From a virus (lineage: Duplodnaviria; Caudoviricetes), in IMG/VR virus record IMGVR_UViG_3300025012_000029, positions 128,001 through 192,000 of that record: DNA of 64,000 nucleotides; one strand, given 5' to 3'. Numbering within the stretch: position 1 is the stretch's first letter; the number at the start of each line of letters is the position of its first letter. Shown here one piece after another: positions 1-64,000 of this stretch. Position numbers and translations under genes: made by a program. The notes beneath the pieces were generated by a model. The model saw nothing but the letters and a program-made list of their open reading frames with translations, searched no databases and was not told the DNA's origin.

Positions 1-1
1 G

Positions 2-1366
2 ACATATATTTATTCTATGAAAAAATTCTTCAAAAACATCATCTAGGTCTTTAAGATTATCCAAAACGTTTTTTATGTTTGGAGTCGAAAATGAAACATC
101 TCCAACAAAATCTGTCCTCGTTGAAACAAAATTATTATCAGAAGAAGAATATTGATCGACAAATTTAAATGAATTCAAAACAGAATCTTCTTGCTGTTTT
201 TGCTCTTCTGTTTTGTATGGACGGCTGTTGGATGTCTCAATAAAATTTGCTAAATCTTTCGGTTTAACCGATTTACCTTGACTCGCTTTTTGTAAAGCAA
301 AATCAAATAAATCTTTATCAAAAGACATTCCAGCCTGTCCGCCATCATGTTGAAAATCTCTCAAGAAATCAGTTATTGGAAATTGTGGACGACCAAAACC
401 TTGAAGTTTACCCATTTCAGATAACAATCTAATTGTTCTATCATTAGAGACAGATTTAGATTTGATGAAAGAACTATAGCCAGCTTCCAATCTCATGAAT
501 TCTTCACCGTCATCAAAAAGAACATACAAAACTTTAAAGTTGTCATCTATTCCAATAATAATCAAATCTTCTCTATCATCACGAAGATTCAAACCATTGG
601 CAGCCAATAAATTTTCTAAAACAAAAATAAATTCTTCAAGTCGATCAGCTTCTTTATCCAAAACAATTCCATGTATTACATTGCCAGAAGCTTCTGCTTC
701 TTTTTGATAGTTACGAATTGTAATCGCAGTATTTTTAATCCTTTCTTTAGCTTCAGAAGAAATTAATTTAATTTCTTTGGTAGCGATTGGCAATGATTCA
801 TTTGAAGTAATATCCGGAGCAATCTTAATTGAGTCGAATAATGTAGCTGGAACAGTTGTGAGAACGCGAACTCCAAACAAAGGAATTGTTTCACCATTAA
901 CGCCACAATTAGGACTTGGACGAGGTGGAATAAAATAATCTGGAGTCTCCGTGGCTAATATGAGTTGTGAAATTATTTCATCAGAAATTTCTTTATTGTA
1001 AACTTCTAGTAAAGAATTAACTGCTATTTCTTTTGCCAAATCATAAACTGTTTGAGGTTGAGATCCTAAAGTTTCAAATCTAGTGTGAACCGTACAATAA
1101 TATTTGTCATCCTTTGGATTATAAAATGGGCTAAATTGATCAAGACTTGTCCAATCAGGAGTAATAATCATTGCAGAACTAAATTTAGAAGTTCTACGTA
1201 GAGATTTTCTATTTACTGCTGATGAAATCTTACAATGGTGCTTTTTACCATCATCTTTAAATATCGCATCAGTAATTGCTTTTTCAGCAACGTCACCCAA
1301 CTCTATTTTTGAAGCACTACGCAATCCAGCATTAATGTCTTTATTTATATCTTTAAAGTTTGCCAT
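2..1366 (-). CDS. Large hypothetical protein, 3'-truncated by window edge (probable virion protein)
   Basis: ATG at 1366 (MANFKDINKD...) next to the upstream stop; frame appeared open to position 2 on manual translation; absent from the ORF track because it lacks a stop. Confidence 0.75.
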   Translation of the reverse strand, partial: MANFKDINKDINAGLRSASKIELGDVAEKAITDAIFKDDGKKHHCKISSAVNRKSLRRTSKFSSAMIITPDWTSLDQFSPFYNPKDDKYYCTVHTRFETLGSQPQTVYDLAKEIAVNSLLEVYNKEISDEIISQLILATETPDYFIPPRPSPNCGVNGETIPLFGVRVLTTVPATLFDSIKIAPDITSNESLPIATKEIKLISSEAKERIKNTAITIRNYQKEAEASGNVIHGIVLDKEADRLEEFIFVLENLLAANGLNLRDDREDLIIIGIDDNFKVLYVLFDDGEEFMRLEAGYSSFIKSKSVSNDRTIRLLSEMGKLQGFGRPQFPITDFLRDFQHDGGQAGMSFDKDLFDFALQKASQGKSVKPKDLANFIETSNSRPYKTEEQKQQEDSVLNSFKFVDQYSSSDNNFVSTRTDFVGDVSFSTPNIKNVLDNLKDLDDVFEEFFHRINIC

Positions 1367-1367
1367 A

Positions 1368-2306
1368 TTAAGTTAAATTGTGATGCCTAGAATTAATATA
1401 TTTTTTTCCAGAAGGATATAAATATGTGTGCTTATAAAGAGCTAAATTTGCTTTATTCATTATCAGAGACATTTTTGTTTGGAACAAATGATCGATCATT
1501 GTTTTCATTCCTGCTGCCACAACAGGAGGTGAAGGACTTGTTGGAAGTCCAAAAAAGGGACTAAAATGAAAATGGTGCGTCAATGCTGTATTAAATGTCA
1601 TTTGATACATTAATAAGCTATCCACAATTCCATTCAACTTATCTACGTGCATCGTCAATGTCTTCAATGCTTCATTTATATTTCTTCCTTTAACCATTGG
1701 CTGAATATCAGAATCGTCATTTCCGGCAATCAAATCAATCCCCGAAGTTGAATCAACTGAGCCTCCTTGCGAATTATTGTCATCAGTTTTTGTAACAAGT
1801 TTTATTCCTTCTCTCGCCACAATTCTTATGCCATCAGCCTTTAATCCTATAGCTGATTTAGTAGAAGCAATGCCTACTCTGCCAGACACCAAACCAAAAT
1901 TTTTATCAATATCTGTTTTTTGACTTATGTATATTCTAGCGGCATCTTCTTTAAAAGAAGGATCAACCCAGACTCTTGCCTCTCCATCAAACTCTCTAGC
2001 TTTATATCCCATCCTACCAACGACAATATCAATTGAGCCAGCTTGCGTATCACCGCGTCCACCATATCCACTCAAACGACTGGCAGGTCTATCTCTCCCT
2101 AAAACAATGGAAGAATTGAATCCAGATTCAATATGTTTTTCTGTAGAAGTTTTAATTACTTGAGGTACTGATTCATATAATGGGTGTCCAGCAGCTCCTC
2201 GGGCAAACGCAACTTGTTCTTTGTTGACCTTCTTGAGTCCATCTTGAACAATCTGATTTCCACCTTCATCGGAAAAAGCTTTTTTATTAGTAGCCATATT
2301 ACGCAA
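1368..2306 (-). CDS. Putative baseplate hub/spike-associated protein
   Basis: 312 aa, Gly/beta-rich (IVLGRDRP, SIDIVVGR, GIRIVAREGIKLV); follows the tail-hydrolase-like gene; function inferred from context. Confidence 0.45.
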   Translation of the reverse strand: MRNMATNKKAFSDEGGNQIVQDGLKKVNKEQVAFARGAAGHPLYESVPQVIKTSTEKHIESGFNSSIVLGRDRPASRLSGYGGRGDTQAGSIDIVVGRMGYKAREFDGEARVWVDPSFKEDAARIYISQKTDIDKNFGLVSGRVGIASTKSAIGLKADGIRIVAREGIKLVTKTDDNNSQGGSVDSTSGIDLIAGNDDSDIQPMVKGRNINEALKTLTMHVDKLNGIVDSLLMYQMTFNTALTHHFHFSPFFGLPTSPSPPVVAAGMKTMIDHLFQTKMSLIMNKANLALYKHTYLYPSGKKYINSRHHNLT

Positions 2307-3528
2307 ATGACCTTAATTTTTCTGACAAAGGCAATTTTCCTTCAGCAACAATAATAGGGTGATTTATACCCAAAAACTCAAAATGCCAGAATTCTTTTTG
2401 TCCTTTAAAAAATCTCCCAGCATTATAAAAACCAAATTTATGAGCATTTGTTGCCATCCATCCATAAGCTTTAGAGTGAGGGTTGCCAACAGCAAAATCA
2501 AAAGCAATACCAGTTTGATGGTTTGAATGTCCTGGCCTAGCAGCAAGATTAAATCCAGGCTTACCTTTCTTAAATCCATCATATAGATATTGTTGTTGAG
2601 TTTGTGTTCTAAATCCACTATTCAATTGTATTGAAATACCATCTCTCTTGGCAGCATTAATCAGGTCATAAAAAGGCTTTTCCTGACTTTTGGTAATATA
2701 AACTCCTGCTTTGGTAGCAATTGGAACAGGAATTTCTATCAAATCAACATTATCTCCTGGAGATCCTGATTTAAATGCTATTTCTGGAGGGTTAATCGGG
2801 GGCAATCCCGTTGGTACGTCAACGTGATCTTTTTGTGGTGTAAAGCTTCCTACAGTCATTGGCGGTTGAGTTGATCTAGTTGTTTGAAAAGGCAATGGTT
2901 TTGGTATTTGATTTAACTCATTTCCAAGTCCAGTTATTGGGTTATCTCCAGATGGAGGCAAAACTGAAAATGGTGATTTTCCTTCGCTCGCAAATTTATC
3001 TCTTCCAGTTTCTCTTCCTACGGCACCACCTTGAGCCATCTTATAAGCAATCCCATAATATACTGGATCAGACATATTGTTTCTATTTCCAAAATCAACC
3101 CAAACAATATCTCCTGGTGCCGGAACTTCATTACTTATTTCATCATTGGCAGCTATAAATGTTGGATACATATCGATAATAAAATTTTCACTGCCTTGAA
3201 CTGGTCCATATTTTGTAGGTTCAAGTAAAGCAGCGTGAAGTTCTGGTATACGAACTTTAACGCCAATTTTAGATTTGGCAAGAGGATTTAGTTTATAAAT
3301 CCACGAAGTAATTGGATTATTGGTTGGATTAGAGTCGACTCTCAAAACAACTCCTTTGAGTCGTCCTGTATTGGCAAAAGCATTCTTTTTATAAGAATCT
3401 GAAAGATTTTGGCGAAGCGCTGCAAATCCGGACGTATTTTTAGGATCAAGAGTCTTTCCAAACTCCTGCTCTTCAATATTGTTTAAACTACCATATCCTA
3501 AATCAAATCTTCCATCATTAGCAGCCAT
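2299..3528 (-). CDS. Baseplate-like N-terminal domain fused to M15B (VanY-like) peptidase; probable virion peptidoglycan hydrolase
   Basis: C-terminal SGFRT..Q..LY, ARPGHSNHQTGIAFD and EFWHFEF match M15B Zn motifs; Pro-rich linker. Confidence 0.8.
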   Translation of the reverse strand: MAANDGRFDLGYGSLNNIEEQEFGKTLDPKNTSGFAALRQNLSDSYKKNAFANTGRLKGVVLRVDSNPTNNPITSWIYKLNPLAKSKIGVKVRIPELHAALLEPTKYGPVQGSENFIIDMYPTFIAANDEISNEVPAPGDIVWVDFGNRNNMSDPVYYGIAYKMAQGGAVGRETGRDKFASEGKSPFSVLPPSGDNPITGLGNELNQIPKPLPFQTTRSTQPPMTVGSFTPQKDHVDVPTGLPPINPPEIAFKSGSPGDNVDLIEIPVPIATKAGVYITKSQEKPFYDLINAAKRDGISIQLNSGFRTQTQQQYLYDGFKKGKPGFNLAARPGHSNHQTGIAFDFAVGNPHSKAYGWMATNAHKFGFYNAGRFFKGQKEFWHFEFLGINHPIIVAEGKLPLSEKLRSFA

Positions 3529-3839
3529 TATCTAGCCTTCTTTTTAGCTTCTCTAATTGGATTATTCAATGCTTCAAATATTTTATCTCTATCGTTATCT
3601 GATAAATCAAGTTCTTCACCGCCCGTCTTCTTAATTAAGCTTGTTAATTTAACTAATTGTTCATTAGATCTTTGAAGAGTTTCAACATATTTGGCCAAAG
3701 TAAATCCAACTTCTTTATGTCTGTCACCATTATTTGCTATATAAGCAATCAAATCATTTAAAAGTTCGCTTGTTTTTTCCCTATCTTTGCGGATATTATC
3801 TATAGACTCATCCATTAAAGTATCAAAATCTTTTCTCAT
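3528..3839 (-). CDS. Hypothetical helical protein
   Basis: 103 aa ORF, translationally coupled. Confidence 0.7.
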   Translation of the reverse strand: MRKDFDTLMDESIDNIRKDREKTSELLNDLIAYIANNGDRHKEVGFTLAKYVETLQRSNEQLVKLTSLIKKTGGEELDLSDNDRDKIFEALNNPIREAKKKAR

Positions 3840-3914
3840 TTTAATTGCTCTTTAACTAAATACTCCAATTTCATTTTTTCTTACTATTTTGAGAACTCAA
3901 AATCCTGTCAGCTA

Positions 3915-4607
3915 TTATTCATCTTCGTTGTTCCATCTTCTAACAAAATCTTTGTAAAGAACGCGAAACTTATTAAGACTGTTGAGAATTTGCTTAGTGT
4001 TGAGATTTGTGATCTCTCGCACAAAAAGATACACAGCTTTTTTATTGAATATGTCAATTGATTCTGAATTTGCTAATAAAATTCTAATTGACTTGAGAAC
4101 TTTTTCTTCATTTGGTTTAAGCTCTATTTTTTCCCATTGATCTAATTCATTCCACAGAGCTTTTATGAATTCTTCTCTAACTTTATTATTAACATAATCG
4201 TTGTTGACGGAAAGATACTCTGTTTCGACGGATTTAGATATTTCCTCGTATTGAGTTTCTTTTTTTGTTTGTGCAGAAAACTTCTTAGCTGCATGTGAAA
4301 ACCAATTCTTTGTAATAACACTAAAATATGAAAATGCTTTAGAGCCCTTTTCTTTGTCAAATTTGCTTAAAACAGCAACAAGATGGCTTTCACATTCCTT
4401 AATTAACCCATCAATGTTAGGAAGAGAAGTAAATTTATATCGATAAACAATCTTTTTAATCATCTCCTCTAAAGCTGGTTGAATTATATGTTGATATAAT
4501 TCATTCCGATACTTGGAATTCTGTGAGCTGACATAATCAATAATTGCCTTCTCGTGAACCTTTGTAAAATATATTTTAGATTTAATCTTCGTTTTCTTTT
4601 TCGGCAT
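3915..4607 (-). CDS. Phage sigma factor, gp55-like (late transcription)
   Basis: KFDKEKGSKAFSYFSVITKNWF resembles sigma region 2 of T4-type gp55; start taken at second Met (MPKKK). Confidence 0.65.
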   Translation of the reverse strand: MPKKKTKIKSKIYFTKVHEKAIIDYVSSQNSKYRNELYQHIIQPALEEMIKKIVYRYKFTSLPNIDGLIKECESHLVAVLSKFDKEKGSKAFSYFSVITKNWFSHAAKKFSAQTKKETQYEEISKSVETEYLSVNNDYVNNKVREEFIKALWNELDQWEKIELKPNEEKVLKSIRILLANSESIDIFNKKAVYLFVREITNLNTKQILNSLNKFRVLYKDFVRRWNNEDE

Positions 4608-4929
4608 CAGGTTTTTCTTCTGAAAAAACAATATCTTCTAATTCTGTTTGTGTAAATGAATGAATCTCATTAAAAATGTTGAGATAATTCATCATAAATT
4701 TTGTATGCTCTATAACCTCTCGTAAGTTTTTATCTCCATAAAATAGTTGTAATTCATATATATCTTTCAAATGTGTCTTATAGGCATCAAGTCTGGAGAA
4801 TATTTCTGAAGCGGTTTCTGAGGCTATGAGTAATTGTTTTACAATTTTAGAAGCATATAAGATTAAAATAACATTGAGTCCTATTGAAAGAACTAAAAAA
4901 ATTGATAGTATTATCATTATGGATTCCAA
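4582..4929 (-). CDS. Hypothetical protein with N-terminal TM helix
   Basis: Hydrophobic N-terminus (IMIILSIFLVLSIGLNVILILY). Confidence 0.7.
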   Translation of the reverse strand: MESIMIILSIFLVLSIGLNVILILYASKIVKQLLIASETASEIFSRLDAYKTHLKDIYELQLFYGDKNLREVIEHTKFMMNYLNIFNEIHSFTQTELEDIVFSEEKPDAEKENED

Positions 4930-5180
4930 GTTCTCTTTTTAAGAGATTCTTTTTGCTCACTCATATCCTGTTTTGTTTCTTCACAAGCGCGTCCATAAGC
5001 TTCAAGATGCTCAAAGGTGCCCCACGTTTCTTTAGTCTTTACATTTACTTTACTAGGGACTTTCTTGAGAGTATTATTTCCGCAATCGCGACACTCAACA
5101 ATAGCATCGTCCATAGAATGAACCACTTCATATTCGCTCTCACATTCTGTGTTTGAACACTTGTAAGTATATGTTGGCAT
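4917..5180 (-). CDS. FmdB-family zinc-ribbon protein
   Basis: MPTYTYKC..C...C..CG pattern. Confidence 0.8.
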   Translation of the reverse strand: MPTYTYKCSNTECESEYEVVHSMDDAIVECRDCGNNTLKKVPSKVNVKTKETWGTFEHLEAYGRACEETKQDMSEQKESLKKRTWNP

Positions 5181-5182
5181 TA

Positions 5183-5401
5183 TTATTCTGTCTCTACTTC
5201 AAGCATTGGAGGATTCAAAACTAAAAGTTTTCCATCCAAAGATTGTTCCATCTCTAATCCCAAAAGTAATTTTGTAATATCGCATTCTTCAGCAGGACGA
5301 TCAGAAGCAACGGACATAAGTCCTCTTTGAACACACATCATAATTGAACCAACCGCTTGTGGTGTAAATTGTAATTTTTTATTTTCCCATTTTTTCGTCA
5401 T
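5183..5401 (-). CDS. Hypothetical protein
   Basis: 72 aa ORF in operon. Confidence 0.6.
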   Translation of the reverse strand: MTKKWENKKLQFTPQAVGSIMMCVQRGLMSVASDRPAEECDITKLLLGLEMEQSLDGKLLVLNPPMLEVETE

Positions 5402-5726
5402 TTAAATCTCCAAAATATTCCTTATCGTTCATAGCTTTATCATCAATCCAATGATCATAAAATGGCTTCCCGAGCTTCACTTCATGATACTTCGCTCCCC
5501 AGCTATCAAGTTGCTTCTTTGTGAAGTCAAAAAATCCTCGATATGCTTTTTCAACAACTTCACAATATCTACTCATACCTCGCGCGGTCCAATAAATTAT
5601 TATATGTCCTTCATCATAGAGTTTATTTATTTTTTCTATTCTGTTTTTGTAAGGAACAGCATTTTCGTAATCACCTTCTGTCCTAGAACAGATTGTTCCA
5701 TCAATGTCTACTATGTAAATTGCCAT
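5379..5726 (-). CDS. HAD-superfamily phosphatase (capsule-biosynthesis type)
   Basis: VDIDGTIC, WTARG, GKP..D..IDDK motifs. Confidence 0.85.
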   Translation of the reverse strand: MAIYIVDIDGTICSRTEGDYENAVPYKNRIEKINKLYDEGHIIIYWTARGMSRYCEVVEKAYRGFFDFTKKQLDSWGAKYHEVKLGKPFYDHWIDDKAMNDKEYFGDLNDEKMGK

Positions 5727-6135
5727 GCTCTAAAATCCTTGTTGTAGAATATCCAGGAATTCTATCAAAGTAAACAATTTCTTTACAATACTCTTCTCCA
5801 ACAATCTTCTTTCCTTCCCAATCAGACCCAACTATTCTAACATCTGGTTGAATAATTTTTAACATCTGAATTAATTCTTCTTCCGAATTAAAGCTTTTAA
5901 TCTGATCTATAAATTTTATTAATGACAAAGCATACATTCTGTCTTCAAGAGTGTTGAATGGTCGATTTATTCCTTTGTCTTTTTTAACTTTTTCATCCGT
6001 GTCAAGAGCTATGATGATTTTTGTCTTAGGATTACACAAAGAAGCAAATTCAATTAATTCAAAATGTCCGCGATGTAAAATATCAAAACAACCTGAAATA
6101 AACACAACAACTTCTTTACAATTTATATTAATCAT
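5701..6135 (-). CDS. Cytidylyl/adenylyltransferase (RfaE domain II/HldC/TagD-like)
   Basis: SGCFDILHRGH (HIGH), KGINRP, GYSTT motifs. Confidence 0.85.
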   Translation of the reverse strand: MININCKEVVVFISGCFDILHRGHFELIEFASLCNPKTKIIIALDTDEKVKKDKGINRPFNTLEDRMYALSLIKFIDQIKSFNSEEELIQMLKIIQPDVRIVGSDWEGKKIVGEEYCKEIVYFDRIPGYSTTRILEHGNLHSRH

Positions 6136-6883
6136 CTAATTCTTCTTTATTTACAACTGATACGCCCCGATGTTGAGCAGCGTATGTTGCGCAATTATTG
6201 GCAAATTTTATTGCTTCCTCAATATTTTTTGTTTCAAGATATTTTACAACCAAACCACTTAAGAAGCTATCGCCGCAGCCAGCAACGTCTCTGGTTGTAA
6301 TTTTTGGAACTGGAAAAGTCATTCCTTTAAACATTGCTCCATCTGGACCAAGAGTTATAATAGTCTTGTTTATAATATCTTTGCTAAGATTACCTTTCGC
6401 GCGCTTAAACTCGTTCTCATTTACTTTTATAAAAGATAAATTTCTAACCCAAGCGCTCAAAGGTTTTTTTGTATCAATAAAAGTTAGTTTGTGAGAAGCA
6501 GCAATATATTTTATCTCCGATTCTGTTAAAAATCCCTTATTATAATCTGAAATAACAATCGCTTCATATTTAGAAAAATCTATTGAACGTAAATCAGAAC
6601 GACCATAGCTTTTATCATTTTCATCTATTCGAACAAACATATGATTGCTCTTATGTTCGACATAACGAGTTTTTGTAATTTCACGCCAATTTGTATTAGT
6701 ATACAGGTGAGCATCGGCGCCCAAAGCAAGCAGATTGTTTAGAACGTTTGAAGCCATGCCAGAATTTTCATTACGAGAAACTGGAACCAATATTGGTACT
6801 GGGCTTTCTGGACTTAAACGTGTACAGTCGCACCCAATAAAAACATCTAAATTTGATTCACCTATAACTAATATTTTAGACAT
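6128..6883 (-). CDS. PfkB-family sugar kinase, HldA/RfaE domain I-like
   Basis: RLSPESPVP, SDYNKG, DVAGCGDSF motifs; start at MSKILVIGE. Confidence 0.85.
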   Translation of the reverse strand: MSKILVIGESNLDVFIGCDCTRLSPESPVPILVPVSRNENSGMASNVLNNLLALGADAHLYTNTNWREITKTRYVEHKSNHMFVRIDENDKSYGRSDLRSIDFSKYEAIVISDYNKGFLTESEIKYIAASHKLTFIDTKKPLSAWVRNLSFIKVNENEFKRAKGNLSKDIINKTIITLGPDGAMFKGMTFPVPKITTRDVAGCGDSFLSGLVVKYLETKNIEEAIKFANNCATYAAQHRGVSVVNKEELDD

Positions 6884-6884
6884 A

Positions 6885-8087
6885 TTAAATAATACAATAA
6901 TGTGAAGTTTTGACAATGTTACAAATAAATTCTATGTCGTCCTTGGACAAAGAAATATAATTTGGCAAAAATAATCCACAAGAATGAATCCGATCTGATA
7001 TTGGATGAGAATATTCCCCATACAAATTTTTCCAAAAAACAGATTTCCCCATATTTCCGGCCGAATATATTCTTGTTTCAATTCCATGGAGTTTTAAATT
7101 TCTTACAATAATTTTTCTGTGTTCTTCCGAACTAGCAAGAACAGCAAATGATATAGAAGCGACATTATTTTGTTCCACTTCTTGAACTTGAAACATAGAA
7201 CTTCCTTCAAATTGTTTTTTATAAAAAATATGATTTTCGTGTCTTTTCTTTCCTATGCTGTCCAATTTCGAAATTTGTCTTAAACCAACAAATGCCATTA
7301 AATCGGTAGGACGAAGATTCATGCCTGGAACAATGAAAGAAAACTGTTCATAAATCTTCGAAATATTATATTTTTCCACCATTTCTTTTTTTGAATCATC
7401 ATCTAAATCTCTTATAAATCCATGAGAACGTAACATCAATAGGTGATTATAAATTTCTTTATCATCAGTAAAAACAACTCCACCCTCCGGAGGAACTGTC
7501 GAAACTTGATGCCCAAAAAATAAACTCCATGTAGATATATCACCTACTGCACCTGATTTTGTGCCATCGACATAATGTGATGTTACTGCCGCACACCCAT
7601 CCTCAATCAAATAAAAACCATATTTATTTTTAAGTTGAAGTAATCGATTTTTATCACATAAAACCCCGAGCGGCTGAACAAACAATACTACCGCAGGATT
7701 TTCTCTTTCACATATAATTTCTAATTCATCCAAATCCATCCCAAAGTTATTTTTATCCGCTCCAACCATTATGGGTTTATCAAATCCAAAATTTATAAAT
7801 GGAGCAATTGAAGTTGCCCACGCAACAGATGGAACGACACATTTATTGTTTTTTAATTTTCCAATTATTTTCAAAGCGTATATTGCTAATAAATTTGCAG
7901 ATGAACCACTATTACAAAGAACAGCATATTTTCTTCCAACCCATTCAGCAATCTTCTTTTCAAATTCCTTTGTCAACTCACCCATTGTAAGTTTTGGTGT
8001 TGGATTTTGTAGCATCCATTCACACAATGCCTCAATATCTGATCGATCAAACGTATCTTTAGCAAGTGGAAATTTAATATCTATCAT
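6885..8087 (-). CDS. PLP/PMP-dependent 3-dehydratase, ColD/RfbH-like (DegT family)
   Basis: NSGSSANLL, EDGC; SLFFGHQVST..EGG has His where aminotransferases have the Schiff-base Lys. Confidence 0.8.
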   Translation of the reverse strand: MIDIKFPLAKDTFDRSDIEALCEWMLQNPTPKLTMGELTKEFEKKIAEWVGRKYAVLCNSGSSANLLAIYALKIIGKLKNNKCVVPSVAWATSIAPFINFGFDKPIMVGADKNNFGMDLDELEIICERENPAVVLFVQPLGVLCDKNRLLQLKNKYGFYLIEDGCAAVTSHYVDGTKSGAVGDISTWSLFFGHQVSTVPPEGGVVFTDDKEIYNHLLMLRSHGFIRDLDDDSKKEMVEKYNISKIYEQFSFIVPGMNLRPTDLMAFVGLRQISKLDSIGKKRHENHIFYKKQFEGSSMFQVQEVEQNNVASISFAVLASSEEHRKIIVRNLKLHGIETRIYSAGNMGKSVFWKNLYGEYSHPISDRIHSCGLFLPNYISLSKDDIEFICNIVKTSHYCII

Positions 8088-8088
8088 T

Positions 8089-9069
8089 CTATTTCCTTTC
8101 GTTTTTCACCAATTCTTCATCAGCATCGTACATTATTTTAACAAGCTGTTTAAATTTCGTTTTCGATTCGAATTTGAGAACTGCTTTGGCTTTCGAACAA
8201 TCACCTAGTAACATTGGAACTTCTTGCGCTCTATAATAGATTGGATCTATACGAACACATTTTTCATAATTACCCAAACCGGCATATTCAAATGTTTCTT
8301 TTAAAAATTCTTCAACAGAATGCATTTCTTCTGAACACAGTACGTAATCGCCTGGATGTTTTTGTTGAAGAATTTTCCATATTCCTTCACAAATTTCAGG
8401 AGCATAACTCCAATCTCTAAATGATTTTAGATTACCTAAAACTAATTCTTTTTGTATTCCAGCTTTTATTCTTGCCGCACCTAATGTTATTTTTCTAGTA
8501 ACGAAGTTTTCTCCGCGTCGACTAGACTCGGTGTTAAAAACTATTCCACAACTCGTGTGCAGATTATAAGCATTACGATAATTTACAACTAGATTGTGCG
8601 CTGCTACTTTTGAGCAAGCATACGGACTAGCAGGCATAAATCTAGACAATTCATTAAATGGAACATCAGGATTAAATCCAAACTGCTCACTAGAAGAAGC
8701 TTGATATAACTTTGTTTCTGGACTCAACCTATGAATACATTCAAGTATCCTAAGAGTCCCTATAGCAACTGTATTAAATGCTTCTTCGGGCATGTCAAAA
8801 GAAACTCTAACATGGCTCATACATCCCAAATTATAGAATTCATCTATTTTATATTTTGTAAAAATATTTACAATTGAAATTGGATCGTTAAAATCAAAAT
8901 ACTCCAATTTCAAATTTGGACTTAATAGAATATGATTTATTCTGGTTGTAGAATTGATTGTAGAAGTTCTTCTTTTTAATCCAACAACATAATATCCCTT
9001 ATCTAATAAGAGTTCTGCTAGATAACTTCCAATCTGCCCAGTAATACCGCTAATTGCAGCAATTTTCAT
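8089..9069 (-). CDS. gmd: GDP-mannose 4,6-dehydratase
   Basis: GITGQIGSYL, YQASSSEQFG, SPYACSK, RRGENFVTRKIT, GNLKSFRDW. Confidence 0.95.
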   Translation of the reverse strand: MKIAAISGITGQIGSYLAELLLDKGYYVVGLKRRTSTINSTTRINHILLSPNLKLEYFDFNDPISIVNIFTKYKIDEFYNLGCMSHVRVSFDMPEEAFNTVAIGTLRILECIHRLSPETKLYQASSSEQFGFNPDVPFNELSRFMPASPYACSKVAAHNLVVNYRNAYNLHTSCGIVFNTESSRRGENFVTRKITLGAARIKAGIQKELVLGNLKSFRDWSYAPEICEGIWKILQQKHPGDYVLCSEEMHSVEEFLKETFEYAGLGNYEKCVRIDPIYYRAQEVPMLLGDCSKAKAVLKFESKTKFKQLVKIMYDADEELVKNERK

Positions 9070-10034
9070 TTCACACCCCTACAGTTTGGATAATTCGTCG
9101 TAAACCATTTCACACTTTCTTTCAATGCTACATCAATGCCTGTGTATTTAAAATTGGGAAACAGTTTATCAAAATATTGCGACTCTGTTTTTCTGCGCAT
9201 TTGTCCATTTGGTTTATCTTTGTTCCAAACAATATCGGGATAACTCGTACCTAGTTGTGAATAAACACTCAAAAAAGACAAATCAATCTTTTCGACAATT
9301 TCTTTAATAGAAAATTCTTGACCAGGAACAATCAATCTTTGAGGCATTAGTTCATTCTTTTTCAACAACTCAACACAAACTTTTGCTAAATCTTGAGCAT
9401 AAATAAATTCTCTTTTTGGACTGCCATCGCCCCAACATTCAATATTGGTTTCTGTCGCAAGAGCATTATAAAACTTATGGATGAGAGAAGGAACAACATG
9501 TCCGTCTTCTAAATCATAATTGTCTTTAATCCCAAAAATGTTAGTAGGAATAATTGAGCAATAGTTTACATCGTATTGATCTCGATATGCTCCAATCTGC
9601 ACATCAACCATGCGCTTTGCCATAGCATAGCTCCAGTGAGCAGGAAATGGAGGACCATCGTGCATATTGTTTTCTCTTAAAACTTCTGTATTAGAAGGAA
9701 AAACACATACAGACGAAAAGGCAATTAATTTTTCAATTTTATGTAAGTGTGCTTGTTTGATGATGTTTGTATTCATCAAAATATTATCATTAAATTGCTG
9801 TACTGGGCTATTTAGATTCCTTCCGATCCCTCCAACTCTAGCAGCGCAATGAATTATGTATTCAGGCTTATACAGTCTAAAAAGTCTTTCTACTTCTGAC
9901 TCCTTTGTCAAATCGGCATTCTTGCGTCCAACAAATATGAAATCTAATTCAGGATGGTCAAAGGAAATAGTTTTAATGGCATTACCTACAAGACCGTCCC
10001 CCCCCGTAACAAGCGCGCGACATGGTTTATCCAT
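9066..10034 (-). CDS. GDP-L-fucose synthase/ColC-like epimerase-reductase
   Basis: GGDGLVG, AARVGGIG, SSVC, YAMAKR, PTNIFG, HVVPSLI, WGDGSPKREF. Confidence 0.9.
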   Translation of the reverse strand: MDKPCRALVTGGDGLVGNAIKTISFDHPELDFIFVGRKNADLTKESEVERLFRLYKPEYIIHCAARVGGIGRNLNSPVQQFNDNILMNTNIIKQAHLHKIEKLIAFSSVCVFPSNTEVLRENNMHDGPPFPAHWSYAMAKRMVDVQIGAYRDQYDVNYCSIIPTNIFGIKDNYDLEDGHVVPSLIHKFYNALATETNIECWGDGSPKREFIYAQDLAKVCVELLKKNELMPQRLIVPGQEFSIKEIVEKIDLSFLSVYSQLGTSYPDIVWNKDKPNGQMRRKTESQYFDKLFPNFKYTGIDVALKESVKWFTTNYPNCRGVK

Positions 10035-10205
10035 TTATATATCCCCTATAGAAATTTGCCATTTTTTGTAACAAAACAATTGAAATTTCTTCAAATCATT
10101 TAAAATAACTTCGTCGTAATCAATTTTATCTTTTAAATAAACAAGAAAATATTCTAACTCTTTTTCAATACCACATTTAGAGCACGCTTTTATCATATTA
10201 GTCAT
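10035..10205 (-). pseudogene. 56-aa remnant of an HNH-type endonuclease N-terminus
   Basis: MTNMIKACSKCGIEKELEYF matches the start of ORF 19346-20155 (MKKCSKCGLEKELSEF); no catalytic domain. Confidence 0.5.
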
Positions 10206-10218
10206 TATAACACGCTAG

Positions 10219-10977
10219 CTATCGCCCAAAACGCATATTCCATTTGCTTTCAGCATCTGTCCAATTATAATAATCGATTTTTATTCTCTGTGTTTGATCT
10301 TTGTCCCATATTTCTTCAAAAAGTTTTTTATCATTTTCAAAATATGCTCTTTGTATAGGTTTAGCGTCCGTTGTTACCCAAGACCAGTAAAAATTAGCAC
10401 ACGATTGATGCGATAGAATTATTTTACCACCATTATTCTGAATTCTAAACGAAAGATCGTGTGTATTCATATTTATGTGGAGAAACCGGCAATCTAAACC
10501 ACCCAATTCTCTAAAATAATTTGTATTATACATTCCTAGTGGAGCTATTTTATAGTCATCTGGGATACCAGCTAATTTCTGCATATCACCATGATGTTTC
10601 CCTCTCCAATAATCTAAAGGAAACTCTCCATTGCCTTCTCCTTCAAAATAACGTAATGTTATTCCATCTTTTTCTGTTGCTTGTCCGCTTTCAAATAATT
10701 GAATACATTGAGCTAAAGATCGAGGAGTTATAAATGTGCAGTCGTCCGATAACCACATTAAAAGTTTTCCCTCCGCTAGACAACTTCCCATTTGCACGCA
10801 TCTAGATGGAGATCCAAAATCTCTTATTACTTTAACTCCATCAATTGGAACATCATATGGACTGACAACAATTATCTCGTGAGAATATGGCTCAATTGCT
10901 CGGTCGAGCATGAATTGAATTTTCAATAAATTTTGGACTCGAATAGAAGGTATAATCACGGAAATATCAAATTTCAT
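10219..10977 (-). CDS. GT-A/GT2-like glycosyltransferase (paralog 1)
   Basis: ISVIIPSIR, LSDD, FRELGGLD; similar to 11288 and 16841 ORFs. Confidence 0.8.
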   Translation of the reverse strand: MKFDISVIIPSIRVQNLLKIQFMLDRAIEPYSHEIIVVSPYDVPIDGVKVIRDFGSPSRCVQMGSCLAEGKLLMWLSDDCTFITPRSLAQCIQLFESGQATEKDGITLRYFEGEGNGEFPLDYWRGKHHGDMQKLAGIPDDYKIAPLGMYNTNYFRELGGLDCRFLHINMNTHDLSFRIQNNGGKIILSHQSCANFYWSWVTTDAKPIQRAYFENDKKLFEEIWDKDQTQRIKIDYYNWTDAESKWNMRFGR

Positions 10978-11330
10978 TTAATCTCCAAATTCTGGATAAC
11001 ATATCCTAAAAGTTGTTTACGAGAAATTCCTTTTTCAAAAGCCAATTGTTCAACTCTATTTTTCTTATCAATTCTCTCTTGAAATTTTTCTGCAGTGACA
11101 TTACCAAAAGCAATGCCTTCAGGTTCATCTCTATAATCCAATATGCGACCTAGTTCGTATGAACCATCATCATTTATCGCTACTTCTAAAGCAAGTCCCA
11201 ATGGATGAAAGAAGAGACGATTGGCTTCTTGAAGGAAACCAAATTCAAGAAATTCTTTAATATCCATATTTTTAATCTTATTAGAATTCATCCAAACCTC
11301 CTTTTCCATACTGCTGATGAATCTTTCCAA
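10974..11330 (-). CDS. Hypothetical protein
   Basis: 118 aa ORF, coupled. Confidence 0.65.
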   Translation of the reverse strand: MERFISSMEKEVWMNSNKIKNMDIKEFLEFGFLQEANRLFFHPLGLALEVAINDDGSYELGRILDYRDEPEGIAFGNVTAEKFQERIDKKNRVEQLAFEKGISRKQLLGYVIQNLEIK

Positions 11331-12073
11331 TTATTAATGTCCAGTCTCATTTCTCCCATGGTCCACGAAGGATTTCTATATCGAGATTGAAATAAAGGCT
11401 TATCGTGTATAATTTGAGCAGATTCGATCGGAGCATGATCAAGTTGCTCATGATCACAATTTAGCAAAGGAAAATCAGACATCTTGACATTGGCGCCTAG
11501 ATATTGAGCCCGAACTGCCATGTCAGCGTGTGAGTAAAAAGTTCCTTCATACAAGGAATCCCATCCTCCAAGTTCTTCGAAAAAAGTCCGATGTATTATA
11601 GCAACATTAAAGAGCCACCACTCTTTTGAAATAAATGGCGATGAAGTCCAATCTGATCCGTTTAATTTGAAATAATTATCTGGTTGAAGAGGCTTCTCTG
11701 TACCATTTTTTCCTTCATAATATTTTGTCACAACAACATTTTTATTATTGTCTCCCATAGAACGAAGTAGATCTATATTTTTATCTAATGAATCTGGAAG
11801 GAGAATTCCATCATCGGCAATCCAAGTCACTAATTCTCCTTCACACATAGAAGCAGCAATTTGAGAAGCTCTCACAGGAGAACCATAATCTTTGACATAT
11901 TTAACACAATTAATAACTTCTAATTGTGGAGTAAGAGGAAATGGACCACATATGATTAATTCAAAAGTTTTTTTTGTAGAAGCAACAATTGAATCATATA
12001 CGGCATCCCAATTTTGTTGACGAATGCCTGGAAGGACTATCGATATTTCTGGTTTAGACATTGCAACTCCCAA
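11288..12073 (-). CDS. GT-A/GT2-like glycosyltransferase (paralog 2)
   Basis: ISIVLPGIR, IADD, FEELGGWD. Confidence 0.8.
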   Translation of the reverse strand: MGVAMSKPEISIVLPGIRQQNWDAVYDSIVASTKKTFELIICGPFPLTPQLEVINCVKYVKDYGSPVRASQIAASMCEGELVTWIADDGILLPDSLDKNIDLLRSMGDNNKNVVVTKYYEGKNGTEKPLQPDNYFKLNGSDWTSSPFISKEWWLFNVAIIHRTFFEELGGWDSLYEGTFYSHADMAVRAQYLGANVKMSDFPLLNCDHEQLDHAPIESAQIIHDKPLFQSRYRNPSWTMGEMRLDINNWKDSSAVWKRRFG

Positions 12074-13064
12074 TATATTCTATTACTTCGTCGATGCTTT
12101 CGTCGAGTGTTATTTTAGCTTCAAACCCAAGCAATTCTTTTGCCTTTGATACGTCGGGCTCTCTTCGAAGAGTATCATACTTGAATGGTTGCTCCATTTT
12201 GAATTCAAATGCTTCATTGGGTCGTAATTTGTTCCAAATAATTTCTGCTAATTCTTTTATCTTTATTGGATTTGGATTTGCGATATTAAAAATTTCATTC
12301 TCAGCAAGATTGCTTTCTAATGAAAGTCTAATACCTTTAGCAATATCTCGTACAGACGTAAAAGTTCTTATTTGATTTCCATCACCCAATATCTTTAACG
12401 GTTTTTGTCCAGATAAAGTTTTCATTATTAAATCTGGAATGACATGTGAACTTTCTCCTTTGCGAAAATCTTCCTCTCCAATCCCGCACGCATTCCAAGG
12501 ATTTATAATAGTATATGGCAATTTATATTGTTCACAAGCTGCTTTCGCAAAATACATTGTTCCTAATTTGGAAAATCCATATGAAGAAGGTGGAGGTGGT
12601 ATGTTAGGTATATCCGACTCAGATGTTGGAAATGTATCTGTCATATCCATAATCATTGAACTAGCTAACGCTACAATTCTTTTAAGTTGATGGTTTTGAA
12701 ATAAATCTATAGCACAATCAAACACGGAAGCATCTAGTCTCATATTTTCAGCTAGCAAATCAAATGCATTTGCATGAAAAAAAGATATGCCACCTATGGA
12801 AGCTGCGCAGTGAACAATGTAATCTACTTTATGTAGACCACTAAAAACTTCAACATTATCGCACGTACACCACTCGTTTAATTTTTTAGCATCTTCTTTA
12901 ATCAATTGAAAATTTGGATGATTATCGTGTGGCCTTTCGATGTAACCATATTTTGAATAATTATCTATAGATATGACATGATAATCATTATCAAGAAACT
13001 CTTGGCAAACCGCACTTCCGATGAAGCCTTGGCCACCAGTTACCAGTACCGTCGTCTTATTCAT
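12054..13064 (-). CDS. NAD-dependent epimerase/dehydratase (extended SDR)
   Basis: TGGQGFIG, YGFSK, GDGNQIRTF. Confidence 0.9.
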   Translation of the reverse strand: MNKTTVLVTGGQGFIGSAVCQEFLDNDYHVISIDNYSKYGYIERPHDNHPNFQLIKEDAKKLNEWCTCDNVEVFSGLHKVDYIVHCAASIGGISFFHANAFDLLAENMRLDASVFDCAIDLFQNHQLKRIVALASSMIMDMTDTFPTSESDIPNIPPPPSSYGFSKLGTMYFAKAACEQYKLPYTIINPWNACGIGEEDFRKGESSHVIPDLIMKTLSGQKPLKILGDGNQIRTFTSVRDIAKGIRLSLESNLAENEIFNIANPNPIKIKELAEIIWNKLRPNEAFEFKMEQPFKYDTLRREPDVSKAKELLGFEAKITLDESIDEVIEYIGSCNV

Positions 13065-13270
13065 TCTTGTTCGTCTTCTTTCGCACCAGACTCTACTGAT
13101 GCAATTAGTGGGCAGCTCTCTACTTCAAATTCTTCTCTAAAGACACGGTTTAGATTTCTAATAGCCGCATAAGCTTCTGCTTCGTTTTTATCAAAAAATA
13201 CCGCAACAAGTTCTTTGTCAAGAAGTTGAAATCTTTCTATCATACTCTTCGTAACGACATAAACTTTCAT
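13061..13270 (-). CDS. Hypothetical protein
   Basis: 69 aa coupled ORF. Confidence 0.55.
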   Translation of the reverse strand: MKVYVVTKSMIERFQLLDKELVAVFFDKNEAEAYAAIRNLNRVFREEFEVESCPLIASVESGAKEDEQE

Positions 13271-13585
13271 CTATCTCTGCTCACGTATCAATTTAGCATA
13301 ATATCTTTTATCAAAAAGATTGAACCAGATATCGTCGTCGACATTTTTTTGAACTCCACGACACCAGTAACCCTTAATTTCTGTACGACTAGTATCTATG
13401 TCAATAGCATCATCAAACATATTCTTGCCGCATTCATCCCAAACAATCAATCTATCTCCATCCGTTAGAGGATGTAGATTCTCATATGAGCACTGCTCCT
13501 TATCATGGTCTGTCTGCATACACCAGATGATACCCTCTGTCCCAGTTGCTACATAAGCCAACAATTTTCCATCAAAAGTCTTCAT
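13271..13585 (-). CDS. Hypothetical protein
   Basis: 104 aa coupled ORF. Confidence 0.6.
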   Translation of the reverse strand: MKTFDGKLLAYVATGTEGIIWCMQTDHDKEQCSYENLHPLTDGDRLIVWDECGKNMFDDAIDIDTSRTEIKGYWCRGVQKNVDDDIWFNLFDKRYYAKLIREQR

Positions 13586-14400
13586 TTCATTCTCATTCCA
13601 TCTGGAACTGTCTTGATATATTTCTCATTTTCTTCAATAATATATTTGAAGAATTCTACTTTTGTTCCGGAACACATTTTATTAAGTGCTGGTAAATCTT
13701 TGCTAAAACAGGGCCCGCAATATCCTCTCCAATTTGAATTCACAAGCAAATAGTCAGGCGGAATATGTGGAATATTCGTCATCGCATTTTTAATGTTATC
13801 GTAATCTGCTCCATATTTTTTCGAAAGTTCATGAAACGAATTCGCAAACACAACACGCATAGCGTTAAAAGAATTCAGAAAATATTTGCAAAGCTCTGCT
13901 TCAGTTGGACTTACCTTTACAAACTTCTTCGGCAATCTTCCATGCGCTTCTTTGATTTTTTCATAGACCATGTCACAATCAGTTCCAATAACACATAAAT
14001 CTTGTCTTTCGGAGAAATCTATAATTGCAGAACGCTCCTTGAGAAACTCTGGTACAAAACAAATATCAAAATCTGAATGCCTTTCTTGAATCTTTTTTGT
14101 GGTTCCGATTGCAACTGTAGATTTGATTGCAATAATAGGGCGCAAACGCCTTGGAAGCATCATTGCTTGCGTGTGCGCAATAATATCCTCAACAACGTCT
14201 TCTACAAAGCCTGTATAACACGAACCATCAGATTCCATAGGCGTTGGAACTGTAATAAAAATGATATCAGAATCAATAACATCGGCAATGTTTGTTTTTA
14301 GTTTTAAATCATGGCATTTTACTTCATGCCCTAACTTCTGGAAACCGAATTTACAAGCTGATCCAACAACGCCTTCGCTTCCAACAATCCCTAAACGCAT
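13582..14400 (-). CDS. UDP-glucose/GDP-mannose dehydrogenase family protein (short form, no C-terminal domain)
   Basis: GIVG..GVVG, VPTP, IKSTV, PEFLKE, AELCKY, GYCGPCFSKD. Confidence 0.85.
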   Translation of the reverse strand: MRLGIVGSEGVVGSACKFGFQKLGHEVKCHDLKLKTNIADVIDSDIIFITVPTPMESDGSCYTGFVEDVVEDIIAHTQAMMLPRRLRPIIAIKSTVAIGTTKKIQERHSDFDICFVPEFLKERSAIIDFSERQDLCVIGTDCDMVYEKIKEAHGRLPKKFVKVSPTEAELCKYFLNSFNAMRVVFANSFHELSKKYGADYDNIKNAMTNIPHIPPDYLLVNSNWRGYCGPCFSKDLPALNKMCSGTKVEFFKYIIEENEKYIKTVPDGMRMK

Positions 14401-14416
14401 ATTTTGTTTCCTTTTC

Positions 14417-14599
14417 TTATATTTTCTTTTGCTTCAAGTGGTTGTAAATAAAGAGAACATTTTCTGGAAGGTTGTTTGGCTCATCTAAGGATGTTATTGT
14501 TATAGTTTTGCAATTCTTGTTTAGCAAAAGATTCACAAGATGGCGACCAATCATTCCTGTTCCGCCGCTTATTAGCACATTTTTGTTTTCAAAATACAT
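14417..14599 (-). pseudogene. N-terminal stub of an SDR epimerase
   Basis: 60 aa containing only the Rossmann start SGGTGMIG. Confidence 0.7.
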
Positions 14600-15542
14600 T
14601 TTTCTTATACCATCTCAAAGTTTCTTTTATGCCTTTATCTATAGAAATTTTGGGTTGCCAATCAATGTCATTAAAAGCTTTATCATTTTTCATTGCTAAT
14701 TTTGTTGCAACAAAAGGCTTTGAAATATCATACTTGATTTTCAAATTTTTTCCAGAATAATCGATTATTTTTTGAACTATTTCAGAAACAGAAAATGACT
14801 TACCATAACTTACATTAAAAATATCAAACAATTTAGTTTGTCTTTGAATTACATCGTCAATAAAATCAACAACATCATCGATGTAAATTAAATCTCTTTC
14901 AGTTGATCCGTCGCCGCATACAACAATATCATCGCCTTCGTTTGCTTTCATAACCTTTGTTATGTTGGCACCCATAAAATGTGAACGTTCCAAATCAAAT
15001 TTATCATATGGACCGTAAGTATTACTAAGTCGCATTACTGTATGTTTCGTTCTACCAAGTCGAGAATAAAACTCACACATTTTCTCTATATAAACTTTCG
15101 TCCATCCAACACCAAAATAAGTTGGAACAATACCATCGCTTTCGTTAAAATCTTCTTCTGAAACTGGACTTTTGGCTGGATTATACATCACACCACAACT
15201 TGGAAATATAAAGTGCCTTACATTATTTTCAAAACATTTTTTCAACAAAAGAGAATTCATTACAGCATTATCAGTAACGTGTAAATAAGGTTTATTAATA
15301 GTGTCATCGATGCCCGACGACGCGGCAGCGCACTGTATTACTACATCAAACTTATTTTTAGAAAAAAAAGAATCAATCTCTTTATTGTTTGTTAATGTTA
15401 AATCAAATCCGTAGATCCTACTGTAATTCAACGATCTATTTAGCACAAGTCCAAACGTCTCATACCCTTGTCTACCACTGAAACTTTCAAATATATTTCT
15501 ACCAACAAATCCTGTCGCGCCACAAACTAAAATCTTCATCAT
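14589..15542 (-). CDS. NAD-dependent epimerase/reductase (Fcl-like)
   Basis: CGATGFVG, GWTK, SNTYGP, GDGSTERD. Confidence 0.85.
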   Translation of the reverse strand: MMKILVCGATGFVGRNIFESFSGRQGYETFGLVLNRSLNYSRIYGFDLTLTNNKEIDSFFSKNKFDVVIQCAAASSGIDDTINKPYLHVTDNAVMNSLLLKKCFENNVRHFIFPSCGVMYNPAKSPVSEEDFNESDGIVPTYFGVGWTKVYIEKMCEFYSRLGRTKHTVMRLSNTYGPYDKFDLERSHFMGANITKVMKANEGDDIVVCGDGSTERDLIYIDDVVDFIDDVIQRQTKLFDIFNVSYGKSFSVSEIVQKIIDYSGKNLKIKYDISKPFVATKLAMKNDKAFNDIDWQPKISIDKGIKETLRWYKKNVF

Positions 15543-15558
15543 TCTTCTACCTTCTCTT

Positions 15559-15690
15559 CTAGAGATCTTCTAGAGAACCCAGACCAAGTTTTTTATCCAG
15601 ATTTTCTTTTACTTCTTTCCCAATTAACCCGAATCCGAACTTGCAAGCAGCGCCGACAACACCTTCAGATCCGATTATTCCTAGCTTCAT
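15559..15690 (-). pseudogene. N-terminal stub of a second UDP-glucose dehydrogenase
   Basis: MKLGIIGSEGVVGAACKFGF...L* (43 aa) parallels MRLGIVGSEGVVGSACKFGF of 13582-14400. Confidence 0.75.
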
Positions 15691-16072
15691 ATTCTTTTAC
15701 CTTCCTTTCCAATTCTGCTAATCGATTATTTTGTTTCCAAATCTTTTCAGGAAAAAAATGTCCTGTACGTATTAATGTTAAAAGTCGTTGAAAAAATGTA
15801 TTAATTGTTTCATTTATTATTCTAAGTGTCCCTTTAAACCAAGACAAATAAAATTTACGAAGACTCAATTGATCCCACAATTCATTTCGCATGGCATGTA
15901 TTTGCTGATAATCCCATTTAATTCTGTCATGCCATTCTTTGGCTGGTTTCATAACAGCAACATAACGACGACGATATTTAGAAACACGCTTTTCTAATTT
16001 CTGACATCTCCTATTGAGACGCCTGTTAGTCTCTTTATACCGTTCGATTTCCTGTTGTAACTCTTCGTTCAT
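15665..16072 (-). CDS. Hypothetical coiled-coil protein
   Basis: 135 aa, heptad-like. Confidence 0.6.
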   Translation of the reverse strand: MNEELQQEIERYKETNRRLNRRCQKLEKRVSKYRRRYVAVMKPAKEWHDRIKWDYQQIHAMRNELWDQLSLRKFYLSWFKGTLRIINETINTFFQRLLTLIRTGHFFPEKIWKQNNRLAELERKVKEYEARNNRI

Positions 16073-16296
16073 TGTTTTTCTACATATCCTGTACAGGATG
16101 GTAAATCTAACAGATCTTCAGGATCATTGTCCTCGTGTCCGTAACTCCATCCCCTACAAATAGGACAAATAATTTTTCCATCTTTTTCTAAACACTTAAA
16201 AGAACAATAGTCATAATACCATTCTTCGACTCCACAGCTAGAACAAATATGATATTTCTCTCCACAAACCTTACAAACTGTTCCACCGAATGCCAT
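16069..16296 (-). CDS. Small Cys-rich (zinc-binding) protein
   Basis: Four CxxC-type pairs. Confidence 0.6.
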   Translation of the reverse strand: MAFGGTVCKVCGEKYHICSSCGVEEWYYDYCSFKCLEKDGKIICPICRGWSYGHEDNDPEDLLDLPSCTGYVEKQ

Positions 16297-16844
16297 TATT
16301 TTACTGCCTCAATATTCAAACTTACTAATTTTGCTGTTCTACTAAATGGAGGTTCTAGTGTTGCTGCAGAGTAATCATCAACAAATGCGTGCGTCGTTGA
16401 AAATCTATCGTACATGCGAACTTCTTTAAATCCAACCGATCGCAAATCTCTTTCTAAACTATTAAAATCAAAAATATGATAATGAATGTCGAAATGATTT
16501 CTTTGACCACCCAATAAAAGTCCATAAATCTTTTCTATATTTCCAAATTTTGAATAATGCTCACATATGGCAAAAAAATCAGGTACAGACAAACGAAGTA
16601 TACCGCCAGGATTTAATGCTTTAAACCAATCTTTCAAAACATCCAAATAAGTTTTTTCTTGTCCTTGAAATGGTTTGCGAGGAAAATGTTCCAACAAATG
16701 AACTGCCAATATTAATTCTACATTTTGATATTTTTCACTTATTTTTGATACATCCATAACAACATCTGGATTACAAGATGAGTCTCCATCAATATTTATA
16801 AATCCGTGAATTTGTTTTTTCCCACAACCAAGATGCAGCTTCAT
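16296..16844 (-). CDS. SAM-dependent methyltransferase-domain protein (glycan-cluster type)
   Basis: LHLGCG, HLLEHF, LNPGGILRLSVPD. Confidence 0.8.
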   Translation of the reverse strand: MKLHLGCGKKQIHGFINIDGDSSCNPDVVMDVSKISEKYQNVELILAVHLLEHFPRKPFQGQEKTYLDVLKDWFKALNPGGILRLSVPDFFAICEHYSKFGNIEKIYGLLLGGQRNHFDIHYHIFDFNSLERDLRSVGFKEVRMYDRFSTTHAFVDDYSAATLEPPFSRTAKLVSLNIEAVK

Positions 16845-17638
16845 TTTAACAAATCCTCATAATTTTTTGGAATAGTTTTAAATCGTCTTGTCCAAACAGA
16901 AGGTTGTTGCGTCCAATTGTTGATGTCTATTTTTATTCTAGTTTTTAGCGCATCTGGATTGGAATATATTTTTTGAAAAAGAGGAAGGTCGTGTTCATGG
17001 TGTGCTTTTTCGATAGCGTTATGATCATTTTGACCGTGATTACATGTGGTTACATCAATAGGAGAGTCATATAATTTTCCACCATCAGCTTGAACGCGCA
17101 GCATTATATCGTGTAAATTGAAGTTTTGATATTCAAATTCACAATCATAACCGCCAAGTTCTCTAAAATATTCTATATTTATTAAATGATGAAGAGAAAT
17201 TTTTGAATCTTGAGGAATGCCAGCAAGTCGTAAATCTCCATGATACTGAGCGGTCCAATATACAATTGGCATTGAAGCACCAGAATATCCAGCACCTTCC
17301 TTATATCGCATATTAACTACGTCTTTATGTCCACAAATTGAATTATAAAAATCAATTGATTCATCAATACTGTTTTCTAGCATCAAAGCATCATCAACAA
17401 CATGATAGAGAAGCCTTCCATTACATTCAAAAGAAGCAAGCTGGGCACATCTACTTGGAGATCCTAAATCTTTTATCATATTAACATTGTTTTTTGTTTT
17501 CAAATATTCAGTTAATTCAAACGGTCCACACATTACGAGTTCCCAAGAATATTTTTTACAAGATTGAACAATGGAATCATACATACGATCCCAATTTGGT
17601 ATACGAATCGCAGGACAAAAAATACTTAAATCAATCAT
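16841..17638 (-). CDS. GT-A/GT2-like glycosyltransferase (paralog 3)
   Basis: LSIFCPAIR, VVDD, FRELGGYD. Confidence 0.8.
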   Translation of the reverse strand: MIDLSIFCPAIRIPNWDRMYDSIVQSCKKYSWELVMCGPFELTEYLKTKNNVNMIKDLGSPSRCAQLASFECNGRLLYHVVDDALMLENSIDESIDFYNSICGHKDVVNMRYKEGAGYSGASMPIVYWTAQYHGDLRLAGIPQDSKISLHHLINIEYFRELGGYDCEFEYQNFNLHDIMLRVQADGGKLYDSPIDVTTCNHGQNDHNAIEKAHHEHDLPLFQKIYSNPDALKTRIKIDINNWTQQPSVWTRRFKTIPKNYEDLLK

Positions 17639-18590
17639 TCATTACTTTCTCTAAAACTGTTGTCCAGAATATTTTTGAATTATATTTTTCATTATATACT
17701 TTATAACCATTTTCCGCTATTTTAACTCTCTCTGCTTCATTGTTTAAGTAATAATGAATTTTCTGAACAAAATCATTTGGATCGGTAAATTCAACATATT
17801 CAATACCGGGCACAAATAATTCTTTTGTAGCATTATTCGCACTTTCCAAAAGCATTGAATGAGATGCTAAGATTTCATACACCCGTCCCTTACATTGATG
17901 AAATGAACCAGGAGACCATGAAAAATTAACCCCTATTTTGCTCCTACGAATATAAGATGCGTATTGTTCTGGAGAAAGTTTTTCTTCTCTTTGTCCTCCT
18001 CTAATAAGAATTGGAGCATTCGATTGAACGGCATGTTTAAGGAAAATTTGTCTATCTTGGTAGCGAGGACTTCCGATAAAACTAATAGGAATATCCTGAC
18101 CTTCTTGTTTGAAATATAATTTATCGTCTTGAGGCACCCACATTTGTTGAAAGTTAGATGGTAATTGCCTAGTTCTGTGGAAATCACTGTCAGCGCGATC
18201 CCAACCAATATGTAAATCTACCAAAGATCCCAAACCAAGAATTTGTGGATATCCCCAATCAATGCCAACGTCTGGCCACATTACAACATTTTTAATTCCC
18301 ATATTTTTAATAATTTCAAACGTTGGAGGATTGGGGTTGGCAGAAGACTTTCCCAACAAAGAAAAAATACATATATCTGGCTTTATTGAAGAACACACTT
18401 TTGGAAGAATAACATCCATATGTGTTTTATGAGAAACAACAGCCTCATCTAAATGTATAATGTCAAATATAATCTCAGGCATTGAATGTTTGAGAGAGCC
18501 AAATAAATTATGGTAATTATTTGTTAAACCCATATCTGGGCGTCCGTCAACCCATTTCTCAGTACAAAAAAGCAGCTTTGGTTTATTCAT
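17631..18590 (-). CDS. GT-B glycosyltransferase, CgeB-like
   Basis: ISFIGS, SKIGVNF, KGRVYE, LFVPGIEYV. Confidence 0.8.
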   Translation of the reverse strand: MNKPKLLFCTEKWVDGRPDMGLTNNYHNLFGSLKHSMPEIIFDIIHLDEAVVSHKTHMDVILPKVCSSIKPDICIFSLLGKSSANPNPPTFEIIKNMGIKNVVMWPDVGIDWGYPQILGLGSLVDLHIGWDRADSDFHRTRQLPSNFQQMWVPQDDKLYFKQEGQDIPISFIGSPRYQDRQIFLKHAVQSNAPILIRGGQREEKLSPEQYASYIRRSKIGVNFSWSPGSFHQCKGRVYEILASHSMLLESANNATKELFVPGIEYVEFTDPNDFVQKIHYYLNNEAERVKIAENGYKVYNEKYNSKIFWTTVLEKVMND

Positions 18591-18623
18591 CGCTTTATCC
18601 TATATTTTTAATCCTGTCATCTT

Positions 18624-18845
18624 TTATTTTATTTTATCAAACCAACTTTTAGTTTCTTGTTCATAATACTTCGCTCTATAGTCCAAATCTAATATTAAAC
18701 ATCTTTGACGAGAGTGGGATTTAATCAAATGCCCCAATGGGTCTTCTTTGATAAATTCAAACTGTTCATCATCCAAGAATGAATGCAAATAGTCTTCTAT
18801 TCTTTGTATTTCTTTATTTTTCATTATAATAGTCCCCAAATTCAA
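18624..18845 (-). CDS. Hypothetical protein
   Basis: 73 aa; C-terminus duplicated at 23353-23460. Confidence 0.5.
   Translation of the reverse strand: MNLGTIIMKNKEIQRIEDYLHSFLDDEQFEFIKEDPLGHLIKSHSRQRCLILDLDYRAKYYEQETKSWFDKIK
18642..18699. repeat. 58-bp direct repeat, copy 1 (copy 2 at 23380-23437)
   Basis: ccaactttt[a/t]gtttcttgttcataatacttcgctctatagtccaaatctaatattaaa; one mismatch. Confidence 0.9.
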
Positions 18846-19353
18846 CTAAAATTGTTGATTTTCCATCTGTTCTTTCATAAGCATGTTTGTAGGCAGGAAA
18901 AATATCTTTTGGTTCATTTAATTCTATAATTTCTATATTGGTAAGCATTTCTCTAAATGCTGATGAAAAATTGCCAACATGTTGCGCTTGTGGATGAAGC
19001 GGACGTTCGGAACCCACACCAACTCGGATTATGACTTTTGGAATAAATTCATCATGCGAATATTGTTTGATTTTATCCAGATGGTTGACCAGTTGATCGG
19101 AAGCACAAATCAAAAAATTCCATCGAGGAAAAATGGAAATTGGTATAGTTCCGTTGATTGCCATCCCAATTGACATTCCAAGTTGCGTGTTCTCAATAAC
19201 AGGCATTTCAAGTCGTTTAGACAATGGAACATCTTTCAATGTCGCAAACATTGCTGTTCCTTCTTTTCCTACTGATTGTCCTAGAAAGAAAGTGTCTTGC
19301 TGCTCACCGAGCCAAGTCATTGTTTTTTTCATTTCTTCAAAGTACTTACCCAT
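18814..19353 (-). CDS. ThDP-dependent E1 beta-like subunit (pyrimidine-binding domain)
   Basis: FFLGQSV, EMPVIENTQLGMSIG, HPQAQH. Confidence 0.85.
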   Translation of the reverse strand: MGKYFEEMKKTMTWLGEQQDTFFLGQSVGKEGTAMFATLKDVPLSKRLEMPVIENTQLGMSIGMAINGTIPISIFPRWNFLICASDQLVNHLDKIKQYSHDEFIPKVIIRVGVGSERPLHPQAQHVGNFSSAFREMLTNIEIIELNEPKDIFPAYKHAYERTDGKSTILVEFGDYYNEK

Positions 19354-20155
19354 CTATTTTATCTCCCTTTCTTATGTTTTCTATTGATTCTAATGGTCGG
19401 AGGTTTTCAAGTGTCCAACATTTCAAAAAGTTTTCATGTTCCATTGAATCATAAGGCAACTTGCTTTGAGGTATTATGTGATCTATTTGCCAAGTTTGTT
19501 TAGTGAAAGAAAGTCTACCATGGTTGTCCCAGTTCATCCACGGTTCCCATAAACTTTCTATGTGTTTTACTAACTCTTCTGGCGTATAAGGTAGTTTAGA
19601 AAAAATGGGAGCATTTTTGATGCCACCTTGAGATTTGAGGGTTTTGCGAATCGAGGAAGAAATAACACGATGACATCTAAAGCATGGATCATTTTTGATG
19701 CGTTGTTTGAACTTTTTCTTTCTTAGTTCTTTTGCTTTTGGAGATTGGCGATATTGTCTATCTCGTTTCCTATCTCGTTTCAATATTTTTTCTATATTAT
19801 TTTTTCGATATTGTTTACATTTTTCCAAAATATTTTCTTTATTATATAAATAATATTGTTTTTTCTGTTCTAAAATATTTTCTTTATTATATAAATAATA
19901 TTGTTTATATTTTTCCAAAATATTTTCTTTATTATATAAATAATATTGTTTTTTCTGTTCTAAAATATTTTCTTTATTATATAAATAATATTGTTTATAT
20001 TTTTCCAAAATAGTTTCTTTGTTATTTATAAAGAATTGTTTTTTATATCGTTTATTACAATTTTTACACCATGCATGCTTATTGTCTTTATTGTTTTTAT
20101 TATTACTAAACTCACTCAACTCTTTTTCAAGACCACATTTACTACATTTCTTCAT
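19346..20155 (-). CDS. HNH homing endonuclease with internal 15-aa repeats
   Basis: CSKC/CKNC zinc finger; WQIDHIIP...NLRPL...N..K core. Confidence 0.85.
   Translation of the reverse strand: MKKCSKCGLEKELSEFSNNKNNKDNKHAWCKNCNKRYKKQFFINNKETILEKYKQYYLYNKENILEQKKQYYLYNKENILEKYKQYYLYNKENILEQKKQYYLYNKENILEKCKQYRKNNIEKILKRDRKRDRQYRQSPKAKELRKKKFKQRIKNDPCFRCHRVISSSIRKTLKSQGGIKNAPIFSKLPYTPEELVKHIESLWEPWMNWDNHGRLSFTKQTWQIDHIIPQSKLPYDSMEHENFLKCWTLENLRPLESIENIRKGDKIDG
19808..20010. repeat. 45-bp tandem repeat (about 4.5 units; exact 90-bp dimer at 19831-19920 and 19921-20010)
   Basis: Encodes ENILE[Q/K][K/Y]KQYYLYNK. Confidence 0.9.
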
Positions 20156-20157
20156 AA

Positions 20158-20811
20158 CTAAAATTGTATCCTTTTTCCGCCCGGGCCGGCGTGAGGATAA
20201 TCCAAGCGATATTTATAATACCACAAATATTTGCTCTTGTAAAACTCATTTTCTTCTATCATTCCTTGATTTATTTCATCTGGTTCGAATGGAAGTTTGT
20301 GAGTATTCCATACCTCCCTGGTGTCAGTGCAAACACTTTTACCATTGTCGCTTATCACAAATACAATAGGCAAAAAATGATTTTTCGCATAAGTATATGC
20401 TTCATAAAACCCACCACAAGTAGCAGACATTTCTCCTGCGAAACAATAAACTTTATTATTATCACCCCTTCTTTTTATATCTAACGCTATTCCTAGCGCA
20501 ATAGGAAAAATGCCTGCTACTATGGCAGATGTAAAAACTTTATGCTCTTTATTACACAACTCGATTGACCGTCCGTCAAGAATATCTTGTTTTGCTTTTT
20601 CAGGTGGAACACCTTTCAATAGCGTTTCTGCATGAAAACGCCAAGTTCCACAAACCCAATCTTCTTCGTTTATTTCTTCAAACATCTTTATCAATATCTC
20701 AAAATTATTTGACTGAAGATGTATGGGCGCTCTAATCATTTTGTTATTGAAACATTGAGCTATGTCTTCTTCAAAAGCAATTAACTGTTCGGCTGTCATT
20801 AAGTTTTTCAT
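20158..20811 (-). CDS. ThDP-dependent E1 alpha-like subunit
   Basis: CGTWRFH, SAIVAG, GEMS...G.FYE...N. Confidence 0.85.
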   Translation of the reverse strand: MKNLMTAEQLIAFEEDIAQCFNNKMIRAPIHLQSNNFEILIKMFEEINEEDWVCGTWRFHAETLLKGVPPEKAKQDILDGRSIELCNKEHKVFTSAIVAGIFPIALGIALDIKRRGDNNKVYCFAGEMSATCGGFYEAYTYAKNHFLPIVFVISDNGKSVCTDTREVWNTHKLPFEPDEINQGMIEENEFYKSKYLWYYKYRLDYPHAGPGGKRIQF

Positions 20812-22350
20812 TTAATCTCCAAGCAAACGCCTTTTTAGTTTTATCTGTGTTGATGCTTTAATGTTGTCGGTGCAAACTTTCCCAAACTTCTTTTCCATCA
20901 TTTGAAGGTAAACAGAATTTGTAAAATATCTAGTCCAACAATCATCACGGGCTTGCAGAATTTCTGCTGCTGATAATGTATCAGTTGGAAGATTTTGAGT
21001 GTAATATGAATGTTGTGAATAACCAGCATACCGATCAGGCAATATAACTTTATTTTTTCTTGCTTCTAAATATAATGGACTTCCAGGAAGTGCCATTGCC
21101 GAATAGATATTCATAAACTCTGTTAGATTATTCATCATAAACTCAACAGTATTTTGGATACTTTCTTTTGTGTCTTTTGGAAGTCCAAAAATGTAGTTTG
21201 CTCCTATATTTATTCCGGCATTTCTCATCATACTAAATAAGTTATCTATTTTTACTTCTTTGAATCCTCCCTTATGAACTTCTTTACGGAGAACTTGATT
21301 TGGATTCTCAACGCCTATTCCTAACCAGTTTATTCCTGCTTTTTTCATTCTATCAAGATATTCAGGCTTGCAAGTATCAACCCTAGAATAACACCAAATA
21401 TTGAAGTCATATTTTCGCTCTATTATCAAATCACATATTTTCAGAAAGTGCTTTGGATTATAGACAAAAAGTTCATCTGCTATTTTAACATTCTTTACGC
21501 CCATTTGCGCGATAATATCAAACTGTTTAATAATGAACTCTGGATCCCAATAGCGAAAAATATTGCTATCAGCGGCTGAAATATGAAGTGCATTGTCAGT
21601 CCTATTCAGAATATTTATCATACAATAGCTACATTTATATGGGCAACCAAGAGAAGTATAAAGAGATGCAAATGGAGTTTTTATTGTGTTATTTGACCAA
21701 CTGTGCCAGCCTGAGGTTTTAAAATATTTAATATTTGGCATTAAATCCCAAGCAATTCCTGGCAAATCTCTCGCGAGAAAATCTTTTGGAACAATTCTTT
21801 CTGGTTCGTTTATTATTGATAATCCTTCTTTTGTTTTAAAACCAATACCTTTTATTTTTAGAAGATCGTGATTATCGTCAACATTGCATTTCAATAAATT
21901 ATGAAGAGCATAAACACCTTCATTCGTGCACACAATATCAACGCAACCTTCATTAAGAGTTTCCCTAGGAACGGCTGAAACATGTGGACCTACAAAAATA
22001 ATTTTTGAATTAGGATTAAGCTCTTTGACTTTTTTTGCAGTTGCAATATTTCCTTCCATTGATTGAGTAGAAGCATTAGGATTGGCACCAAAAACAACAA
22101 AGCAAATTAAACGGGAATTTCTAGAAACAATTTCTTTTGCAGAATTGTTAGTTGTTAAATGTTCTGCTTCGCAATCTAATATTTGTGAAGAAAAACCTTT
22201 ACTTTTGCAACTGTTTGCTAACATACCAGCCCAAATATTAGGCTCTATTGCGCTATGTTCATTAGCAAGTTCTTGATAATTGATTTCCAAACTATTACTG
22301 TGCACAAAAAGTATGTCTAAATTTTTACTCATCTTTGATTTTCCTTCCAT
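20812..22350 (-). CDS. Cobalamin-binding radical SAM protein
   Basis: N-terminal B12-binding domain (VGPH, NEG); SLGCPYKCSYC CxxxCxxC. Confidence 0.9.
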   Translation of the reverse strand: MEGKSKMSKNLDILFVHSNSLEINYQELANEHSAIEPNIWAGMLANSCKSKGFSSQILDCEAEHLTTNNSAKEIVSRNSRLICFVVFGANPNASTQSMEGNIATAKKVKELNPNSKIIFVGPHVSAVPRETLNEGCVDIVCTNEGVYALHNLLKCNVDDNHDLLKIKGIGFKTKEGLSIINEPERIVPKDFLARDLPGIAWDLMPNIKYFKTSGWHSWSNNTIKTPFASLYTSLGCPYKCSYCMINILNRTDNALHISAADSNIFRYWDPEFIIKQFDIIAQMGVKNVKIADELFVYNPKHFLKICDLIIERKYDFNIWCYSRVDTCKPEYLDRMKKAGINWLGIGVENPNQVLRKEVHKGGFKEVKIDNLFSMMRNAGINIGANYIFGLPKDTKESIQNTVEFMMNNLTEFMNIYSAMALPGSPLYLEARKNKVILPDRYAGYSQHSYYTQNLPTDTLSAAEILQARDDCWTRYFTNSVYLQMMEKKFGKVCTDNIKASTQIKLKRRLLGD

Positions 22351-22424
22351 GTTATATTTCTTACTATTCTAGAAACTGTATTTCTAGTAGTGCTCTGTCT
22401 TCTGTTTCAGACATACATTCTTTA

Positions 22425-22470
22425 GTGAACTACCCACCCACGCCAAAGCGATGAATGGGTTTTACGGCAC
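22425..22470 (-). mobile_element. Solo IS200/IS605 end (fused right-end/left-end hairpin)
   Basis: agtgaactacccac identical to 49491-49504; 22433-22470 matches 50807-50844 at 34/38 nt. Confidence 0.75.
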
Positions 22471-22543
22471 ATCCTATAAAGAATTCTAAAAACTCTTGCT
22501 GCATAAAACGTCCAATATCAATAATTTTATTTAGAGAAATTTT

Positions 22544-23143
22544 TTATTCTTCGAACATTATTGCATACCACGGTGGCATTTTCGTTTTTTTATTTTTTAA
22601 AAAATATTTCCATATTGTTGCAACAGTTCTGTGTGTTCCATCAACTATTTGATATTGTCCATCTTTACGTTTCATCCAAATACATCGATGATAATCTATA
22701 CTAGGATTAAAATCAATCATCCAATTCGTGTCTAAAGAAACGCTTGGTAATGTTTTCATTCTACGATTTACTTCACGCACTGAACCTTTATCTTTCACCA
22801 CTCCTTTGATTTTGACCTTCTTATTGTTAAGAAATGCTCGTTTGTATTCTTTAGCAAGTCTATACAGTGGTACGTTATTCCACACTGATAATACATTTAC
22901 AATGTCTTTTTTTTCCAATTTTACTAGCGCGAATGATTTATTTTCAATAAAATCAAATAACCATTTACGATTTTTAGTCTCTTTTAAAAAGATTTTTCGC
23001 AATTCGTTTTCTTTATTATCAATAAAATTGGGAGATTTAATAATAGACGCAGAAAGAAATTTCTCAACATCCTGACATGCATGATCTCCCTTCAAAATAC
23101 ACCATATTGGAATATTTTGATTAATGTAATTAATGATTTCCAT
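22544..23143 (-). CDS. Hypothetical protein with ParB/Srx-like motif
   Basis: YQIVDGTHR motif. Confidence 0.55.
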   Translation of the reverse strand: MEIINYINQNIPIWCILKGDHACQDVEKFLSASIIKSPNFIDNKENELRKIFLKETKNRKWLFDFIENKSFALVKLEKKDIVNVLSVWNNVPLYRLAKEYKRAFLNNKKVKIKGVVKDKGSVREVNRRMKTLPSVSLDTNWMIDFNPSIDYHRCIWMKRKDGQYQIVDGTHRTVATIWKYFLKNKKTKMPPWYAIMFEE

Positions 23144-23342
23144 ATTCTTTTTTTAAAAAAATATCTAAAGTGTCATATCCAAGAAGTTTTGATATCTGTT
23201 CAAGCTTGATTCTTGCCTGTTCGAGATGAACAAAATCGCCACACTCTATACATTGACAATAAACATTAAACCAATAATCAGCAGCTTTATCAATAGAAAA
23301 CGGAACATCCATATCCCAACCAATATCAATAATTTCGTGCAT
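23130..23342 (-). CDS. Hypothetical protein (CxxC)
   Basis: 70 aa ORF. Confidence 0.5.
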   Translation of the reverse strand: MHEIIDIGWDMDVPFSIDKAADYWFNVYCQCIECGDFVHLEQARIKLEQISKLLGYDTLDIFLKKEYGNH

Positions 23343-23352
23343 ACCTAAGACC

Positions 23353-23460
23353 CTACTCGCCTTCCATCATTCTGTCAAGCCAACTTTTTGTTTCTTGTTC
23401 ATAATACTTCGCTCTATAGTCCAAATCTAATATTAAAATGATAAGTGCTTTTTTACTCAT
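23353..23460 (-). pseudogene. 35-aa stub sharing the C-terminus of ORF 18624-18845
   Basis: LILDLDYRAKYYEQETKSW present in both, in frame. Confidence 0.5.
23380..23437. repeat. 58-bp direct repeat, copy 2
   Basis: Matches 18642-18699 with one mismatch. Confidence 0.9.
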
Positions 23461-23480
23461 TTCATTCCTTCCAAAAATAT

Positions 23481-23879
23481 CTAACCACATGAGAAACTTT
23501 CGCCGCATCCACAACAACGAGATGCGCTTTGGTTGATAAACTTAAACCCTGATCCCATTAATCCTTCTCTATAATCTAACACAACATTTTGAAGAAATAT
23601 AAAACTTTTTGGGTCTACTAAAACAGCTTTTCTGCTTTCATCTATCGGAATAACATGGTCGCCTTCTTCTAACGTTCCATCTTCAAGAAGATAACGATAT
23701 CCCGAACAACCTCCTGCTATCACTCCAACACGAATATATTGTCCTCTCTCTTCTTTTTCTTCAAGATATTTTACAAACTCTACCTTTGCCGCTTCTGTTA
23801 TTTGCAATGGTTGTTTTTCTTCAGAATTATCCATTTTTCTTCTTTCTTCTCCACCTATTATTTTTTCACTATAGCTCAA
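23481..23879 (-). CDS. iscA: A-type Fe-S carrier (IscA/ErpA/HesB family)
   Basis: GGCSGYRY and CGCGESF signature. Confidence 0.9.
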   Translation of the reverse strand: MSYSEKIIGGEERRKMDNSEEKQPLQITEAAKVEFVKYLEEKEERGQYIRVGVIAGGCSGYRYLLEDGTLEEGDHVIPIDESRKAVLVDPKSFIFLQNVVLDYREGLMGSGFKFINQSASRCCGCGESFSCG

Positions 23880-23880
23880 A

Positions 23881-24612
23881 TTATTCTACCTCAAATACGT
23901 GAGTTATCAAACACTCCCTATCTTCACACAAAATATGAATCCTAGATTTTTCACCGGAAGAAACGATATTTCCCCAATTGTTGCCATCTAAAGTAGATGA
24001 AATAACAGTCGTAGTTGTGTCTAGGTGTTCATAAATCAATTCCAATTCTTCATAATCATGAAAATTTGGATGTTGATTCAAAACTGGATTGCTTGAATAA
24101 TCCATACAGCTTCCTAAAGGAATATTATAAAAATCCTCATCTTGATGACTTAATCCTAGCGTATGTCCTATCTCTTGACACATAACAAGTCTTCTAAGTT
24201 CAGGTGTATTGTACTGCTGCATATTAAAATAAGTGTCATTCATTTTTACAATGCCTTGCGTAATATGTTCACCGCTAATCCAAATTTGGGCAATTCCAAG
24301 CCATCCTGTTTTTCCATACTTTGAATTACAAATCAAAATAGAACCAGCAGAAATCCTACAAGATCTTCCATTAAATAGCATTACAGTTGTATCCAATACG
24401 GAAGACAAACTCCAATCGTATGAGGCTTCATTTAAATATGGATCCCACGTAGTTGATACATTATCTCGTAAATTCAAAGTGAAAGGATTTGACGTTCTTG
24501 CCCAATGATATCCATTCCAAGAATGAAGTCCGGAAATAGAATTATTATAATCCGCTTCAAAATTACAAGACGACAAAAGCACTACAAACAAAAAACTAAA
24601 AATAAATTTCAT
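23881..24612 (-). CDS. Lipoprotein zinc metallopeptidase (matrixin-like)
   Basis: LSSC lipobox; QEIGHTLGLSH variant of HExxHxxGxxH; SCM Met-turn. Confidence 0.75.
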   Translation of the reverse strand: MKFIFSFLFVVLLSSCNFEADYNNSISGLHSWNGYHWARTSNPFTLNLRDNVSTTWDPYLNEASYDWSLSSVLDTTVMLFNGRSCRISAGSILICNSKYGKTGWLGIAQIWISGEHITQGIVKMNDTYFNMQQYNTPELRRLVMCQEIGHTLGLSHQDEDFYNIPLGSCMDYSSNPVLNQHPNFHDYEELELIYEHLDTTTTVISSTLDGNNWGNIVSSGEKSRIHILCEDRECLITHVFEVE

Positions 24613-24647
24613 TTTCTCTCCTATTTTTATATTTTACAGAAACCATT

Positions 24648-25727
24648 TTATACTATTATTCCTTCAACGTATTTTGCTATCGATAAACAGCAAGTAAGCC
24701 CAGGTGATTCTATTCCAATCAAGTTTATCATATTGCGGAAACCATTGTCAATTTCATTCTTGATTATAAAATCTTTTTTATTGCCCTCATTACCAGAAAG
24801 TCTTGGACGAATTCCACTATAATCAGGAAATATATCTTCATCGCCTAATTCAATATATTCATTGATAGATGAAAGAAAACTTTCTTTAAATCTTTCATCA
24901 ATATTGTAATCAACATCGTATACTCTATAAGCGTTTGGTCCAAAAGAAACAGAACCATCTAAATTAATTCGAGTATGTATTCCCAAACTATCAAAACGAG
25001 GCAATGGATAAATTAAATGATTAAGATTTTTAATTTTATTTGTTTTATAATAATCGCCTTTCCAGAATTCCAATCTATATTGGTTTGGAAAAAGCAAATT
25101 TGCTATTTTATCTGCCCAGAGCCCAGCACAATTAATTAGAATTTTAGATGTTAAATGAAAATCATCTATTCCAACTCGAAAAGTGCCACCTTCATAGCGA
25201 TCGTATTGAATGCTCCGAACATTACATCCGAATCCAACATATACGTTGTTTCTCTGTCCTATCTGTCTATTCAATTCATACATTAAAGCATGAGAGTCGA
25301 TTATGCCAGTAGACGGCACCCATACAGCGGTATTATACTTTATAGTATCAGGAATATTATCTTTCGCTATTGTTAACCCTTCAATGCCATTTCTCTTTCC
25401 GTTGGAAAGGATATCAATTAAATAACCTTCCTCTCCTTTTTGGCATATGATAAATTTTCCGCATTTCTTATGATGAATATTGTGCTCATGAGCAAAATCA
25501 TAAAGCATTTTATTGCCTTCAATACACAATTTTGATTTTAGACTATTTGCTTGGTAATAAATACCAGAATGAATTACTTCACTATTTCTACTTGAAGTAT
25601 GTTGACCAAAACTGTTTTCTTTTTCAACAATGATTACTTGTTTCCCAGAACGAGATAAGCGTTCAGCTATAGCAAGACCAATTACTCCAGCACCAATAAC
25701 AATAATTTCGGCATCAATAGTTGGCAT
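24648..25727 (-). CDS. FAD-dependent oxidoreductase, LhgO-like
   Basis: GAGVIG, SSRNSEVIHSG, YSGIRP, GIESPGLT. Confidence 0.9.
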   Translation of the reverse strand: MPTIDAEIIVIGAGVIGLAIAERLSRSGKQVIIVEKENSFGQHTSSRNSEVIHSGIYYQANSLKSKLCIEGNKMLYDFAHEHNIHHKKCGKFIICQKGEEGYLIDILSNGKRNGIEGLTIAKDNIPDTIKYNTAVWVPSTGIIDSHALMYELNRQIGQRNNVYVGFGCNVRSIQYDRYEGGTFRVGIDDFHLTSKILINCAGLWADKIANLLFPNQYRLEFWKGDYYKTNKIKNLNHLIYPLPRFDSLGIHTRINLDGSVSFGPNAYRVYDVDYNIDERFKESFLSSINEYIELGDEDIFPDYSGIRPRLSGNEGNKKDFIIKNEIDNGFRNMINLIGIESPGLTCCLSIAKYVEGIIV

Positions 25728-26658
25728 AGATTATAAAATCATCATTTAACATTTCGTACACAGTTTTGAGTTGTATAATGCCTTCATCTAGATCAGTACG
25801 GCAACTAAATCCTTTATCATAGAATTTTTGACTACTAATAATATAATTCCGACAATCAGGATCCTTTGTTATTTGTGCTTCAATAATTTCCAATGGAATA
25901 TGTTCAGAAATTTTTTGACAAAGCTGAAGTTTACTCATATTGAGTTTATCATTTCCAACGTTAAATACTTCATTTTTACACTTATCCCAATTATTTATGG
26001 CGAATATAAAAGCATTACACGCATCATCAATATGTATATAATTACGCATGTATGAGCCTTCATATACAATAAGAACTTTTTCTCTCATTGCCTTTAACAC
26101 AAGATTGTTCACAAGCAAATCAGTTCGCATCCTTGACGATGGACCAAACACTGTAGCAAGTCTCATCGAACAATGGTTCTCGACTTGCCGAATTGCTTCT
26201 TCGCCAGCGCATTTTGATTTTCCATAAACAGATATCGGATTAAGTGGATCTTTTTCTGTTATCGTTGAAGTCCCATCAGTAGTTCCATAACCAGAATTCG
26301 AATTTGGAACCAAAAGTAATTGATCTTTTGATTTGTTATTGGCAAGGAATTCATTAGCTCCGTGATGAATGTCCCACGCTTCTTGTGGACGTTTATCACA
26401 TAATGGAGCGCCGACTAAAGCAGCGAGAGAAATAATAACATCATGATTTTTTAATAAAAAACCAAGCAACTCTTTATCTCGTACATCACCTTTAACAAAA
26501 TTGAATCTATCATCATTTGCGTACTGAAGAAGAGAAGTTTTATCGTAAAGAAGTGAGTCTAGTGCTGTAACTTCACCGAATGGATAGTCCTGTTCTAAAA
26601 TTTTGCCAACTAGATTAGAACCAATATATCCCGCTGCTCCGGATATAAGATATCTCAT
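25714..26658 (-). CDS. NAD-dependent epimerase/dehydratase
   Basis: GAAGYIG, YGKSK, RLATVFG. Confidence 0.9.
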   Translation of the reverse strand: MRYLISGAAGYIGSNLVGKILEQDYPFGEVTALDSLLYDKTSLLQYANDDRFNFVKGDVRDKELLGFLLKNHDVIISLAALVGAPLCDKRPQEAWDIHHGANEFLANNKSKDQLLLVPNSNSGYGTTDGTSTITEKDPLNPISVYGKSKCAGEEAIRQVENHCSMRLATVFGPSSRMRTDLLVNNLVLKAMREKVLIVYEGSYMRNYIHIDDACNAFIFAINNWDKCKNEVFNVGNDKLNMSKLQLCQKISEHIPLEIIEAQITKDPDCRNYIISSQKFYDKGFSCRTDLDEGIIQLKTVYEMLNDDFIIYANY

Positions 26659-26661
26659 ATT

Positions 26662-27156
26662 TTATTCCTCACTATTCCAGCTTGGTTCCCAATCAGAATA
26701 TTCTGATGCCAAGCAATCAACTTTATGATCAATTCTTCCTTTGACTTGATATTCAATATTATTTTTAGCTCTATTTCTTACTCCATTCAAAGAATGTGAC
26801 AATAAAAGCTTACTTCCGTCTTTATTGCCTTTTCTTGCTTCACTTTCATTATACCAGATATGATTGTTATAGTGCGCAAGGATAATGATATTACGAATGA
26901 TGTCAGCATTGAGCGCTACTGGAATTTCATCTAAAAATAGATCAATATCATACATTATGTCCTTTATTTCTTGCGCGTACGCTGCTTTATGTTCAGGAAT
27001 TCTAACTTCTTTCAACTGATCTATCGACATCCTATCTATCAAGTCTGATAGCGATGGCAAATATCTCCTTTTCTTCTCTGTCATTTTTTCTCCTCGATTC
27101 CCATTACAACTACAACACACATATCCCATATGAATAGAACAATAATTGTGTAACAT
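26662..27156 (-). CDS. Hypothetical protein
   Basis: 164 aa ORF; LSDLIDRMSI segment; true start may be MTEKK. Confidence 0.65.
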   Translation of the reverse strand: MLHNYCSIHMGYVCCSCNGNRGEKMTEKKRRYLPSLSDLIDRMSIDQLKEVRIPEHKAAYAQEIKDIMYDIDLFLDEIPVALNADIIRNIIILAHYNNHIWYNESEARKGNKDGSKLLLSHSLNGVRNRAKNNIEYQVKGRIDHKVDCLASEYSDWEPSWNSEE

Positions 27157-27158
27157 TT

Positions 27159-28829
27159 TTATTCAACACTGTCAAAGTATTCTTTAAAGGTATTATAATT
27201 TGACTCTCCTATAACATCTTTAAATTCATGGAAAACATCACGTTCTTCGCGCCTTCGACGAAGCATTTTGTCTGGATCGGAACTTGTGCTTAATCCGTCT
27301 GGATTATAATAATAAAGTCCCAATATTTTATTAACCTTCTTAAAAAGAGAACCAGCTCTAACAGCTCGCAACCATAACTCCCAATCTCCAGCGTGTTTGA
27401 GTTTTTCATCCCATAGTCCCGCTTTATCGTGAATAGATTTACGATATAGAGGTAGGGGTCCGGGAAGACATTTGATCATATTTTCTCTGGAAAAATCCAT
27501 TCGAGAGTGTTCATACAATCTTCCTTTTGAAGAATTTTGTTCAACTGTTTCATTAGGTTTTGTCGTTTGAAGACAATCCCCATATACCAAATCGATTTCT
27601 GGATTCAACATTAAGTGTTTTGCTAGTGTTTCTAAATGATCGTTCGCCATCCTATCATCAGCCAACACACATGCTATAAATTCCCCGGACGCAAGTTTCG
27701 TTGCTTCATTAAATGCTTCCATTGGAGTTATTTGGGTGTTTTTTCTAATATATTTAATATTGTCTGTATGCACTTGTATATATTTCGAAATTATTGAGAC
27801 TTCATCATCTGGAGAATTGGCATCGATAATGATTAATTCAGAATCGTCTGATATTGTTTGTGCTACAAACGAATCCATAAAACCTTTAATATGTTCCTTT
27901 GCTTTATAGATTGTCGTAATAACTGAAACTTTGGGAAGTTTTACTGAATTAAATTTTTCCACTTCTTTATCTTTGATTACTTTCTCAAACAAATCAATTG
28001 TTTTTTCTTTTCTTCCGGCAATATATTCTAATAACTCTTCGCCCTTTAATTTGAAAAAATCTTCTGATGCGCATCCTAAAGCTTTGTTTGTTATTAATTT
28101 ACAACCTAGAATTCTAGCTTCAATCGCGACCCTACAAAATGTTTCAATCCATGTAGGAAAAAACACCAACGTTTCTGTTTTGGCAAGTTCATCAAAAAAT
28201 CTATCTTGATCACAAAATGGAATTAATTCATAATTTATTTTATTCTTTTTACAATATTGTATTGCTTCGGGCATGCCTTTATTTTTATTATTGGATTGGA
28301 TAATACCAACTTTTCTATTCTTCTTTTTTCCAATATTGTTGCGAAGGACTTCAACTGCTTCATCAGACCATATATTACATCCAATATTGACAATATTTTT
28401 GAGAAGAAGATTTTTCTCCATTATTTCAGCATGCATCTTGCTTTGACAAAAAACTGCTTTCGCTGATTTAAAAAATTGTTTATTCTGTATTTGATCTTCA
28501 GGAACAACAAGATTTGGAAATAATGCTGGGTTATTTGATTTGAATGCCTTCCAATCATTTTCAACTATCAAATAATTTATTTTTTCATTAATCAGTGTTT
28601 GTTTACTATCTTCTGGTAATAGCATAAAATTTGATATTATCCAAAAACAATCTTTATTGTCTTTTAGCAAGTTAGAAGTACATTCAACACTTTTAAGTTT
28701 TTCTAATTCGAATCCACGTTTCTGCAGAGACTTTATTTGTTCTTCTGCGCACAACTCGGCACCGCCACAGATTTCATTAGCAAAATAGTCAGCAACATAA
28801 ACAACTTTTTTAGTATTAATCATACGCAA
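27159..28829 (-). CDS. Two-domain glycosyltransferase (GT-B-like + GT2)
   Basis: ETFCRVAIEA (GT4 E-x7-E type); C-terminal VSVITTIY, IDANS, LADD, GDWELWLR. Confidence 0.85.
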   Translation of the reverse strand: MRMINTKKVVYVADYFANEICGGAELCAEEQIKSLQKRGFELEKLKSVECTSNLLKDNKDCFWIISNFMLLPEDSKQTLINEKINYLIVENDWKAFKSNNPALFPNLVVPEDQIQNKQFFKSAKAVFCQSKMHAEIMEKNLLLKNIVNIGCNIWSDEAVEVLRNNIGKKKNRKVGIIQSNNKNKGMPEAIQYCKKNKINYELIPFCDQDRFFDELAKTETLVFFPTWIETFCRVAIEARILGCKLITNKALGCASEDFFKLKGEELLEYIAGRKEKTIDLFEKVIKDKEVEKFNSVKLPKVSVITTIYKAKEHIKGFMDSFVAQTISDDSELIIIDANSPDDEVSIISKYIQVHTDNIKYIRKNTQITPMEAFNEATKLASGEFIACVLADDRMANDHLETLAKHLMLNPEIDLVYGDCLQTTKPNETVEQNSSKGRLYEHSRMDFSRENMIKCLPGPLPLYRKSIHDKAGLWDEKLKHAGDWELWLRAVRAGSLFKKVNKILGLYYYNPDGLSTSSDPDKMLRRRREERDVFHEFKDVIGESNYNTFKEYFDSVE

Positions 28830-31326
28830 TAACTTCTTTCAATAAGGGATTAACTTCTTTTTCTTCTTTCAGAAAATCCGCAATATCTACAATTGGATAA
28901 TATTCATCTACACAATCGGCGAAATGTGTCAACATCTTATCGGAATCAAATTTGTCTAACACATATTCTTGAAGTTTGTTTGCTCGCGATTTACAAGAAC
29001 CATAATTTTTGTAAACTTCCCTCATTTGTTGTTTAGCATCAATTTCTCTAGGAAAGCACCATTGTGCATCAGGAATAATTATTCCATCCCAAACTGCTTC
29101 TGGTTGAACATTTTTAATATCGTACGCTACGTTAGAAATCATACATGTATTTTTGATTTTATTCTTTTTCTTATCTTTTATTGGCATATAAATAAAATCA
29201 TTTTGTCCACTCCATGCGGGGGCAACTATCGGCAATCCATTATATGCTGATTCAAACATTGGAAGACAGTTGTGCACCATAAAATTTTCAGTACAATAAG
29301 TTTCGTCTTCTTCAACAGAAAGGTTGAATACTTTACCAGCGTGCTGAAATTTAGTAATATTTTTTATTCTCAGCAAAAAACAATCTTCTTTTTCTTTAGT
29401 TCTTCCAGATTGTTTTTCATTAAACGAATCTGCCAACTGCAGTGTGTCGTATATTACAGTATTAGAAGTATGTTTATTTAACATGGTTACAAATTTATTA
29501 ATACTTTCTTTTTTTCCAATAACTAACGAATGAATTTCACTCTTGTAATTCCATTTTTCTTTAATAATTCCTTCTCGGGTGCACATTTTATAGGAACATA
29601 ATATTCCTTGTTCTAATAATAATATTCTAATTTGTCTCAATAATGTTTTATTGACAAGTTGTACCTCTATAGATGGATTCTTGTAATTTTTAGTATTAAT
29701 ATATCCATCTCCTTCAAATAAAGCAGTAATCATTCCCTCTTTAAATTCATTAGGAAACGAGAAAACGCAATCACTAATAACTTTATTTTTTGATTTATTT
29801 CCCAATAAAGATTTGAAAAATAAAGCCACAATTTTATTGTGAAATACAATAACAGAACATTTTTTATTTTTTCTTTTTTCTATCCTAAAATGTTCTATCC
29901 CGAATATATCTTTCATGCAATTGATAATTTCTTTTCCAAAAGAATCAATTTCTTTATCATGAAGAGAAAAAGCAATAATTCTATCATCAGATACACATCC
30001 TTCGGCTAAAAACCATCCACACAATCTACCAAATTTTTTATCAATATTGATATTATTTTTTATTTTTAGGCCAAGTTTATTTGAATGCATATAAAAAATA
30101 TCTTCATCGTTTAGTACTAAATTTTTTTCATTTTTTACGTGTTCAAATATATCAATATTGTTAATGATATTTTCTTTTTTTGACATTTTTGGCAAAACCA
30201 AATAGTCATTTTGTTTTAATTCATCGCTTCTTTTCCACAAGAATTCTTTATTTTTATTATCATAAATGTAAACATTGTGATTCGGCGTTAAAACAATTGG
30301 TTCCATAGGTACTGCACAATATGGAACAATTTTAATCATCTCGCCAGAATATTCACGAGACATAGGAGTTATAACTTTTCGATATCGATTTCTATGAGTC
30401 AATACTAAATCTCCAGATTTAATATCGATCAATTTCTTAAGTCCTTTGTCTGTAATAATTGGAGTATAGTCCAATCCGCAGAAACCTTCTCCGTGCGTTA
30501 AACTAATGAAAGCTTTAATTTTTGGATGTCTATAAAGAAAAGTCATTTCTTCCTCTCTTAAATCTCCATGTAAAAGATGTATAGCACATTTTCGTTCTTT
30601 TCCATTAAATTGAGATAAAACATCATTAACTCTATTTTGAGTCATTTCTCTATCCATTAATGATTGATTAACGGAATTGACTTTCAATATTAATCCAACT
30701 TCTTTATTCATAAACTCTTCAACGAACCATTTAATTGTATTTTCAACATTCTTTCGTGGTCCCCATTGAGCTACAGTTAGAAAATTAAAATCATACTTAA
30801 AATCAACATTAATTGGTTTTGGTTCTACAATTCTAACCGGATAAGGAACAACTTCCATTGGCATCTCAAGTTTGGCAACAAATTGTCTTCCTGTAACATT
30901 ATCTGTCGCTGGAAACTGCGCATTGGTAAAACCAAATTTAGAATGATTAGATGTTAATAGAATTTTGTTTACATTGAAACATCCCTGAAACCATTGAGGT
31001 GAAATTTTAGTTGTTTCAATTCCAGCAGTATATCCAATATTAATTGGAGCCATTTTTTTCCACTCATTTGGGATACAAACTTGTAATGATATATCAAACT
31101 GTCCACCTTGTTGTTGATAAACAAGAGTTTTTTGAAGAATTTGATCAATCCAGCGGCGCTCTTCTGTATCTTCCCATGTCCAACTTGTTCTACCCCAAGG
31201 GGTATTAATGAGATATATGTCAAATCGTTCTGGAAACTTTCGAAGAGCGGAAAGAGCAAAACGACTCTGAACACCATAACCGCTTTGGCTCAAAAAAGGT
31301 CCCCTCATTATGATTTTTTTAGTCAT
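28816..31326 (-). CDS. GT4-like glycosyltransferase containing an intein
   Basis: SGYG, QWGPRKN; the motif EGF|CLPMFES is restored after intein removal. Confidence 0.9.
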   Translation of the reverse strand: MTKKIIMRGPFLSQSGYGVQSRFALSALRKFPERFDIYLINTPWGRTSWTWEDTEERRWIDQILQKTLVYQQQGGQFDISLQVCIPNEWKKMAPINIGYTAGIETTKISPQWFQGCFNVNKILLTSNHSKFGFTNAQFPATDNVTGRQFVAKLEMPMEVVPYPVRIVEPKPINVDFKYDFNFLTVAQWGPRKNVENTIKWFVEEFMNKEVGLILKVNSVNQSLMDREMTQNRVNDVLSQFNGKERKCAIHLLHGDLREEEMTFLYRHPKIKAFISLTHGEGFCGLDYTPIITDKGLKKLIDIKSGDLVLTHRNRYRKVITPMSREYSGEMIKIVPYCAVPMEPIVLTPNHNVYIYDNKNKEFLWKRSDELKQNDYLVLPKMSKKENIINNIDIFEHVKNEKNLVLNDEDIFYMHSNKLGLKIKNNINIDKKFGRLCGWFLAEGCVSDDRIIAFSLHDKEIDSFGKEIINCMKDIFGIEHFRIEKRKNKKCSVIVFHNKIVALFFKSLLGNKSKNKVISDCVFSFPNEFKEGMITALFEGDGYINTKNYKNPSIEVQLVNKTLLRQIRILLLEQGILCSYKMCTREGIIKEKWNYKSEIHSLVIGKKESINKFVTMLNKHTSNTVIYDTLQLADSFNEKQSGRTKEKEDCFLLRIKNITKFQHAGKVFNLSVEEDETYCTENFMVHNCLPMFESAYNGLPIVAPAWSGQNDFIYMPIKDKKKNKIKNTCMISNVAYDIKNVQPEAVWDGIIIPDAQWCFPREIDAKQQMREVYKNYGSCKSRANKLQEYVLDKFDSDKMLTHFADCVDEYYPIVDIADFLKEEKEVNPLLKEVIAYD
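29269..30480 (-). mobile_element. Class-1 intein (404 aa) with LAGLIDADG endonuclease
   Basis: Cys1 (CGLDYTPIIT), block B TPNH, FLAEG and LFEGDG motifs, ends VHN followed by +1 Cys. Confidence 0.92.
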
Positions 31327-31334
31327 TGTGCTTC

Positions 31335-31655
31335 CTATAATATATTTTTAATTTTTATTTCATTAGTTTTTGGATCGCATACACGCGAAGATAAAGATAC
31401 ATTATCTATATGCCTAGGATATAATAATCTTTTTTTTAGTGCGACTTCTTTTAGTTTTTGTCCACGAAGTGAATTTTTAAAAAAACTTTTTATACTGTTA
31501 TTAAAACATTCTTTATTATCAAAACAAATATTATGTGGTGAAAACTTAATTGACTTTTTTTCCACCCGGCGTCGCAAAGTATATAATAATCTCTCAATTA
31601 GAAAAAACATATACTCCATCGTTTTCAATAAATTATAAATAATATTTTTCACCAT
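31335..31655 (-). CDS. Hypothetical protein
   Basis: 106 aa, preceded by AGGGG SD-like motif. Confidence 0.5.
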   Translation of the reverse strand: MVKNIIYNLLKTMEYMFFLIERLLYTLRRRVEKKSIKFSPHNICFDNKECFNNSIKSFFKNSLRGQKLKEVALKKRLLYPRHIDNVSLSSRVCDPKTNEIKIKNIL

Positions 31656-31674
31656 ATTTACCCCTTACACTTTT

Positions 31675-33259
31675 TTATAAAGTTCTCAATTCCCACGCTC
31701 TGTAACATTTTCTATTTTCCCAACTACCATGCTTTTCGTGAACATGAGTTAAAACTTCATCCCAACGCTTGTTGAATGATTCAAAATTATAATTTTTGAT
31801 AACATGTTCTCTTCCCTTTTTACCCATCAATATGCGTTCTTCTTTTGTCATATTATAAAACATAACCATTGCCTTGAGAAAATCCGGTTTTGAAATTCTG
31901 TCCTCAAAAATATATGGCACTGTTTGTGATCCAATTACAACGCTTGACGCCGGAATTATTCCAATTCCATGTTCACATATTTTTATTTTATCAGATATCT
32001 CATTATTTCTTTTTTCGACAAATTCACAAGACATTTGAATATTTGTCATATCCATTACTTGTTCTTGTAAACCACCTGTCATACTGACTATAATTGGAGT
32101 TTCACAAGCAAGGCTTTCAAAAACAGAAAGTCCAAAACCCTCTGCATCCGAAATTGATAGAGTAGCATCCGCCATATTATAAATTCCTGCCATATTTTCT
32201 GATGTTAATTTATCTTTAGATATAAAAACACTTTGCTCTTTATCTAAACCAAGTTCTTTAATTATGGCATATAAATCTTGTCCATTTTCATCTTTTGGCT
32301 CAGTGTGCATAAGCAGCATTGCTTTATCGTGCCCTATAATGTCTAAAAATTCTTTAAACCACCAAATAAGAGTTCCACTTTGCTTTCTTCTAGCATTTCT
32401 GCTATTCCAGAAAAACAACATTTTATCTGTAGCATTGGGAAAATTCTCTCTTCTTAAAGAAATGATTTTGTCATCTGGTAATTTAGTAAAAACGGATGTA
32501 TTCACAGAATGCGGAAAATATGTTTCTTCTACGTTTGGAGAAACAGTCTTTACAATGTCTGATGTAAGTTTTGAAATGGTAGCAATGAAATCTGTTGAAT
32601 CATATAATACTTTATTGAAGCTTGGATATGGGTAATTATCCCAAACGTGGTAATAAACCATCGGTACCAAGGAACGTATTTCGTGTTCAATTTCCCAAAG
32701 CCAAATATAGAATCTTGGATCGGTCATAAACCAAAGAATATCAGGTCTATGATTTCTAACGACTGAACGAACAATTTCTTGATTGGCATACCCATCAACT
32801 GGATAAATGATCCAATCATCTCCAAATTCATGGAATTTAACAATGCGTCGATCACTGTGAACTAATGCGCCACCTAAAGTAATAATCTGATATTTTCCTG
32901 TTTTAAGGAGTGCTTCACACATGTATTTAGTTTGCGATCCAACCCCAGACGGGCTTACGATTATTGGACTATATCACCATGTTACAAAAACATGTCGGGC
33001 GCTGTCGGATCATTACCATGTTGCTATAGCAATTTAGGCTAACCGTAGTCTCTGAACCTTCTCCACCGTTTCCAGACAGGAGCTTGGCTGCTGATTGTTC
33101 AATTACATTATTTTTTTTCTTTCGCGCATGTCGTTTCCAACTACGCTGTAGAACAATGTTTTTAAGAATTTTCCAGCAATTCACCCGATTTTACATCCGC
33201 TAAACCTTGTCAGTCGACGGATGATCGGAAATTGTTAGTATTTTAATCTTTTTTGTCAC
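31675..33259 (-). CDS. GT4 glycosyltransferase, spliced (exon 1 33217-33259, exon 2 31675-32957; 441 aa)
   Basis: Joined exons read MTKKIKILTISDHP-L-SPSGVGSQTKY...; RNARRK and EGFGLSVFES GT4 motifs; GTG start. Confidence 0.88.
32958..33216 (-). ncRNA. Group I intron (259 nt, ORF-less, IA-like)
   Basis: P AAUUGCUGGAAA, Q AAUCAGCAG, R UCAGAGACUA, S GAUAUAGUCC; P1 CAUCCGU/GCGGAUG with U-G at the splice site; P10 UAAGCC/GGUUUA; P3 CGGGUG/CGCCCG; terminal G. Confidence 0.92.
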
Positions 33260-34115
33260 TTATTTCTTTCCTTAACCTTTCTAAAACTAATTTTTTATTT
33301 TCGTTAAAATCTTTTTCCCAAATAATATAAACTTTATATCCTAATCCTTTTAAAAAGTTTAACCTTTTTTCATCCTTTTCCCATATTTCATTGGCATACA
33401 TGTTCTTTTTTTTGTTGAAATATTTTTTATCATAATCTCTAGGGTCGCAGTGCCAATAACCACCGTTAAATTCAACAATTATAGAATGCTTTTTGCTAAA
33501 AACGTCAGCATAAAATCCAGAAATGTATTGTTCAGCTTTAAACCCAAATTCTTTAAGTTCTTTTTGTAAAAAATCTAAGATTTCTTTGTTTGGCTTACTC
33601 TGAGCATGACGCTTAGAAAGTTCATAAGCGTTATTAACGCCATGATTTTTTTGTAAAGTATTTTTTTGTTTCAACTTTTGTTCATTTGTAAGTTTTTTAC
33701 CAAACATTGGATTATTTTCACCAAAAAATAAATTAGACATATATTTTTGATGACAAATTTTATTACCACACAACTTCTTGTTTTCTACTTCAGAAGGTTT
33801 TGCGTAAAATGGTTTATCACATATAATACAATTTTTGTATATTCCTTTTTTATCATTAGCTCGATAACGCCATTTATTATACGCACCATTTTCTATGTAA
33901 AATTTCGAAGCGCAACTGTTGCTACAAAATCCACCACCCTTCCTATACCTTATAACCTCTTTTTGACATTCTTTACAATTAAAAATTGATAAATGTTGTA
34001 ATCGATTTTTTTTAGTTCTGTCGTTATTGTGTCTCACGCGACATTCTTTTGAACATGTTTTGGACGCCCACGTTCCTTCAAACTCATTCTCACATATAAT
34101 GCACTTCCTCAACAT
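33243..34115 (-). CDS. Free-standing putative homing endonuclease (Zn fingers + NUMOD3-like + Vsr/DUF559-like nuclease)
   Basis: Multiple CxxC; GENNPMFGKK; C-terminal FYADV..IVEFNGGYWH..D..R...L..LGYKV..IWE. Confidence 0.75.
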   Translation of the reverse strand: MLRKCIICENEFEGTWASKTCSKECRVRHNNDRTKKNRLQHLSIFNCKECQKEVIRYRKGGGFCSNSCASKFYIENGAYNKWRYRANDKKGIYKNCIICDKPFYAKPSEVENKKLCGNKICHQKYMSNLFFGENNPMFGKKLTNEQKLKQKNTLQKNHGVNNAYELSKRHAQSKPNKEILDFLQKELKEFGFKAEQYISGFYADVFSKKHSIIVEFNGGYWHCDPRDYDKKYFNKKKNMYANEIWEKDEKRLNFLKGLGYKVYIIWEKDFNENKKLVLERLRKEISDKKD

Positions 34116-34139
34116 AGCCTAAACTTTATTTTTTATTCT

Positions 34140-34931
34140 TCACGGACAGAATTCTGTTTTTAAAAACGGACAATATTTACATGATAATCTATTCTTTGGA
34201 AACTTTTCATTGTCAACATTGTATACCATGGTATTTAAAAGTTTAAGAGCATTGTCTATTTTTTTCTTTCCTATTTTTGTCTCGAATATTTCAATATTAT
34301 CTTTCTTGGCAGTGCGTTTAATTAATCCAAAATGAGTTTTGATTTTATTTAATTCTATGTCTTCTTGCTGAGAAAGAAAATGTTTATAATATGTAAGCTG
34401 ATATGTTGTCATCTTGTCATTTCTTTTTTTAGCATCCCAACCCCAGCTTGTTGTTTTCCAGTCTAGTATATGAATTGTATCATCTGATGGTGTATGAATA
34501 ACAACATCTAAAATACCTTTGAATTCAAAATTCTTTTTCATATAACTTATAATTGGTTCTATTATTTTACTTTCTGTAGAAATAATCACAAAACCAGGAA
34601 ACTGTTTATGAAGTTCCTCAATTGACTTTTTGCAAAGGGATGGTCCAACTTCCATCATTTCCTTAGCTAATTTTTTGAGACTTTTATCAGAGAAAATATT
34701 TTGTTTAATATTTCCAGAAAGTTCTTTAAGAGATCTCTTAAAGTTTGTTTTAAACACATTTTCTATATCTGAGATATTATCTACAAGAATTGATTGGTTA
34801 GTGGCATGAACGGCATTGCCAAAAGCTGTATGTATGCTGCCTTTATCATGAGGAATTTTATCTATATATTTTAGCTTAAAATAAAAAGGACATTTTGACC
34901 AATCAGATAAAGAAGAATAAGAAATATACAT
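34140..34931 (-). CDS. Cas4-like/RecB-family PD-(D/E)XK exonuclease
   Basis: N-terminal CP; GILD, LDWKT, QLTYY; C-terminal CKYC..C. Confidence 0.85.
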   Translation of the reverse strand: MYISYSSLSDWSKCPFYFKLKYIDKIPHDKGSIHTAFGNAVHATNQSILVDNISDIENVFKTNFKRSLKELSGNIKQNIFSDKSLKKLAKEMMEVGPSLCKKSIEELHKQFPGFVIISTESKIIEPIISYMKKNFEFKGILDVVIHTPSDDTIHILDWKTTSWGWDAKKRNDKMTTYQLTYYKHFLSQQEDIELNKIKTHFGLIKRTAKKDNIEIFETKIGKKKIDNALKLLNTMVYNVDNEKFPKNRLSCKYCPFLKTEFCP

Positions 34932-35359
34932 TAAACACTCGATTCAGGATCTCCCTTTCCTTCGTCTATCTCTATAATAGAAGATAATTTCCTAGCGCGC
35001 TTTCGTTTTTGGGAGTCTTCCTTCAAAGGTACATCGGATGTAATATCGATGTCAAGAATTGAATTAGTTTCTTTTTCAATCTGTTTTAAATGATTAGTTT
35101 CTTGATTCATTAATTGAAAAATCCATGTGCCATGTAAAGTATCGTCACCTGTATTTGTAACGACTGATGATTTAACACATTGTGTAATGTTCAGATTTTT
35201 TTCTTCAATGAGAAATCTAGTAATATCTTTGGTTGTGATTCTAACCTCTTTTTCTTTATCTTGAATCGGATCGACTGTCACATCTATACTTATAAGATTT
35301 TTATCTTTAAGATTCATTATTAAAATGCCACTCACATTTTGTCCATTAATCTTTTCCAT
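34931..35359 (-). CDS. Hypothetical protein
   Basis: 142 aa coupled ORF. Confidence 0.65.
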   Translation of the reverse strand: MEKINGQNVSGILIMNLKDKNLISIDVTVDPIQDKEKEVRITTKDITRFLIEEKNLNITQCVKSSVVTNTGDDTLHGTWIFQLMNQETNHLKQIEKETNSILDIDITSDVPLKEDSQKRKRARKLSSIIEIDEGKGDPESSV

Positions 35360-35368
35360 ATATTACCT

Positions 35369-36064
35369 CTAATTCATTTTAATAATTTTGTCAAGTTCTT
35401 TTATTTTATTAAATAGAATTGGACAAATCTGCTGAAGATATTTTCTATCTCCTATTGTATAAAAATATTCAAATCCATTAGCATAATATTCACTTAATGA
35501 TGTTGCTGAATATGGAGAAGTGAATAATCCTACAATCATAGGTCCCAAGATGGTATATCCAACATCTCTATATAGAAATTTATCTAGTTCTATAGAATAT
35601 TCAGAATTTGAAAGAAACTCTTTTCCTGGAAAATTGTAACCACTATTTTTAAGTGTGAAAAGAAGTTTTTTCTTTTTCGCATAGAATTCTAATTCTAATT
35701 CTCCATCTCCATATATGTCCATCCCATAATCCGTTTCTAATGAATGTCCTATTTCATGAATTATGTCTTTTATTATTATAGTTTCAGTAATATCTTGATC
35801 ATTATTAAAACCAGAAACATATATACAGCCATCAGAATATAGTGATTGTATTTGTCTTCCTTTTAAGAAGTTAAAATTACCAAAATATATTTCCTCTATA
35901 TTATAAAAAAACTTTTTGCTAATTAAAGTTCTCTCTATCTGTCTTAATATCTTATTAAGATCTATATTAGGTGATATAGTACCAATTACTGTTACAGGTA
36001 TTCTATTAAAAATAATCATTCTCTTAGATTCTTTTAATTTATTTCTAATAGAATTAATATTCAT
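35369..36064 (-). CDS. Putative zincin metallopeptidase
   Basis: HEIGH plus distal SEYYA Glu motif. Confidence 0.6.
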   Translation of the reverse strand: MNINSIRNKLKESKRMIIFNRIPVTVIGTISPNIDLNKILRQIERTLISKKFFYNIEEIYFGNFNFLKGRQIQSLYSDGCIYVSGFNNDQDITETIIIKDIIHEIGHSLETDYGMDIYGDGELELEFYAKKKKLLFTLKNSGYNFPGKEFLSNSEYSIELDKFLYRDVGYTILGPMIVGLFTSPYSATSLSEYYANGFEYFYTIGDRKYLQQICPILFNKIKELDKIIKMN

Positions 36065-36147
36065 GAGTCATCACATTAATTTAGCTAAATTAGTAATTTA
36101 AATATCACACTTTTAGACACTTTTCAAGTTTTTTCAGAATATATTTT

Positions 36148-38742
36148 TTACAATACCTGCGATGCTATGGTAGCTACGCGACTACGCTCGCCTTTTGTTA
36201 ACGTTACATGTCCAGCAAAATCAAATTCTTTGAATTTTTCTACTACATGAGTTAGTCCATTAGAAGTATCATCGACATGTACGTTATCGATCTGTTCTAC
36301 ATCTCCAGTCAAAACTATTTTACTGTCATTTCCAACTCTTGTTAGGATGGTTTTCATTTCATGCTTAGTCAATGACTGGCATTCGTCAATTATTATATAA
36401 GCATTTTGAATAGATCTACCTCTAATGTATGTTAGAGCTTCAATTTCAATTATTCCCTTCTCCATATATTGAGATAACATTAAATGATCATTGGAAAACA
36501 AAAACCTTAGATTGTCTTGAATTGGAGAAAGCCATGGTAACATCTTTTCAGCTACAGTATTATGTGTAACAATATAATCATCAGTTATATATAAATGCTC
36601 AGGATCATCAATTAGAATGCATTTAACTTCTTTTTCTCCAATATAATTAATTTCTTTTATTTTACTAAAATGTAAATATTTTGCTTTATGTCTATTTGAT
36701 TTTCTAGAAATAAAAAATGGATTAATTGTTTCTGGAAGACTTATTGTAAATTCATATGTACAAAAATTAGATTTAACAATTCTATTATTTATTTTTGTAT
36801 TGTCATTTTCTTTACGAATTTCTCTTTTTCTTAAAATTGATTTACCTCCTAATGAATAAACTAATTCAATAACATCTAATGCCAATTGTTTGCTAGTTGT
36901 TATAAAACCGGCTTCTCCTTTTTCTTTTATTGTGCCATCTGTGTCCATTAATCCTTGCAGTATTGCAATTCTATCTTCTATAGAAGAAAATTTATAAATA
37001 TTAGGAATAAATTTATCATTACATTTTCTGCCTTCTAAACCTAATTTAAATAATTCTTCTTTTATTGGATTGCTCCATTTGTTTTCACAATCTAGAAATT
37101 CATATTTAAAATTATCAATAATAAGTTTTTTATCACATCTACTTTGCAAAGTAGAACGATTAATATCTAATTTTTCTAATGCTTTTCCTATTGAAGAAAA
37201 TTCTATTTCTTCTTTTGTTATAGAATTAGTTATTTTTATTTTTCTAGATGGTTTATTATTTGTTTGATATTTTCTTTTTATATTATAAAAAATTGATTTG
37301 CCAGGATCACCTAAAATACAATCCATCATTTCCAATTCTTTTCTTACTCTATCAATAAGTTCGTTATCTATATTAGATATACCAATACTATTTGATATTG
37401 ATCCATCACCCAATATTGCGCCTAATACATAAGGAGGAATTGGTAATAATTGTTTATTAAATTGTATAGGTTCGTTTCTTGGTATTGAATGATTAATTTT
37501 GTCTCCTATTTTTAATGTTGTTCTAATTTCATTAGTACTGCGTATTTTTCCTTTTTTATTTCTTTTTCTTTCCTCGGATGTCTGGGTATACCACAAATGA
37601 TCATCACAACATTCTGTTTTTCTATTATCAGTAGTTATAATTTCAAAAACTGATTTTTTTCCTTTTGGAAACGTACCAATAACTTTCGAAGGTTTTCCAT
37701 TTTTAGCAATAATATAATTTCCAATTTCAATATCACCCATGGTAGTCCATCCATTGGGAGTTAATATCTTAGCATCTAAAGGTTGTGGGCCAGGCAAAAA
37801 CCCTATATCTCGACCCATCGGCTGTACAGGCCTTGATATAATCAATCTACTATATTTGTGTTCTTTTTCTTTATCTCCGTTTTTTCCATTTCCATTTTTT
37901 AGTGGTGATGACATTAATTGTTGTAAACCAGCAGCTACAGCCAATAAACTCTTTCCACTTCCTGCTTTTCCAATTAAACTTACAACTGGAATGTTAGGAT
38001 CCAATAAAATATCTATGGCAAAACTTTGTTCTTTGTTTTTTGGAGAAATGCCCCAAAGATTTTCACTCTCTTTTACTTTACGAAGAGGAGTATTTTCATC
38101 CATATAGCGCGCAATTGCTGTTTTCTTCTCATTTGCGCTTGACACTAACATTATAAATTGATTACAGTGAAATCGATTTTTTTGTTTAATAGCATCTTGT
38201 TTAGAAATATAAATGTTTTCACCAGAATAAAATCTGTCAATCAATTGATCATCAACTAAAAAAGTTGAGAAGCCAGTGTAGATTTGTGATTTTTCTTTTA
38301 TTGCGCGATTTGGAGTATAGTCTTCTGCTTTTATACCTATAGAGTCGCATTTAACTCTCATATTTATGTCGCATGAGACAACGACAACTTTAGTATTTGG
38401 ATTATTTTTTTGTTCTGTTATGGCAGTAGCAATAATTTGGTGGTCCGGAATAGATGAATCAAAACCAATTGGTAAAACACCAAAATCAAAATTTTTTGCT
38501 AATACAAAGCCACTATTCTTTTTTACTCTAACACCAGTTTGCAGAGATCCTTTCTCCCTTAATGAATCTAATATCCTAATGATTCCACGTGCATTTGTGC
38601 CGACGCTATCCACGCGCTTTTTATGATTATCAATTTCTTCTAAAACTATTAAAGGAATGACAATGTTGTTTGAGCCATATGAAAATATTGAACGAAAATC
38701 AGAAAGATATACGGATGTGTCTAAAATGTATGTTTTTTTCAT
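36148..38742 (-). CDS. phoH: PIN-PhoH ATPase (PhoH2/YlaK type) containing an intein
   Basis: PIN (YILDTS), Walker A GKAGSGKS, IGFLPG|TVAEK after splicing, YIRGRS, DECQ, LTGD. Confidence 0.93.
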   Translation of the reverse strand: MKKTYILDTSVYLSDFRSIFSYGSNNIVIPLIVLEEIDNHKKRVDSVGTNARGIIRILDSLREKGSLQTGVRVKKNSGFVLAKNFDFGVLPIGFDSSIPDHQIIATAITEQKNNPNTKVVVVSCDINMRVKCDSIGIKAEDYTPNRAIKEKSQIYTGFSTFLVDDQLIDRFYSGENIYISKQDAIKQKNRFHCNQFIMLVSSANEKKTAIARYMDENTPLRKVKESENLWGISPKNKEQSFAIDILLDPNIPVVSLIGKAGSGKSLLAVAAGLQQLMSSPLKNGNGKNGDKEKEHKYSRLIISRPVQPMGRDIGFLPGPQPLDAKILTPNGWTTMGDIEIGNYIIAKNGKPSKVIGTFPKGKKSVFEIITTDNRKTECCDDHLWYTQTSEERKRNKKGKIRSTNEIRTTLKIGDKINHSIPRNEPIQFNKQLLPIPPYVLGAILGDGSISNSIGISNIDNELIDRVRKELEMMDCILGDPGKSIFYNIKRKYQTNNKPSRKIKITNSITKEEIEFSSIGKALEKLDINRSTLQSRCDKKLIIDNFKYEFLDCENKWSNPIKEELFKLGLEGRKCNDKFIPNIYKFSSIEDRIAILQGLMDTDGTIKEKGEAGFITTSKQLALDVIELVYSLGGKSILRKREIRKENDNTKINNRIVKSNFCTYEFTISLPETINPFFISRKSNRHKAKYLHFSKIKEINYIGEKEVKCILIDDPEHLYITDDYIVTHNTVAEKMLPWLSPIQDNLRFLFSNDHLMLSQYMEKGIIEIEALTYIRGRSIQNAYIIIDECQSLTKHEMKTILTRVGNDSKIVLTGDVEQIDNVHVDDTSNGLTHVVEKFKEFDFAGHVTLTKGERSRVATIASQVL
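36559..37788 (-). mobile_element. Class-3 intein (410 aa, Pro1) with LAGLIDADG endonuclease
   Basis: Starts PQPLDAK; block B DHLW (Trp), block F VKC (Cys), block G THN (Thr); +1 Thr; ILGDGS and LMDTDG motifs. Confidence 0.88.
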
Positions 38743-38770
38743 CTAAAAACCTATTTGGTTACCTCTTTTT

Positions 38771-38779
38771 GTAAATAGT
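38771..38779 (-). promoter_or_regulatory. ACTATTTA(C/T/A) motif, candidate late promoter
   Basis: Same motif just upstream of starts at 38742, 40483, 44640, 48062 and 50693. Confidence 0.5.
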
Positions 38780-38797
38780 AGTAGTAGTTAACATTAT

Positions 38798-39685
38798 ATG
38801 ACTTTGAATAGTATCACAAATCTCAAGAATATAGTCATACTTATTACCTCTTTAACTATCGTTAGCTGCTGTAGTTCTAATCATCTATTCAATGATAATG
38901 TAGATGTGACTTTTTCTAAAGAAGAAAATATACTCAATGCTGTTAAAAAATCAGTAGTTAAAATAACGACTATTACGGAATTAACTATTATAGATACTAC
39001 TACTACAACTACAATATCCAAAGAAATATCTGTATACAGTGGATCTGGATCAATAATTAAACAAACAACTACGGGAACATTTATTTTGACCGCTTCACAC
39101 ATATGCGAAGTTAGCGGACTCAAACGAATTATGCTTTACTTTCCATATTACAAACCAGAACAACACACGATTAGAACAAAAAGTGAATATCTTATCCAAG
39201 ATATCGATGGAATAAAACATGCCGCTACTAATATTTCAACAATAGAAGAGTCAGATACGTGTATCTTGTTATCGACTAAAATTCCAAAACAACCATTAAA
39301 AATTTCTGAAACGGCACCTAGACAATCGCAAAGGGCATATACACTTGGATTCCCAACTGGATTGTGGGAGATAAATTTTGTTCCCGTTTTTTCTGGATTT
39401 TACACAGGAACTATTGATTTGGGTATAAACTCAAAAGATATTAACGCATTTTATACTATACCCGCTTCTCCGGGAATATCTGGTGGACCAGTTATAAACA
39501 TTAACGGAGAAGTTATCGGCATTATTCATTCATATTTATCTAACTTTAATGACATATCCTTCGGAGCAACAATCGATCAAGTTAGACAAATATTTGATTT
39601 AGCAGAATCGAATTATTTTTCTGATAAACAATTTTACGACTCTCTTTGTTTAGAATTGGATAAATCTTTATATCCAAAAAATTAA
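38798..39685 (+). CDS. Trypsin-like (S1) serine protease, probable lipoprotein
   Basis: TASH, D, GISGGP triad motifs; IVSC lipobox-like; the only convincing plus-strand gene. Confidence 0.88.
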   Translation: MTLNSITNLKNIVILITSLTIVSCCSSNHLFNDNVDVTFSKEENILNAVKKSVVKITTITELTIIDTTTTTTISKEISVYSGSGSIIKQTTTGTFILTASHICEVSGLKRIMLYFPYYKPEQHTIRTKSEYLIQDIDGIKHAATNISTIEESDTCILLSTKIPKQPLKISETAPRQSQRAYTLGFPTGLWEINFVPVFSGFYTGTIDLGINSKDINAFYTIPASPGISGGPVININGEVIGIIHSYLSNFNDISFGATIDQVRQIFDLAESNYFSDKQFYDSLCLELDKSLYPKN

Positions 39686-39690
39686 ATTTT

Positions 39691-40173
39691 TTAATCTTGA
39701 TTATCGTGTTCCGGTTCTGACAAAACATTATCTCCATATGATTCGGAGAAAGGTTTAAATCTCTTAATTATATCCTTTAAATTTCTTTCCGTTATGCCTA
39801 GAAAACTTGCTGTATCTTTCCTGGAAAAGGTATTACTCAACGCAAATCCCAATAAAGCTTCCCTTGTTATATTTGGCATAAGTGCCCAAAGTGGAAATCC
39901 GTAAAACTTGTTATTAGCTAGCATCCTTGTTGTTACTTCTAATTTTAATTGAATTACTTCTTCAAGAGTTAAATGGCTCAACATTATTTCGAAATCTTCA
40001 CTAGATTTACCTTGAGAACGAAGTTTAATTGATATTGCCTCAACTGTTTTTAATCTTCCTTGCTTTCTTCTGTTTAACCAATACATCTTTTTTGCGAAGA
40101 AGCGCTCTCTCATTAAATTCTTTCCAGCCATACCACCTGTTATCCCTTTCTGGGTATAATTTTGTTGTATCAA
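39691..40173 (-). CDS. Hypothetical protein with C-terminal HTH-like segment
   Basis: SRKDTASFLGITERNL; true start probably downstream of the annotated Met. Confidence 0.55.
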   Translation of the reverse strand: MIQQNYTQKGITGGMAGKNLMRERFFAKKMYWLNRRKQGRLKTVEAISIKLRSQGKSSEDFEIMLSHLTLEEVIQLKLEVTTRMLANNKFYGFPLWALMPNITREALLGFALSNTFSRKDTASFLGITERNLKDIIKRFKPFSESYGDNVLSEPEHDNQD

Positions 40174-40483
40174 ATAGCATCATAACGCAACATGCCGCAT
40201 GAGCTAAGTGTGAAAGTCCAGATTCAGGATCAATGTCTTTTCCCGCGTTAAAAGCATTAATATGCCTCATTGCCGCATCAGATAAACGAGTCCAATCAAA
40301 TCCTGACATCCAATTATATGAAGCATATTTCTTCGCGCCATATGTCATAACTTTAGCGACCTCTTCTAATGCCAAATTTGGCACTAAAGACATTTTAGGT
40401 TTTTCTTGATCGAATTTTACACCAGAATTATTTAAATCTATTTGAATTTGTTTTGATTTGGTTGTTTTATTTTTCAAAGCCAT
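40040..40483 (-). CDS. dATP/dGTP diphosphohydrolase-domain protein (DUF5664-like)
   Basis: KFDQEKP, GAKKYASYNW, AAMRH, DPESGLSHLAHA. Confidence 0.88.
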   Translation of the reverse strand: MALKNKTTKSKQIQIDLNNSGVKFDQEKPKMSLVPNLALEEVAKVMTYGAKKYASYNWMSGFDWTRLSDAAMRHINAFNAGKDIDPESGLSHLAHAACCVMMLFDTTKLYPERDNRWYGWKEFNERALLRKKDVLVKQKKARKIKNS

Positions 40484-43260
40484 TAAATAGTCTGTTCTTT
40501 CTTTTCAGAATTTATATTATCAAATTCACTTTCGGAATCTTCAAATGAATTAGTAATGTCGCTACCAGCGTTAGGTTCTTCTATTTGAGAAGTCAACTCG
40601 CCTTCAAACTTATCAAAATACATACGTAAATTTACCATGAGATAATCATAAAAAACTTTCTGGTCTTCATTGTCGCTCAGTATATTGTAACTGTCAAGTA
40701 TATTTTTCTCCAATTTATCATATGTCGTCATTGCCATATTTCTTCCTGTTTCGTTCTTTCCAGGAATGGAAAAATTTTGATTTTTCTTTAATAACTTTTG
40801 AAATTTTTTCGTATTTCCATCAACATCTATAAATTTTGAGGATGCGTCTGGAATTGAATCTTGTTCATCTCCAACATTAACAGATATTTCATCTACCTGT
40901 TGTTCCATAGAATCTTCTGGAGTTTTTATCATCCCTCCAGCATTTTGATTAATATCGGCGGTTGTTAATGTTTTGTTAACAGCATTCAAAATATGTGCTC
41001 TAAAAGATAGCCTCTGTTCTTTACTTGAGGTTAATGTTTTATAATCTTGTTCTAGTTGTGAAATTATCTTTTTGAGTAATTCTTCTAAAATATTTATCCC
41101 AGTGGAAGGATGAACAGTGTCAGGAACTTCAGACTTGGCTTCAACTAATACCCTTCTGAATTGTTCTCTCAATATATTTGTGGCTCGTTCTCGTGAAGAT
41201 AGTGTTTCACATAAAGATTCTTTTATAAAATTTTTAACAATATTTCTTAGCATCATCTCAGCCATTATTTTTCGGCGATCGATAAAAACTGTTTCATCCA
41301 TTTCATTCCACGGACCTTTAATTCTTTTCTTGCTAAAATTCGTTGGCGTTCTTTCAATAGAACCTTCAATAGAACCTGCTGTTGCTCCCATTGCTGACAT
41401 TTCATCTAACTGTTTATTGTCTTTCTTCATAGTCTTATCAATAAGTATCATCCAGACTTGTTCTTTTTCTTGTGTGGATAAATGAGTTGGCATTAGTTTA
41501 AAAAAATTTTGTTTATCATTGTTTGCGATTAAATCTCTTATTTTTGTAGCGCTTATATTTGAATATTTGCCAACATTTGTTGTTATCGTTTTTATTTTAA
41601 CGCCAAGATTATTTTTATCAGACCATTCTTGTGCCCTAGAAAATCTAGTGTCATCTAAATCTTTTTCTCCAAGAGCCAACACTAAAGTATCGCCAGGATT
41701 CATTTCAGACATCATATCATATACGTCTCTTACTGGTGAAGTAACTTTGGAAATTAATATTTTTACTTTTGGATCATTTTGAGTGAATATTTTCCATATC
41801 TTAGCAGATTTTTGTTCCGTTATTTCAATTTGACGTAAAGAATCAAACCTCGATTTGGGAGAAATAACAACTCTTACTTCGTCTATGTTCGGAAAATCAG
41901 ATAAATATTTGACACCAAGATAATGCCCAATATGTGGTGGTTTAAATCCTCCAGGAACTAGACTAATAATTCTATTTTTATCACTTTCTTTTATTATGTC
42001 CTTGAGGGGAGGTATTTTTCCCCGTCCATATTTAAACATTCCTAAAATTTGATTTATAGGAGCAAAATTACCAGTAAATTTATATGTTATTCCATCATAT
42101 ACAAATACAAATCCTTCTGATGCCGTGAATATGTTTTCAGCAGTTTTGAGTTTTTCTAATTGACGTTTTAATATGGAAATTGCCTCATCCTGTCCAGAAC
42201 GTTCGATTGTGGCAACTGCTTGAGTAATTTCTCCACGAAGACGTTTCACTTCTTTATCATTGTCTAATATAAAAGCGCTTTCCAAACCCTTGAGAGCTTC
42301 AACGGAAAAATCGTGAATTATATCTTCTAGTGGAGCTATAGCTTTTTTGAGGATAAATGCTGGATTATCAGCAATTGCTTTAACTTTTTGTTTTTGTTCA
42401 TCCGGAGTTCTTTCAAGAATTTTATCAATTCTCAACCCTGAAGTTCCGAGTATTTTATTAGTTAAATCACGAATTATAGCTGGAGTTAACCCTGGAATTT
42501 CTTTTTTGAGAAACTTAGCAACTCTCAAAGATATATATTCTCCAACAGTTTGTTTGTCAGAAATCTTTGTTTCTTCTTGTAATTGGGATAGGCGTGATAA
42601 TGCTATGTGAAGTGGTTTTTTACTGTCCAACATTTTCAAAGTTCGAACAGCATCATTTACAACATTAAAATTACCAGGTTGTCCAATTGTCTGAATTTTA
42701 TCTATGGCAGTTTTTAGAACATTATAATTTTCCAATATATCAACATCTTTTACATGTCCAGTTTCTCTATCAAAGAACGCATGTCCTGTTTGATGAATTA
42801 GCAGATTTTTATTATCATATTGGATAACATTTGGCATGCCAGGATCTAATATTTCTACATTGTAATAAATTTCTGCGTCATTACCAAAAATCTTTTGTCG
42901 CGCTGATGGATGAAGTTGAGAAATAGCTTGTTCCCAAGAACTCATAGCCTCTTTGAACGACTCTGACATGTTGGGTCTATCGGAGAATTTTTTAATCAAC
43001 CCATTAGCATCTAATCCTCCACTCTTTATGTTACTTTTATTTCTGGCTGCTTTAGCTTTACCATCTTTATTTGAAAAAGATAAAAATAGATTGATTCCAT
43101 CAGTTTTTTCTGTTCCTAGTAATTTACCTCCAGAAGCTTGTTTCAAGACATCTTTAATTTGTCCAAAAGTTAAATTTGGGTTGTCATAGAGATGGGCAAG
43201 GTGTCCTGCTAAACCACCGATATTATTCACCATTTTGTGAAAAGCCTGATTGATTTTCAC
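40483..43260 (-). CDS. Large fusion: ligase-like nucleotidyltransferase fold + HIGH cytidyltransferase-like domain + acidic C-terminus
   Basis: EKTDG, EGFVF, YKFTG (ligase motifs I/IV/V-like); GGFKPPHIGH and SATKIR. Confidence 0.65.
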   Translation of the reverse strand: MKINQAFHKMVNNIGGLAGHLAHLYDNPNLTFGQIKDVLKQASGGKLLGTEKTDGINLFLSFSNKDGKAKAARNKSNIKSGGLDANGLIKKFSDRPNMSESFKEAMSSWEQAISQLHPSARQKIFGNDAEIYYNVEILDPGMPNVIQYDNKNLLIHQTGHAFFDRETGHVKDVDILENYNVLKTAIDKIQTIGQPGNFNVVNDAVRTLKMLDSKKPLHIALSRLSQLQEETKISDKQTVGEYISLRVAKFLKKEIPGLTPAIIRDLTNKILGTSGLRIDKILERTPDEQKQKVKAIADNPAFILKKAIAPLEDIIHDFSVEALKGLESAFILDNDKEVKRLRGEITQAVATIERSGQDEAISILKRQLEKLKTAENIFTASEGFVFVYDGITYKFTGNFAPINQILGMFKYGRGKIPPLKDIIKESDKNRIISLVPGGFKPPHIGHYLGVKYLSDFPNIDEVRVVISPKSRFDSLRQIEITEQKSAKIWKIFTQNDPKVKILISKVTSPVRDVYDMMSEMNPGDTLVLALGEKDLDDTRFSRAQEWSDKNNLGVKIKTITTNVGKYSNISATKIRDLIANNDKQNFFKLMPTHLSTQEKEQVWMILIDKTMKKDNKQLDEMSAMGATAGSIEGSIERTPTNFSKKRIKGPWNEMDETVFIDRRKIMAEMMLRNIVKNFIKESLCETLSSRERATNILREQFRRVLVEAKSEVPDTVHPSTGINILEELLKKIISQLEQDYKTLTSSKEQRLSFRAHILNAVNKTLTTADINQNAGGMIKTPEDSMEQQVDEISVNVGDEQDSIPDASSKFIDVDGNTKKFQKLLKKNQNFSIPGKNETGRNMAMTTYDKLEKNILDSYNILSDNEDQKVFYDYLMVNLRMYFDKFEGELTSQIEEPNAGSDITNSFEDSESEFDNINSEKKEQTI

Positions 43261-43528
43261 TTATCCAAGTTCTATTTTTTAAAATCGCTCTTATACATCC
43301 TCTAGAAACATTAAACTCTTTTGCTAATCCAACTTGTGTATTTTCATTTTGTTTCCATTTTTTTCGTATTAGGTTAACTTTATTCCAAGTCTTTTGCAAA
43401 TGATCATTATCGTGTTCATTTCTTAACAAATCTTTTTTATGTTCTAAAAATCTTTTACGAAACGAAATAGTGCTTCCCACACAAACCTTACCATTGACAA
43501 GATTTTTTATTTGGTAAATGCCGCTCAT
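43223..43528 (-). pseudogene. Internally deleted GIY-YIG homing endonuclease
   Basis: SGIYQIKNLVNGKVCVGS..R..EH then an abrupt jump to an HTH tail; 101 aa. Confidence 0.65.
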
Positions 43529-43821
43529 TATCTTTTCCTAATTTTCTTTTCCTTGAGTACAGTATTCTCTTCCTCAAGTATAGAAATTTTTTCTTCCAGG
43601 CGCTTAACATGCCTTTTTACGTTTAAGAGATTTTCTCTTGCCACTTCTAATCTTCTTGAGTCTCCTACTGTTCTGGGGGTAAATGTTGACAATACATCCG
43701 TCAATGATTGAATATAACTGTTTATTCCAGCTACTCCTTCATTTAGTAAAAAATCTCTCTGTAAGATATTGAGAAAATCTCTTGATTTCATTTTACTCTT
43801 CAACCTTTTCTTCAACAACAC
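43528..43821 (-). CDS. Hypothetical coiled-coil protein
   Basis: 97 aa. Confidence 0.6.
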   Translation of the reverse strand: MLLKKRLKSKMKSRDFLNILQRDFLLNEGVAGINSYIQSLTDVLSTFTPRTVGDSRRLEVARENLLNVKRHVKRLEEKISILEEENTVLKEKKIRKR

Positions 43822-43978
43822 TTACAAAAGACTCTTCTTCCACTTCTTGAATTGATTCAACCACTATTGCCGATTCTGAAACTACAACCGGAGATGTAAC
43901 TTCAACTGGAACTTGAACATTTCCGACCTGAAGATTTCTTTCAATCATTTTTTTCTGTCGTCTTCTACGTGGATTCAT
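43793..43978 (-). CDS. Hypothetical Val/Glu-rich small protein
   Basis: 61 aa with GGAG SD. Confidence 0.55.
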   Translation of the reverse strand: MNPRRRRQKKMIERNLQVGNVQVPVEVTSPVVVSESAIVVESIQEVEEESFVSVVEEKVEE

Positions 43979-44273
43979 TATTATTCTCCTTTTTTTCTAC
44001 TTTAATCCAACGACGCATAAGCTCTTCATTTAAACGAATTTTATTTTTCGTTAAATGTTCCTTATCTTCTGGCATTATTTTTTCAGCAGATGTTTCATTT
44101 TTTCTAGCTAATTTCTCAAAATAACTTTCTTTAATTGTTTTTTTAGTAGTTTCTGCAGCATCATTAACTGTTTCTTCTTCAGCTTCATCGACAGGATTGT
44201 CATATTTTATGCTATTTAGTCTTTTAGTACCTTTCATTATTATTCTCCTTTTTAATTTTGTCTTCGTAATCAC
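43965..44273 (-). CDS. Hypothetical protein
   Basis: Likely start MKGTK after GGAG SD. Confidence 0.55.
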   Translation of the reverse strand: MITKTKLKRRIIMKGTKRLNSIKYDNPVDEAEEETVNDAAETTKKTIKESYFEKLARKNETSAEKIMPEDKEHLTKNKIRLNEELMRRWIKVEKKENNNEST

Positions 44274-44640
44274 GAAAAATTAGATTGCCTGCTAGATATG
44301 CTTCTTCTTCCATTCGTCTCAAATGAGAATTTTCCTGTGCGTATCCTTCATCAGTAGAATGTCCTTGAAGATCTCCTCGGCAATTCTGAGCATGATGCAC
44401 AATTTCGTGGGTTAGACTCCTACAAACATCTTTTATATGCCTTCCAGTTATGAATATAGAAATTTTCTTTTGTTCTGGATCGTAGAAAGCTGTTTTTCCT
44501 AGAGGATTACTAGCATTTTTACTACTATGAATGAAAGAAATTTTAGCATCTTCATCAAATTGAAGACACTCTTTCGCATATCCATATAATCCTCTAATTA
44601 AGTCTTGGTATTCTGAAATGATTTTTACATTCTTATTCAT
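44224..44640 (-). CDS. Putative zincin metallopeptidase
   Basis: LTHEIVHHAQ plus MEEEAY; start at MNKNVK. Confidence 0.65.
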   Translation of the reverse strand: MNKNVKIISEYQDLIRGLYGYAKECLQFDEDAKISFIHSSKNASNPLGKTAFYDPEQKKISIFITGRHIKDVCRSLTHEIVHHAQNCRGDLQGHSTDEGYAQENSHLRRMEEEAYLAGNLIFRDYEDKIKKENNNERY

Positions 44641-44660
44641 ACGTTTGTTATGTAAATAGT

Positions 44661-45008
44661 TCAAAACATAACTTGAACCCAAGCATACAATACTATCATA
44701 TAAGAAATACTTACAATAAATGTTCCAATTATACCTATGGGAGTTGTAACATATTTGAAAATAGTAAGAATAAAGAAAGGAATTAACAATCCTTTAATGA
44801 AAATAAAAGATACTCTCGAATGCTCTAAAAGATAATACATTAGAGGATTGTAATCACTAAGTGTTGGAAAATTTATAAATTTTAAAGACAAAATAGCATC
44901 TATAAAATTTGTTATTAGTGTAAATAAGAGAAGGATTTTAAGTATTCTAATGGTATTTTCACGGATCCCACATGGGATGATTACAGGATATAAAGAAAAC
45001 CTTTTCAT
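44661..45008 (-). CDS. Membrane protein (DUF5658-like)
   Basis: N.IDAILS, NPLM, FIKG; three TM segments. Confidence 0.6.
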   Translation of the reverse strand: MKRFSLYPVIIPCGIRENTIRILKILLLFTLITNFIDAILSLKFINFPTLSDYNPLMYYLLEHSRVSFIFIKGLLIPFFILTIFKYVTTPIGIIGTFIVSISYMIVLYAWVQVMF

Positions 45009-45207
45009 TTTTTTGAATCCATGAACATTTTTTATTTTTCAAAAACAGACACATCATCTTATATGCTTCTGAATGAGAAGCAAATTCAAAATGTTTTATT
45101 TTACAATAATATTTACTTATCCAATAAACACGCCATGTAATAAATATCTTTGGAAAAGCTTTAGAAGGACATTCAATCTTTTCCCATTTTTCTTCCTTTT
45201 TTTTCAT
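44959..45207 (-). CDS. Hypothetical protein
   Basis: 82 aa. Confidence 0.5.
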   Translation of the reverse strand: MKKKEEKWEKIECPSKAFPKIFITWRVYWISKYYCKIKHFEFASHSEAYKMMCLFLKNKKCSWIQKNEKVFFISCNHPMWDP

Positions 45208-45445
45208 GACGTTTAACCTTCGCTTCTAATTTTATAACAGCCAATGGTGTTTTAATTGTAATTCCCCTCATAGTTCTAATTTGTGCTATTACGCATTGTC
45301 TATTTATGCCTATTTCCTTAGTATAAATATCAACTATTATACCATAACTTTTTTCACCACCCAATTCAGTAAACGATACACAATCACCTTTATCAAAATT
45401 CTTGAGATAATTAAAACCAAATATATTGGGTTCGTTTGTAATCAT
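45173..45445 (-). CDS. Hypothetical protein (SH3/KOW-like beta fold possible)
   Basis: KGDCVSF..GIIVD pattern. Confidence 0.55.
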   Translation of the reverse strand: MITNEPNIFGFNYLKNFDKGDCVSFTELGGEKSYGIIVDIYTKEIGINRQCVIAQIRTMRGITIKTPLAVIKLEAKVKRHEKKGRKMGKD

Positions 45446-45855
45446 TGTTTTTTAAAGCGTTCGCATGCTTCTTCAACATATGTATATACCCATTTAGCCA
45501 TCTCCTTATTATAATTATCTCCATTAATAGTAATTTTGAGACGTGTAGCTAATTCTTGGCCGCGCCGCCAAGCATCTATCTCTTCAGCAATAGCATCTAT
45601 TTGGTAGATTTTAGAATGTTCTATATATCGTTTTTTAAAAGAATCAAGTTTTTTATTGATAACAACATGTCCACATTCATGAACGAGAGCATATAATTGA
45701 GATTCTTTTTTATATCTCGTACATATTGTTATTGTTTTTTCAATAAAATTGATTTCATCATCATAAAGAAATCCAAAATATATTTTATAACCTAGCTTCG
45801 AAGCCCAACGAGTTAATTTTTTAATACCCAATTCAATTTTTCTTTCAGAAAACAT
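45442..45855 (-). CDS. ImmA/IrrE-like zincin protein
   Basis: LVHECGH and EEIDAW. Confidence 0.65.
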   Translation of the reverse strand: MFSERKIELGIKKLTRWASKLGYKIYFGFLYDDEINFIEKTITICTRYKKESQLYALVHECGHVVINKKLDSFKKRYIEHSKIYQIDAIAEEIDAWRRGQELATRLKITINGDNYNKEMAKWVYTYVEEACERFKKQ

Positions 45856-45870
45856 AGGTATCCTATTCTT

Positions 45871-45899
45871 ATCTTAGCATTACAATAAAACGTTGTCAA
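45871..45899 (-). promoter_or_regulatory. Sigma70-type promoter
   Basis: TTGACA-17 nt-TAAGAT upstream of 45855. Confidence 0.75.
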
Positions 45900-45911
45900 G
45901 ATAATTTGATG

Positions 45912-46385
45912 CTAAACAGGTTCAATTGTTAAAATATTCAATGAATAAGTTTGTTGTAGCATGCTGCTTACTGTTAATATTACATAATTGGGATCATTAA
46001 CTGAATTTGGAACAACCGATTCAACAGTTAAAGATGGAGTAAAAATATAATTTTGTGGATTTGTTAAAGCAAAATTGTTAATAACAGGAAAAGAAAACAA
46101 AACCTTAACTTCTGTATTTGATAGTGCCGTTACTGTAATTGATAACGGTTCATCACATATTGACACTCTATCAAATGGTGGCTGAACTGCTAAATATACT
46201 GAAATATCTGTTGAAACCGCAACTCGCGAAACCAATAAAGCAGGATATGTATTCGAAGCGCTTCCAGTTGCTGTGTTAATGGCTGCAGCTCTAAAGGAAA
46301 TAGAATTTATTTCCGGAGAAGTATTAAAAATATTTAATGCTGGATAAAAGTTAGGTATCGGTAACGATCCAGAAAAAGTTGCCAT
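45912..46385 (-). CDS. Putative virion structural protein (Ig-like C-terminus)
   Basis: Ser/Thr/Val-rich, follows tail-fibre-like gene. Confidence 0.5.
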   Translation of the reverse strand: MATFSGSLPIPNFYPALNIFNTSPEINSISFRAAAINTATGSASNTYPALLVSRVAVSTDISVYLAVQPPFDRVSICDEPLSITVTALSNTEVKVLFSFPVINNFALTNPQNYIFTPSLTVESVVPNSVNDPNYVILTVSSMLQQTYSLNILTIEPV

Positions 46386-46390
46386 TTACA

Positions 46391-47782
46391 TTAAGTAGCG
46401 CCTGGACCTATTCCTATCAAGAAACTTGAGAATGATAAACTTACAAAAGCCTTATAATCGTCAGTTATGGCATCACCACCTGTTCTCATAATATCTTGAT
46501 CATTTTGAACACTTATTGGAAATGCTACAAATCCTACCATACGTCCTCTTATTCCTGTTGGGGCGGTCCCGCGCTGTAAGAAAATGTCTCTTCCTTGATG
46601 ATAATCCGTTGAATCTGGATCTATATAAGATTCAGTTATTCCAGTATCTAATATTTGTGTCATTGTTTGCGCAGTAGCTGGACTTGTTGGATCTCTAGTC
46701 ATATCTAAATGAAATATAAATCTCGCCGTGCGCGACGAGAAGGTGTCGGATGGAGAAGTTCCTAACCCACCAAAAATTAGTAATGGTAACGGATCTTCTC
46801 CAACAAGAGTTCCTGACGGATATGAATTAGATAAAACGCACCCAAATGAAGAGCTCGTTGGTTTTGACGTTACCAACACTCTTTCGAAAGATCCTGTACC
46901 GGCAGAACCACTAGGATGAACAAAAGATATTCTTTGTCCTGTCCTTATATTCGCAACATCTCTATCTAAACTTGCCGTTACAGCACCCGCTGTAATGTTT
47001 GTCAATAAAAATGCTCTTCCATTAAAATCTTGAGGAACATGATCTCTGCCAACTTCGCCTAGATAAAATGTTTGATACGTTCCACCTTGATTAACAAGTC
47101 CACACATTCTCCACTCATCATAATACATAAAACATGCCATATTAGCATCATTTAATGTCAGACCAACTCCATTATTAACTCCAGAATTATAATCACTTGT
47201 TGGATTATAGACAGCTAAAACATATCCACCAGAAACAGAATCAGCCGGAGTCGACAAGGTAGGTAACGATAAATATGTGAATGTATTTGTTGACGGAGCC
47301 GAACTAGTAGTTGTAATAATAAACCCGCCGTTTCCTGGACCGATATTAGTGGAAGTGATCCATCCTTCATGAAAAGAAGAAGAATGTGGTGTCCCATTAA
47401 TAATAACATGATCTCCAGAAACTAAATTATGAGGAGCCGAGCAGGTTACTTGGATAATTGTGCTTGCACCAGTAGAACGTGATATTTGCGATATAATGAT
47501 TGGATTTGAAAAACCCTTTTCACCAGAAAAACTAATAAATTTTATTCTATCATCACAACAATTGCTTTGAGTATCTCTATAAATTGTAACATATCCCTTA
47601 GTTGGATCTGCTGTTGTGCCATTTATTCTAAAAACATCTTGTCGCCCAATTAAATCAGTATTTGGATGTAAAGAAGATGTGTTCATCGCAAAATGTGTCC
47701 ACCCATTAGATGTCAACGCATTTTTGAAGAAAGTCATTAACGCATCAATGTTTGCGATTCCGGCCGATTGAGTATATGCCAT
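46391..47782 (-). CDS. Putative tail fibre/receptor-binding protein, paralog A
   Basis: 463 aa Ser/Thr/Gly-rich; HNLVSGDHVIING insert; collinear with 48105-49481. Confidence 0.55.
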   Translation of the reverse strand: MAYTQSAGIANIDALMTFFKNALTSNGWTHFAMNTSSLHPNTDLIGRQDVFRINGTTADPTKGYVTIYRDTQSNCCDDRIKFISFSGEKGFSNPIIISQISRSTGASTIIQVTCSAPHNLVSGDHVIINGTPHSSSFHEGWITSTNIGPGNGGFIITTTSSAPSTNTFTYLSLPTLSTPADSVSGGYVLAVYNPTSDYNSGVNNGVGLTLNDANMACFMYYDEWRMCGLVNQGGTYQTFYLGEVGRDHVPQDFNGRAFLLTNITAGAVTASLDRDVANIRTGQRISFVHPSGSAGTGSFERVLVTSKPTSSSFGCVLSNSYPSGTLVGEDPLPLLIFGGLGTSPSDTFSSRTARFIFHLDMTRDPTSPATAQTMTQILDTGITESYIDPDSTDYHQGRDIFLQRGTAPTGIRGRMVGFVAFPISVQNDQDIMRTGGDAITDDYKAFVSLSFSSFLIGIGPGAT

Positions 47783-47804
47783 TTATCTTCTTTCCTAACT
47801 AACT

Positions 47805-48062
47805 CTAACTCATTTCAAAGTTAAAATTTTCTATTCCTGAGTCAAAGAAATTTATCGTTCCGGAACAACTGTTAGTTCCGCTCCACTGAATGGATGGAAG
47901 CGAATTAACATCTCCATTTTCAATGGAGTCGGCAATTGATCTTAAAATAGTTGCCACAGCATTTCTTCTACCAATTTTTGGATGACTAGCTATCATAGCA
48001 TTATCAATATTGACAATATTTTCAAGTTCTTCCACAGAAGTTGCTATTTTTTTTCTTGCCAT
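47805..48062 (-). CDS. Hypothetical protein
   Basis: 85 aa, ACTATTTAT motif upstream. Confidence 0.6.
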   Translation of the reverse strand: MARKKIATSVEELENIVNIDNAMIASHPKIGRRNAVATILRSIADSIENGDVNSLPSIQWSGTNSCSGTINFFDSGIENFNFEMS

Positions 48063-48104
48063 AAAATTAATCTCTAGTCATAAATAGTTCTTATTTTCTA
48101 AATA

Positions 48105-49481
48105 TTACGAACTCATAGGTCCTATAGCTAAAGAAAATGATCCACCCATAGTTGTTGAACTTGGCCAAGATTGATAATCGCCAGACCCTGATGCTCCAGT
48201 TGTAATTATATCTTTATTTGATTGTGGACCGATTGGAAAAGTAACAAAACCAACCAATCTTCTAATCCCTGTTGGAGCAGTAGAGCTTCGAACAAATATA
48301 TATCTTCCGTTAAGATAATCCATAGCGTCAGGATCAATATCGGCTTCAGTCAAACCAGTAGGTTGATTCGCAAAATATATTTGTTTATTTCTAGGGTTTA
48401 ATTCATCTCTAGTACAATTATTATAAAATATAAAGTTTATATCTCTTTGATTGAGTGACAAATTACTTGACGGATTTCCCCCTAATACACCTAAAACCAT
48501 CGACGGAACTGGATCCTCTCCAACAAGAGTTCCAGAAGGATATGAATTCGCTAAGACACATCCGAACGAAGAACTAGTTGGTTTCGAAGTTATTGTAGTT
48601 CTTTCGAAGGAGCCGGTCCCTGCTGATCCACTCGGGCAGATAAAGCATATTTTTTGCCCTACTCTTATATTTTCTACATTTCTATCTAAACTTGCTGTTA
48701 CGGATCCTGAACCAATATTGGTAGATATATATGCCCTGCCTCTAAAGTCCAGAGGAATGTGATCGCGGGAAGTTTCTCCAATATAGAATGTCTGAAGCGC
48801 ATTGCTTTGACTTACAATACCACATGCTCTGAAAGCATCATGATACATATGTATTGAAATTGATCCAGTTAAAATTAAATCTATTCCTTGTCCTGCTGCT
48901 GTAGATCGATCTCCGCCTACATTATACACAGCTAATACATTTCCACCTGAAGCTGTGTTTGCGGTTGTGTAATTTGAAAAATATGTAAATGATGAAGTTG
49001 TAGCTACGCTAAATACTTTTGCTCCCTGTATTGGTCCATGACTAGTGTTTGGTGACCAACCTTCATTCATTTCAGGTCGATCGGCTCCATTTATTATTAT
49101 AGTGTCTCCAACTTCTAAATTATGTGGTTCGTTGGATGTAGCGAATATAAGACTTCCACCCGATGATCTCGACAAGGATGATATTGAAACCGGATTGTCA
49201 AAGTTTTTTGCTCCTGTAAAAGTTATGAATCCAATCCTATTAGTGCTATTTGAAGAATATGTGTGTCTATAGGCAGAAATATAAAATCGTGTTGGATCGG
49301 AAACACTTCCTGTTGATCTGAAAATTATTTCTCTTCCAACAATTCCATTTAACATATTTGGTGGACTTACACTAGAAGTGTTTATTTCTAATACTTGCCA
49401 TCCAGAAGATGTTAAAGCATTCTTTAAAGTTGTAAGAAAGGCATCAGAACCAGAAACATTTATTGCTTGTGTAAATGCCAT
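48105..49481 (-). CDS. Putative tail fibre/receptor-binding protein, paralog B
   Basis: 458 aa; shares GSAGTGSFER..TSKPTSSSFGCVL.NSYPSGTLVGEDP with paralog A. Confidence 0.55.
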   Translation of the reverse strand: MAFTQAINVSGSDAFLTTLKNALTSSGWQVLEINTSSVSPPNMLNGIVGREIIFRSTGSVSDPTRFYISAYRHTYSSNSTNRIGFITFTGAKNFDNPVSISSLSRSSGGSLIFATSNEPHNLEVGDTIIINGADRPEMNEGWSPNTSHGPIQGAKVFSVATTSSFTYFSNYTTANTASGGNVLAVYNVGGDRSTAAGQGIDLILTGSISIHMYHDAFRACGIVSQSNALQTFYIGETSRDHIPLDFRGRAYISTNIGSGSVTASLDRNVENIRVGQKICFICPSGSAGTGSFERTTITSKPTSSSFGCVLANSYPSGTLVGEDPVPSMVLGVLGGNPSSNLSLNQRDINFIFYNNCTRDELNPRNKQIYFANQPTGLTEADIDPDAMDYLNGRYIFVRSSTAPTGIRRLVGFVTFPIGPQSNKDIITTGASGSGDYQSWPSSTTMGGSFSLAIGPMSS

Positions 49482-49491
49482 ATTTTCCTAA

Positions 49492-50850
49492 GTGAACTAC
49501 CCACACACGCCAACGGCAATGGGATGGGCTTCGGGTTTCACAGAGTGTGCTTTGTTGCCAAAGTCTGATTTCCTCTCCACCCTTGTAATGGGCAGTCCAT
49601 GCCCATATATTTTCAATCCTTCTTTAAGTATGTTCCTTGCAGCATTTAAATCACGGTCTAATACGTGTCCATTCTTGCAAGTCCATTTTCTTATAGAAAG
49701 ATTTAAGTCTTGATTTATATAGCCACACTCACAGCAGGTTTTTGACGATGGATACCAGCGATTGATTTTAACGATTTGTTTATCATTCCAATCTGCTTTG
49801 TATTCAAGCAATCTTACAAACGTTCCCCAACTGGCATCTGATATGTGTTTTGCAAGTTTGTGGTTTTTAACCATTCCCTTTACATTCAAATCTTCTAATG
49901 CAATTATATCATAATCTGATACTAATTGACGGGATACTTTGTGTAAATTATCCATTCGTGAGTTGGTTATCTTCTCGTGGATTAAGGCTGTTTTTCGTCT
50001 TTGTTTTTCAAACGAAAAGCTTCCTTTTGTTTTACGAGAAAGATGTTTTTGAGCTTCCGCTAACTTTCTTTCATATTGTTTTGTGTATTTGTTATTCTTA
50101 AATTTAATTCCATCAGAAGTAATAGCAAAGTCTTTTAATCCCAAGTCTATTCCACAAACCGCACCTGTCTTTTCTTTTGGCTGATATTGTTCTTCTGATA
50201 GAATTGATACAAAGTATTTTCCTGTTGGCGTTTTGCTTAAAGTACATTTCCCAATTTCACCTTTTACTTCTCGGTGAACATTAACCTTAATTCCTTCTTT
50301 AAACTTCGGGGCATAAAACCTATCTGCTTCAAGTTTTGCGAATTGAGGAACAGTAAATGTATTTTTCTTTTTCCTTGACTTAAATCGTGGAAACTTAGCA
50401 TTACCACGAAAGAAGTTTACATAGGCAGTATCCAAACATCTTAAAGCAAATTGTAATGATTGGCTGTTAACTTCTTTAAGCCAAACAGTTTCCTCTTTTT
50501 TCTTTAATTCAGTTAGTGTTGCTGCCTGTGCATAGTAATTATCTGATTTTTTGTCTGCTTGATACTGCTCTTTTCGCTCATTTAGAAAATGATTATACAC
50601 AAATCGGGTACACCCAAAGTGCTTTTCCAACAACATCTTTTGCTCTTGTGTTGGTTGTAATTCGAATTTATATGTCCGAAATATTGTTTTCATCTATTAG
50701 TAAATAGTCTATTTTTTTACAAAAATACATCTTTTTCGCATAACCGCTACATTTTTTGTACAAATATTCTTTCACAAGGTTAATTTACTATATTTGTGCC
50801 TTACATCCCATCCACGCTAAAGCAATAAATGGGTTTTACGGCACGTTTTA
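49492..50850 (-). mobile_element. IS200/IS605-family element, tnpB only (IS1341-like)
   Basis: Related subterminal hairpins at 49500-49530 and 50807-50844; right end ...TTCAC; no tnpA; left boundary approximate. Confidence 0.85.
49497..50693 (-). CDS. tnpB: RNA-guided endonuclease TnpB
   Basis: HTH start (FGCTRFVYN), RuvC GIDLG / LEDL / DRDLNAA, Zn ribbon. Confidence 0.95.
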   Translation of the reverse strand: MKTIFRTYKFELQPTQEQKMLLEKHFGCTRFVYNHFLNERKEQYQADKKSDNYYAQAATLTELKKKEETVWLKEVNSQSLQFALRCLDTAYVNFFRGNAKFPRFKSRKKKNTFTVPQFAKLEADRFYAPKFKEGIKVNVHREVKGEIGKCTLSKTPTGKYFVSILSEEQYQPKEKTGAVCGIDLGLKDFAITSDGIKFKNNKYTKQYERKLAEAQKHLSRKTKGSFSFEKQRRKTALIHEKITNSRMDNLHKVSRQLVSDYDIIALEDLNVKGMVKNHKLAKHISDASWGTFVRLLEYKADWNDKQIVKINRWYPSSKTCCECGYINQDLNLSIRKWTCKNGHVLDRDLNAARNILKEGLKIYGHGLPITRVERKSDFGNKAHSVKPEAHPIAVGVCG

Positions 50851-50867
50851 ATAAAAAACTTGGAAGA

Positions 50868-51230
50868 TTATGAATTTTTCTTTTTATCTTCCCAATATTT
50901 TTGCATCCTCAATTTTGCTGCTTCAGATTTTACAGAACTCTTTTCCTTCTTCGTAGAAGATACCTTTCTAAAAGCTCCATGAATCCCACGAAAAGCCTTT
51001 CTATCAATGTGAAATTGAACACCTTCTTCAGTAGCTTTGAACTTTATAATTGAACTTCCACATTTCTCAATTATTTTTGATGCGTCCGATCGATTTGTCC
51101 AAAGTGACACATATCCATCTGCTTTTTCGGCGCCATTGTCGAGAAGAATACTTTCGGACTCAGGATTAACGCCTCCCTTGCCTTTAAAGGCAGTTTTTAT
51201 AGCTTCAAGTGTATCAAGTTTTTTAGTCAT
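50868..51230 (-). CDS. Hypothetical protein
   Basis: 120 aa. Confidence 0.65.
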   Translation of the reverse strand: MTKKLDTLEAIKTAFKGKGGVNPESESILLDNGAEKADGYVSLWTNRSDASKIIEKCGSSIIKFKATEEGVQFHIDRKAFRGIHGAFRKVSSTKKEKSSVKSEAAKLRMQKYWEDKKKNS

Positions 51231-51819
51231 TAAAAATACCCCATCGTGCTCGTTTGGTAAGATTCAAAAGAGCATATGCTGTCAATTTAGCATCTCCAAT
51301 AGCAGTATGTCTAATATTTTGTTCATATGGAACTCTAGCAATTTGAAGGAGAAAATCTAAATTTGGTGATCTCTCTTTGTCAGCCGACTCAGACATTTGG
51401 AGAAATTGAACTATTGATGCTGTATCGACGGTTCTATGAGAAAAAATCTGTTTAATATTATATGAATGAGAGGCCAATCTAAACAATCTTTTCAGAAAAG
51501 AAACATCGAAACTTACGTTATGTCCCCCAAGAACAACTGGTTTTCCAAATGGAAATTCTTTATTTATTGAATTTACTATTTCCTCAACCGCTTGAGTAGG
51601 AGAAATTCCGTTTTGGATAATTTCGTTTAGATTTATTTTATTCACTTCCATAGCTTCTTTTTGAACACATAGATACGGCTCTCTTACAAGAATATTAAAT
51701 ATTTCATGAACTGTAGAATTTTTAATATCTAAAGCAACTCCAGCAATACTCAATAAACTATGTTCAGAAGAATCCAATCCACCAGTTTCAGTATCGATAA
51801 CCAATATCTTGTTTGTCAT
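51223..51819 (-). CDS. DEDDh 3'-5' exonuclease (DnaQ-like)
   Basis: IDTETGG, GHNVSFD, DT, HTAIGD. Confidence 0.92.
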   Translation of the reverse strand: MTNKILVIDTETGGLDSSEHSLLSIAGVALDIKNSTVHEIFNILVREPYLCVQKEAMEVNKINLNEIIQNGISPTQAVEEIVNSINKEFPFGKPVVLGGHNVSFDVSFLKRLFRLASHSYNIKQIFSHRTVDTASIVQFLQMSESADKERSPNLDFLLQIARVPYEQNIRHTAIGDAKLTAYALLNLTKRARWGIFND

Positions 51820-52157
51820 TTACTATCCTTTCGGAGAACTTCCTCCTTGTTCAATTTTTCGAACAATTTCTCTTTAAAGAGAACTTCTATCTCCATTTGT
51901 AATCTCAAATTTTCTTTTTTGAAATTTTCTATTTCTTTTTTTTGAATTTTAATATGCTCCATTAGAGCTTTTACGTCTTTCCATCTACGTGCAGAATTAT
52001 ATATTTCAGGAGGAAATTCTTCAATATTCTGAATTTGATTGAACCAAGCTTCATCATGAAATTGCCCATTAAGCCCTTTAATTATAATTTTATTAGATGT
52101 AGCGGAAACGGAATGAAATTGTGGCAATTTCAAAGGCTCTATTTTAGGTTTGGACAT
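51816..52157 (-). CDS. Hypothetical coiled-coil protein (paralog of 52192-52419)
   Basis: IYNSARRWKDV motif. Confidence 0.65.
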   Translation of the reverse strand: MSKPKIEPLKLPQFHSVSATSNKIIIKGLNGQFHDEAWFNQIQNIEEFPPEIYNSARRWKDVKALMEHIKIQKKEIENFKKENLRLQMEIEVLFKEKLFEKLNKEEVLRKDSK

Positions 52158-52191
52158 GTCTTATACTATCATAAATCCAAACAAAGTCAAC

Positions 52192-52419
52192 CTATGTGTC
52201 TTTTTTAATTGAATTTAATTGTTTAGAATATTCCTCTAATCGTTTATTTAATTCGTTTACTCTCAATTTGATATTTTCTGCTTTTAAAGCATAAATTTCA
52301 CTTTTGAGTTCTTTGATTCTATTCATTAAAGACTGAATATCTTTCCATCTCCTTGCCGAAGAATATATGTTTATGTCATATTCTATGTGATTAACAGAAC
52401 CACTTATGCTCATTTTCAT
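52192..52419 (-). CDS. Hypothetical coiled-coil protein
   Basis: IYSSARRWKDI motif. Confidence 0.65.
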   Translation of the reverse strand: MKMSISGSVNHIEYDINIYSSARRWKDIQSLMNRIKELKSEIYALKAENIKLRVNELNKRLEEYSKQLNSIKKDT

Positions 52420-53222
52420 TACATATTTTCACCAAGAATATTAAAGAATTCAGGACGATTTTTTGACCAAGTAATATTGGGACGATTCGCATTCTTTTTA
52501 AAAGTCATTGGGTCGGTAACGTAAGCATTCATATAAGATTCTAGTAATGTTATTGTTTTGTCGTATGTTCTAAATGAATTCCAAAATGCCCTTCCGAATG
52601 TTGTTCCATACGAAACATGATCGTCGTCTGTAGCAGAAATAAAAATGTATTCAGATAGCCGTTCCTCATCTTCAATGGTTCCCCAATAACAGAAATCAGT
52701 AAATACAATACCAATACGTGGATTTATTGTTGATAATATTTCTATAAACATTTCCTTAGTGAGATTTTCTACTTTATTGAGAGCAAAAGCTGACTTTCTT
52801 ATATTTCCAACTTTATTTCCATGTCCAGTCATATAAATAAGCAAAGAATCATTTTCCGTTACATGTGTTTTAAGCCATCCAAACATAATCAAAATTGATT
52901 TTTCATTGGTTGAGTCTGTGATTGGGAATACCGCCGGGTTCCCACCCTCCGAGTCAAAAATGAATATATCCCTTCTATTATATCCTTGTTCTATGAGCAC
53001 CTGGTATGCTAGTGAAAGATTATTCCTATGTCTATCTTCAGAATTGCCAGCAATCAAAACAGCATAATGATGCTGTGCTTTATCTTCGTTAGCGCCGAGA
53101 AGCTTTAATCTATTTTCCAAACGAATTGGAGATGGGGGAATGTAAACTGAATAAGTCATGCGGAATGTTTCCGCACAACCTACTGTTAGCAGTAACAAAA
53201 TATAACTGAATAGTTGCCACAC
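52419..53222 (-). CDS. Caspase-hemoglobinase fold cysteine peptidase (C13-like), probable lipoprotein
   Basis: YMTGHG and TDFCY dyad; GTG start at 53222 gives an LTVGC lipobox. Confidence 0.75.
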   Translation of the reverse strand: MWQLFSYILLLLTVGCAETFRMTYSVYIPPSPIRLENRLKLLGANEDKAQHHYAVLIAGNSEDRHRNNLSLAYQVLIEQGYNRRDIFIFDSEGGNPAVFPITDSTNEKSILIMFGWLKTHVTENDSLLIYMTGHGNKVGNIRKSAFALNKVENLTKEMFIEILSTINPRIGIVFTDFCYWGTIEDEERLSEYIFISATDDDHVSYGTTFGRAFWNSFRTYDKTITLLESYMNAYVTDPMTFKKNANRPNITWSKNRPEFFNILGENM

Positions 53223-53239
53223 ATAATAAGTAGTGTTAA

Positions 53240-53307
53240 CGGAAAGTGTGAGAATCGAACTCACTCAGGAAATTTAGCAAATTTCCGTCTCTCCAAGTAG
53301 ACTTTCC
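53240..53307 (-). tRNA. Atypical short tRNA-Ser(GCT)-like (68 nt)
   Basis: 7-bp acceptor, perfect T arm, loop TTGCTAA; weak D arm and 3-nt variable region. Confidence 0.55.
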
Positions 53308-53311
53308 AAAA

Positions 53312-53385
53312 TGTTTCGGGGTGGATTCGAACCACCATCGCCCACGCCTTCAACGTGGCGCTCTACCAATTGGAGCTACCGAAAC
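53312..53385 (-). tRNA. tRNA-Phe(GAA)
   Basis: Cloverleaf; CCACG-TTGAAGG-CGTGG. Confidence 0.92.
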
Positions 53386-53465
53386 AAAAAGCCCCATTAC
53401 AAGGCTTATGTTACGACATAAATGTCTTATTTATTTAAGAATTTTCTAATTGTTAGGTTTCGAAA

Positions 53466-53699
53466 TTAGAAACTAGCGTCGTAGGTTTGCTCTGTCGAGA
53501 CAGAACCATCAGCATTGCGCACGCGAAGTGTGGTATTGATACCAAAGTCAGAAGCAGCAAGACGAGCTCGCCTTCGCCCCTCTTGTTCCGCTTCACGCCG
53601 GGTCTCCGTTCGCTTAACGCAAGTACCCTTTCCAGTGACTACCTTCCAGCCACCAATATTTCTATCCGAGCGAACTTCATATAGCCTATGATTTTTCAT
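53466..53699 (-). CDS. DUF2188-like small protein
   Basis: GGWKV...T..EA...R..A...LRVRNADG pattern. Confidence 0.6.
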   Translation of the reverse strand: MKNHRLYEVRSDRNIGGWKVVTGKGTCVKRTETRREAEQEGRRRARLAASDFGINTTLRVRNADGSVSTEQTYDASF

Positions 53700-53801
53700 T
53701 ATTAATTATTACCTCTTTGTTTTTAAATCTCAATATTTCATTGAGTATCTTTACTTTACAGCATTTTGTTTGCTGTGTCAATAGGAAAATTTCTTTTCCT
53801 A

Positions 53802-53874
53802 CGTCTCTGGCAGGGTTCGAACCTGCTACCTCATTTTTAGGGGAAATGCGTTCTTCCTTATGAACTACAGAGAC
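53802..53874 (-). tRNA. tRNA-Arg(CCT)
   Basis: CATTT-CCCCTAA-AAATG (C33). Confidence 0.85.
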
Positions 53875-53892
53875 ATTTAGCATAAAATCTCA

Positions 53893-53963
53893 AGCCTATA
53901 TAGGGAATTAAACCCTAGTTTCAACTTTACCAAAGTTGTGTATTATCACTATACTATACAGGC
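53893..53963 (-). tRNA. tRNA-Thr(GGT)
   Basis: CAACT-TTGGTAA-AGTTG. Confidence 0.85.
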
Positions 53964-54611
53964 AAAATACTTGTCAAACACTTTTTCAAATAATTTCATT
54001 GTTTCTTTTAATTCATTTTTGTGATCTTTGAGATAATCTTTTAACCCAGAATTCAGTCCAGTGCTTAAATAAGCATGTATTTCGTCATCCAAAACACTTT
54101 CATCATACATATTGTCATAAAGAAATTTTCTTATCGCTTTGTTTAATTCTTTAGGAATTGATTTGAGAAGTGTTTTCATTTCTTCTTTATATTCTGGTAT
54201 CATATTCCAAAAAGCATGTGATAATTCATGCTTATAAGTGCTTTCATCGCCTTTTTTGATTCCTATTAAATAAAATTCTTTTCCATATCTTTTTCTCATT
54301 GTATTGAATAATTTTTTCATGAAAAGATCATATTTGTTAATATCTGGAATTCCTTTTTTAAAAACATCATGAATTACACATCCAGAAATATTAAATCCGC
54401 CCCAGTCGTTAGGATATGTAAAACAACCTCTACCAAATGATTTAGAATACCATTCCATATAATCTATAAGAGAAAAAACATTATTTCTGAAAGATGGATT
54501 AGGTGATTCATAATATTCTTGAAATCTCAAGAAGTGCATTGCTAGATCATATTCGCTATCAAACGATAAAACAAATATTTTTGGATACACTTCATTGAAT
54601 TCAAATTTCAT
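53949..54611 (-). CDS. Hypothetical protein with HExxH motif
   Basis: KHELSHAFW; 220 aa. Confidence 0.65.
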   Translation of the reverse strand: MKFEFNEVYPKIFVLSFDSEYDLAMHFLRFQEYYESPNPSFRNNVFSLIDYMEWYSKSFGRGCFTYPNDWGGFNISGCVIHDVFKKGIPDINKYDLFMKKLFNTMRKRYGKEFYLIGIKKGDESTYKHELSHAFWNMIPEYKEEMKTLLKSIPKELNKAIRKFLYDNMYDESVLDDEIHAYLSTGLNSGLKDYLKDHKNELKETMKLFEKVFDKYFACIV

Positions 54612-54612
54612 T

Positions 54613-54684
54613 TGCTGACAAGAAGATTCGCACTTCTACCTATTACTTACGGGGCAATAATACTTCTAATTATACTATGTCAGC
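54613..54684 (-). tRNA. tRNA-Thr(CGT)
   Basis: ATTGC-CCCGTAA-GTAAT; T loop TGCGAAT. Confidence 0.75.
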
Positions 54685-54688
54685 TCTA

Positions 54689-55063
54689 TTAGAAAAGTAA
54701 ACGAACATTATGATGTCTATCAGAAATCTTAGATAATTCTTTCTTTATCACTTCTTCCCATATGTTGAATTTGTTTGCCAATCCAGAACCTAATTGGGAA
54801 ATTAGCCAAAGCGTATTAGGTGATTTCCTTATTTCAAATTCAAGTTTAGATAATTCTTTTTCAAATACTTTTCTGTATTCTTCTGGTTTATAAAAACTAT
54901 CATCGTTGTTATTTGGATATTTCTTTGTGATAAATCCATATGTATTTGGTTCACTTCGAAACATCGCTGCGCCAGCAAAACCTTTTCTTAACCGATTGTC
55001 TCCATATACAAAAATTGTATTAGGGTTTTTTCGAAGGTATTCTTTTGTTATTAACATAACCAC
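54689..55063 (-). CDS. Hypothetical phage protein (A1S_2505-like/macro-like fold suspected)
   Basis: IFVYGDN..G.AGAA and LGSGLA motifs. Confidence 0.55.
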   Translation of the reverse strand: MVMLITKEYLRKNPNTIFVYGDNRLRKGFAGAAMFRSEPNTYGFITKKYPNNNDDSFYKPEEYRKVFEKELSKLEFEIRKSPNTLWLISQLGSGLANKFNIWEEVIKKELSKISDRHHNVRLLF

Positions 55064-55069
55064 TCTCCA

Positions 55070-55145
55070 TGAACACGAAAGGATTCGAACCTTTGCTGTC
55101 CGACTGATTTCTCTCCCGGATGCCGTCCCGCTTGGCTACGTGTCC
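55070..55145 (-). ncRNA. tRNA-like RNA with 12-nt anticodon loop
   Basis: Normal acceptor, D and T arms; TCCGG-GAGAGAAATCAG-TCGGA has no readable anticodon. Confidence 0.6.
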
Positions 55146-55155
55146 AATATTTAAA

Positions 55156-55746
55156 TCAGGTCCATAAATATTTTCTTAATTTTATGAGCTTATCAAGATT
55201 ATCGTCATCTTTTCTCTCAAACTCTTCTTTCTTTTTAGAAAATTCTTCCCATTTGGGATTTTCGAAAAAATGAGAAGTATCCCATATTCTACATCCTGGA
55301 TGTTCTGGAGATTCTTTGAATTTTATCGATAAATCCATGCCATCACAAATATGATGTATTTCATCATACTCTTTTTCTCTGTCTTCTTTCCACCAATGAT
55401 AAAGTTTAAATATTTCCTCATAAACTCTAGTTGCTTCCTCATTGTGTTTCTTTTTATTTTCTGTTGAGTGTTCTTCTTCGCTTAATTCATCAAAACAACC
55501 AATTTGGCGCTTAAGCATACCTAAACCATCTTCTTTTTCAACAAATTCTACAAGACAATTAAAACAAGCATGGAACATTCTCCAATCTTGATCCATCCAT
55601 CCATATCGATATTCTTTGGTTCGAAGGTCTAACATATGATATCGGTTGATGGTGTGACATCTAATCCAATACCAAATATCATGAAAGGGACGCTTAATAT
55701 CCCTTAATGCGTCTAATACAGCATGCTTGATTTTTTGTTTAACCAT
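55156..55746 (-). CDS. Hypothetical protein
   Basis: Start MVKQK with GGAG SD; the longer ORF overlaps tRNA-Val. Confidence 0.7.
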   Translation of the reverse strand: MVKQKIKHAVLDALRDIKRPFHDIWYWIRCHTINRYHMLDLRTKEYRYGWMDQDWRMFHACFNCLVEFVEKEDGLGMLKRQIGCFDELSEEEHSTENKKKHNEEATRVYEEIFKLYHWWKEDREKEYDEIHHICDGMDLSIKFKESPEHPGCRIWDTSHFFENPKWEEFSKKKEEFERKDDDNLDKLIKLRKYLWT

Positions 55747-55793
55747 TAAATTTCTCCATTTTATTATCGTTATTATATTTTCCTCATAAATTA

Positions 55794-55864
55794 TACTGGG
55801 TAGGGGATTTGCACTCCTGCGAAAGGTATGTAACACCTTCATGCTACTTTTACATCAACCCAGT
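55794..55864 (-). tRNA. tRNA-Val(TAC)
   Basis: AAGGT-GTTACAT-ACCTT; T loop TGCAAAT. Confidence 0.75.
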
Positions 55865-56100
55865 CTATTTTTCTTTTTGTTTCTTCCAGAAAATGTGATT
55901 GTTTGACTATGACAATTAGGACACAACAATCGTAGATTTTCCAATCTATTGTCTGTTCGTATTCCATTTGTGTGGTCTAATTGTAAAGTAATTGATTTTC
56001 CATTCCACATCGGTTCCATTTTACATATGTTAACATTTTTCTTCTAAAATATTTTCATCTAATAATCGTTTTCTCAGATTTGTTGACCAAATATACTCAC
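55855..56100 (-). pseudogene. Frameshifted HNH endonuclease between tRNA genes
   Basis: EEKC then +1 shift to NICKMEPMWNGKSITLQLDHTNG..DNRLENLRLLCPNCHSQT; start boundary approximate. Confidence 0.75.
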
Positions 56101-56113
56101 TATAATTGTGGTG

Positions 56114-56184
56114 TTGCCCCACTAAGATTCGAACTTAGAACAAAAATTTCAGAGACTTTTATTTTGCCATTAAACTATGGGGCA
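56114..56184 (-). tRNA. tRNA-Gln(CTG)
   Basis: AAAGT-CTCTGAA-ATTTT; U1-A72. Confidence 0.9.
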
Positions 56185-56185
56185 G

Positions 56186-56274
56186 CGGAGTGTAGAAGAA
56201 TCGAACTTCTGTGAGCTTATGATCTCAACCTCTGCTTTCGAAACAGGTGCTTTTCCAAACTCAGCCAACACTCC
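56186..56274 (-). tRNA. tRNA-Ser(CGA)
   Basis: Loop TTCGAAA, long variable arm, G73. Confidence 0.85.
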
Positions 56275-56477
56275 TAATCAATAACGTTATGTTTATATTT
56301 TTTAAGTTCTTTTCTAATAATTTCTTTTAGAACTGGTGTTGGTTCAGATTTTCCTTCTCGCCATCTTTTAATTGATGGACGTGAACAATCGAACATCTCT
56401 GAGACATCCTCATCGTAAACTTCACATTCTTTCATTAGTAATGTTATTTCTTCAGCCCAAGATATTTCTTTGTTCAT
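56274..56477 (-). CDS. Small HTH (Cro/XRE-like) protein
   Basis: VSEMFDCSRPSIKRWREGKSEP; start MNKEIS. Confidence 0.7.
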   Translation of the reverse strand: MNKEISWAEEITLLMKECEVYDEDVSEMFDCSRPSIKRWREGKSEPTPVLKEIIRKELKKYKHNVID

Positions 56478-56478
56478 A

Positions 56479-56566
56479 CGGAAGATAGAGGATTCGAACC
56501 CCTGCACGACTGATTACGTGACACCAGTTTTCAAGACTGGAACCTTTCCAACTCGGTCAATCTTCC
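56479..56566 (-). tRNA. tRNA-Ser(TGA)
   Basis: CCAGT-CTTGAAA-ACTGG, long variable arm. Confidence 0.92.
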
Positions 56567-56832
56567 ACAGCATTAACACTATACTCTTCGGACTTTTTTA
56601 ATATCAGCCTAAACCGATCATGATCTTCTAACCTTAGCATAAACGAATCAAAATGTCCATATTTACATTTGTATCCAAAAACATATTTTAAAGCAATCCA
56701 AATTCTTTTATACCAACTATTCCATTGATTCAAAAATACAGAAGCGTAGATATATCCATCTTCATCATCAATGTTAAATTTCAATGTATGTTCATCTGAA
56801 TAACATTGGCATTCAAAATGTTCTGTATCCAT
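56557..56832 (-). CDS. Hypothetical protein
   Basis: 91 aa, GGAG SD. Confidence 0.65.
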   Translation of the reverse strand: MDTEHFECQCYSDEHTLKFNIDDEDGYIYASVFLNQWNSWYKRIWIALKYVFGYKCKYGHFDSFMLRLEDHDRFRLILKKSEEYSVNAVED

Positions 56833-56854
56833 TATATCTCCAATCTAATTAATA

Positions 56855-57091
56855 TTATTTTCTTACCAAAAGAAGCATTGTCGTGGAACCAATTATGAAC
56901 CCAAAAGCAGAAAAAAAAGTAAGACGAAGCCTTTCCATAAAGTCTTTTGTATCGATAAACCACATATACAAAATCATATTAACGAAAGGGAGAATGAAAC
57001 CAGTGATCGCTTGAGTTATAATCCATCCATGAGCGACAGAATAAGAATATAAAGAGATCCAAAAATCTGCGATCGCGCTTAATATCGTCAC
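56855..57091 (-). CDS. Hypothetical membrane protein
   Basis: Two hydrophobic segments. Confidence 0.55.
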   Translation of the reverse strand: MTILSAIADFWISLYSYSVAHGWIITQAITGFILPFVNMILYMWFIDTKDFMERLRLTFFSAFGFIIGSTTMLLLVRK

Positions 57092-57178
57092 AAACAGGTA
57101 ACGTGTAACGTCTGAATGGGTTCTCCCATATTTTGTTTAATAGATTTTTCTCCACCAGGGTCATCCATAAATTATGTT

Positions 57179-57397
57179 TTAATCCTCAACAACTTTAGCA
57201 TATACAAAAATTAATTGATATATGTTTCCTAATCTAAATAGCTTAATATCAATATAGTTGCTGACACAAACATTATTCTCCTCCAGAAATTTAGAGAATT
57301 CATATTCAATTGTTCCTATAGTTGAAGCAAGTAATATTTTCGTTCTTAACACTCTTGCTTTTAGCTCAATATTATCGAAAACGGAGCAAGAGTTCAT
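57179..57397 (-). CDS. Hypothetical protein
   Basis: 72 aa coupled ORF. Confidence 0.55.
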   Translation of the reverse strand: MNSCSVFDNIELKARVLRTKILLASTIGTIEYEFSKFLEENNVCVSNYIDIKLFRLGNIYQLIFVYAKVVED

Positions 57398-57657
57398 TGT
57401 TCTTTGAACTCCACAATAGAAAGGAAATGTTTAATTGTTTTTTCAACAAACTCTTTACCCATACATTCTGTATCGCAGATTATTTTACTTCCTTTTTTAT
57501 AGAAAGCAATTTGTCCAAAACCAAGATGTTCAACACCCCAATTAAGAATAAATCCGCCATCATTTCCAGTGTGTTTATCCCACACTTCCAGTTCAACATA
57601 TTTGAATTGTGGATTCTTTTTAGCTTCAGCAATTTCTTCTTTTGTTCCAAAAACCAT
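57394..57657 (-). CDS. Hypothetical protein
   Basis: 87 aa coupled ORF. Confidence 0.6.
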   Translation of the reverse strand: MVFGTKEEIAEAKKNPQFKYVELEVWDKHTGNDGGFILNWGVEHLGFGQIAFYKKGSKIICDTECMGKEFVEKTIKHFLSIVEFKEQ

Positions 57658-57918
57658 TTACTTCCTCATATCTTTCTCTTCAACATCTTCCCAATAATGT
57701 TTACCATCTTTATCCATCGACCAAACATCCATCGTTTCTTCTTCATTAAAAAAGACTACGTTTTCTGAATCTACAGCTCCTTGTTCAATTTTTCGAACAA
57801 TTTCTCTTTCAAGAGAACGATACATCTTATGAAATAATTTTTTATCTTTTTTTTCAGATGCGTGACAAAGAGATCCAACGTTTCCGAATATTTTTGTTTT
57901 ACGGATTGATCTGCTCAT
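57658..57918 (-). CDS. Hypothetical protein
   Basis: 86 aa (MSRS.RKT...WSMDKDGK). Confidence 0.65.
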   Translation of the reverse strand: MSRSIRKTKIFGNVGSLCHASEKKDKKLFHKMYRSLEREIVRKIEQGAVDSENVVFFNEEETMDVWSMDKDGKHYWEDVEEKDMRK

Positions 57919-57948
57919 AAAGTAATTATGTTCCCATTGACAGTAACA

Positions 57949-58092
57949 TTAAGAAAACTGTTTAATGAATTTAATTTTAAGTTTTCTAATTAAATCTTTG
58001 AGTTTCTTATTTTCTTTGTCAAGTTTACGCTTGTCAAGTTGTAACTTGATAACTTCATTTTTAAGACGCTGTATTTCTATTCTATAATCCAT
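57949..58092 (-). CDS. Small coiled-coil protein
   Basis: Start MDYRIE just 3' of tRNA-Ala. Confidence 0.4.
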   Translation of the reverse strand: MDYRIEIQRLKNEVIKLQLDKRKLDKENKKLKDLIRKLKIKFIKQFS

Positions 58093-58100
58093 ATATTGAT

Positions 58101-58174
58101 TGGAATGTATCGGAATCGAACCGATTCTTAAAGAATGCAAATCTTTCGTGCAAACCCATTAACACTTACACCCC
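58101..58174 (-). tRNA. tRNA-Ala(TGC)
   Basis: AAAGA-TTTGCAT-TCTTT; G3-U70. Confidence 0.9.
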
Positions 58175-58392
58175 AATATGATCGATTTTCGTTCAGTCAA
58201 TCCATCTCTCAACTTGTAATCGCGCGTAGATAGTTTATTATCATTTGGAAGTCATAGTTTCCTCGTTCCATTTGTAAACAACATTGTATCATTGTATTAC
58301 ACACAAATCAATCATCGCACGCACGCGAACATTTGCTAAGAAGGTTTTTTATGATAGCTCACGCCGCACTATCACCCTCTCGTTACGTGATC

Positions 58393-58935
58393 TTAATCGG
58401 ATAATTCTCCATGCCAATATAAGCATGTTGCCATATAGTCTCTCCATGAATCTGGAGCACCTTTATTCCAAAATATAGTTTGGAAGATGTTCTTTGGTTT
58501 ACTTGGAATAGATAACAAAGTCATTCCAGATTTATGAAGAGGTTTATCTTGTTTTCGTCTATTACAATCTACACAACAAACGACAACATTTTTCCATTCC
58601 GTTATCCCACCTAATGCCCTTGGAACAATGTGATCTAGTGTAAACTCTTCTGTCGTACAATGAGTTCCACAATATTGGCATTTTCCTTTATCTCTTGCAT
58701 AAACATTATCTCTTGAGAATTTTACTCTTCTCACTTTTTTGAAAACGTTTTTGACAAATCTGATAATGGAAGGAACTTTGAATGCTTGATGAGCTGAGCG
58801 AACCCATAAGTCAGCATATTCTTCTACAATTTCAACCTTATCCATCATATAAAGACAAAAAGCACGTTGCCAGCTAATAATTCCTAGTGGTTGATATGAA
58901 GTATCGAGCACTAGCGTTTTTGCGTTCACATCCAT
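58393..58935 (-). CDS. HNH endonuclease (McrA-like)
   Basis: CQYCG..TLDHIVPR..GG..W.NVV.CC..CN..K; start MDVNAK after AAGGA. Confidence 0.9.
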   Translation of the reverse strand: MDVNAKTLVLDTSYQPLGIISWQRAFCLYMMDKVEIVEEYADLWVRSAHQAFKVPSIIRFVKNVFKKVRRVKFSRDNVYARDKGKCQYCGTHCTTEEFTLDHIVPRALGGITEWKNVVVCCVDCNRRKQDKPLHKSGMTLLSIPSKPKNIFQTIFWNKGAPDSWRDYMATCLYWHGELSD

Positions 58936-58954
58936 AATTCTTTTCCTTTTTAAG

Positions 58955-59032
58955 TGGAGCGCAGGGGAGTCGAACCCCTTTCCGAAAAACTCCATTTGTT
59001 GGATTATCTTTCGTCGAAACCATTAGCGCCCC
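58955..59032 (-). ncRNA. tmRNA tRNA-like domain without mRNA-like domain (78 nt)
   Basis: 5' GGGGCGCTAATGGTTTCGAC, G3-U70, no D stem, short capped P2, T arm AGGGG-TTCGACT-CCCCT, A73. Confidence 0.75.
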
Positions 59033-59040
59033 ATATTTTT

Positions 59041-59069
59041 ACTATAAATAACTATTCATCATTTGTCAA
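59041..59069 (-). promoter_or_regulatory. Sigma70-type promoter for the tmRNA-like RNA/HNH
   Basis: TTGACA-17 nt-TATAGT. Confidence 0.8.
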
Positions 59070-59104
59070 ATAGATTTGACATTCGCAATTATGAATGATA
59101 AGAA

Positions 59105-59422
59105 TTAATCATGATTTTTAAGCATTCTATCAACTTCTTCCTTATCTCTTGTTTGATAAAAGATTAATCTTATTCTTTCTAAAATCTTTTTTCTATTCTT
59201 GAGTCTTGTTTTTGCTGGGAATGTTGACGTTAAAATTCCAAACAACGCATGATGCGAGGTTATTTTCTCAACATCTATCAACTCAAGAATTTTATCAATG
59301 ATATCAAACCTATTCCTGTTCATTAAATTATGCATCATATCAAACATATAATCTAATTGTAAATCATCTGATAAATTTGTATTTTCAATTATATTTCTTG
59401 CGATCAATTCAGAATTATTCAT
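59105..59422 (-). CDS. Hypothetical protein
   Basis: 105 aa. Confidence 0.6.
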   Translation of the reverse strand: MNNSELIARNIIENTNLSDDLQLDYMFDMMHNLMNRNRFDIIDKILELIDVEKITSHHALFGILTSTFPAKTRLKNRKKILERIRLIFYQTRDKEEVDRMLKNHD

Positions 59423-59440
59423 ATTTATTCACACATTAAG

Positions 59441-59514
59441 AGGATAGGGAGGGACTTGCGCCCACTAAAATTCGTTTTGCAGACGAATGCCTCGACTACT
59501 TCAGCTTCCTATCC
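59441..59514 (-). tRNA. tRNA-Cys(GCA)
   Basis: TTCGT-CTGCAAA-ACGAA; U73. Confidence 0.85.
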
Positions 59515-59519
59515 ACAAA

Positions 59520-59729
59520 TCATTTAATTGCTTTCTTTTCACATAAAGATAACATCACTAACGCAATTATGTGCTTTGCCTCAGATAAACATTCGTCAGC
59601 GGGTACATTGGAAGACAAAATGAATTGTTTTGTAAGATAACAATTTACCTTCTTTTCTAATTCATTATCTCCGTCCATTTGTTCCCAAGTTACTTTACCT
59701 TTAACAACTCTACTTATTTCTTTTTTCAT
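59520..59729 (-). CDS. Hypothetical protein
   Basis: 69 aa. Confidence 0.5.
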   Translation of the reverse strand: MKKEISRVVKGKVTWEQMDGDNELEKKVNCYLTKQFILSSNVPADECLSEAKHIIALVMLSLCEKKAIK

Positions 59730-59732
59730 AAC

Positions 59733-59809
59733 ATTGTGGTGACGAGTCGAACGCCTTGAAATAACTTTTGGAGGGTTACCCGAATCCGATTCGGTTTAAT
59801 CTACCACAA
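59733..59809 (-). tRNA. Atypical tRNA-Trp(CCA)-like
   Basis: Acceptor TTGTGGT/ACCACAA, loop CTCCAAA, T loop TTCGACT; D region replaced by palindrome CCGAATCGGATTCGG. Confidence 0.45.
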
Positions 59810-59836
59810 TATAATTTAGATGAATTCATCTAAAAG

Positions 59837-59910
59837 CACCCCTAGGAGGATTTAAACCCACCAACTCAAAGTTCGTAGCTTTGTGTGATATTCAGTTTCA
59901 CTATAGGGGT
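59837..59910 (-). tRNA. tRNA-Arg(ACG)
   Basis: CAAAG-CTACGAA-CTTTG. Confidence 0.88.
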
Positions 59911-59915
59911 ATAAT

Positions 59916-60088
59916 TCTAATAGAGCAGATTTCCACTGCGTTGAGGATAGGCGTGATATGAGTAACGCCTCGTTTTACATCTTGTCCGCCAGCTTACCAT
60001 ACCCATCTGGCTGGTCTTGTCCGCACCGTATCACTACACCGAACAAGTTCTCCTTCAACTGATTACCTCCTAAGGAGGTTCTATTAGA
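59916..60088 (-). ncRNA. Unassigned structured RNA (173 nt)
   Basis: 9-bp closing stem TCTAATAGA/TCTATTAGA and several internal stems; GC-rich relative to surroundings. Confidence 0.6.
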
Positions 60089-60160
60089 TGCGAATACCAA
60101 GAATCGAACTTGGAAAAAAAGTTTATCAGACTTTTATGATAACCATTTCATCATATTCGC
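60089..60160 (-). tRNA. tRNA-Ile(GAT)
   Basis: AAAGT-CTGATAA-ACTTT. Confidence 0.9.
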
Positions 60161-60323
60161 CCATTGGGGAGTCAGGGATTCGAACCCCGCTACCGCAAAC
60201 CAGTATCGCTATTTGTTAACGCGGACTTGTTTTACAGACAAGTGCGATTAACTCACCGTTTAGTATACATTCCACTTCGGTATACTAGCGAACTGAACTT
60301 CTTGTCAATCCTCTCTACAATGG
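60161..60323 (-). ncRNA. Expanded tRNA-Tyr(GTA)-like RNA (163 nt)
   Basis: CTTGT-CTGTAAA-ACAAG and CGGGG-TTCGAAT-CCCTG intact; D arm and variable arm greatly enlarged. Confidence 0.65.
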
Positions 60324-60345
60324 AGGGACGCACAGATAAAGTGGA

Positions 60346-60416
60346 TCGCGATTACCAGAATCGAACTGGTAAATTAATTTTATGAGAATTATGTGATTCC
60401 ATTTCACCAAATCGCG
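60346..60416 (-). tRNA. tRNA-CAT (Met or Ile2)
   Basis: TAATT-CTCATAA-AATTA; C1-G72 paired. Confidence 0.85.
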
Positions 60417-60677
60417 TTATTTTCTCTTTTTTCTCATTTCTATTTCATGAAGTTCAATTGAAATATCTATACATTTTTTCTCAATTACTTCATATTCTAC
60501 AATCTCACAATCCTTGTATACAAGTGGATTTCCACTTTTGACAATAAAAACAAGATGTAATTTCAATTGTCCCTCTCCGTTCCATGTCTTTCCTTTTTCA
60601 GAAAATCTTGGCTTACTTCCGCCTTTCGAAAATAAACCTTCTTGATTTCTTATTTTATAGATCATATTAATTATCAA
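60417..60677 (-). CDS. Hypothetical protein
   Basis: 86 aa (YKIRNQEGLFSKGG..P..GK.W). Confidence 0.65.
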   Translation of the reverse strand: MIINMIYKIRNQEGLFSKGGSKPRFSEKGKTWNGEGQLKLHLVFIVKSGNPLVYKDCEIVEYEVIEKKCIDISIELHEIEMRKKRK

Positions 60678-60685
60678 AGATAAAT

Positions 60686-60758
60686 TGCGGGTACAAGAGT
60701 CGAACTTGTTATCTCGAAGGTTATGAGCCTTGAATGATTATCCGTTTCACCCACCCGC
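60686..60758 (-). tRNA. tRNA-CAT (Met or Ile2)
   Basis: AAGG-CTCATAA-CCTT. Confidence 0.85.
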
Positions 60759-61051
60759 TATATATTGTTGTTTTTTCTTCTTTTCTGTTCGTCATACATT
60801 TCTATCCACTCAAATAAAGGAATGAAAACTTCTGTATGTTTATTATCATCCCACATAATCCAACCCTGAAGTTCTTTAACCAATTCATTAATTCTAAATC
60901 TTTCTCGACCAGTCAGATCTGATAAATGTTCAGAGCCGTTAATATCTTCCCAAACTCTATATTCGATATATCCACACCATCCAGCGCAAGTTTCACGTTC
61001 TGAGAACTGCGAGATTATATTTTTGAGTTCATTAAAAGCTTCTTTATTCAT
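60758..61051 (-). CDS. Hypothetical protein
   Basis: Start MNKEAF; the longer ORF overlaps tRNA-Leu. Confidence 0.6.
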   Translation of the reverse strand: MNKEAFNELKNIISQFSERETCAGWCGYIEYRVWEDINGSEHLSDLTGRERFRINELVKELQGWIMWDDNKHTEVFIPLFEWIEMYDEQKRRKNNNI

Positions 61052-61064
61052 AATAATATTACCA

Positions 61065-61138
61065 TGCTCACAGAGAGATTCGAACTCCCAACGCACACGG
61101 TCTAAACGTGTTGACTCTACCAATTGGTCTATGTGAGC
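61065..61138 (-). tRNA. tRNA-Leu(TAG), short variable loop
   Basis: ACACG-TTTAGAC-CGTGT; 5-nt variable loop. Confidence 0.85.
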
Positions 61139-61374
61139 TTTTTTTTCATTCTTTCTCTAACTTCTTCATGTGTATAATACCACTTCATTTTACAACAAGC
61201 AAGTCCCAAAGTAATGTGACAGCAAGTTCTGAAATCTAAAAGATCATCGCTTTTTCTAGCATAAAGACTATTCAAGAAATAAAATTTAATCGCTTCATAA
61301 GGAACGAGAAAATAATATCTTCTTCTCCATAGTTTAACATACCAAGAACAATATTGGAATCGTTTTTCTTCCAT
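61129..61374 (-). CDS. Hypothetical protein
   Basis: 81 aa. Confidence 0.55.
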   Translation of the reverse strand: MEEKRFQYCSWYVKLWRRRYYFLVPYEAIKFYFLNSLYARKSDDLLDFRTCCHITLGLACCKMKWYYTHEEVRERMKKKLT

Positions 61375-61385
61375 AAATTAATTAG

Positions 61386-61458
61386 CACTCCCGATAGGAC
61401 TCAAACCCATACCAAAGCGTTAGAAGCGCCTTATGCTATTCTTTTACACTACGGGAGC
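61386..61458 (-). tRNA. tRNA-Arg(TCT)
   Basis: AGGCG-CTTCTAA-CGCTT. Confidence 0.88.
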
Positions 61459-61463
61459 AAAAG

Positions 61464-61537
61464 GTTGTATGATGAGAATTGCACTCACTAACAACAGCTT
61501 CACAGGCTGTCCGCTAACTATTTTGCGTTCATACAAC
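61464..61537 (-). tRNA. tRNA-His(GTG)
   Basis: ACAGC-CTGTGAA-GCTGT; G-1:C73. Confidence 0.88.
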
Positions 61538-61639
61538 ATAGCAATAATAAATAATATTTACTTTTCATTTAACTCATCACAACAAAAACAACAAGAAAAA
61601 AAGTTGTTATTACAATTGGAATGTATTTTATATCCATAG

Positions 61640-61723
61640 TGCAGGTAGAGGGACTCGAACCCCCACGCCCTCACGGGCGGAAGCTCTTAAGGCTTCTGCG
61701 GCTGCCAATTACGCCATACCTGC
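61640..61723 (-). tRNA. tRNA-Leu(TAA)
   Basis: GAAGC-CTTAAGA-GCTTC; long variable arm. Confidence 0.93.
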
Positions 61724-61788
61724 ATTTTATTTAACTTACAATTCTATATTACCAGTTATTATTGATTCTGTCAATAAGTAATTTTTAA

Positions 61789-61861
61789 TCAGGGTGGTGA
61801 GAGTCGCACTCACAATCTCATCACTCCGAATGACGCAGGTTTCTATCAACCCTTCACCCTG
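61789..61861 (-). tRNA. tRNA-Pro(CGG)
   Basis: CGTCA-TTCGGAG-TGATG; G72 A73. Confidence 0.82.
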
Positions 61862-61936
61862 TTAAATCGGATAACGTGCTAGCTTACACCACACAACTTA
61901 AGAGTCTGACCGTATCCCAGCGACTCCTTTATCCTA

Positions 61937-62010
61937 TACCTTTGATCAGATTCGAACTGATAACAATTTGTTTTTGAGACAAATGACTCTACCAATTGGT
62001 CTACAAAGGC
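61937..62010 (-). tRNA. tRNA-Leu(CAA), short variable loop
   Basis: TTTGT-CTCAAAA-ACAAA; 5-nt variable loop. Confidence 0.85.
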
Positions 62011-62013
62011 TCA

Positions 62014-62087
62014 CGTACCCTAAAAGAATCGAACTTTTCTTGTACAGTTTAACAGACTGTCGCAATCTCCAGACATGCCAAGGGTAC
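62014..62087 (-). tRNA. tRNA-Asn(GTT)
   Basis: ACAGT-CTGTTAA-ACTGT; G73. Confidence 0.88.
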
Positions 62088-62100
62088 ATAATTTATAATA

Positions 62101-62172
62101 AGCTTCTTGCCGGTACTGCCCCGGCTTATCCAGTTTACAAGACTGGCATATCACTTTTTATATTTAAGAAGC
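62101..62172 (-). tRNA. tRNA-Thr(TGT)
   Basis: CCAGT-CTTGTAA-ACTGG; T loop GGCAGTA. Confidence 0.8.
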
Positions 62173-62184
62173 AAAGTGTTGGTT

Positions 62185-62631
62185 TTACCCTATAGCCAAC
62201 AAGGAATTAATCATTTTACAAATTGAATTTACAGTTTTTGTCCCGAAAAGAAGTTTAACCGACTTAATGTCTTTTTTTTCTAAAATCAAATGGATATTGT
62301 CTGCCCCTACTGGGTTCATACTCCATATAATGACAGGAACATCTTTCCACTCTATCTTTTTAGCTGCATCAGATCCGTTTTTATAAACAGAATATGTTGT
62401 TTTTCCATAGCTTGGATGTCCTGAGCAAACATAATGATCATAATCTAAATCATGATCCAACACAATCATATCAGGAGGATTATTTTTGTTTTCATTCATC
62501 CAAATTTCGAAATCATTCACTTGAGTTTTCCAGATAATGTTAACTTTTTCAGTCAAACCGAAGTGAGATAATTTCTTTTTCAGAAAAATTATTCTCTCTT
62601 CAGAATCTTCAAGAATTAAAATATTTATCAT
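62185..62631 (-). CDS. Receiver-like domain protein (cyclic-phosphate-processing REC type)
   Basis: ILILEDS, LDHDL, G.DAA, WSMNPVG motifs. Confidence 0.75.
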   Translation of the reverse strand: MINILILEDSEERIIFLKKKLSHFGLTEKVNIIWKTQVNDFEIWMNENKNNPPDMIVLDHDLDYDHYVCSGHPSYGKTTYSVYKNGSDAAKKIEWKDVPVIIWSMNPVGADNIHLILEKKDIKSVKLLFGTKTVNSICKMINSLLAIG

Positions 62632-62634
62632 AAG

Positions 62635-62706
62635 CGCCTCATAGGAGTTTCGATCTCCTTATTTTATCGTGACAGGATAATGTGATAGCCAGTTCACCAA
62701 TGAGGC
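62635..62706 (-). tRNA. tRNA-Asp(GTC)
   Basis: TTATC-CTGTCAC-GATAA; G73. Confidence 0.88.
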
Positions 62707-62948
62707 AAAAGACACGACAAACAGTTAAATCTTTACTTTAACCACGCTAGGATAATTTCGTATTGTCAATACAGCCGTTTCCTTCATATACCCATCAGAA
62801 GGTTTACAATAATATTATTGATTTGCTCTCGTGTCGTAACAACAAATTAAGTATAAATATAAAATACTATCATAGTCACCTTTATGTCAATCCATTTTTC
62901 GAATTCCTTTTCAAGTTTTGAATACTTTGTCCTTTTACATTTATAAAA

Positions 62949-63022
62949 TCTAGGTAGCAAGATTCGAACTTGCGGTCTTTTGTTCCCAAAACAAACGTGA
63001 TACCAAGCTTCACCATACCTAG
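62949..63022 (-). tRNA. tRNA-Pro(TGG)
   Basis: TTTGT-TTTGGGA-ACAAA. Confidence 0.9.
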
Positions 63023-63065
63023 TCAAATAAAATATTCGAATCCGAAATCTAAACACAATTAAAAA

Positions 63066-63140
63066 TGGAACCGGAGAGAATTGAACTCTCGTTTCGACGG
63101 ATTAAAAGTCCGCTGCAATGCCAACGTTTGCTACGATTCC
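63066..63140 (-). tRNA. tRNA-Lys(TTT)
   Basis: GCGGA-CTTTTAA-TCCGT. Confidence 0.9.
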
Positions 63141-63196
63141 GTAATTTGCCAAATGGACAGTTTTGAATGGCAAGCCAATTAGCTATCCATCGGCAA

Positions 63197-63269
63197 TTGC
63201 CCCACAAAGACTCGAACTTTGACCAAAAGCTTCAAAGGCTTTCGTGCTTGCCAATTACACCATAGGGCA
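63197..63269 (-). tRNA. tRNA-Gln(TTG)
   Basis: AAAGC-CTTTGAA-GCTTT; U1-A72. Confidence 0.92.
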
Positions 63270-63322
63270 ATTGAAGCTCTTTAATTTATCATCCGCCAAA
63301 GAGCTTACGACATAAAGCGGGA

Positions 63323-63395
63323 TGCCCTTACTGGGAATCGAACCCGAGATTGAGAGTGTGAAAGACTCTTAGCCTAGCCATTAGCTGATAAGGGC
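63323..63395 (-). tRNA. tRNA-Glu(TTC)
   Basis: AGAGT-CTTTCAC-ACTCT. Confidence 0.9.
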
Positions 63396-63420
63396 ATAAT
63401 TTTTGAACGCGTCAAAACAT

Positions 63421-63493
63421 AGCAATGCAAGAGACTCGAACTCTTACCTTTAGGTTGGAAGCCTAAAATGCTACCATTAAACACTAGCATTGC
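63421..63493 (-). tRNA. tRNA-Gly(TCC)
   Basis: TTAGG-CTTCCAA-CCTAA; U73. Confidence 0.92.
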
Positions 63494-63506
63494 ATTTGGC
63501 AATTAT

Positions 63507-63630
63507 TCAATTGTCACAGACACAAACCCGCTGTTTTACCAAGGCCATTTTCCAAGCCTCAACCCTTTCGGCACAAGACGATAAACCGTCTCCGTGTCAG
63601 CTAAGTTGTCATTCCCCTAATCACAATTGA
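63507..63630 (-). ncRNA. Unassigned structured RNA (124 nt)
   Basis: Closing stem TCAATTGT/ACAATTGA, GACAC/GTGTC and two internal hairpins. Confidence 0.45.
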
Positions 63631-63636
63631 TTAAGG

Positions 63637-63660
63637 TTGAAAAGGCTTGAGCCTTTTCAA
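63637..63660. terminator. Perfect 10-bp hairpin (terminator or processing site)
   Basis: TTGAAAAGGC-TTGA-GCCTTTTCAA. Confidence 0.5.
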
Positions 63661-63731
63661 TCCGCCTGCATGGAATCGCACCATGCCGGGAGCTTTATAA
63701 GAACTCCTGAACCAACTAGGCCCACAGGCGG
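63661..63731 (-). tRNA. tRNA-Ile(TAT), compact D arm
   Basis: Acceptor CCGCCTG/CAGGCGG, GAGTT-CTTATAA-AGCTC, T arm CATGG-TGCGATT-CCATG. Confidence 0.7.
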
Positions 63732-63823
63732 TTATTTTCATCGTCCATTCACTTTACGCTTATTCTTTGTCTTTGTCAACTCCGGTAGAGCGTTTTTGAT
63801 CTCTTTTCTCATTTTCTAAAAAC

Positions 63824-63852
63824 ATAATAACTCATCATCAAGAGTTTGTCAA
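63824..63852 (-). promoter_or_regulatory. Sigma70-type promoter heading the tRNA cluster
   Basis: TTGACA-17 nt-TATTAT. Confidence 0.8.
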
Positions 63853-64000
63853 CACCCCCCGATCAACTTTTTTCACTTTTTTGATCGAGGGTTTACCCTA
63901 ATGTGGTGGGTTGGTATCTGTCTTCAAGACCAGTATTCAATGGGCTATCGCTAATGCGTTTAAAGGGCTCATGGGTTCGTTGCAATTGCCATAGTGTGGA

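Follow-up and report, generated by a model that had tools for sequence, protein, structure and literature searches.

Gene content of the island

A block of 28 kb and about 30 genes occupies positions 5379-33259 of the window (the whole 64,000-nucleotide stretch that was analysed; Table 1) on the minus strand of a 201-kb groundwater phage recorded in IMG/VR. The phage is large and distantly T4-like; its contig carries a major capsid protein, a large terminase and tail fibres, and CheckV rates the genome as 100% complete, bearing out the assignment to a phage. Downstream the island is contiguous with a late sigma factor gene, as the initial annotation had proposed, which holds the same place in nine viral loci (50-54% identity). 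The PD-(D/E)XK nuclease on the upstream side keeps its place ahead of the GT4 gene in phages immuto and Mel-JY01 as well as in 13 viral loci.

Everything in the inventory of the initial annotation was found where it had been placed, all on the minus strand. The island encodes seven soluble glycosyltransferases (GTs) with eight GT domains, Gmd, an Fcl-like SDR, a ColD-type 3-dehydratase, three more SDRs, a two-domain UGD-like dehydrogenase, an RfaE-type kinase, a nucleotidyltransferase, a HAD phosphatase, IscA and one classical methyltransferase, where several had been listed. Parts beyond that inventory are a B12-binding radical SAM enzyme (rSAM), a TPP E1 α/β pair, an L-2-hydroxyglutarate (L2HG) oxidase-like flavoenzyme and the HAD phosphatase, as well as an intein, a group I intron and an HNH gene. 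The island thus provides for several rare activated sugars and seven enzymes that attach them, with no genes for export. This supports the description of a phage-borne build-and-transfer system for rare sugars, but 'complete-looking' was too strong, because precursors must come from the host: GmhA, ManB/ManC and any export or lipid-carrier enzyme are not encoded. No GT9 was found. There is no polytopic membrane ORF in the island and one in the whole genome, outside the window (a 985-aa protein, genome positions 49175-52132).

Table 1. Features of the island and its flanks (window positions).
Feature	Position	Strand	Evidence and remarks
gp55-like late sigma factor	3915-4631	-	phrog_234, E 2e-6; conserved downstream flank
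Small HAD phosphatase, DIDGT motif	5379-5726	-	phrog_1238 1e-31; phrog_415; candidate GmhB analogue
RfaE-domain-II-type nucleotidyltransferase	5701-6135	-	TIGR02199 89 bits (cut-off 181)
PfkB sugar-phosphate kinase, RfaE-domain-I type	6128-6916	-	TIGR02198 118 bits (cut-off 345)
ColD-type PLP/PMP-dependent sugar 3-dehydratase	6885-8087	-	PDB ColD 2e-47
Gmd (GDP-mannose 4,6-dehydratase)	8089-9069	-	PF16363 7e-105; TIGR01472 349 bits; PDB MUR1 1e-90
GDP-L-fucose-synthase-like epimerase/reductase	9066-10034	-	NF047922 190 bits, below cut-off
GT-A paralogue a	10219-10977	-	Paralogue alignment
GT-A paralogue b	11288-12073	-	Weak PF00535 match; paralogue alignment
SDR, UDP-hexose 4-epimerase or UDP-glucuronate decarboxylase-like	12054-13064	-	PDB 4zrm 1e-26
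UGD-like nucleotide-sugar dehydrogenase	13582-14400	-	PF03721 + PF00984; N-terminal and central domains only
SDR N-terminus fragment	14417-14599		Flanks Fcl-like SDR of phage-specific insert
Fcl-like SDR (epimerase/reductase)	14589-15542	-	NF047922 123 bits, below cut-off
UGD N-terminus copy (fragment)	15559-15690		Flanks Fcl-like SDR of phage-specific insert
SAM-dependent methyltransferase	16296-16844	-	PF13489, E 2e-5; in 9 viral loci
GT-A paralogue c	16841-17638	-	AF2 pLDDT 95; GT-A fold; conserved DD motif
CgeB/YkvP-type GT-B	17631-18590	-	PF13524, E 1e-18
Minimal E1-β-like pyrimidine-binding subunit, 179 aa	18814-19353	-	NF006667 37 bits; weak PF02779
HNH-type endonuclease gene between E1 genes	19346-20155	-	Weak PF13395 match
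Minimal TPP-binding E1-α-like subunit, 217 aa	20158-20811	-	PF00676; TIGR03182 75 bits, below cut-off
B12-binding radical SAM enzyme	20812-22350	-	PF02310 + PF04055; CxxxCxxC at residue 236
IscA/ErpA-type Fe-S carrier	23481-23879	-	TIGR00049 85 bits, above cut-off
Predicted lipoprotein, metzincin-like QEIGHTLGLSH motif	23881-24612	-	LSSC lipobox
L2HG oxidase/dehydrogenase-like FAD enzyme	24648-25727	-	NF008726 207 bits (cut-off 299)
Cj1427-like SDR	25714-26658	-	PDB 6vo6, E 3e-68, residues 2-305
Four-helix-bundle protein, virus-only	26662-27156	-	Likely true start Met25, 27084
Two-domain GT, 556 aa	27159-28829	-	GT-B-like N-terminal half, GT2 C-terminal half
Second lineage-core GT-B (GT4-like), 836 aa, intein-bearing	28816-31326	-
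Intein with LAGLIDADG endonuclease, residues 283-687	29266-30480	-	PF14890, PF14528, PF13403
GT4 exon 2	31675-32957	-	PF00534 + PF20706; 441 aa once spliced
Group I intron within GT4 gene	32958-33216	-	Rfam RF00028
GT4 exon 1, 14 codons, GTG start	33217-33259	-	First lineage-core GT4 glycosyltransferase
PD-(D/E)XK nuclease	34140-34931	-	PF12705, 1e-20; conserved upstream flank

Glycosyltransferases

All seven GTs proposed by the initial annotation (three GT2-like paralogues, a CgeB-like enzyme, a GT-B and GT2 fusion and two GT4 enzymes) stand. The first GT4 gene, initially listed as an ORF at 31675-32922, is split by a group I intron (RF00028, 62.2 bits against a gathering score of 50, E 3e-15, span 32954-33238). 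Joining 33217 to 32957 yields MTKKIKILTISDHPLSPSGVG..., in agreement with the N-termini of 13 intron-less homologues. The enzyme is 50-57% identical to homologues in 13 viral loci, 33% to gp181 of Flavobacterium phage immuto, 30-36% (two tblastn pieces) to a Mel-JY01 protein and 25% to RM378 p013. In the second GT, the intein interrupts a GEGF|C..LPxxE motif; its first residue is Cys, its last two are HN with Cys as the next residue, and homologues lack it. The extein (residues 1-282 and 688-836) aligns as one continuous stretch with homologues that have no intein, from 14 viral loci, and likewise with immuto gp180, RM378 p014 and the homologue in Mel-JY01. These two homing elements occupy exactly the two lineage-core GTs.

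The two-domain GT, present in 18 viral loci, matches PF00535 over residues 302-469, and the nearest Atlas clusters of its N-terminal 295 aa are Glycos_transf_1 (score 0.96). The structural neighbours of the CgeB-type GT in the Atlas include the spore CgeB/YkvP families and a fusion family with Maf (flagellin glycosylation). Paralogues a, b and c share 28-37% mutual identity; Foldseek places the model of paralogue c near the fucosyltransferase WrtF and ppGalNAc-transferases (E about 1e-10).

Nucleotide-sugar and tailoring enzymes

Gmd and the 3-dehydratase are as first described, with ColD the best PDB match of the latter. Its His193 aligns with ColD His188. The 40 homologues aligned from related viral and SAR11 loci all have His in this column, and across the aligned DegT proteins the residue is His in 41 of 41 and never Lys. 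The four intact SDRs expected besides Gmd are those starting at 9066, 12054, 14589 and 25714. The first matches human GDP-fucose synthase in the PDB (8e-66) and the second matches UXS entries at about 4e-19. The third sits in a phage-specific insert with gene fragments, and its matches in relatives are only 21-29% identical. The proposed UGD is present as a dehydrogenase that retains the catalytic Cys in a GxCFxKD motif but lacks the UDP-binding C-terminal domain; this short form is common to relatives (in the one relative measured, the gene spans about 250 codons and directly adjoins the next).

The heptose-type kinase and nucleotidyltransferase are both present and RfaE-type. The heptose assignment is nevertheless weak, because both lie far below the NCBIfam equivalog cut-offs and GmhA is not encoded. 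The closest PDB entry to the fourth SDR is 6vo6, which we take to be Cj1427, the NDP-heptose C4-dehydrogenase of C. jejuni. The SDR gene overlaps by 14 nt with that of the flavoenzyme (PDB matches 3dme, 9e-62, and 8w75, 6e-32), which adjoins the SDR in three other viral loci. The neighbouring lipoprotein has no homologue in the related loci examined.

By analogy, the B12-rSAM is probably a C-methyltransferase or rearranging enzyme, and IscA, identified as initially annotated, is probably its helper. The best NCBIfam match of the rSAM is HpnJ (140 bits, below cut-off), Pelagibacterales proteins are 60-64% identical, and stretches that encode a relative number at least 104 in IMG/VR and at least 118 in bacteria; 50,697 GenBank phage records gave zero matches. 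E1 α has a TPP-type motif, GE..(27)..DN, and occurs in 28 viral and 43 bacterial loci. For E1 β, identity is 60-65% to proteins of viral loci and reaches 60% in bacteria. Relatives lack the HNH gene, and there the α and β genes abut. The four-helix protein, whose gene is embedded in this module, was found in 35 viral loci (53-61% identity) versus one of 80 bacterial loci; the AF2 model has four helices, the Atlas clusters closest to it are 98-100% viral, and no PDB match was obtained.

Distribution in phages and bacteria

Rather than being singular, the island belongs to a whole phage lineage, in which the locus is conserved and mosaic. IMG/VR phage contigs share 15-18 of its genes in unchanged order (38-65% identity) and between the same flanks, and cassette content is mosaic among these relatives. 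The two leading GTs extend to cultured phages of Flavobacterium, Microcystis and Rhodothermus. Nuclease, GT4 and second GT are kept together in the Flavobacterium and Microcystis phages; in Rhodothermus phage RM378 the GT pair is conserved among replication genes, beside ribonucleotide reductase, a helicase and an Erf-like protein.

The tailoring core (rSAM, 3-dehydratase, C4-dehydrogenase and E1 pair) is a real, conserved and unstudied module, found also in glycan clusters of SAR11, Omnitrophota and Planctomycetes. Of 80 bacterial loci with the rSAM, 64 also hold a ColD-like protein, 63 the Cj1427-like SDR, 43 E1 α and 35 E1 β; among viral or SAR11 loci, that SDR lies beside the rSAM in 61 of 85. 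In SAR11 the module is accompanied by a GHMP kinase and a fusion of NTP-transferase and HAD, which represent the alternative known route of heptose activation. Homologues of the island GTs were found in none of the 80 bacterial loci.

The acceptor of the glycan

The initial annotation left the choice between virion decoration and host-surface remodelling. The evidence leans towards a cytoplasmic, phage-intrinsic acceptor, without deciding the matter, because a polytopic membrane protein lies within 10 kb in 0 of 54 viral versus 22 of 65 bacterial loci carrying the same tailoring module (Fisher p = 3e-7), because phages of Bacteroidota and Cyanobacteria share the two leading GTs as conserved genes, and because the homing elements sit in those GTs. 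The fixed flanks in relatives together with the lack of GT9, the spore-coat and flagellin (Maf) families near the CgeB-type GT, and the virus-only four-helix protein within the module lend further support. The best explanation, to which we give somewhat less than an even chance, is a lineage-conserved, wholly cytoplasmic glycan factory whose acceptor is most likely the virion proteins of the phage itself; we thus favour virion glycosylation, tentatively. A search of the structural proteins for acceptors found Ser/Thr runs or an obvious tail in none, and no T4-type late promoter was found. Both results count against the virion reading, as do four further points. A candidate ACTATTTA promoter motif found ahead of capsid-region genes does not occur in the island, a difference that is not statistically significant. 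The island directly adjoins the late-sigma gene, whose own expression has to precede that of late genes. Acceptors of the host, undecaprenyl-linked or lipid A-core, are likewise within reach of soluble GTs, and the host would then export them. Finally, in RM378 the GT pair lies in a replication context.

We consider the main rival unlikely though still a serious competitor: the phage would make new nucleotide sugars, its soluble GTs would add them to lipid-linked intermediates of the host (undecaprenyl-PP-glycans or lipid A-core) on the inner side of the membrane, and a host flippase, polymerase, ligase or ABC transporter would export the altered O-antigen or capsule. Superinfection by competing phages would then be blocked, or progeny would not be trapped on cell debris. 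Comparable pelagimyophage islands beside tail-fibre genes, with rfaE, UGD, GTs and radical-SAM cassettes, have been read as host O-chain modification (PMC7029224). The tailoring module here is 40-64% identical to bacterial surface-glycan clusters, often with polytopic membrane proteins; the island adjoins host-recognition genes, varies in cassettes among relatives as O-antigen loci do, and includes a lipoprotein gene in the phage studied. However, an initiating phosphoglycosyl transferase, flippase, polymerase, ligase, ABC transporter and Gtr-type membrane protein are absent from the genome and the 54 viral loci, and a foreign glycan would need acceptance by the host exporter. Conservation of the two leading GTs across phages of Flavobacterium, Rhodothermus and Microcystis, hosts with very different surface glycans, and the lack of GT homologues in the bacterial loci also argue against remodelling.

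A quite different product has a small probability: a glycoconjugate (soluble or secreted), a glycosylated small molecule or an intracellular polysaccharide that aids infection by other means, for example as a decoy for lectin-like receptors of host or competitors, or as a sink or signal made from ADP-heptose-like metabolites; the targets might also be non-structural phage or host proteins. The empty-handed acceptor search, the varied contexts of the module in bacteria of many phyla, and the four-helix protein and several small ORFs without assigned role would fit such a product, but seven GTs and three sugar branches suggest a complex oligosaccharide rather than a metabolite, and the locus is fixed beside virion genes in many relatives.

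Glycosylation of modified phage-DNA bases, which evades restriction in T-even phages, is very improbable, as the initial annotation had argued from the window, because the whole CheckV-complete genome has no ThyA-family dCMP/dUMP hydroxymethylase (ThyX only), and it has neither a C5-DNA methyltransferase nor PurZ, so that no known acceptor base could be made. In its favour, the GT-B enzymes adjoin a nuclease (and replication genes in RM378), a domain resembling the dATP/dGTP diphosphohydrolase MazZ is present 7 kb upstream, and multi-sugar phage DNA glycans have been reported for metagenomic viruses (Pyle et al. 2024, as cited in PMC12619734). Searches of the genome for TET/JBP and T4 β-glucosyltransferase gave no match, with the controls of both searches silent as well.

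A model for glycan synthesis

By homology, the gene set provides three sugar branches. Gmd can convert host GDP-mannose to GDP-4-keto-6-deoxymannose, from which an Fcl-like SDR can make GDP-L-fucose, or the ColD-type 3-dehydratase with another Fcl-like reductase a colitose-type 3,6-dideoxy sugar. The two-domain UGD-like dehydrogenase and the GalE/UXS-like SDR form a UDP-sugar branch.

The third branch is previously undescribed. Its proposed substrate is a sugar phosphate, probably that of a heptose and derived from the host, which kinase, HAD phosphatase and nucleotidyltransferase would phosphorylate, dephosphorylate and nucleotidylate. The Cj1427-like SDR would oxidize C4, if it acts like Cj1427 with conversion of 2-oxoglutarate to L2HG, and the overlapping flavoenzyme would regenerate 2-oxoglutarate; the ColD-type enzyme would remove the 3-OH. 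Cj1427 itself uses 2-oxoglutarate in this way and has been coupled in vitro with a C3-dehydratase to give a 3-deoxy-4-keto-heptose (PMC10680097). By analogy, the E1 α/β pair may then add a two-carbon branch onto the 4-keto intermediate, a modification with precedent in yersiniose and avilamycin-type sugars. The rSAM, served by IscA, may methylate or rearrange the sugar, an SDR would carry out the final reduction, and O-methylation by the methyltransferase is conceivable. The seven soluble GTs would assemble the sugars, the two lineage-core GT-B enzymes starting the glycan and the variable downstream cassette diversifying it.

The source contig is a complete phage genome

The window comes from a single contig of 201,144 bp (34% G+C), one strand of which holds 224 of the 235 ORFs. 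Besides 27 tRNA genes and GroEL, the contig encodes a gp23-like major capsid protein (phrog_138), a large terminase (phrog_2), Ig-domain decoration/fibre proteins and tail fibres, and CheckV puts completeness at 100%; the phage origin that the initial annotation had left for confirmation is thereby established. Megablast of 50 kb of the window found no DNA-level match in GenBank phages. At the protein level, the capsid is 38% identical to that of an uncultured 484-kb phage, 36% to that of Microcystis phage Mel-JY01 and 33% to that of Rhodothermus phage RM378, while the terminase is 42% and 41% identical to those of Flavobacterium phage vB_FspM_immuto and Mel-JY01 respectively. Judged by protein comparison, the phage is distantly T4-like. 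The public runs that hold its DNA are groundwater metagenomes, with no RNA run listed among them.

When the contig ends (1–100 and 201045–201144) are compared, bases 15–100 reappear in reverse complement as the last ~86 bases, and the last 100 bases recur ~2 kb upstream of the end; these ends are either an assembly artefact or unusual termini. The genome also houses a TnpB gene and an intein-bearing PIN-PhoH fusion (see table).

Gene content of the island

All genes named in the initial annotation were located, co-oriented, between 5379 and 33259, a ~28 kb block of sugar-synthesis and glycosyltransferase (GT) genes. Its seven GT genes are borne out and comprise eight GT domains, as judged by Pfam, paralogue alignment and AF2/Foldseek. 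Three of them, the GT-A paralogues, are faint in Pfam but mutually alignable, with a predicted GT-A fold (pLDDT 95) and Foldseek E-values of about 1e-10 to GT-A transferases. The several methyltransferases it had listed shrink to a single classical enzyme. The 164-aa protein has no PDB fold match below E 1.

Features of the island and of the surrounding phage genome. Island genes come first, in order of transcription; positions are those of the window unless marked as genome.
Feature	Position	Strand	Remarks
GT4 gene	exon 1 33259-33217, exon 2 32957-31675	-	first 14 codons split off by group I intron
Second core GT			836-aa GT-B enzyme, intein at residues 283-687
556-aa GT			GT-B-like N-terminal half, GT2 C-terminal half
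164-aa protein			virus-only, four-helix; after 556-aa GT, before SDR
SDR	25714-26658	-	followed by FAD oxidoreductase
FAD oxidoreductase	24648-25727	-	14-nt overlap with SDR end
Lipoprotein	23881-24612	-	before rSAM
IscA, small ORFs			with the lipoprotein, between FAD oxidoreductase and rSAM
B12-binding radical SAM enzyme (rSAM)	20812-22350	-	CxxxCxxC present
E1-alpha-like TPP subunit			after rSAM
HNH-like endonuclease ORF	19346-20155	-	between E1 subunits
E1-beta-like subunit			
CgeB-type GT			
GT-A paralogue c (GT2c)			after CgeB-type GT
Methyltransferase			after GT-A paralogue c
Fcl-like SDR	14589-15542	-	amid small ORFs and gene fragments
UGD-like dehydrogenase	13582-14400	-	followed by GalE/UXS-like SDR
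GalE/UXS-like SDR			
GT-A paralogues b and a			in that order
GDP-fucose-synthase-like SDR			
Gmd			
ColD-like enzyme			
RfaE-type kinase, nucleotidyltransferase, small HAD phosphatase			last island genes
UGD-like fragment	15559-15690	-	43-aa copy of UGD-like N-terminus, ~75% identity over first 28 aa
SDR fragment	14417-14599	-	60-aa SDR N-terminus, Rossmann motif only
Group I intron	32954-33238	-	Rfam RF00028, 62 bits, E 3e-15
Intein	29266-30480	-	LAGLIDADG endonuclease
HNH remnant	10035-10205	-	56 aa
NUMOD3/DUF559 endonuclease gene	33243-34115	-	immediately upstream of GT4 gene
PIN-PhoH fusion protein	36148-38742	-	interrupted by Hint/LAGLIDADG intein
MazZ-like dATP/dGTP diphosphohydrolase N-terminal domain	40040-40483	-	PF18909, 1e-34
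925-aa protein	40483-43260	-	adjoins MazZ-like domain; no assigned function
IS605-type TnpB	49497-50693	-	OrfB_IS605 plus Cas12f-like TNB domain
ACTATTTA sites (examples)	38778, 48087, 50707; genome 64777, 61569, 70746, 99012		

The lipoprotein carries an LSSC lipobox and a metzincin-like QEIGHTLGLSH motif, in which Gln replaces the first zinc-binding His; it has no counterpart in any fetched related locus and may be an exclusion or envelope-acting protein. The two gene fragments both sit in a 14.4–16.3 kb stretch that is missing from relatives.

Homing elements occupy the core glycosyltransferases

The group I intron of the GT4 gene was missed by Rfam at the gathering threshold over 53 kb and scored 62 bits only in a 0.9-kb scan. 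Joining the exons at 33217/32957 brings back MTKKIKILTISDHPLSPSGVG, the N-terminal sequence of 13 homologues that lack the intron. The second, GT4-like GT is interrupted by the intein inside its catalytic GEGF/C..LPxxE motif (slash at the junction); its homologues run contiguous across this site, and the intein is missing in 14 related viral loci. For an intein, a glycosyltransferase gene is an unusual location, and we found no description in the literature of homing elements inside glycosyltransferase genes. Intron and intein occupy exactly the two lineage-core GT genes, which fits the persistence of homing elements in conserved sites. Free-standing endonuclease genes are also scattered through the island: the HNH-like ORF splits E1 alpha from E1 beta, which abut in relatives, and the start of its 56-aa remnant (CSKCGxEKEL) is identical to its own.

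Two probable nucleotide-sugar branches

Gmd matches PF16363 at 7e-105 and, among solved structures, plant MUR1 best (1e-90); its TIGR01472 score of 349 bits is below the 415 cut-off. Of the three Fcl-like SDRs, the one nearest Gmd resembles true GDP-fucose synthase (8e-66 to the human enzyme). By homology, conversion of host GDP-mannose to GDP-L-fucose by this pair is well supported.

Among solved structures, the DegT-family protein is closest to the ColD entries (2e-47); in the alignment, its His193 occupies the position of ColD His188 (2gms; H188N mutant 3b8x), the residue that in ColD replaces the usual PLP lysine. Since ColD is the best match and His193 stands in place of the lysine, assignment as an aminotransferase was rejected. 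The histidine is present at this column in 41 of 41 aligned DegT proteins from viral and SAR11 loci. Together with one of the two further Fcl-like SDRs, the enzyme could add a colitose-type 3,6-dideoxyhexose. Relatives that have no Gmd still keep the ColD-like gene together with those for the kinase, nucleotidyltransferase and HAD protein; for this reason the substrate of the ColD-like enzyme may not be a GDP-hexose.

The UGD assigned by the initial annotation stands as regards its catalytic Cys motif, which is intact, but the protein consists of Rossmann and central domains only; the entire C-terminal nucleotide-sugar-binding domain is missing. The same short form (~250 codons), abutting the next gene, is found in a related phage (locus L081). 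We therefore rejected a pseudogene and regard the protein as a conserved variant. With its GalE/UXS-like neighbour it suggests a second branch leading to a UDP-uronic acid, pentose or epimer.

A proposed third branch built on a widespread tailoring module

The SDR that precedes the FAD oxidoreductase matches PDB 6vo6 over its full length (3e-68). This entry, deposited as a 'putative sugar-nucleotide epimerase/dehydratase', we take to be Cj1427 of Campylobacter jejuni. The best matches of the overlapping flavoenzyme are L-2-hydroxyglutarate (L2HG) oxidase (NF008726, 207 bits) and a Drosophila PDB entry, presumably L2HG dehydrogenase. Cj1427 uses 2-oxoglutarate, from which L2HG is formed, and together with the PLP-dependent C3-dehydratase of serotype HS:5 it yields a 3-deoxy-4-keto-heptose in vitro (PMC10680097). 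We infer a recycling pair, in which the SDR dehydrogenase would use up 2-oxoglutarate and the overlapping oxidase would regenerate it; the ColD-type enzyme would also free 2-oxoglutarate from glutamate. Three other viral loci likewise have the SDR and flavoenzyme genes side by side.

Among 80 bacterial loci retrieved with an rSAM profile, the rSAM gene is accompanied by a ColD-like gene (64/80), a Cj1427-like SDR (63/80), E1 alpha (43/80) and E1 beta (35/80). The bacteria include Pelagibacteraceae, Methylopumilus, many groundwater Omnitrophota, Planctomycetales and Bdellovibrionales. These genes form a widespread, apparently unstudied sugar-tailoring module. We found neither the five-enzyme module nor the proposed 2-oxoglutarate/L-2HG cycle described in the literature.

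In SAR11 (L009–L011, Pelagibacterales) the module adjoins a GHMP kinase, an NTP-transferase/HAD fusion, an acetolactate-synthase-like TPP enzyme and cupins, and the first two have the pattern of a GDP-heptose route, judged by gene family. In the phage it adjoins the RfaE-type kinase, nucleotidyltransferase and HAD set. Mainly because two different heptose-style activation sets accompany the same tailoring core, a heptose is tentatively favoured as the substrate. The best NCBIfam models for kinase and nucleotidyltransferase, rfaE_dom_I and rfaE_dom_II, are matched at 118 and 89 bits, far short of their respective equivalog cut-offs of 345 and 181. The HAD protein (115 aa, DIDGT motif, phrog_1238 at 1e-31) is shorter than GmhB. 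The sedoheptulose-7-P isomerase GmhA (PF13580) is absent from the complete genome, the control being found in 11 of 14 genomes, as is a GT9 heptosyltransferase (PF01075, control positive). No HddA (GHMP kinase) or HddC (NTP_transferase) activation gene is present in the island, nor does any island ORF match the cupin C3/C5 epimerase family PF00908.

The E1 pair is trimmed to two TPP-binding cores of 217 and 179 aa, in which the TPP motif survives in a GE...DN variant. If it acts as YerE and AviB1/AviB2 do, it would add a two-carbon branch to the 4-keto intermediate. We speculate that the B12-rSAM enzyme, furnished with clusters by IscA, would act on the sugar by methylation or rearrangement.

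Conservation of the island within a phage lineage

Relatives of the rSAM enzyme number in the thousands at 60–64% identity, some of them labelled Pelagibacterales. Scanning IMG/VR with the single rSAM sequence returned nothing, whereas a profile built from an alignment of homologues found relatives in at least 104 viral stretches. When all island proteins were compared by tblastn against 80 fetched loci, seven contigs of 56–113 kb (L073–L075, L077–L079 and L081) showed 15–18 island genes in the same order at 38–65% identity. Further contigs keep both ends of the island around a different middle: on the left GT4, the second GT, the GT-B/GT2 fusion, the 164-aa protein, SDR and rSAM, and on the right the ColD-like gene, kinase, nucleotidyltransferase and HAD phosphatase. 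The flanks are also common to relatives, with a 231-aa protein and a PD-(D/E)XK nuclease upstream and a small membrane protein, a gp55-like sigma factor and two more ORFs downstream. Related capsids are encoded on a complete 186-kb contig (60% identity) and a 318-kb contig (44–50%). Common flanks and related capsids identify these relatives as phages, and an origin from mis-binned SAR11 DNA was rejected.

Among 50,697 GenBank phages, tblastn found no match to the rSAM enzyme and, for the Cj1427-like SDR, nothing above 32% identity; GT-A paralogue c likewise had no tblastn match in GenBank phages. GT4 matches only seven GenBank phage records (four immuto, Mel-JY01, the uncultured 484-kb LR756508 and RM378), these being the phages that also rank highest in the capsid and terminase searches. 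The order PD-(D/E)XK nuclease, GT4, second GT is kept in immuto and Mel-JY01, where the head is followed by further GTs, aminotransferases, a methyltransferase and an epimerase; in immuto this makes an 11-kb island (gp181–gp169). RM378 has the GT pair alone, among replication genes. The picture drawn by these comparisons is of a lineage-core GT-B pair followed by a swappable sugar cassette, and gene order and identity mark the island as a locus conserved within a phage lineage. We found no description of the nuclease–GT4–GT head common to cultured phages.

Promoters

The T4-type late promoter motif occurs as TATAAATA in 12 and as NATAAATA in 52 copies in the genome, of which 0 and 2 lie within 60 nt upstream of ORF starts; both forms were therefore rejected as promoters of this phage. 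A de novo k-mer search yielded the 8-mer ACTATTTA, located 10–63 nt upstream of about 13 ORF starts, the capsid operon included, and often preceded by TTTTTGTA at 9–14 nt. We regard it as a candidate promoter of the phage; in appearance it is Bacteroidota-like. The island contains 0 copies against about 2.4 expected, too few for the zero to give anything firm on timing. Scans of 3.5–40.5 kb for sigma-70 promoters and terminators gave counts equal to those in shuffled sequence and were uninformative.

Membrane machinery and the glycan acceptor

The island combines nucleotide-sugar synthesis genes with several GTs, yet none of its ORFs has more than one hydrophobic/TM segment, and a polytopic initiating phosphoglycosyl transferase (WecA/WbaP type) is accordingly absent. 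The sole ORF with four TM segments in the genome (985 aa, genome 49175–52132) lies outside the window. An autonomous surface polysaccharide (Wzx/Wzy- or ABC-dependent) is excluded, as no initiating transferase, flippase, polymerase, ligase or ABC exporter is present. ORFs with at least six TM segments occur within 10 kb of rSAM in none of 54 viral but in 22 of 65 bacterial loci (Fisher p = 3e-7), and the 80 bacterial loci contain no homologue of any of the phage GTs. The phages have thus adopted the sugar-tailoring core without its membrane machinery and combined it with GTs of their own and the virus-only four-helix protein. This consistent lack of membrane partners in the viral versions was not found described in the literature.

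Missing membrane machinery points to an acceptor brought by the phage, most simply virion proteins. Other features argue for the same: conservation of the leading GT pair in Flavobacterium, Rhodothermus and Microcystis phages, the position of the island beside the late sigma factor and tail/baseplate genes, and the structural relatedness of the CgeB-type GT to families that glycosylate spore coats and flagellin. Soluble phage GTs without export genes are also what virion glycosylation systems have. We found no Ser/Thr-rich acceptor tract in the 235 ORFs (no 40-aa window above 47%), such motifs being undefined for this lineage. Tentatively, we favour phage virion proteins as the acceptor, while recognizing that this may well prove wrong.

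The soluble GTs could equally well extend host lipid-linked intermediates that host machinery then exports. Such remodelling of the host envelope is the published reading of analogous pelagimyophage blocks (PMC7029224); here we rate it somewhat less likely than virion decoration. That these genes serve some other product or target altogether we hold to be improbable. Glycosylation of DNA is very unlikely: the complete genome encodes ThyX only, with no ThyA-family hydroxymethylase (PF00303, control positive), no C5-DNA methyltransferase (PF00145) and no PurZ, so this route looks closed. The initial annotation had seen no DNA-base-modifying enzyme in the window, and for ThyA-type hydroxymethylases and C5-DNA methyltransferases that now extends to the whole genome. 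Searches for TET/JBP (PF12851) and T4 beta-glucosyltransferase (PF09198) gave no match, but both controls were also silent. Without PurZ, a Z-base genome is not indicated, despite the MazZ-like domain.

Starting again from virion proteins as acceptor, a wider proposal can be framed, which we think rather unlikely to be right as a whole. Large aquatic phages of one whole lineage, which between them infect Bacteroidota and Cyanobacteria, would coat their virions with a complex oligosaccharide that includes an undescribed C-branched/C-methylated 3-deoxy sugar made by a new route. The two core GT-B enzymes would start the glycan and swappable cassettes would diversify it. One cassette would make the 3-deoxy sugar, probably heptose-derived, through a 2-oxoglutarate-consuming C4-dehydrogenase sustained by a dedicated L2HG oxidase, a 3-dehydratase, a minimal TPP carboligase and the B12-radical-SAM enzyme. 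Because the module would also decorate the surfaces of SAR11, Omnitrophota and Planctomycetes, the phage would wear a sugar found on bacteria.

Implications

To our knowledge, phage-encoded virion glycosylation has been established experimentally only in mycobacteriophages, and the big 'LPS gene' blocks of aquatic myophages have been on record for 20 years with no experimental test of what they do. A conserved two-GT head with fixed flanks, in a lineage that includes three cultured phages, makes the target testable at the bench, and the phage versions consistently come without the membrane machinery of the bacterial ones. The module of C4-dehydrogenase, 3-dehydratase, E1 alpha/beta and B12-rSAM is unstudied, although it occurs in abundant uncultured bacteria, SAR11 included, and on more than 100 viral contigs; the Cj1427-like dehydrogenase and L2HG oxidase offer a proposed, testable cofactor-recycling pair. 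If the virions are glycosylated, this would bear on phage stability, adsorption, grazing and immune recognition, as well as on the presentation of sugars by viral particles in aquatic systems.

Comparison with known systems

The virion O-glycosylation systems of mycobacteriophages Che8, Corndog and Myrna (Freeman et al., 2023), as far as the account in PMC12619734 goes, comprise 2–7 genes and place glycans on capsid and tail-tube C-termini. By description they resemble the island in having cytoplasmic, soluble GTs and a methyltransferase, some with sugar-nucleotide enzymes, and no export. The island differs in its size (~28 kb), its three sugar branches and its radical-SAM and TPP chemistry. 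Mycobacteriophages infect Actinobacteria, whereas relatives of the island phage infect Bacteroidota and Cyanobacteria.

GT/'LPS' blocks beside the tail-fibre genes of aquatic T4-like phages, with rfaE, UDP-glucose dehydrogenase and radical-SAM cassettes, are already known; in pelagimyophages and cyanomyophages they form a variable block of the host-recognition cluster (PMC7029224). Zaragoza-Solas et al. (2020) found GT8 to be the commonest family and read the genes as host O-chain modification, without pathway reconstruction (PMC7029224). The island is likewise a large block beside tail-fibre genes of a T4-like aquatic myophage, but the lineage is another (nearest terminases immuto and Mel-JY01, about 41%) and no GT8 was seen in it. 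Moraphages are large aquatic T4-related phages with Bacteroidota-like genes, chaperones and a sigma factor; four of their core orthogroups are annotated as glycosyltransferases, with function unresolved there, and their neighbours in the capsid tree include a Rhodothermus phage (Perez-Hernandez et al., 2025; PMC12619734). By description they are like the island phage in size, chaperone genes, sigma factor and core GTs, but that paper describes no sugar-synthesis island (PMC12619734).

As to chemistry, the island shares with the capsular heptose modification of C. jejuni a Cj1427-like SDR, a ColD-type 3-dehydratase and Fcl-like reductases beside activation genes. The predicted activation is of the RfaE (ADP-heptose) type, with PfkB and cytidylyltransferase-like genes, where C. 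jejuni uses HddA/HddC (GDP-heptose), and the B12-rSAM enzyme, E1 pair and L2HG-oxidase-like partner are additions missing from the C. jejuni pathway. YerE (yersiniose) and the E1 alpha/beta-like pair AviB1/AviB2 (avilamycin) are TPP enzymes that form two-carbon branched-chain sugars. The island E1 pair likewise lies in a deoxysugar cluster predicted to yield a 3-deoxy-4-keto intermediate, the kind of acceptor used by YerE, and the acetolactate-synthase-like TPP enzyme of the SAR11 module resembles YerE itself; unlike those systems, the island subunits, at 217 and 179 aa, are cut down and have a B12-radical-SAM enzyme as their partner. With the GDP-L-colitose and GDP-L-fucose pathways the island has in common Gmd, a ColD-type enzyme with the catalytic His, and Fcl-like reductases. 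In chlorovirus PBCV-1, Gmd and GMER supply the capsid glycans, which provides a precedent for a virus that makes GDP-6-deoxyhexoses for its own capsid glycoprotein.

Follow-up and report, generated by a model that had tools for sequence, protein, structure and literature searches.

A phage IA2-like group I intron that probably works without P9 in a glycosyltransferase gene

The glycosyltransferase (GT) gene of a marine phage is interrupted after codon 14 by a small group I intron with no P9 hairpin between P7' and its 3' end. This intron is probably a naturally minimal phage IA2-like group I intron, which has lost P9, has no P2 and still works. Eight introns at the same GT site, the 259-nt intron included, end in unstructured tails of 7-21 nt. 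The window is the whole stretch of 64,000 nt that was analysed, and all coordinates refer to it. The locus contains the following features.

33243..34115, minus strand: free-standing homing-endonuclease gene, 290 aa (open reading frame list and Pfam)
33217..33259, minus strand: GT exon 1 (motif search guided by intron-less homologues)
32958..33216, minus strand: group I intron, 259 nt, ORF-less, without P2 (J1/3 is UAAAA) and without P9
31675..32957, minus strand: GT exon 2, 427 codons to the stop, with its first 6 nt (UAAGCC) as the P10 strand

The product of the gene is a GT4-type glycosyltransferase (Pfam Glycos_transf_1). The annotated GT reading frame begins at an internal Met (32922), and the frame upstream of it is open to 32973. 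This upstream part encodes SPSGVGSQTKY, which resembles the glycine-rich loop of GT-B enzymes without the first beta-strand, and on the minus strand UAAGCCCGUCUGGGG lies directly 3' of the terminal G of the intron. The comparison of the exon 2 protein with viral contigs yielded 502 related stretches, the best 80 of which were fetched (54-59% identity). None of the 47 N-termini inspected from these 80 is interrupted, and they have the form M-x-KKIKILTISDHP-L-SPSGVGTQTKY. Searching the window for the motif in six frames gave a single match, VTKKIKILTISDHP, at 33259..33218. Exon 1 consists of a GTG start, MTKKIKILTISDHP and the first base of a Leu codon, has an AAGGA Shine-Dalgarno-like motif 9 nt upstream of the start and shares sequence with the final codons of the 290-aa endonuclease ORF upstream of it. 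The phage may be able to do without the glycosyltransferase, in which case an unspliced gene could survive for some time.

The joining of U33217 to U32957 creates a UUA Leu codon and gives SDHP-L-SPSGVG with the spacing of the intron-less homologues. The rule of a U before the 5' site, the rule of a G before the 3' site and the one-residue spacing are all kept by this junction alone, and the intron is thus placed at 33216..32958. Judged by the homologue spacing, the U.G pair at the 5' site, P10 and the covariation of P10, G32958 is the true last base of the intron. The sequence-only reading had held that the splice site and the frame were retained, and this is borne out by the junction spacing, equal to that of the intron-less homologues, and by the pairing of P10 at 32958. 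Two other arrangements were rejected. An exon 1 that starts with the GTG at 34143 (MKNKK) would place the endonuclease ORF within the intron and is excluded by the homologue N-termini and the motif search. A 3' splice site after GGAUCG (32935), with an exon hairpin taken as P9, would delete the conserved SPSGVG.

The elements of the splicing structure are listed below, in 5' to 3' order.

33223..33217, minus strand: P1 5' strand CAUCCGU, the last 7 nt of exon 1
33194..33206, minus strand: internal guide sequence GGUUUA-GCGGAUG (P10 strand 33206..33201, P1 3' strand 33200..33194)
33183..33188, minus strand: P3 5' strand UCGGGU, which pairs with GCCCGA (33000..32995) and crosses P7 as a pseudoknot
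33088..33179, minus strand: P4 and the enclosed P5-P5a-P5b extension (minimum free energy fold; covariation in both alignments)
33057..33087, minus strand: P6/P6a, whose inner stem is capped by GAAA; pairing 100%, compensatory changes present
33046..33052, minus strand: P7 5' strand G-A(bulge)-GACUA, containing the G-C pair of the guanosine-binding site
33006..33045, minus strand: P7.1/P7.2-type insertion between P7 and P3' (family and sister alignments)
32978..32994, minus strand: P8 hairpin CAUGU-UUUUGUA-ACAUG, compensatory at 5 of 5 pairs in the wider-family alignment
32966..32977, minus strand: J8/7 GUGAUA and P7' UAGUCC (32971..32966), with the block GAUAUAGUC invariant in both alignments
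32958..32965, minus strand: 3' tail AAUAAUC (32965..32959) and terminal G (omega-G, 32958), unstructured, with no P9 or P9.0

P1 comprises 7 bp (CAUCCGU/GCGGAUG), with the pair U33217.G located at the 5' splice site, and is invariant and 100% paired across 13 sister introns. Directly 5' of its intron strand, GGUUUA forms a P10 of 6 bp with UAAGCC of exon 2. P10 shows compensatory change at 4 of 6 pairs among the sister introns and covaries with exon 2, one group having GGUUUA/UAAGCC and the other GCUCA/UGAGC. P4 pairs 33179..33173 with 33094..33088, and the P5-P5a-P5b extension consists of a GAAA-capped hairpin plus an A-rich stretch. The P7.1/P7.2 insertion has an outer CGG/CCG, an inner UUGC-UAUA-GCAA and then a conserved GUAAUGA, with compensatory changes in the sisters. 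The partner of P7' UAGUCC is G165/G167-A171 in the R element (GAGACUA, 33052..33046); the columns of the P7 5' strand are invariant, and the closing pair changes from G-C to A-U in DW2 and L259.

Two alignments bear on this structure. The first comprises 20 members of the wider family and was scored for P3, P4, P6, P6a, P7 and P8: 96.5% of the cells are paired and 20 of 30 pairs are compensatory (slid controls 25-46%), with P3 alone having 93% of cells paired and compensatory changes at 5 of 6 pairs. The second contains the 259-nt intron and 12 sisters from the GT site (74% mean identity), in which the full drawn structure is 89.6% paired and 34 of 73 pairs are compensatory (slid controls 30-40%). 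The minimum free energy fold recovers P1, P3, P4, P5, P5a, P5b, P6a and P8. The intron matches the consensus at all but 3 of 52 conserved columns, and the family range of such departures is 0-6. On these alignments the catalytic core is complete, and the position of P7' is confirmed by covariation in both. P1, the P3-P8 core, the G-binding pair with its bulge, J8/7, the terminal G and P10 are all present, and P9/P9.0 between P7' and the 3' end is missing. Since every feature of the catalytic core is there, the absence of P9 is treated as a peripheral loss and not as exclusion from group I. The Rfam model RF00028 gave no group I match over 32000..34500, either at the gathering cut-off or at E <= 10; this model is insensitive to phage IA introns. 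BLAST aligns intron positions 20-171 with group I introns of Staphylococcus, Serratia, Bacillus, Listeria, Vibrio and Pseudomonas phages.

The minus strand at 32972..32958 reads A-UAGUCC-AAUAAUC-G, and the 7-nt tail AAUAAUC allows no fold (0.0 kcal/mol). The proposal that P9 is wholly absent is upheld: P7' is fixed by covariation, the junction is fixed, and AAUAAUC alone lies between them. A 4-bp pairing of CGAU in exon 1 with AUCG in the tail, drawn by the minimum free energy fold, is absent from the capsid-gene intron described below and was read as chance. The wider family was gathered by pattern scans, and 51 distinct members were scored for P9; scans on the P7/P7' and P3'/P8 blocks returned distant relatives only. 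A scan based on P5b gave a heterogeneous set with other 3' domains, in which the automatic P7' and P9 calls were unreliable, and this set was left out. The typical P9 of the family is a 5-9 bp hairpin, nearly always GNRA-capped, that starts 2-5 nt after P7'. By a strict test 46 of the 51 members have P9, 44 of them with a GNRA-type loop, and three more (L089, L139 and L145) have it by eye with a longer loop or a mismatch, which brings the total to 49. Given a tail that cannot fold and P9 in 49 of 51 members, the absence is real and atypical for the family.

The only other P9-less member of the 51 lies in the major capsid gene of T7-like cyanophages, is 197 nt long and occurs in four contigs (L105, L109, L113 and L138). 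Its tail is AAAUU plus G, and its junction is proven by the intron-less gp10 of P-SSP7. A paralogous intron in the same gene, 87% identical, keeps P9 (CCAUAUU-GAAA-GAUAUGG) and an 11-nt-receptor-like P5. Consequently, the loss of P9 in the capsid gene is independent of that in the GT gene.

The sequence-only reading had looked to homologous introns for a check, and the search returned 12 distinct sisters at the identical site whose tails have a full, a weak or no P9. These sisters (L256-L270) were located by a pattern that combined the guide sequence with P3/P4. They are inserted at SDHP|L-S-x-SGVG in the GT genes of other uncultured phages. Their tails, from the base after P7' up to and including the terminal G, are as follows.

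L270: 7 nt, no fold
259-nt GT intron: 8 nt, no fold
L263: 9 nt, no fold
L260: 13 nt, no fold
L268: 14 nt, no fold
L258: 15 nt, no fold
L261: 16 nt, no fold
L256: 21 nt, no fold
L257, L265 and L266: 24 nt, 7-bp hairpin as folded, with a 3-nt non-GNRA loop, -4 to -5 kcal/mol
L259: 29 nt, canonical P9 of 7 bp with GAAA, -10.5 kcal/mol
L269: 32 nt, 9-bp hairpin, grouped with the weak non-GNRA hairpins

All sisters are 66-79% identical to the 259-nt intron, the nearest being L257, L265, L266 and L269 (78-79%). With no relative closer than 79%, the date of the P9 loss in the 259-nt intron cannot be fixed. The maximum likelihood tree of the intron cores places the 259-nt intron with the P9-bearing L257 type and L259 (90/90), and puts the seven other P9-less introns in a second group. 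On this tree, the most parsimonious reading has P9 lost twice among the GT-site introns, and a single loss is found in 43% of the bootstrap trees.

Full-length GT frames of 400-406 codons lie behind the P9-less introns L256, L258, L260, L263 and L268, and the frames behind L261 and L270 are still open at the contig end. Between carriers, pN of the GT gene is 0.20-0.26 and pS is 0.87-0.92 (saturated). The low pN, the saturated pS and the 66-79% identity of the introns indicate that purifying selection acts on the GT genes, that these are much older than the introns, and that the introns therefore spread horizontally among diverged alleles. The cores of the P9-less introns retain compensatory pairing. 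Taken together, the GT frames and the selection on them strongly suggest that the P9-less introns work. Of the three outcomes put forward from the sequence alone (a naturally minimal ribozyme, a helper-dependent intron or a crippled one), the first fits best with the eight short-tailed introns, the compensatory cores and the intact, selected GT frames; the other two are weighed below and are less probable. On balance, a whole clade of mobile phage group I introns would seem to work in vivo without P9, P9.0 and the L9-P5 clamp, with the terminal G and P10 alone fixing the 3' splice site; P9 would then be dispensable in this scaffold and would have been lost at least three times. The three losses counted are those of the 259-nt intron, the L256-L270 subgroup and the cyanophage capsid-gene intron.

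The adjacent endonuclease has Zn-finger-like repeats, NUMOD3 and a DUF559/Vsr-like nuclease. Its gene lies outside the intron, has its stop codon inside GT exon 1 and ends 27 nt from the insertion site. A protein search of viral contigs with the endonuclease gave no match, and a local tblastn located homologues in nine sister loci, each immediately upstream of the corresponding intron. L261 and L270 have a remnant of the gene, and L256 and L267 lack it; in the latter two, the PD-(D/E)XK gene adjoins the GT gene. Since P9-less introns persist beside a decayed or missing endonuclease gene, the endonuclease is not a required maturase. The intron and the endonuclease gene behave as what may be one mobile unit of the collaborative-homing type in a cycle of gain and decay.

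In the proposed mechanism, an exogenous G would attack after U33217 in the U.G pair of P1. In the second step, the terminal G32958, carried by its flexible linker of 7 nt, would swing into the P7 pair that binds G. This pair (G167-C250) is one base pair from the point where the tail exits P7, and a 7-nt linker should be long enough. With no P9.0 to take part, the choice of the 3' splice site must rest on the terminal G and the strong 6-bp P10 alone. Elsewhere P10 is shorter, with 5 bp in the other P9-less forms and about 3 bp in the capsid paralogue that keeps P9. The L9-P5 tertiary clamp would be absent, and the P5abc-like extension may offset its loss. An internal loop UUAGAG/AUU is seen by eye in the inspected members with a GNRA L9 (DW2, Vibrio 1.232.O, L127 and L259). 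It is altered to UUAAAA/AAUU in the 259-nt intron and lost in the other P9-less sisters, again by eye, which weakly hints that the L9 loop and its internal-loop receptor in P5 may have been lost together. According to a passage in PMC11417360, which cites Michel et al. 1989, P9.0 or P10 can be removed singly, never both together.

It is possible, but rather unlikely, that the intron is minimal and yet depends on a helper, for instance the translating ribosome, an RNA chaperone or some protein of phage or host, for folding or for the choice of the 3' site. Ribozymes deprived of P9 generally require higher Mg2+ or stabilising factors, as in the Tetrahymena, td and CYT-18 work, which speaks for a helper. 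So does the frame from exon 1: it reaches a UAG only 7 codons past the 5' splice site, within the guide sequence, so that ribosomes come very near P1/P10. Accessory factors were also proposed for another P9-less intron (PMC3873408). On the other hand, there is no linked candidate, the adjacent endonuclease gene being absent or decayed beside some P9-less sisters, and the P5abc-like extension with a strong P10 could suffice.

The likely origin of the P9 loss is a clean deletion of the small hairpin from an ancestor resembling the L257 type. The sequence-only reading had favoured a microhomology deletion between two copies of GUAAG that removed the 3' half of P9, so that UAAUC would be what is left of its 5' half and GUAA its former loop. 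The string C-GUAA-G does resemble a closed GNRA loop, and the S-PM2 psbA member of the family has a GUAA-capped P9 after UAGUCC-AAU. This route is nevertheless improbable. The nearest sisters have the G|UAAG junction with P9 upstream of it and loops of the UAU type, not GUAA, and so give no sign of a second GUAAG copy. Nor does the reading of UAAUC-GUAA as half of P9 plus its loop survive the alignment, in which AAUAAUCG corresponds to the 'AA' of J7/9 and the final UAAUG of the sisters with one extra C, the hairpin between the two having gone. The last four bases AUCG align with AAUG/GAUG of the sisters just before the terminal G, the UAAG follows from the Leu-Ser codons and P10, and the other P9-less tails have no such pattern.

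A crippled intron, in which the loss of P9 abolished splicing and silenced the GT gene as a young pseudogene, is very unlikely. P9 is regarded as essential (PMC3873408), and the GT may be accessory; a second, intein-carrying GT comes after it. Against this, exon 1 (14 consensus-matching codons) and exon 2 are intact in an AT-rich genome, and there is no excess of changes at the conserved core columns. The seven other P9-less sisters lie in GT frames that are intact as far as the contigs reach and under purifying selection, and the P9-less capsid-gene relative sits in an essential gene. That the absence is an artefact, with the true 3' splice site downstream or a longer P9-containing allele collapsed in assembly, is hardly credible: a small exon 2 hairpin (AGCCC-GUCUG-GGGUU) can be drawn just downstream, but the sequence there encodes the conserved in-frame SPSGVG present in the inspected homologues, P10 and the terminal G fit at 32958 only, the short-tail design is repeated in independent contigs, and a 5-nt repeat cannot collapse an assembly.

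Every textbook drawing of a group I structure includes P9 and the contact of its L9 tetraloop, and one organelle paper calls P9 essential (PMC3873408). If the naturally minimal reading is true, the GT-site sisters form a natural deletion series that runs from a canonical P9 through a weak hairpin to linkers of 21 down to 7 nt, and the main value of the finding would lie in this series. A set of introns that differ mainly in their P9 state within intact genes offers a system for the docking of the terminal G, and suits equally the question of how the 3' splice site is found without P9.0. P9-less introns may also help in designing smaller ribozymes for splicing or circularisation. In annotation, Rfam misses introns of this kind, which then split genes unnoticed; here the GT would be given a start 17 residues downstream of the true one and would lack its first beta-strand.

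Within the library searched, the literature on natural P9-less group I introns comprised the organellar case of Prasinoderma only and no phage paper. The mitochondrial intron Pa.rnl.1 of Prasinoderma coloniale is also described without P9 (PMC3873408). Its authors call it 'very unusual' and suspect a missing third piece or accessory factors (PMC3873408). Pa.rnl.1 is organellar, trans-spliced and of group IB, with no series of relatives, whereas the GT intron is from a phage and IA2-like. The Azoarcus pre-tRNA-Ile intron (PMC13168695) is of comparable small size and also has a compact group I fold. It belongs to subgroup IC3, keeps P2, P9 and P9.0 with tetraloop contacts that include L9, and lacks the P7.1/P7.2 and the P5abc-like extension, both of which are present in the GT intron.

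The phage IA2 introns (T4 td, nrdB and sunY, the Twort orf142 ribozyme, SPO1 pol and the IStron ribozymes; PMC4227781) share P7.1/P7.2 with the GT intron, as well as the blocks AAUUGCUGG ... AAUCAGCAG ... GUUCAGAGACUA ... GAUAUAGUC. The P3-P7 half of the GT intron is BLAST-similar to introns of Staphylococcus, Serratia, Bacillus, Listeria and Vibrio phages in this group. The IA2 introns have an extended domain 9 (P9.0, P9, P9.1 and P9.2) and usually P2, whereas the GT intron has neither. The psbA intron of S-PM2 belongs to the same family by its P3/P4 block, its R and S elements and its P7.1-type insertion. Together with the free-standing F-CphI it provides a case of collaborative homing (reviewed in PMC3984707; F-CphI in PMC6083498). 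Like the GT intron, it is small (212 nt) and ORF-less, and both come from marine phages and lie beside a free-standing homing-endonuclease gene. The S-PM2 intron keeps a 6-bp GUAA-capped P9 and about 20 further 3' bases, which the GT intron does not have. Its endonuclease is Endo VII-like and encoded downstream, whereas that of the GT locus is DUF559/Vsr-like with NUMOD3 and is encoded upstream, overlapping exon 1. The host genes also differ, psbA in S-PM2 and a glycosyltransferase here.

A further parallel comes from engineered introns. Xu and Shub in 1989, Doudna and Szostak in 1989 and Michel et al. in 1990 (Genes Dev 4:777; listed in PMC11417360 too) reportedly made 3'-truncated sunY cores or 'miniribozymes'. 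A phage core cut soon after P7' reportedly stays catalytic in these truncations, with P9.0 and P10 partly redundant for the choice of the 3' splice site. The sunY truncations were laboratory deletions studied in vitro, often at high Mg2+, whereas the truncation at the GT site is natural, recurrent and retained in genes under selection.

The ORF-less group I intron lacking P9, which splits the glycosyltransferase (GT) gene, shares 66-79% identity with the sister introns at the same GT site in other uncultured-phage loci (L256-L270), and the mean column identity over their alignment is 74%. Since these introns remain so similar while the synonymous sites of the GT exons around the sister introns are saturated, sequence comparison implies that the intron moved recently and horizontally between old GT alleles.

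The intron is associated with a homing-type gene:

window 33243-34115, Vsr-like/NUMOD3 endonuclease gene

In nine loci (L257, L259, L260, L263-L266, L268 and L269) such a gene accompanies the ORF-less intron, placed upstream of exon 1. It is reduced to a short remnant in L261 and L270 and is missing in L256 and L267. To judge from these loci, the present, remnant and absent states look like those of a homing cycle. In the window, the endonuclease stop codon is contained in GT exon 1.

Introns of the same family are found in E. coli virus TH47 (L146), Klebsiella phage phiKp_21 (L147) and a further locus:

L129:1830-2095 (-), related intron

tRNA-like sequence borders the introns of L146 and L147 at either end, and that of L129 at its 3' end. 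These related introns thus appear to interrupt phage tRNA or tRNA-like genes.

The window contains other elements of interest:

window 28816-31326 (-), next GT downstream, with intein (Pfam Intein_splicing, LAGLIDADG_3, Hint_2)
window 53312-63491 (-), tRNA array of 23 tRNA genes
window 58952-59032, partial tmRNA-model match, 81 nt

The downstream GT contains an intein, which carries a LAGLIDADG domain (Pfam), and therefore the two neighbouring GT genes hold one different selfish element each. The tRNA array and the partial tmRNA-model match are consistent with a large phage genome (201 kb).

The frame continued from exon 1 meets a UAG at codon seven of the intron (window 33203-33201, -). This codon falls inside the guide sequence (GGUUUAGCGG), so a ribosome would come to a halt on the strands that form P1 and P10, and splicing may be coupled to translation. 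The exon 1 bases CGAU (33227-33224, -) can pair with the last four intron bases, AUCG (32961-32958, -), terminal G included, and in the MFE fold this pairing stacks on P1. It is probably due to chance, because the P9-less intron of a cyanophage capsid gene has no counterpart.

That capsid gene, the major one of an uncultured T7-like cyanophage (contigs L105, L109, L113 and L138), contains a pair of group I introns, paralogues that share 87% identity:

L105:3022-3218, first capsid-gene intron
L105:3603-3827, second capsid-gene intron

Both are also present in L109, L113 and L138, and P-SSP7 gp10 is a capsid allele free of introns. In the first intron, neither P9 nor the receptor-like P5 has been retained. 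The Azoarcus intron, commonly quoted as the smallest, has 205 nt; in comparison, the first capsid-gene intron is shorter, with only 197 nt.

What the first reader, a model, noticed from the sequence alone, without database searches (positions are those of the whole stretch)
53240..53307. 68-nt tRNA-Ser(GCT) with no variable arm and a collapsed D arm
Seen: perfect acceptor, anticodon and T stems, but a 3-nt variable region and no canonical D stem. Known: the long variable arm is the main SerRS determinant, and D-armless Ser(GCU) tRNAs are typical of animal mitochondria, not bacteria. Perfect stems argue against random decay. The two other Ser tRNAs here are normal.
Basis: partly seen in the sequence, partly recalled or inferred. 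Interest (0 to 1): 0.6.

Follow-up and report, generated by a model that had tools for sequence, protein, structure and literature searches.

The report
Conserved armless phage tRNA(GCU)
A large groundwater phage carries a shortened 68-nt tRNA for the serine codons AGC/AGU that lacks the extra arm textbooks call universal for serine tRNAs outside animal mitochondria, and a second, distantly related phage keeps the same odd design with matching paired changes, so it is maintained by selection and is not a decaying gene.

Summary
Window 53240-53307 (minus strand) is a 68-nt tRNA gene with a GCU anticodon. ARAGORN calls it, and Rfam tRNA scores 33.4 bits. The acceptor (7 bp), anticodon (5 bp plus a Watson-Crick 26:44 pair) and T (5 bp) stems are perfect. 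The variable region is 3-4 nt, and 4 nt are missing where the acceptor stem meets the D arm. A perfect D hairpin (GUCU/AGAC, 8-nt loop with G18G19) can still form, but only by taking G6 and U7 from the acceptor stem. The two folds are isoenergetic.

The gene sits in a set of about 33 tRNAs in a 201-kb T4-like groundwater phage and is the only AGY decoder there. One homologue was found, L030:44-111, in another groundwater phage array. It differs at 18 of 68 positions. Sixteen lie in stems: seven double compensatory pairs, one G-C to G-U and one A.C. G6-C21, the anticodon loop and G73 are invariant. It is the best conserved of seven shared tRNAs.

Most likely it is a working AGY tRNA, probably serylated through its Ser-like acceptor end. 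Charging is untested, and an arginine-type identity (A20, C35, U36, G73) is a real rival. No expression data exist. This scan earlier noted unrelated class-I GCU tRNAs on other DNA. I call it a new variant of a known kind.

The parts
53240..53307 (-). 68-nt tRNA gene, anticodon GCU, no encoded CCA (followed by UUA)
   Evidence: ARAGORN; Rfam tRNA 33.4 bits; own covariance model R1 97.1 bits
53301..53307 (-). acceptor stem 5' strand GGAAAGU (RNA 1-7); pairs with 53241-53247
   Evidence: Pairs 4-69 and 5-68 change on both sides in the homologue; pairs 1-3 (G-C, G-C, A-U) are invariant
53287..53302 (-). invariant 16-nt block GUCUACUUGGAGAGAC (RNA 6-21): D hairpin whose first two bases double as acceptor bases 6 and 7
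   Evidence: Identical in the window and L030; P of no change in a given 16-nt block is 0.003; the two folds are isoenergetic; unique in the window
53268..53286 (-). anticodon arm: 6-bp stem (including the 26:44 pair) and loop UUGCUAA; anticodon GCU at 53276-53278
   Evidence: Three pairs change on both sides, including 26:44 (G-C to A-U); the loop is invariant
53265..53267 (-). 3-nt variable loop UGA (AGA in the homologue); no long variable arm
   Evidence: Sequence; alignment
53248..53264 (-). T arm GUGAG-UUCGAUU-CUCAC
   Evidence: Two pairs change on both sides and one goes G-C to G-U; the T loop is standard
53240..53247 (-). acceptor 3' strand ACUUUCC plus discriminator G73
   Evidence: G73 is invariant in both homologues
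53312..53385 (-). ordinary tRNA-Phe(GAA) 4 nt (UUUU) upstream; probable co-transcript
   Evidence: Rfam 54.9 bits; sequence

Best explanation
This is a functional, selection-maintained phage tRNA with a non-canonical core that decodes AGC/AGU. INFERRED: it is transcribed with the neighbouring tRNA-Phe as part of the minus-strand tRNA array, cut out by host RNase P and 3' nucleases, and given CCA by the host enzyme. The phage encodes neither CCA nor a CCA-adding enzyme. SHOWN by covariation: a standard 7+5-bp acceptor/T minihelix (the part bound by RNase P, the CCA enzyme and EF-Tu), and a 6-bp anticodon stem carrying an invariant U33-GCU-A37-A38 loop. SHOWN by sequence: no long variable arm, and no 8-9 connector. 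G6 and U7 can close either the acceptor helix or a perfect D stem. The conserved G18G19 and UUCGAUY T loop would still allow the elbow contact. INFERRED: host SerRS charges it through the acceptor-end serine determinants it keeps (G1-C72, G2-C71, G73), probably less efficiently than a long-armed tRNA-Ser. It supplies AGY decoding for the phage's 1089 AGY codons. Why the odd shape is kept is not known; escape from a host tRNA-targeting nuclease and tolerated reduction are both possible.
For: - Detection: ARAGORN and Rfam both detect it.
- Homologue: L030:44-111 is also 68 nt with GCU and sits in a syntenic but rearranged array next to a 45%-identical peptidase gene.
- Pattern of change: of 18 differences, 16 are in stems, with 7 pairs changed on both sides and 97% of cells paired. 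Slid controls give 0-1 such pairs. Random substitution keeps at least 17 of 18 pairs in 0.1% of trials. Only 2 of 32 unpaired positions differ.
- Relative conservation: it is the most conserved of 7 shared tRNAs, about 74% against 53-62%.
- Role in the set: it is the only GCU tRNA in a near-complete set; no long-armed Ser(GCU) is present.
- Codon use: AGY makes up 24% of Ser codons and encodes conserved Ser in the major capsid protein at S381 and S509.
- Serine-like traits: GGA...UCC plus G73 occurs in this array only in the Ser tRNAs. G1-C72 and G2-C71 are near-universal in bacterial tRNA-Ser (PMC9976931). The D loop UUGGAGAG matches D loops of phage long-armed Ser tRNAs.
- Plausibility: E. 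coli HisRS, EF-Tu and the ribosome accept a D-armless tRNA (PMC11551756).
Against: - There are only two homologues, so pairs 6-67 and 7-66 and the D region carry no covariation.
- No expression or aminoacylation data exist.
- The long arm is the main SerRS determinant, and C11-G24 is absent. R4-Y69 and G30-C40 are each met in only one homologue.
- The phage encodes no SerRS of its own.
- The arginine set A20, C35, U36, G73 is present by alignment.
- The adjacent peptidase gene uses 0 of 16 AGY codons.
- The higher identity to L030 could reflect recent transfer and not stronger constraint.
Confidence: 0.5

Rival explanations
1. It is an arginine-charged tRNA. It would be a class I body recognised by ArgRS through A20, C35, U36 and G73, perhaps descended from tRNA-Arg(YCU) by a change at position 34. 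It would insert Arg at AGY serine codons as deliberate or tolerated mistranslation.
For: The bacterial Arg set is A/G73, A20, C35, U/G36 (PMC9976931 Table 1). With the GUCU/AGAC D stem the loop reads A14 C15 U16 U17 G18 G19 A20 G21. The body is class I in size. NCU to GCU is one substitution. This scan earlier noted an Arg-like GCU tRNA on a prophage (e1-1577399).
Against: AGY encodes conserved Ser in the phage's own capsid protein and is used at a normal rate there, 9 of 32 Ser codons. The pair at 3-70 is A3-U70, not C3-G70. No Arg tRNA is among its 12 nearest in an 81-tRNA phage panel, whereas Ser and Tyr class II tRNAs are (a weak test). The phage's ordinary Ser tRNAs also have A after G18G19. 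The antisense partner described for e1-1577399 is absent here. The missing 8-9 connector may misplace A20.
Confidence: 0.12
2. It is a tRNA-shaped RNA that is not an adaptor. It could be a decoy or sponge for a host anticodon nuclease or another tRNA-binding defence protein, or a regulatory or processing element. On this reading it keeps only the minihelix and the anticodon arm.
For: The features under clear selection are exactly the minihelix, the anticodon stem-loop and an invariant 16-nt block. The main SerRS determinant is missing. The same array holds other class II anticodons on class I bodies, Leu(UAG) and Leu(CAA) at 74 nt, and a tmRNA tRNA-like domain without a message part. Phage tRNAs that counter tRNA-cutting defences are known (leads).
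Against: The anticodon loop is that of a standard AGY decoder (U33, U36-A37-A38). G18G19, the T loop and G73 are conserved. It fills the one empty serine box of an otherwise near-complete set.
Confidence: 0.18
3. It is a decaying pseudogene: a tRNA that lost 4 nt by slippage between two GU repeats (GGAAA[GUnn]GUCU) and is drifting.
For: The 4-nt gap is exactly what a GU..GU slip would give. Rfam scores are low, 33.4 and 26.5 bits. No homologue turned up in IMG/VR, INPHARED or 185,579 species genomes.
Against: The same 68-nt design is kept in a phage whose neighbouring protein is only 45% identical. It shows 7 compensatory pairs, near-invariant loops, and higher conservation than six ordinary tRNAs.
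Confidence: 0.06

Closest known systems
Animal mitochondrial tRNA-Ser(AGY/GCU)
   Same: GCU anticodon for AGY codons, no long variable arm, a reduced acceptor/D junction, an anticodon stem extended by a 26:44-type pair, and a short variable loop.
   Different: The mitochondrial tRNA lacks the D stem altogether and has lost G18G19 and T-psi-C; a specialised mt-SerRS that reads the T loop charges it (PMC9976931). Here G18G19, a standard T loop and a complete but shared D stem are kept, the context is a phage of bacteria, and no dedicated SerRS is encoded. This is convergent at most, not homologous.
Bacterial and phage class II tRNA-Ser (for example this phage's own Ser(UGA) and Ser(CGA))
   Same: G1-C72, G2-C71, A3-U70, G73; D-loop motif UUGGARAG; standard anticodon loop and T arm.
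   Different: No 15-20-nt variable arm. A 4-bp/8-nt D arm in place of 3-bp/10-11-nt. No C11-G24. No 8-9 connector.
Bacterial tRNA-Arg(UCU/CCU)
   Same: Class I size, A after G18G19 (A20), C35, U36, A37, A38, G73.
   Different: G34 makes it read AGY and not AGR. A3-U70 stands in place of C3-G70. It does not resemble the three Arg tRNAs of this phage.
tRNA-Pyl and mammalian mt tRNA-Ser(UCN) compact-core tRNAs
   Same: 6-bp anticodon stem, 3-nt variable loop, and a shortened connector between the acceptor and D stems (PMC7609411).
   Different: Those keep one connector base, have a small D loop and lack G18G19/T-psi-C. Here the connector is zero and the D and T loops are standard.
Engineered D-armless 'mini HisT' in E. 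coli (Edelmann et al. 2024, PMC11551756)
   Same: [quoted passage not shown]
   Different: It is artificial, it is a histidine tRNA, and it needed a pnp mutation for stability. That paper states that all known bacterial tRNAs are canonical cloverleaves.

Membership tests
tRNA (Rfam RF00005) | Score at or above the gathering threshold of 29 bits | tested here: met
   33.4 bits for the window copy. The L030 copy scores 26.5 bits, below threshold.
tRNA (canonical cloverleaf) | 7-bp acceptor stem and 5-bp T stem with a T-psi-C-type loop | tested here: met
   Both are perfect, with 4 pairs changed on both sides between the homologues. The T loop is UUCGAUU/UUCGAUC.
tRNA (canonical cloverleaf) | 5-bp anticodon stem and 7-nt loop with U33 and a purine at 37 | tested here: met
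   The loop UUGCUAA is invariant, and the stem has 3 covarying pairs including 26:44.
tRNA (canonical cloverleaf) | A separate 3-4-bp D stem joined to the acceptor stem by the two connector bases 8 and 9 | tested here: not met
   Four nt are missing. The D stem GUCU/AGAC shares G6 and U7 with the acceptor stem.
Bacterial tRNA-Ser (class II) | Long variable arm, the major SerRS determinant | tested here: not met
   The variable loop is 3-4 nt in both homologues.
Bacterial tRNA-Ser (class II) | G73, C72 and G2-C71 at the acceptor end | tested here: met
   Invariant in both homologues. The identity set is from PMC9976931.
Bacterial tRNA-Ser (class II) | C11-G24, R4-Y69, G30-C40 | tested here: not met
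   11-24 is U-A in both. A4-U69 is present only in the window copy and G30-C40 only in L030.
Bacterial tRNA-Ser (class II) | Charged with serine by SerRS | not testable with these tools
   This needs an aminoacylation assay. AGY does mean Ser in phage genes.
Bacterial tRNA-Arg | A20, C35, U/G36, A/G73 | tested here: inconclusive
   All are present if the D loop is numbered from the GUCU/AGAC stem. However, position 20 depends on an uncertain fold, and C3-G70 is absent.
Bacterial tRNA-Arg | An arginine anticodon (NCG or YCU) | tested here: not met
   The anticodon is GCU in both homologues.
Mitochondrial D-armless tRNA-Ser(AGY) | No D stem; loss of G18G19 and T-psi-C; partnered with a specialised mt-SerRS | tested here: not met
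   G18G19, a standard T loop and a potential 4-bp D stem are present. The phage has no SerRS.

The most novel reading that the evidence does not exclude
This is a natural, translation-competent tRNA outside mitochondria that carries serine without the long variable arm and works without the 8-9 connector, its bases 6 and 7 being shared between the acceptor and D helices. If so, either ordinary bacterial SerRS can use acceptor-end determinants alone in vivo, or the host has an unrecognised mode of tRNA-Ser recognition. It would also mean phages have explored tRNA shapes thought to be confined to animal mitochondria.
Probability: 0.35. Interest if true: 0.8.

Novelty: new variant of a known kind. 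Interest (0 to 1): 0.62.

Why it matters
[quoted passage not shown] A phage tRNA(GCU) that breaks both rules yet is kept by selection would be a natural test case in three ways:
- How much of the tRNA core bacterial SerRS or ArgRS, EF-Tu, RNase P and the ribosome really need.
- How identity is kept or switched when the main determinant is lost.
- Whether phages reshape tRNAs to escape host tRNA-targeting defences.

It is also a compact natural scaffold of possible use for orthogonal tRNA design. Standard annotation (Rfam with default filters) misses it.

Tried and rejected
**Searches for more homologues that found nothing**
- Four pattern scans of IMG/VR found none. The five hits are a protein-coding chance match.
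- Two pattern scans of 185,579 species genomes found none. The three hits are not tRNAs.
- blastn of the 68 nt against INPHARED gave only T-arm fragments.
- Model R1 was run on five IMG/VR relatives (major capsid protein 54-57% identical) and on seven INPHARED records, including huge phages. It found only ordinary tRNAs. LR756511 has a normal 91-nt Ser(GCU).

**Searches through neighbouring genes**
- The peptidase and exonuclease genes have no relatives in IMG/VR or INPHARED.
- Peptidase homologues at 56-63% identity exist on 36-220-kb contigs (P0002-P0009).

**Sequencing runs**
- No RNA holder is listed.
- An identical copy lies in a second groundwater study, but this adds no variation.

**Readings considered and rejected**
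- An alternative acceptor register starting further upstream, and ARAGORN's 8-bp stem using U-1.G73. The downstream base is not conserved, and covariation fits the 7-bp register.
- A phage SerRS, CCA-adding enzyme or T4-type RNA ligase. None was found; the ligase search had no positive control.
None was found.
- A clear class I parent within the array. None was found.

Full report
**What is there**

ARAGORN finds 27 tRNA genes on the minus strand of window 53.2-63.7 kb. The first is tRNA-Ser(gct) at 53239-53308, with its anticodon unusually early, at position 31. Rfam's tRNA model matches 53240-53307 at 33.4 bits (gathering score 29) in the permissive scans. The fast-filter whole-window scan missed it.

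The RNA reads:

GGAAAGU-CUACUUGGAGAGAC-G-GAAAU-UUGCUAA-AUUUC-C-UGA-GUGAG-UUCGAUU-CUCAC-ACUUUCC-G

- The acceptor, anticodon and T stems are perfect.
- G26-C44 extends the anticodon stem to 6 bp.
- Three bases form the variable loop.
- The discriminator is G, and no CCA is encoded.
- Only 14 nt lie between the acceptor stem and position 26, against 18 in a standard tRNA.

Rfam aligns the 5' part as GGAAA----GUCU. This means a perfect, canonical D hairpin exists: G10-C25, U11-A24, C12-G23, U13-A22, with loop A14 C U U G18 G19 A G. Its first two bases, however, are also bases 6 and 7 of the acceptor stem. ARAGORN instead draws a 3-bp CUU/GAG stem. Nearest-neighbour energies do not separate '7-bp acceptor, open D region' from '5-bp acceptor plus 4-bp D stem': -17.1 vs -17.2 kcal/mol here, and -18.0 vs -18.0 in the homologue.

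**Context**

The window is bases 128001-192000 of a 201,144-bp IMG/VR virus record that CheckV rates complete, with about 33% G+C. Its major capsid protein is gp23-like. The nearest relatives are uncultured huge phages, a Microcystis phage and Rhodothermus phage RM378, at 33-38% identity. Runs that hold the DNA are groundwater metagenomes from two studies.

Adding the Rfam-only hits (His, Cys, Val, a Tyr-like gene) gives a near-complete set of about 33 tRNAs. It contains no long-armed Ser(GCU), so this gene is the only AGY decoder. It lies 4 nt (UUUU) after an ordinary tRNA-Phe and about 80 nt before a peptidase C13-like gene. The phage encodes no SerRS core or N-terminal arm and no CCA-adding enzyme.

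**Is it maintained?**

No close relative of the phage is in IMG/VR or INPHARED. A profile of the neighbouring peptidase, however, recovered a 3.7-kb groundwater contig, L030. Its peptidase is 45% identical, and its tRNA array shares the order Gln(CUG)-Val-Thr(CGU)-Thr(GGU) with the window. At L030:44-111 ARAGORN calls a 69-nt tRNA-Ser(gct) with its anticodon at position 30. The Rfam and R1 match there is 68 nt.

The two copies align without gaps and differ at 18 of 68 positions:
- Sixteen differences lie in stems. Seven pairs changed on both sides (4-69, 5-68, 26-44, 29-41, 30-40, 50-64, 52-62). One went G-C to G-U, and one became A.C.
- Overall, 97% of cells pair. Sliding the partner by 1-3 columns gives 0-1 double changes.
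- Random substitution keeps at least 17 of 18 pairs in about 0.1% of trials.
- Only 2 of 32 unpaired positions differ, one in the variable loop and one in the T loop.
- G6-C21 (16 nt), the anticodon loop, the rest of the T loop and G73 are identical.
- At about 74% identity this is the best conserved of seven tRNAs shared by the two arrays; the others are 53-62% identical.

The 4-nt deficit and the missing arm therefore predate the split of the two phages, and the structure has been under purifying selection since. That rules out simple decay. The limit of this evidence is that there are only two sequences, and the disputed D region does not vary.

**What does it do?**

AGY makes up 24% of the phage's Ser codons (1089 codons). 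It encodes Ser at conserved positions of the capsid protein: S381 is Ser in 7 of 8 relatives, S509 is Ser or Thr, and neither is ever Arg or Lys. AGY therefore means serine in this phage, and an efficient decoder must carry serine.

Points in favour of serine identity:
- The molecule keeps G1-C72, G2-C71, A3-U70 and G73. In this array that combination occurs only in the Ser tRNAs, and G1-C72/G2-C71 are near-universal in bacterial tRNA-Ser (PMC9976931).
- Its D loop UUGGAGAG matches those of long-armed phage Ser tRNAs.
- In a crude comparison with 81 phage tRNAs, its nearest neighbours are mostly class II Ser and Tyr, and never Arg. This test is biased by length.
- From my own knowledge, cited only in the review's reference list: E. 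coli SerRS charges acceptor minihelices weakly (Sampson and Saks 1993; Saks and Sampson 1996).
- E. coli HisRS, EF-Tu and the ribosome accept a D-armless tRNA (PMC11551756).

Points against:
- The long arm is the main SerRS determinant, and C11-G24 is missing.
- By alignment the RNA carries the bacterial arginine set A20, C35, U36, G73. ArgRS charging is a real rival.
- A non-adaptor role as a decoy for a tRNA-binding defence protein also cannot be excluded.

My estimates are: about 0.85 that it is a functional structured RNA, about 0.5 that it is a serine adaptor, 0.12 that it is arginine-charged, 0.18 that it is a non-adaptor, and 0.06 that it is a pseudogene.

**Comparison with known kinds**

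It works most like animal mitochondrial tRNA-Ser(AGY): GCU anticodon, no long arm, reduced D junction and extended anticodon stem. It fails that family's defining features, because G18G19, T-psi-C and a D stem are all kept and there is no special SerRS. It also shares the 6-bp anticodon stem and 3-nt variable loop of tRNA-Pyl and mt tRNA-Ser(UCN) (PMC7609411). It is a tRNA by Rfam score and by three of four arms, but not a canonical cloverleaf and not a class II tRNA-Ser.

I found no paper describing such a phage or bacterial tRNA. Mukai et al. describe 8/4 phage Ser tRNAs that keep the long arm. This scan has earlier noted class I-bodied GCU tRNAs on other, unrelated DNA (e1-1577399, e1-4469908) and a phage Arg tRNA with a relocated D arm (e1-174093).

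**Limits**

No RNA run is listed for this DNA.

Noticed in passing
window 58952-59032 (-): An 81-nt RNA matches Rfam tmRNA at 54.5 bits (gathering 47) across model ends 1-374. It has the tmRNA tRNA-like domain only: GGGGCGC.../...GCGCUCC-A with G3.U70 and a GGUUCGACUCCCC T arm. It has no message or pseudoknot part and no encoded CCA. It overlaps the start of an HNH endonuclease ORF (58393-58995).
   Followed up: partly
window 61065-61138 (-) and 61937-62010 (-): tRNA-Leu(UAG) and tRNA-Leu(CAA) are 74 nt with short variable loops and A73, so they are class II anticodons on class I bodies. Both share the D arm UAGACCAAUUGGUAGAGUC, which is close to that of tRNA-Phe (53312-53385). Leu(UAA) at 61639-61723 is a normal 85 nt. 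The relatives L012 and L013 have a 74-nt Leu(UAA), and L015 has an 84-nt Thr(CGU).
   Followed up: partly
window 55069-55146 (-): ARAGORN's tRNA-Ser(AGA) (Rfam tRNA 46.5 bits) has normal acceptor, D and T arms. Its anticodon stem UCCGG/UCGGA closes a 12-nt loop, GAGAGAAAUCAG, so its anticodon is uncertain. No Trp tRNA was found in the array.
   Followed up: partly
window 60165-60257 (-), 61464-61536 (-), 59441-59514 (-), 55794-55864 (-): These are tRNA genes that ARAGORN misses but Rfam finds: a 93-nt Tyr(GUA)-like gene with an odd D region (27.3 bits), His(GUG), Cys(GCA) and Val(UAC). The last has an orthologue at L030:1270-1341.
   Followed up: partly
window 52419-53159 (-): The peptidase C13-like gene just downstream uses no AGY codon among its 16 serines, against a genome average of 24% (P about 0.01 if independent). 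Homologues occur in groundwater phage contigs and in deltaproteobacterial MAGs.
   Followed up: partly
window 49497-50693 (-), 28816-31326 (-), 36148-38742 (-): There is a TnpB/IS605 OrfB-type gene in the phage. Intein plus LAGLIDADG insertions sit in two genes, one of them a PIN-PhoH fusion.
   Followed up: no
window 53389-53407 (-): A terminator-like hairpin, AAGCCUUGUAAUGGGGCUU followed by UUUGUUU, ends 3 nt before tRNA-Phe. The Phe-Ser(GCU) pair may therefore be made by read-through or from its own start.
   Followed up: no
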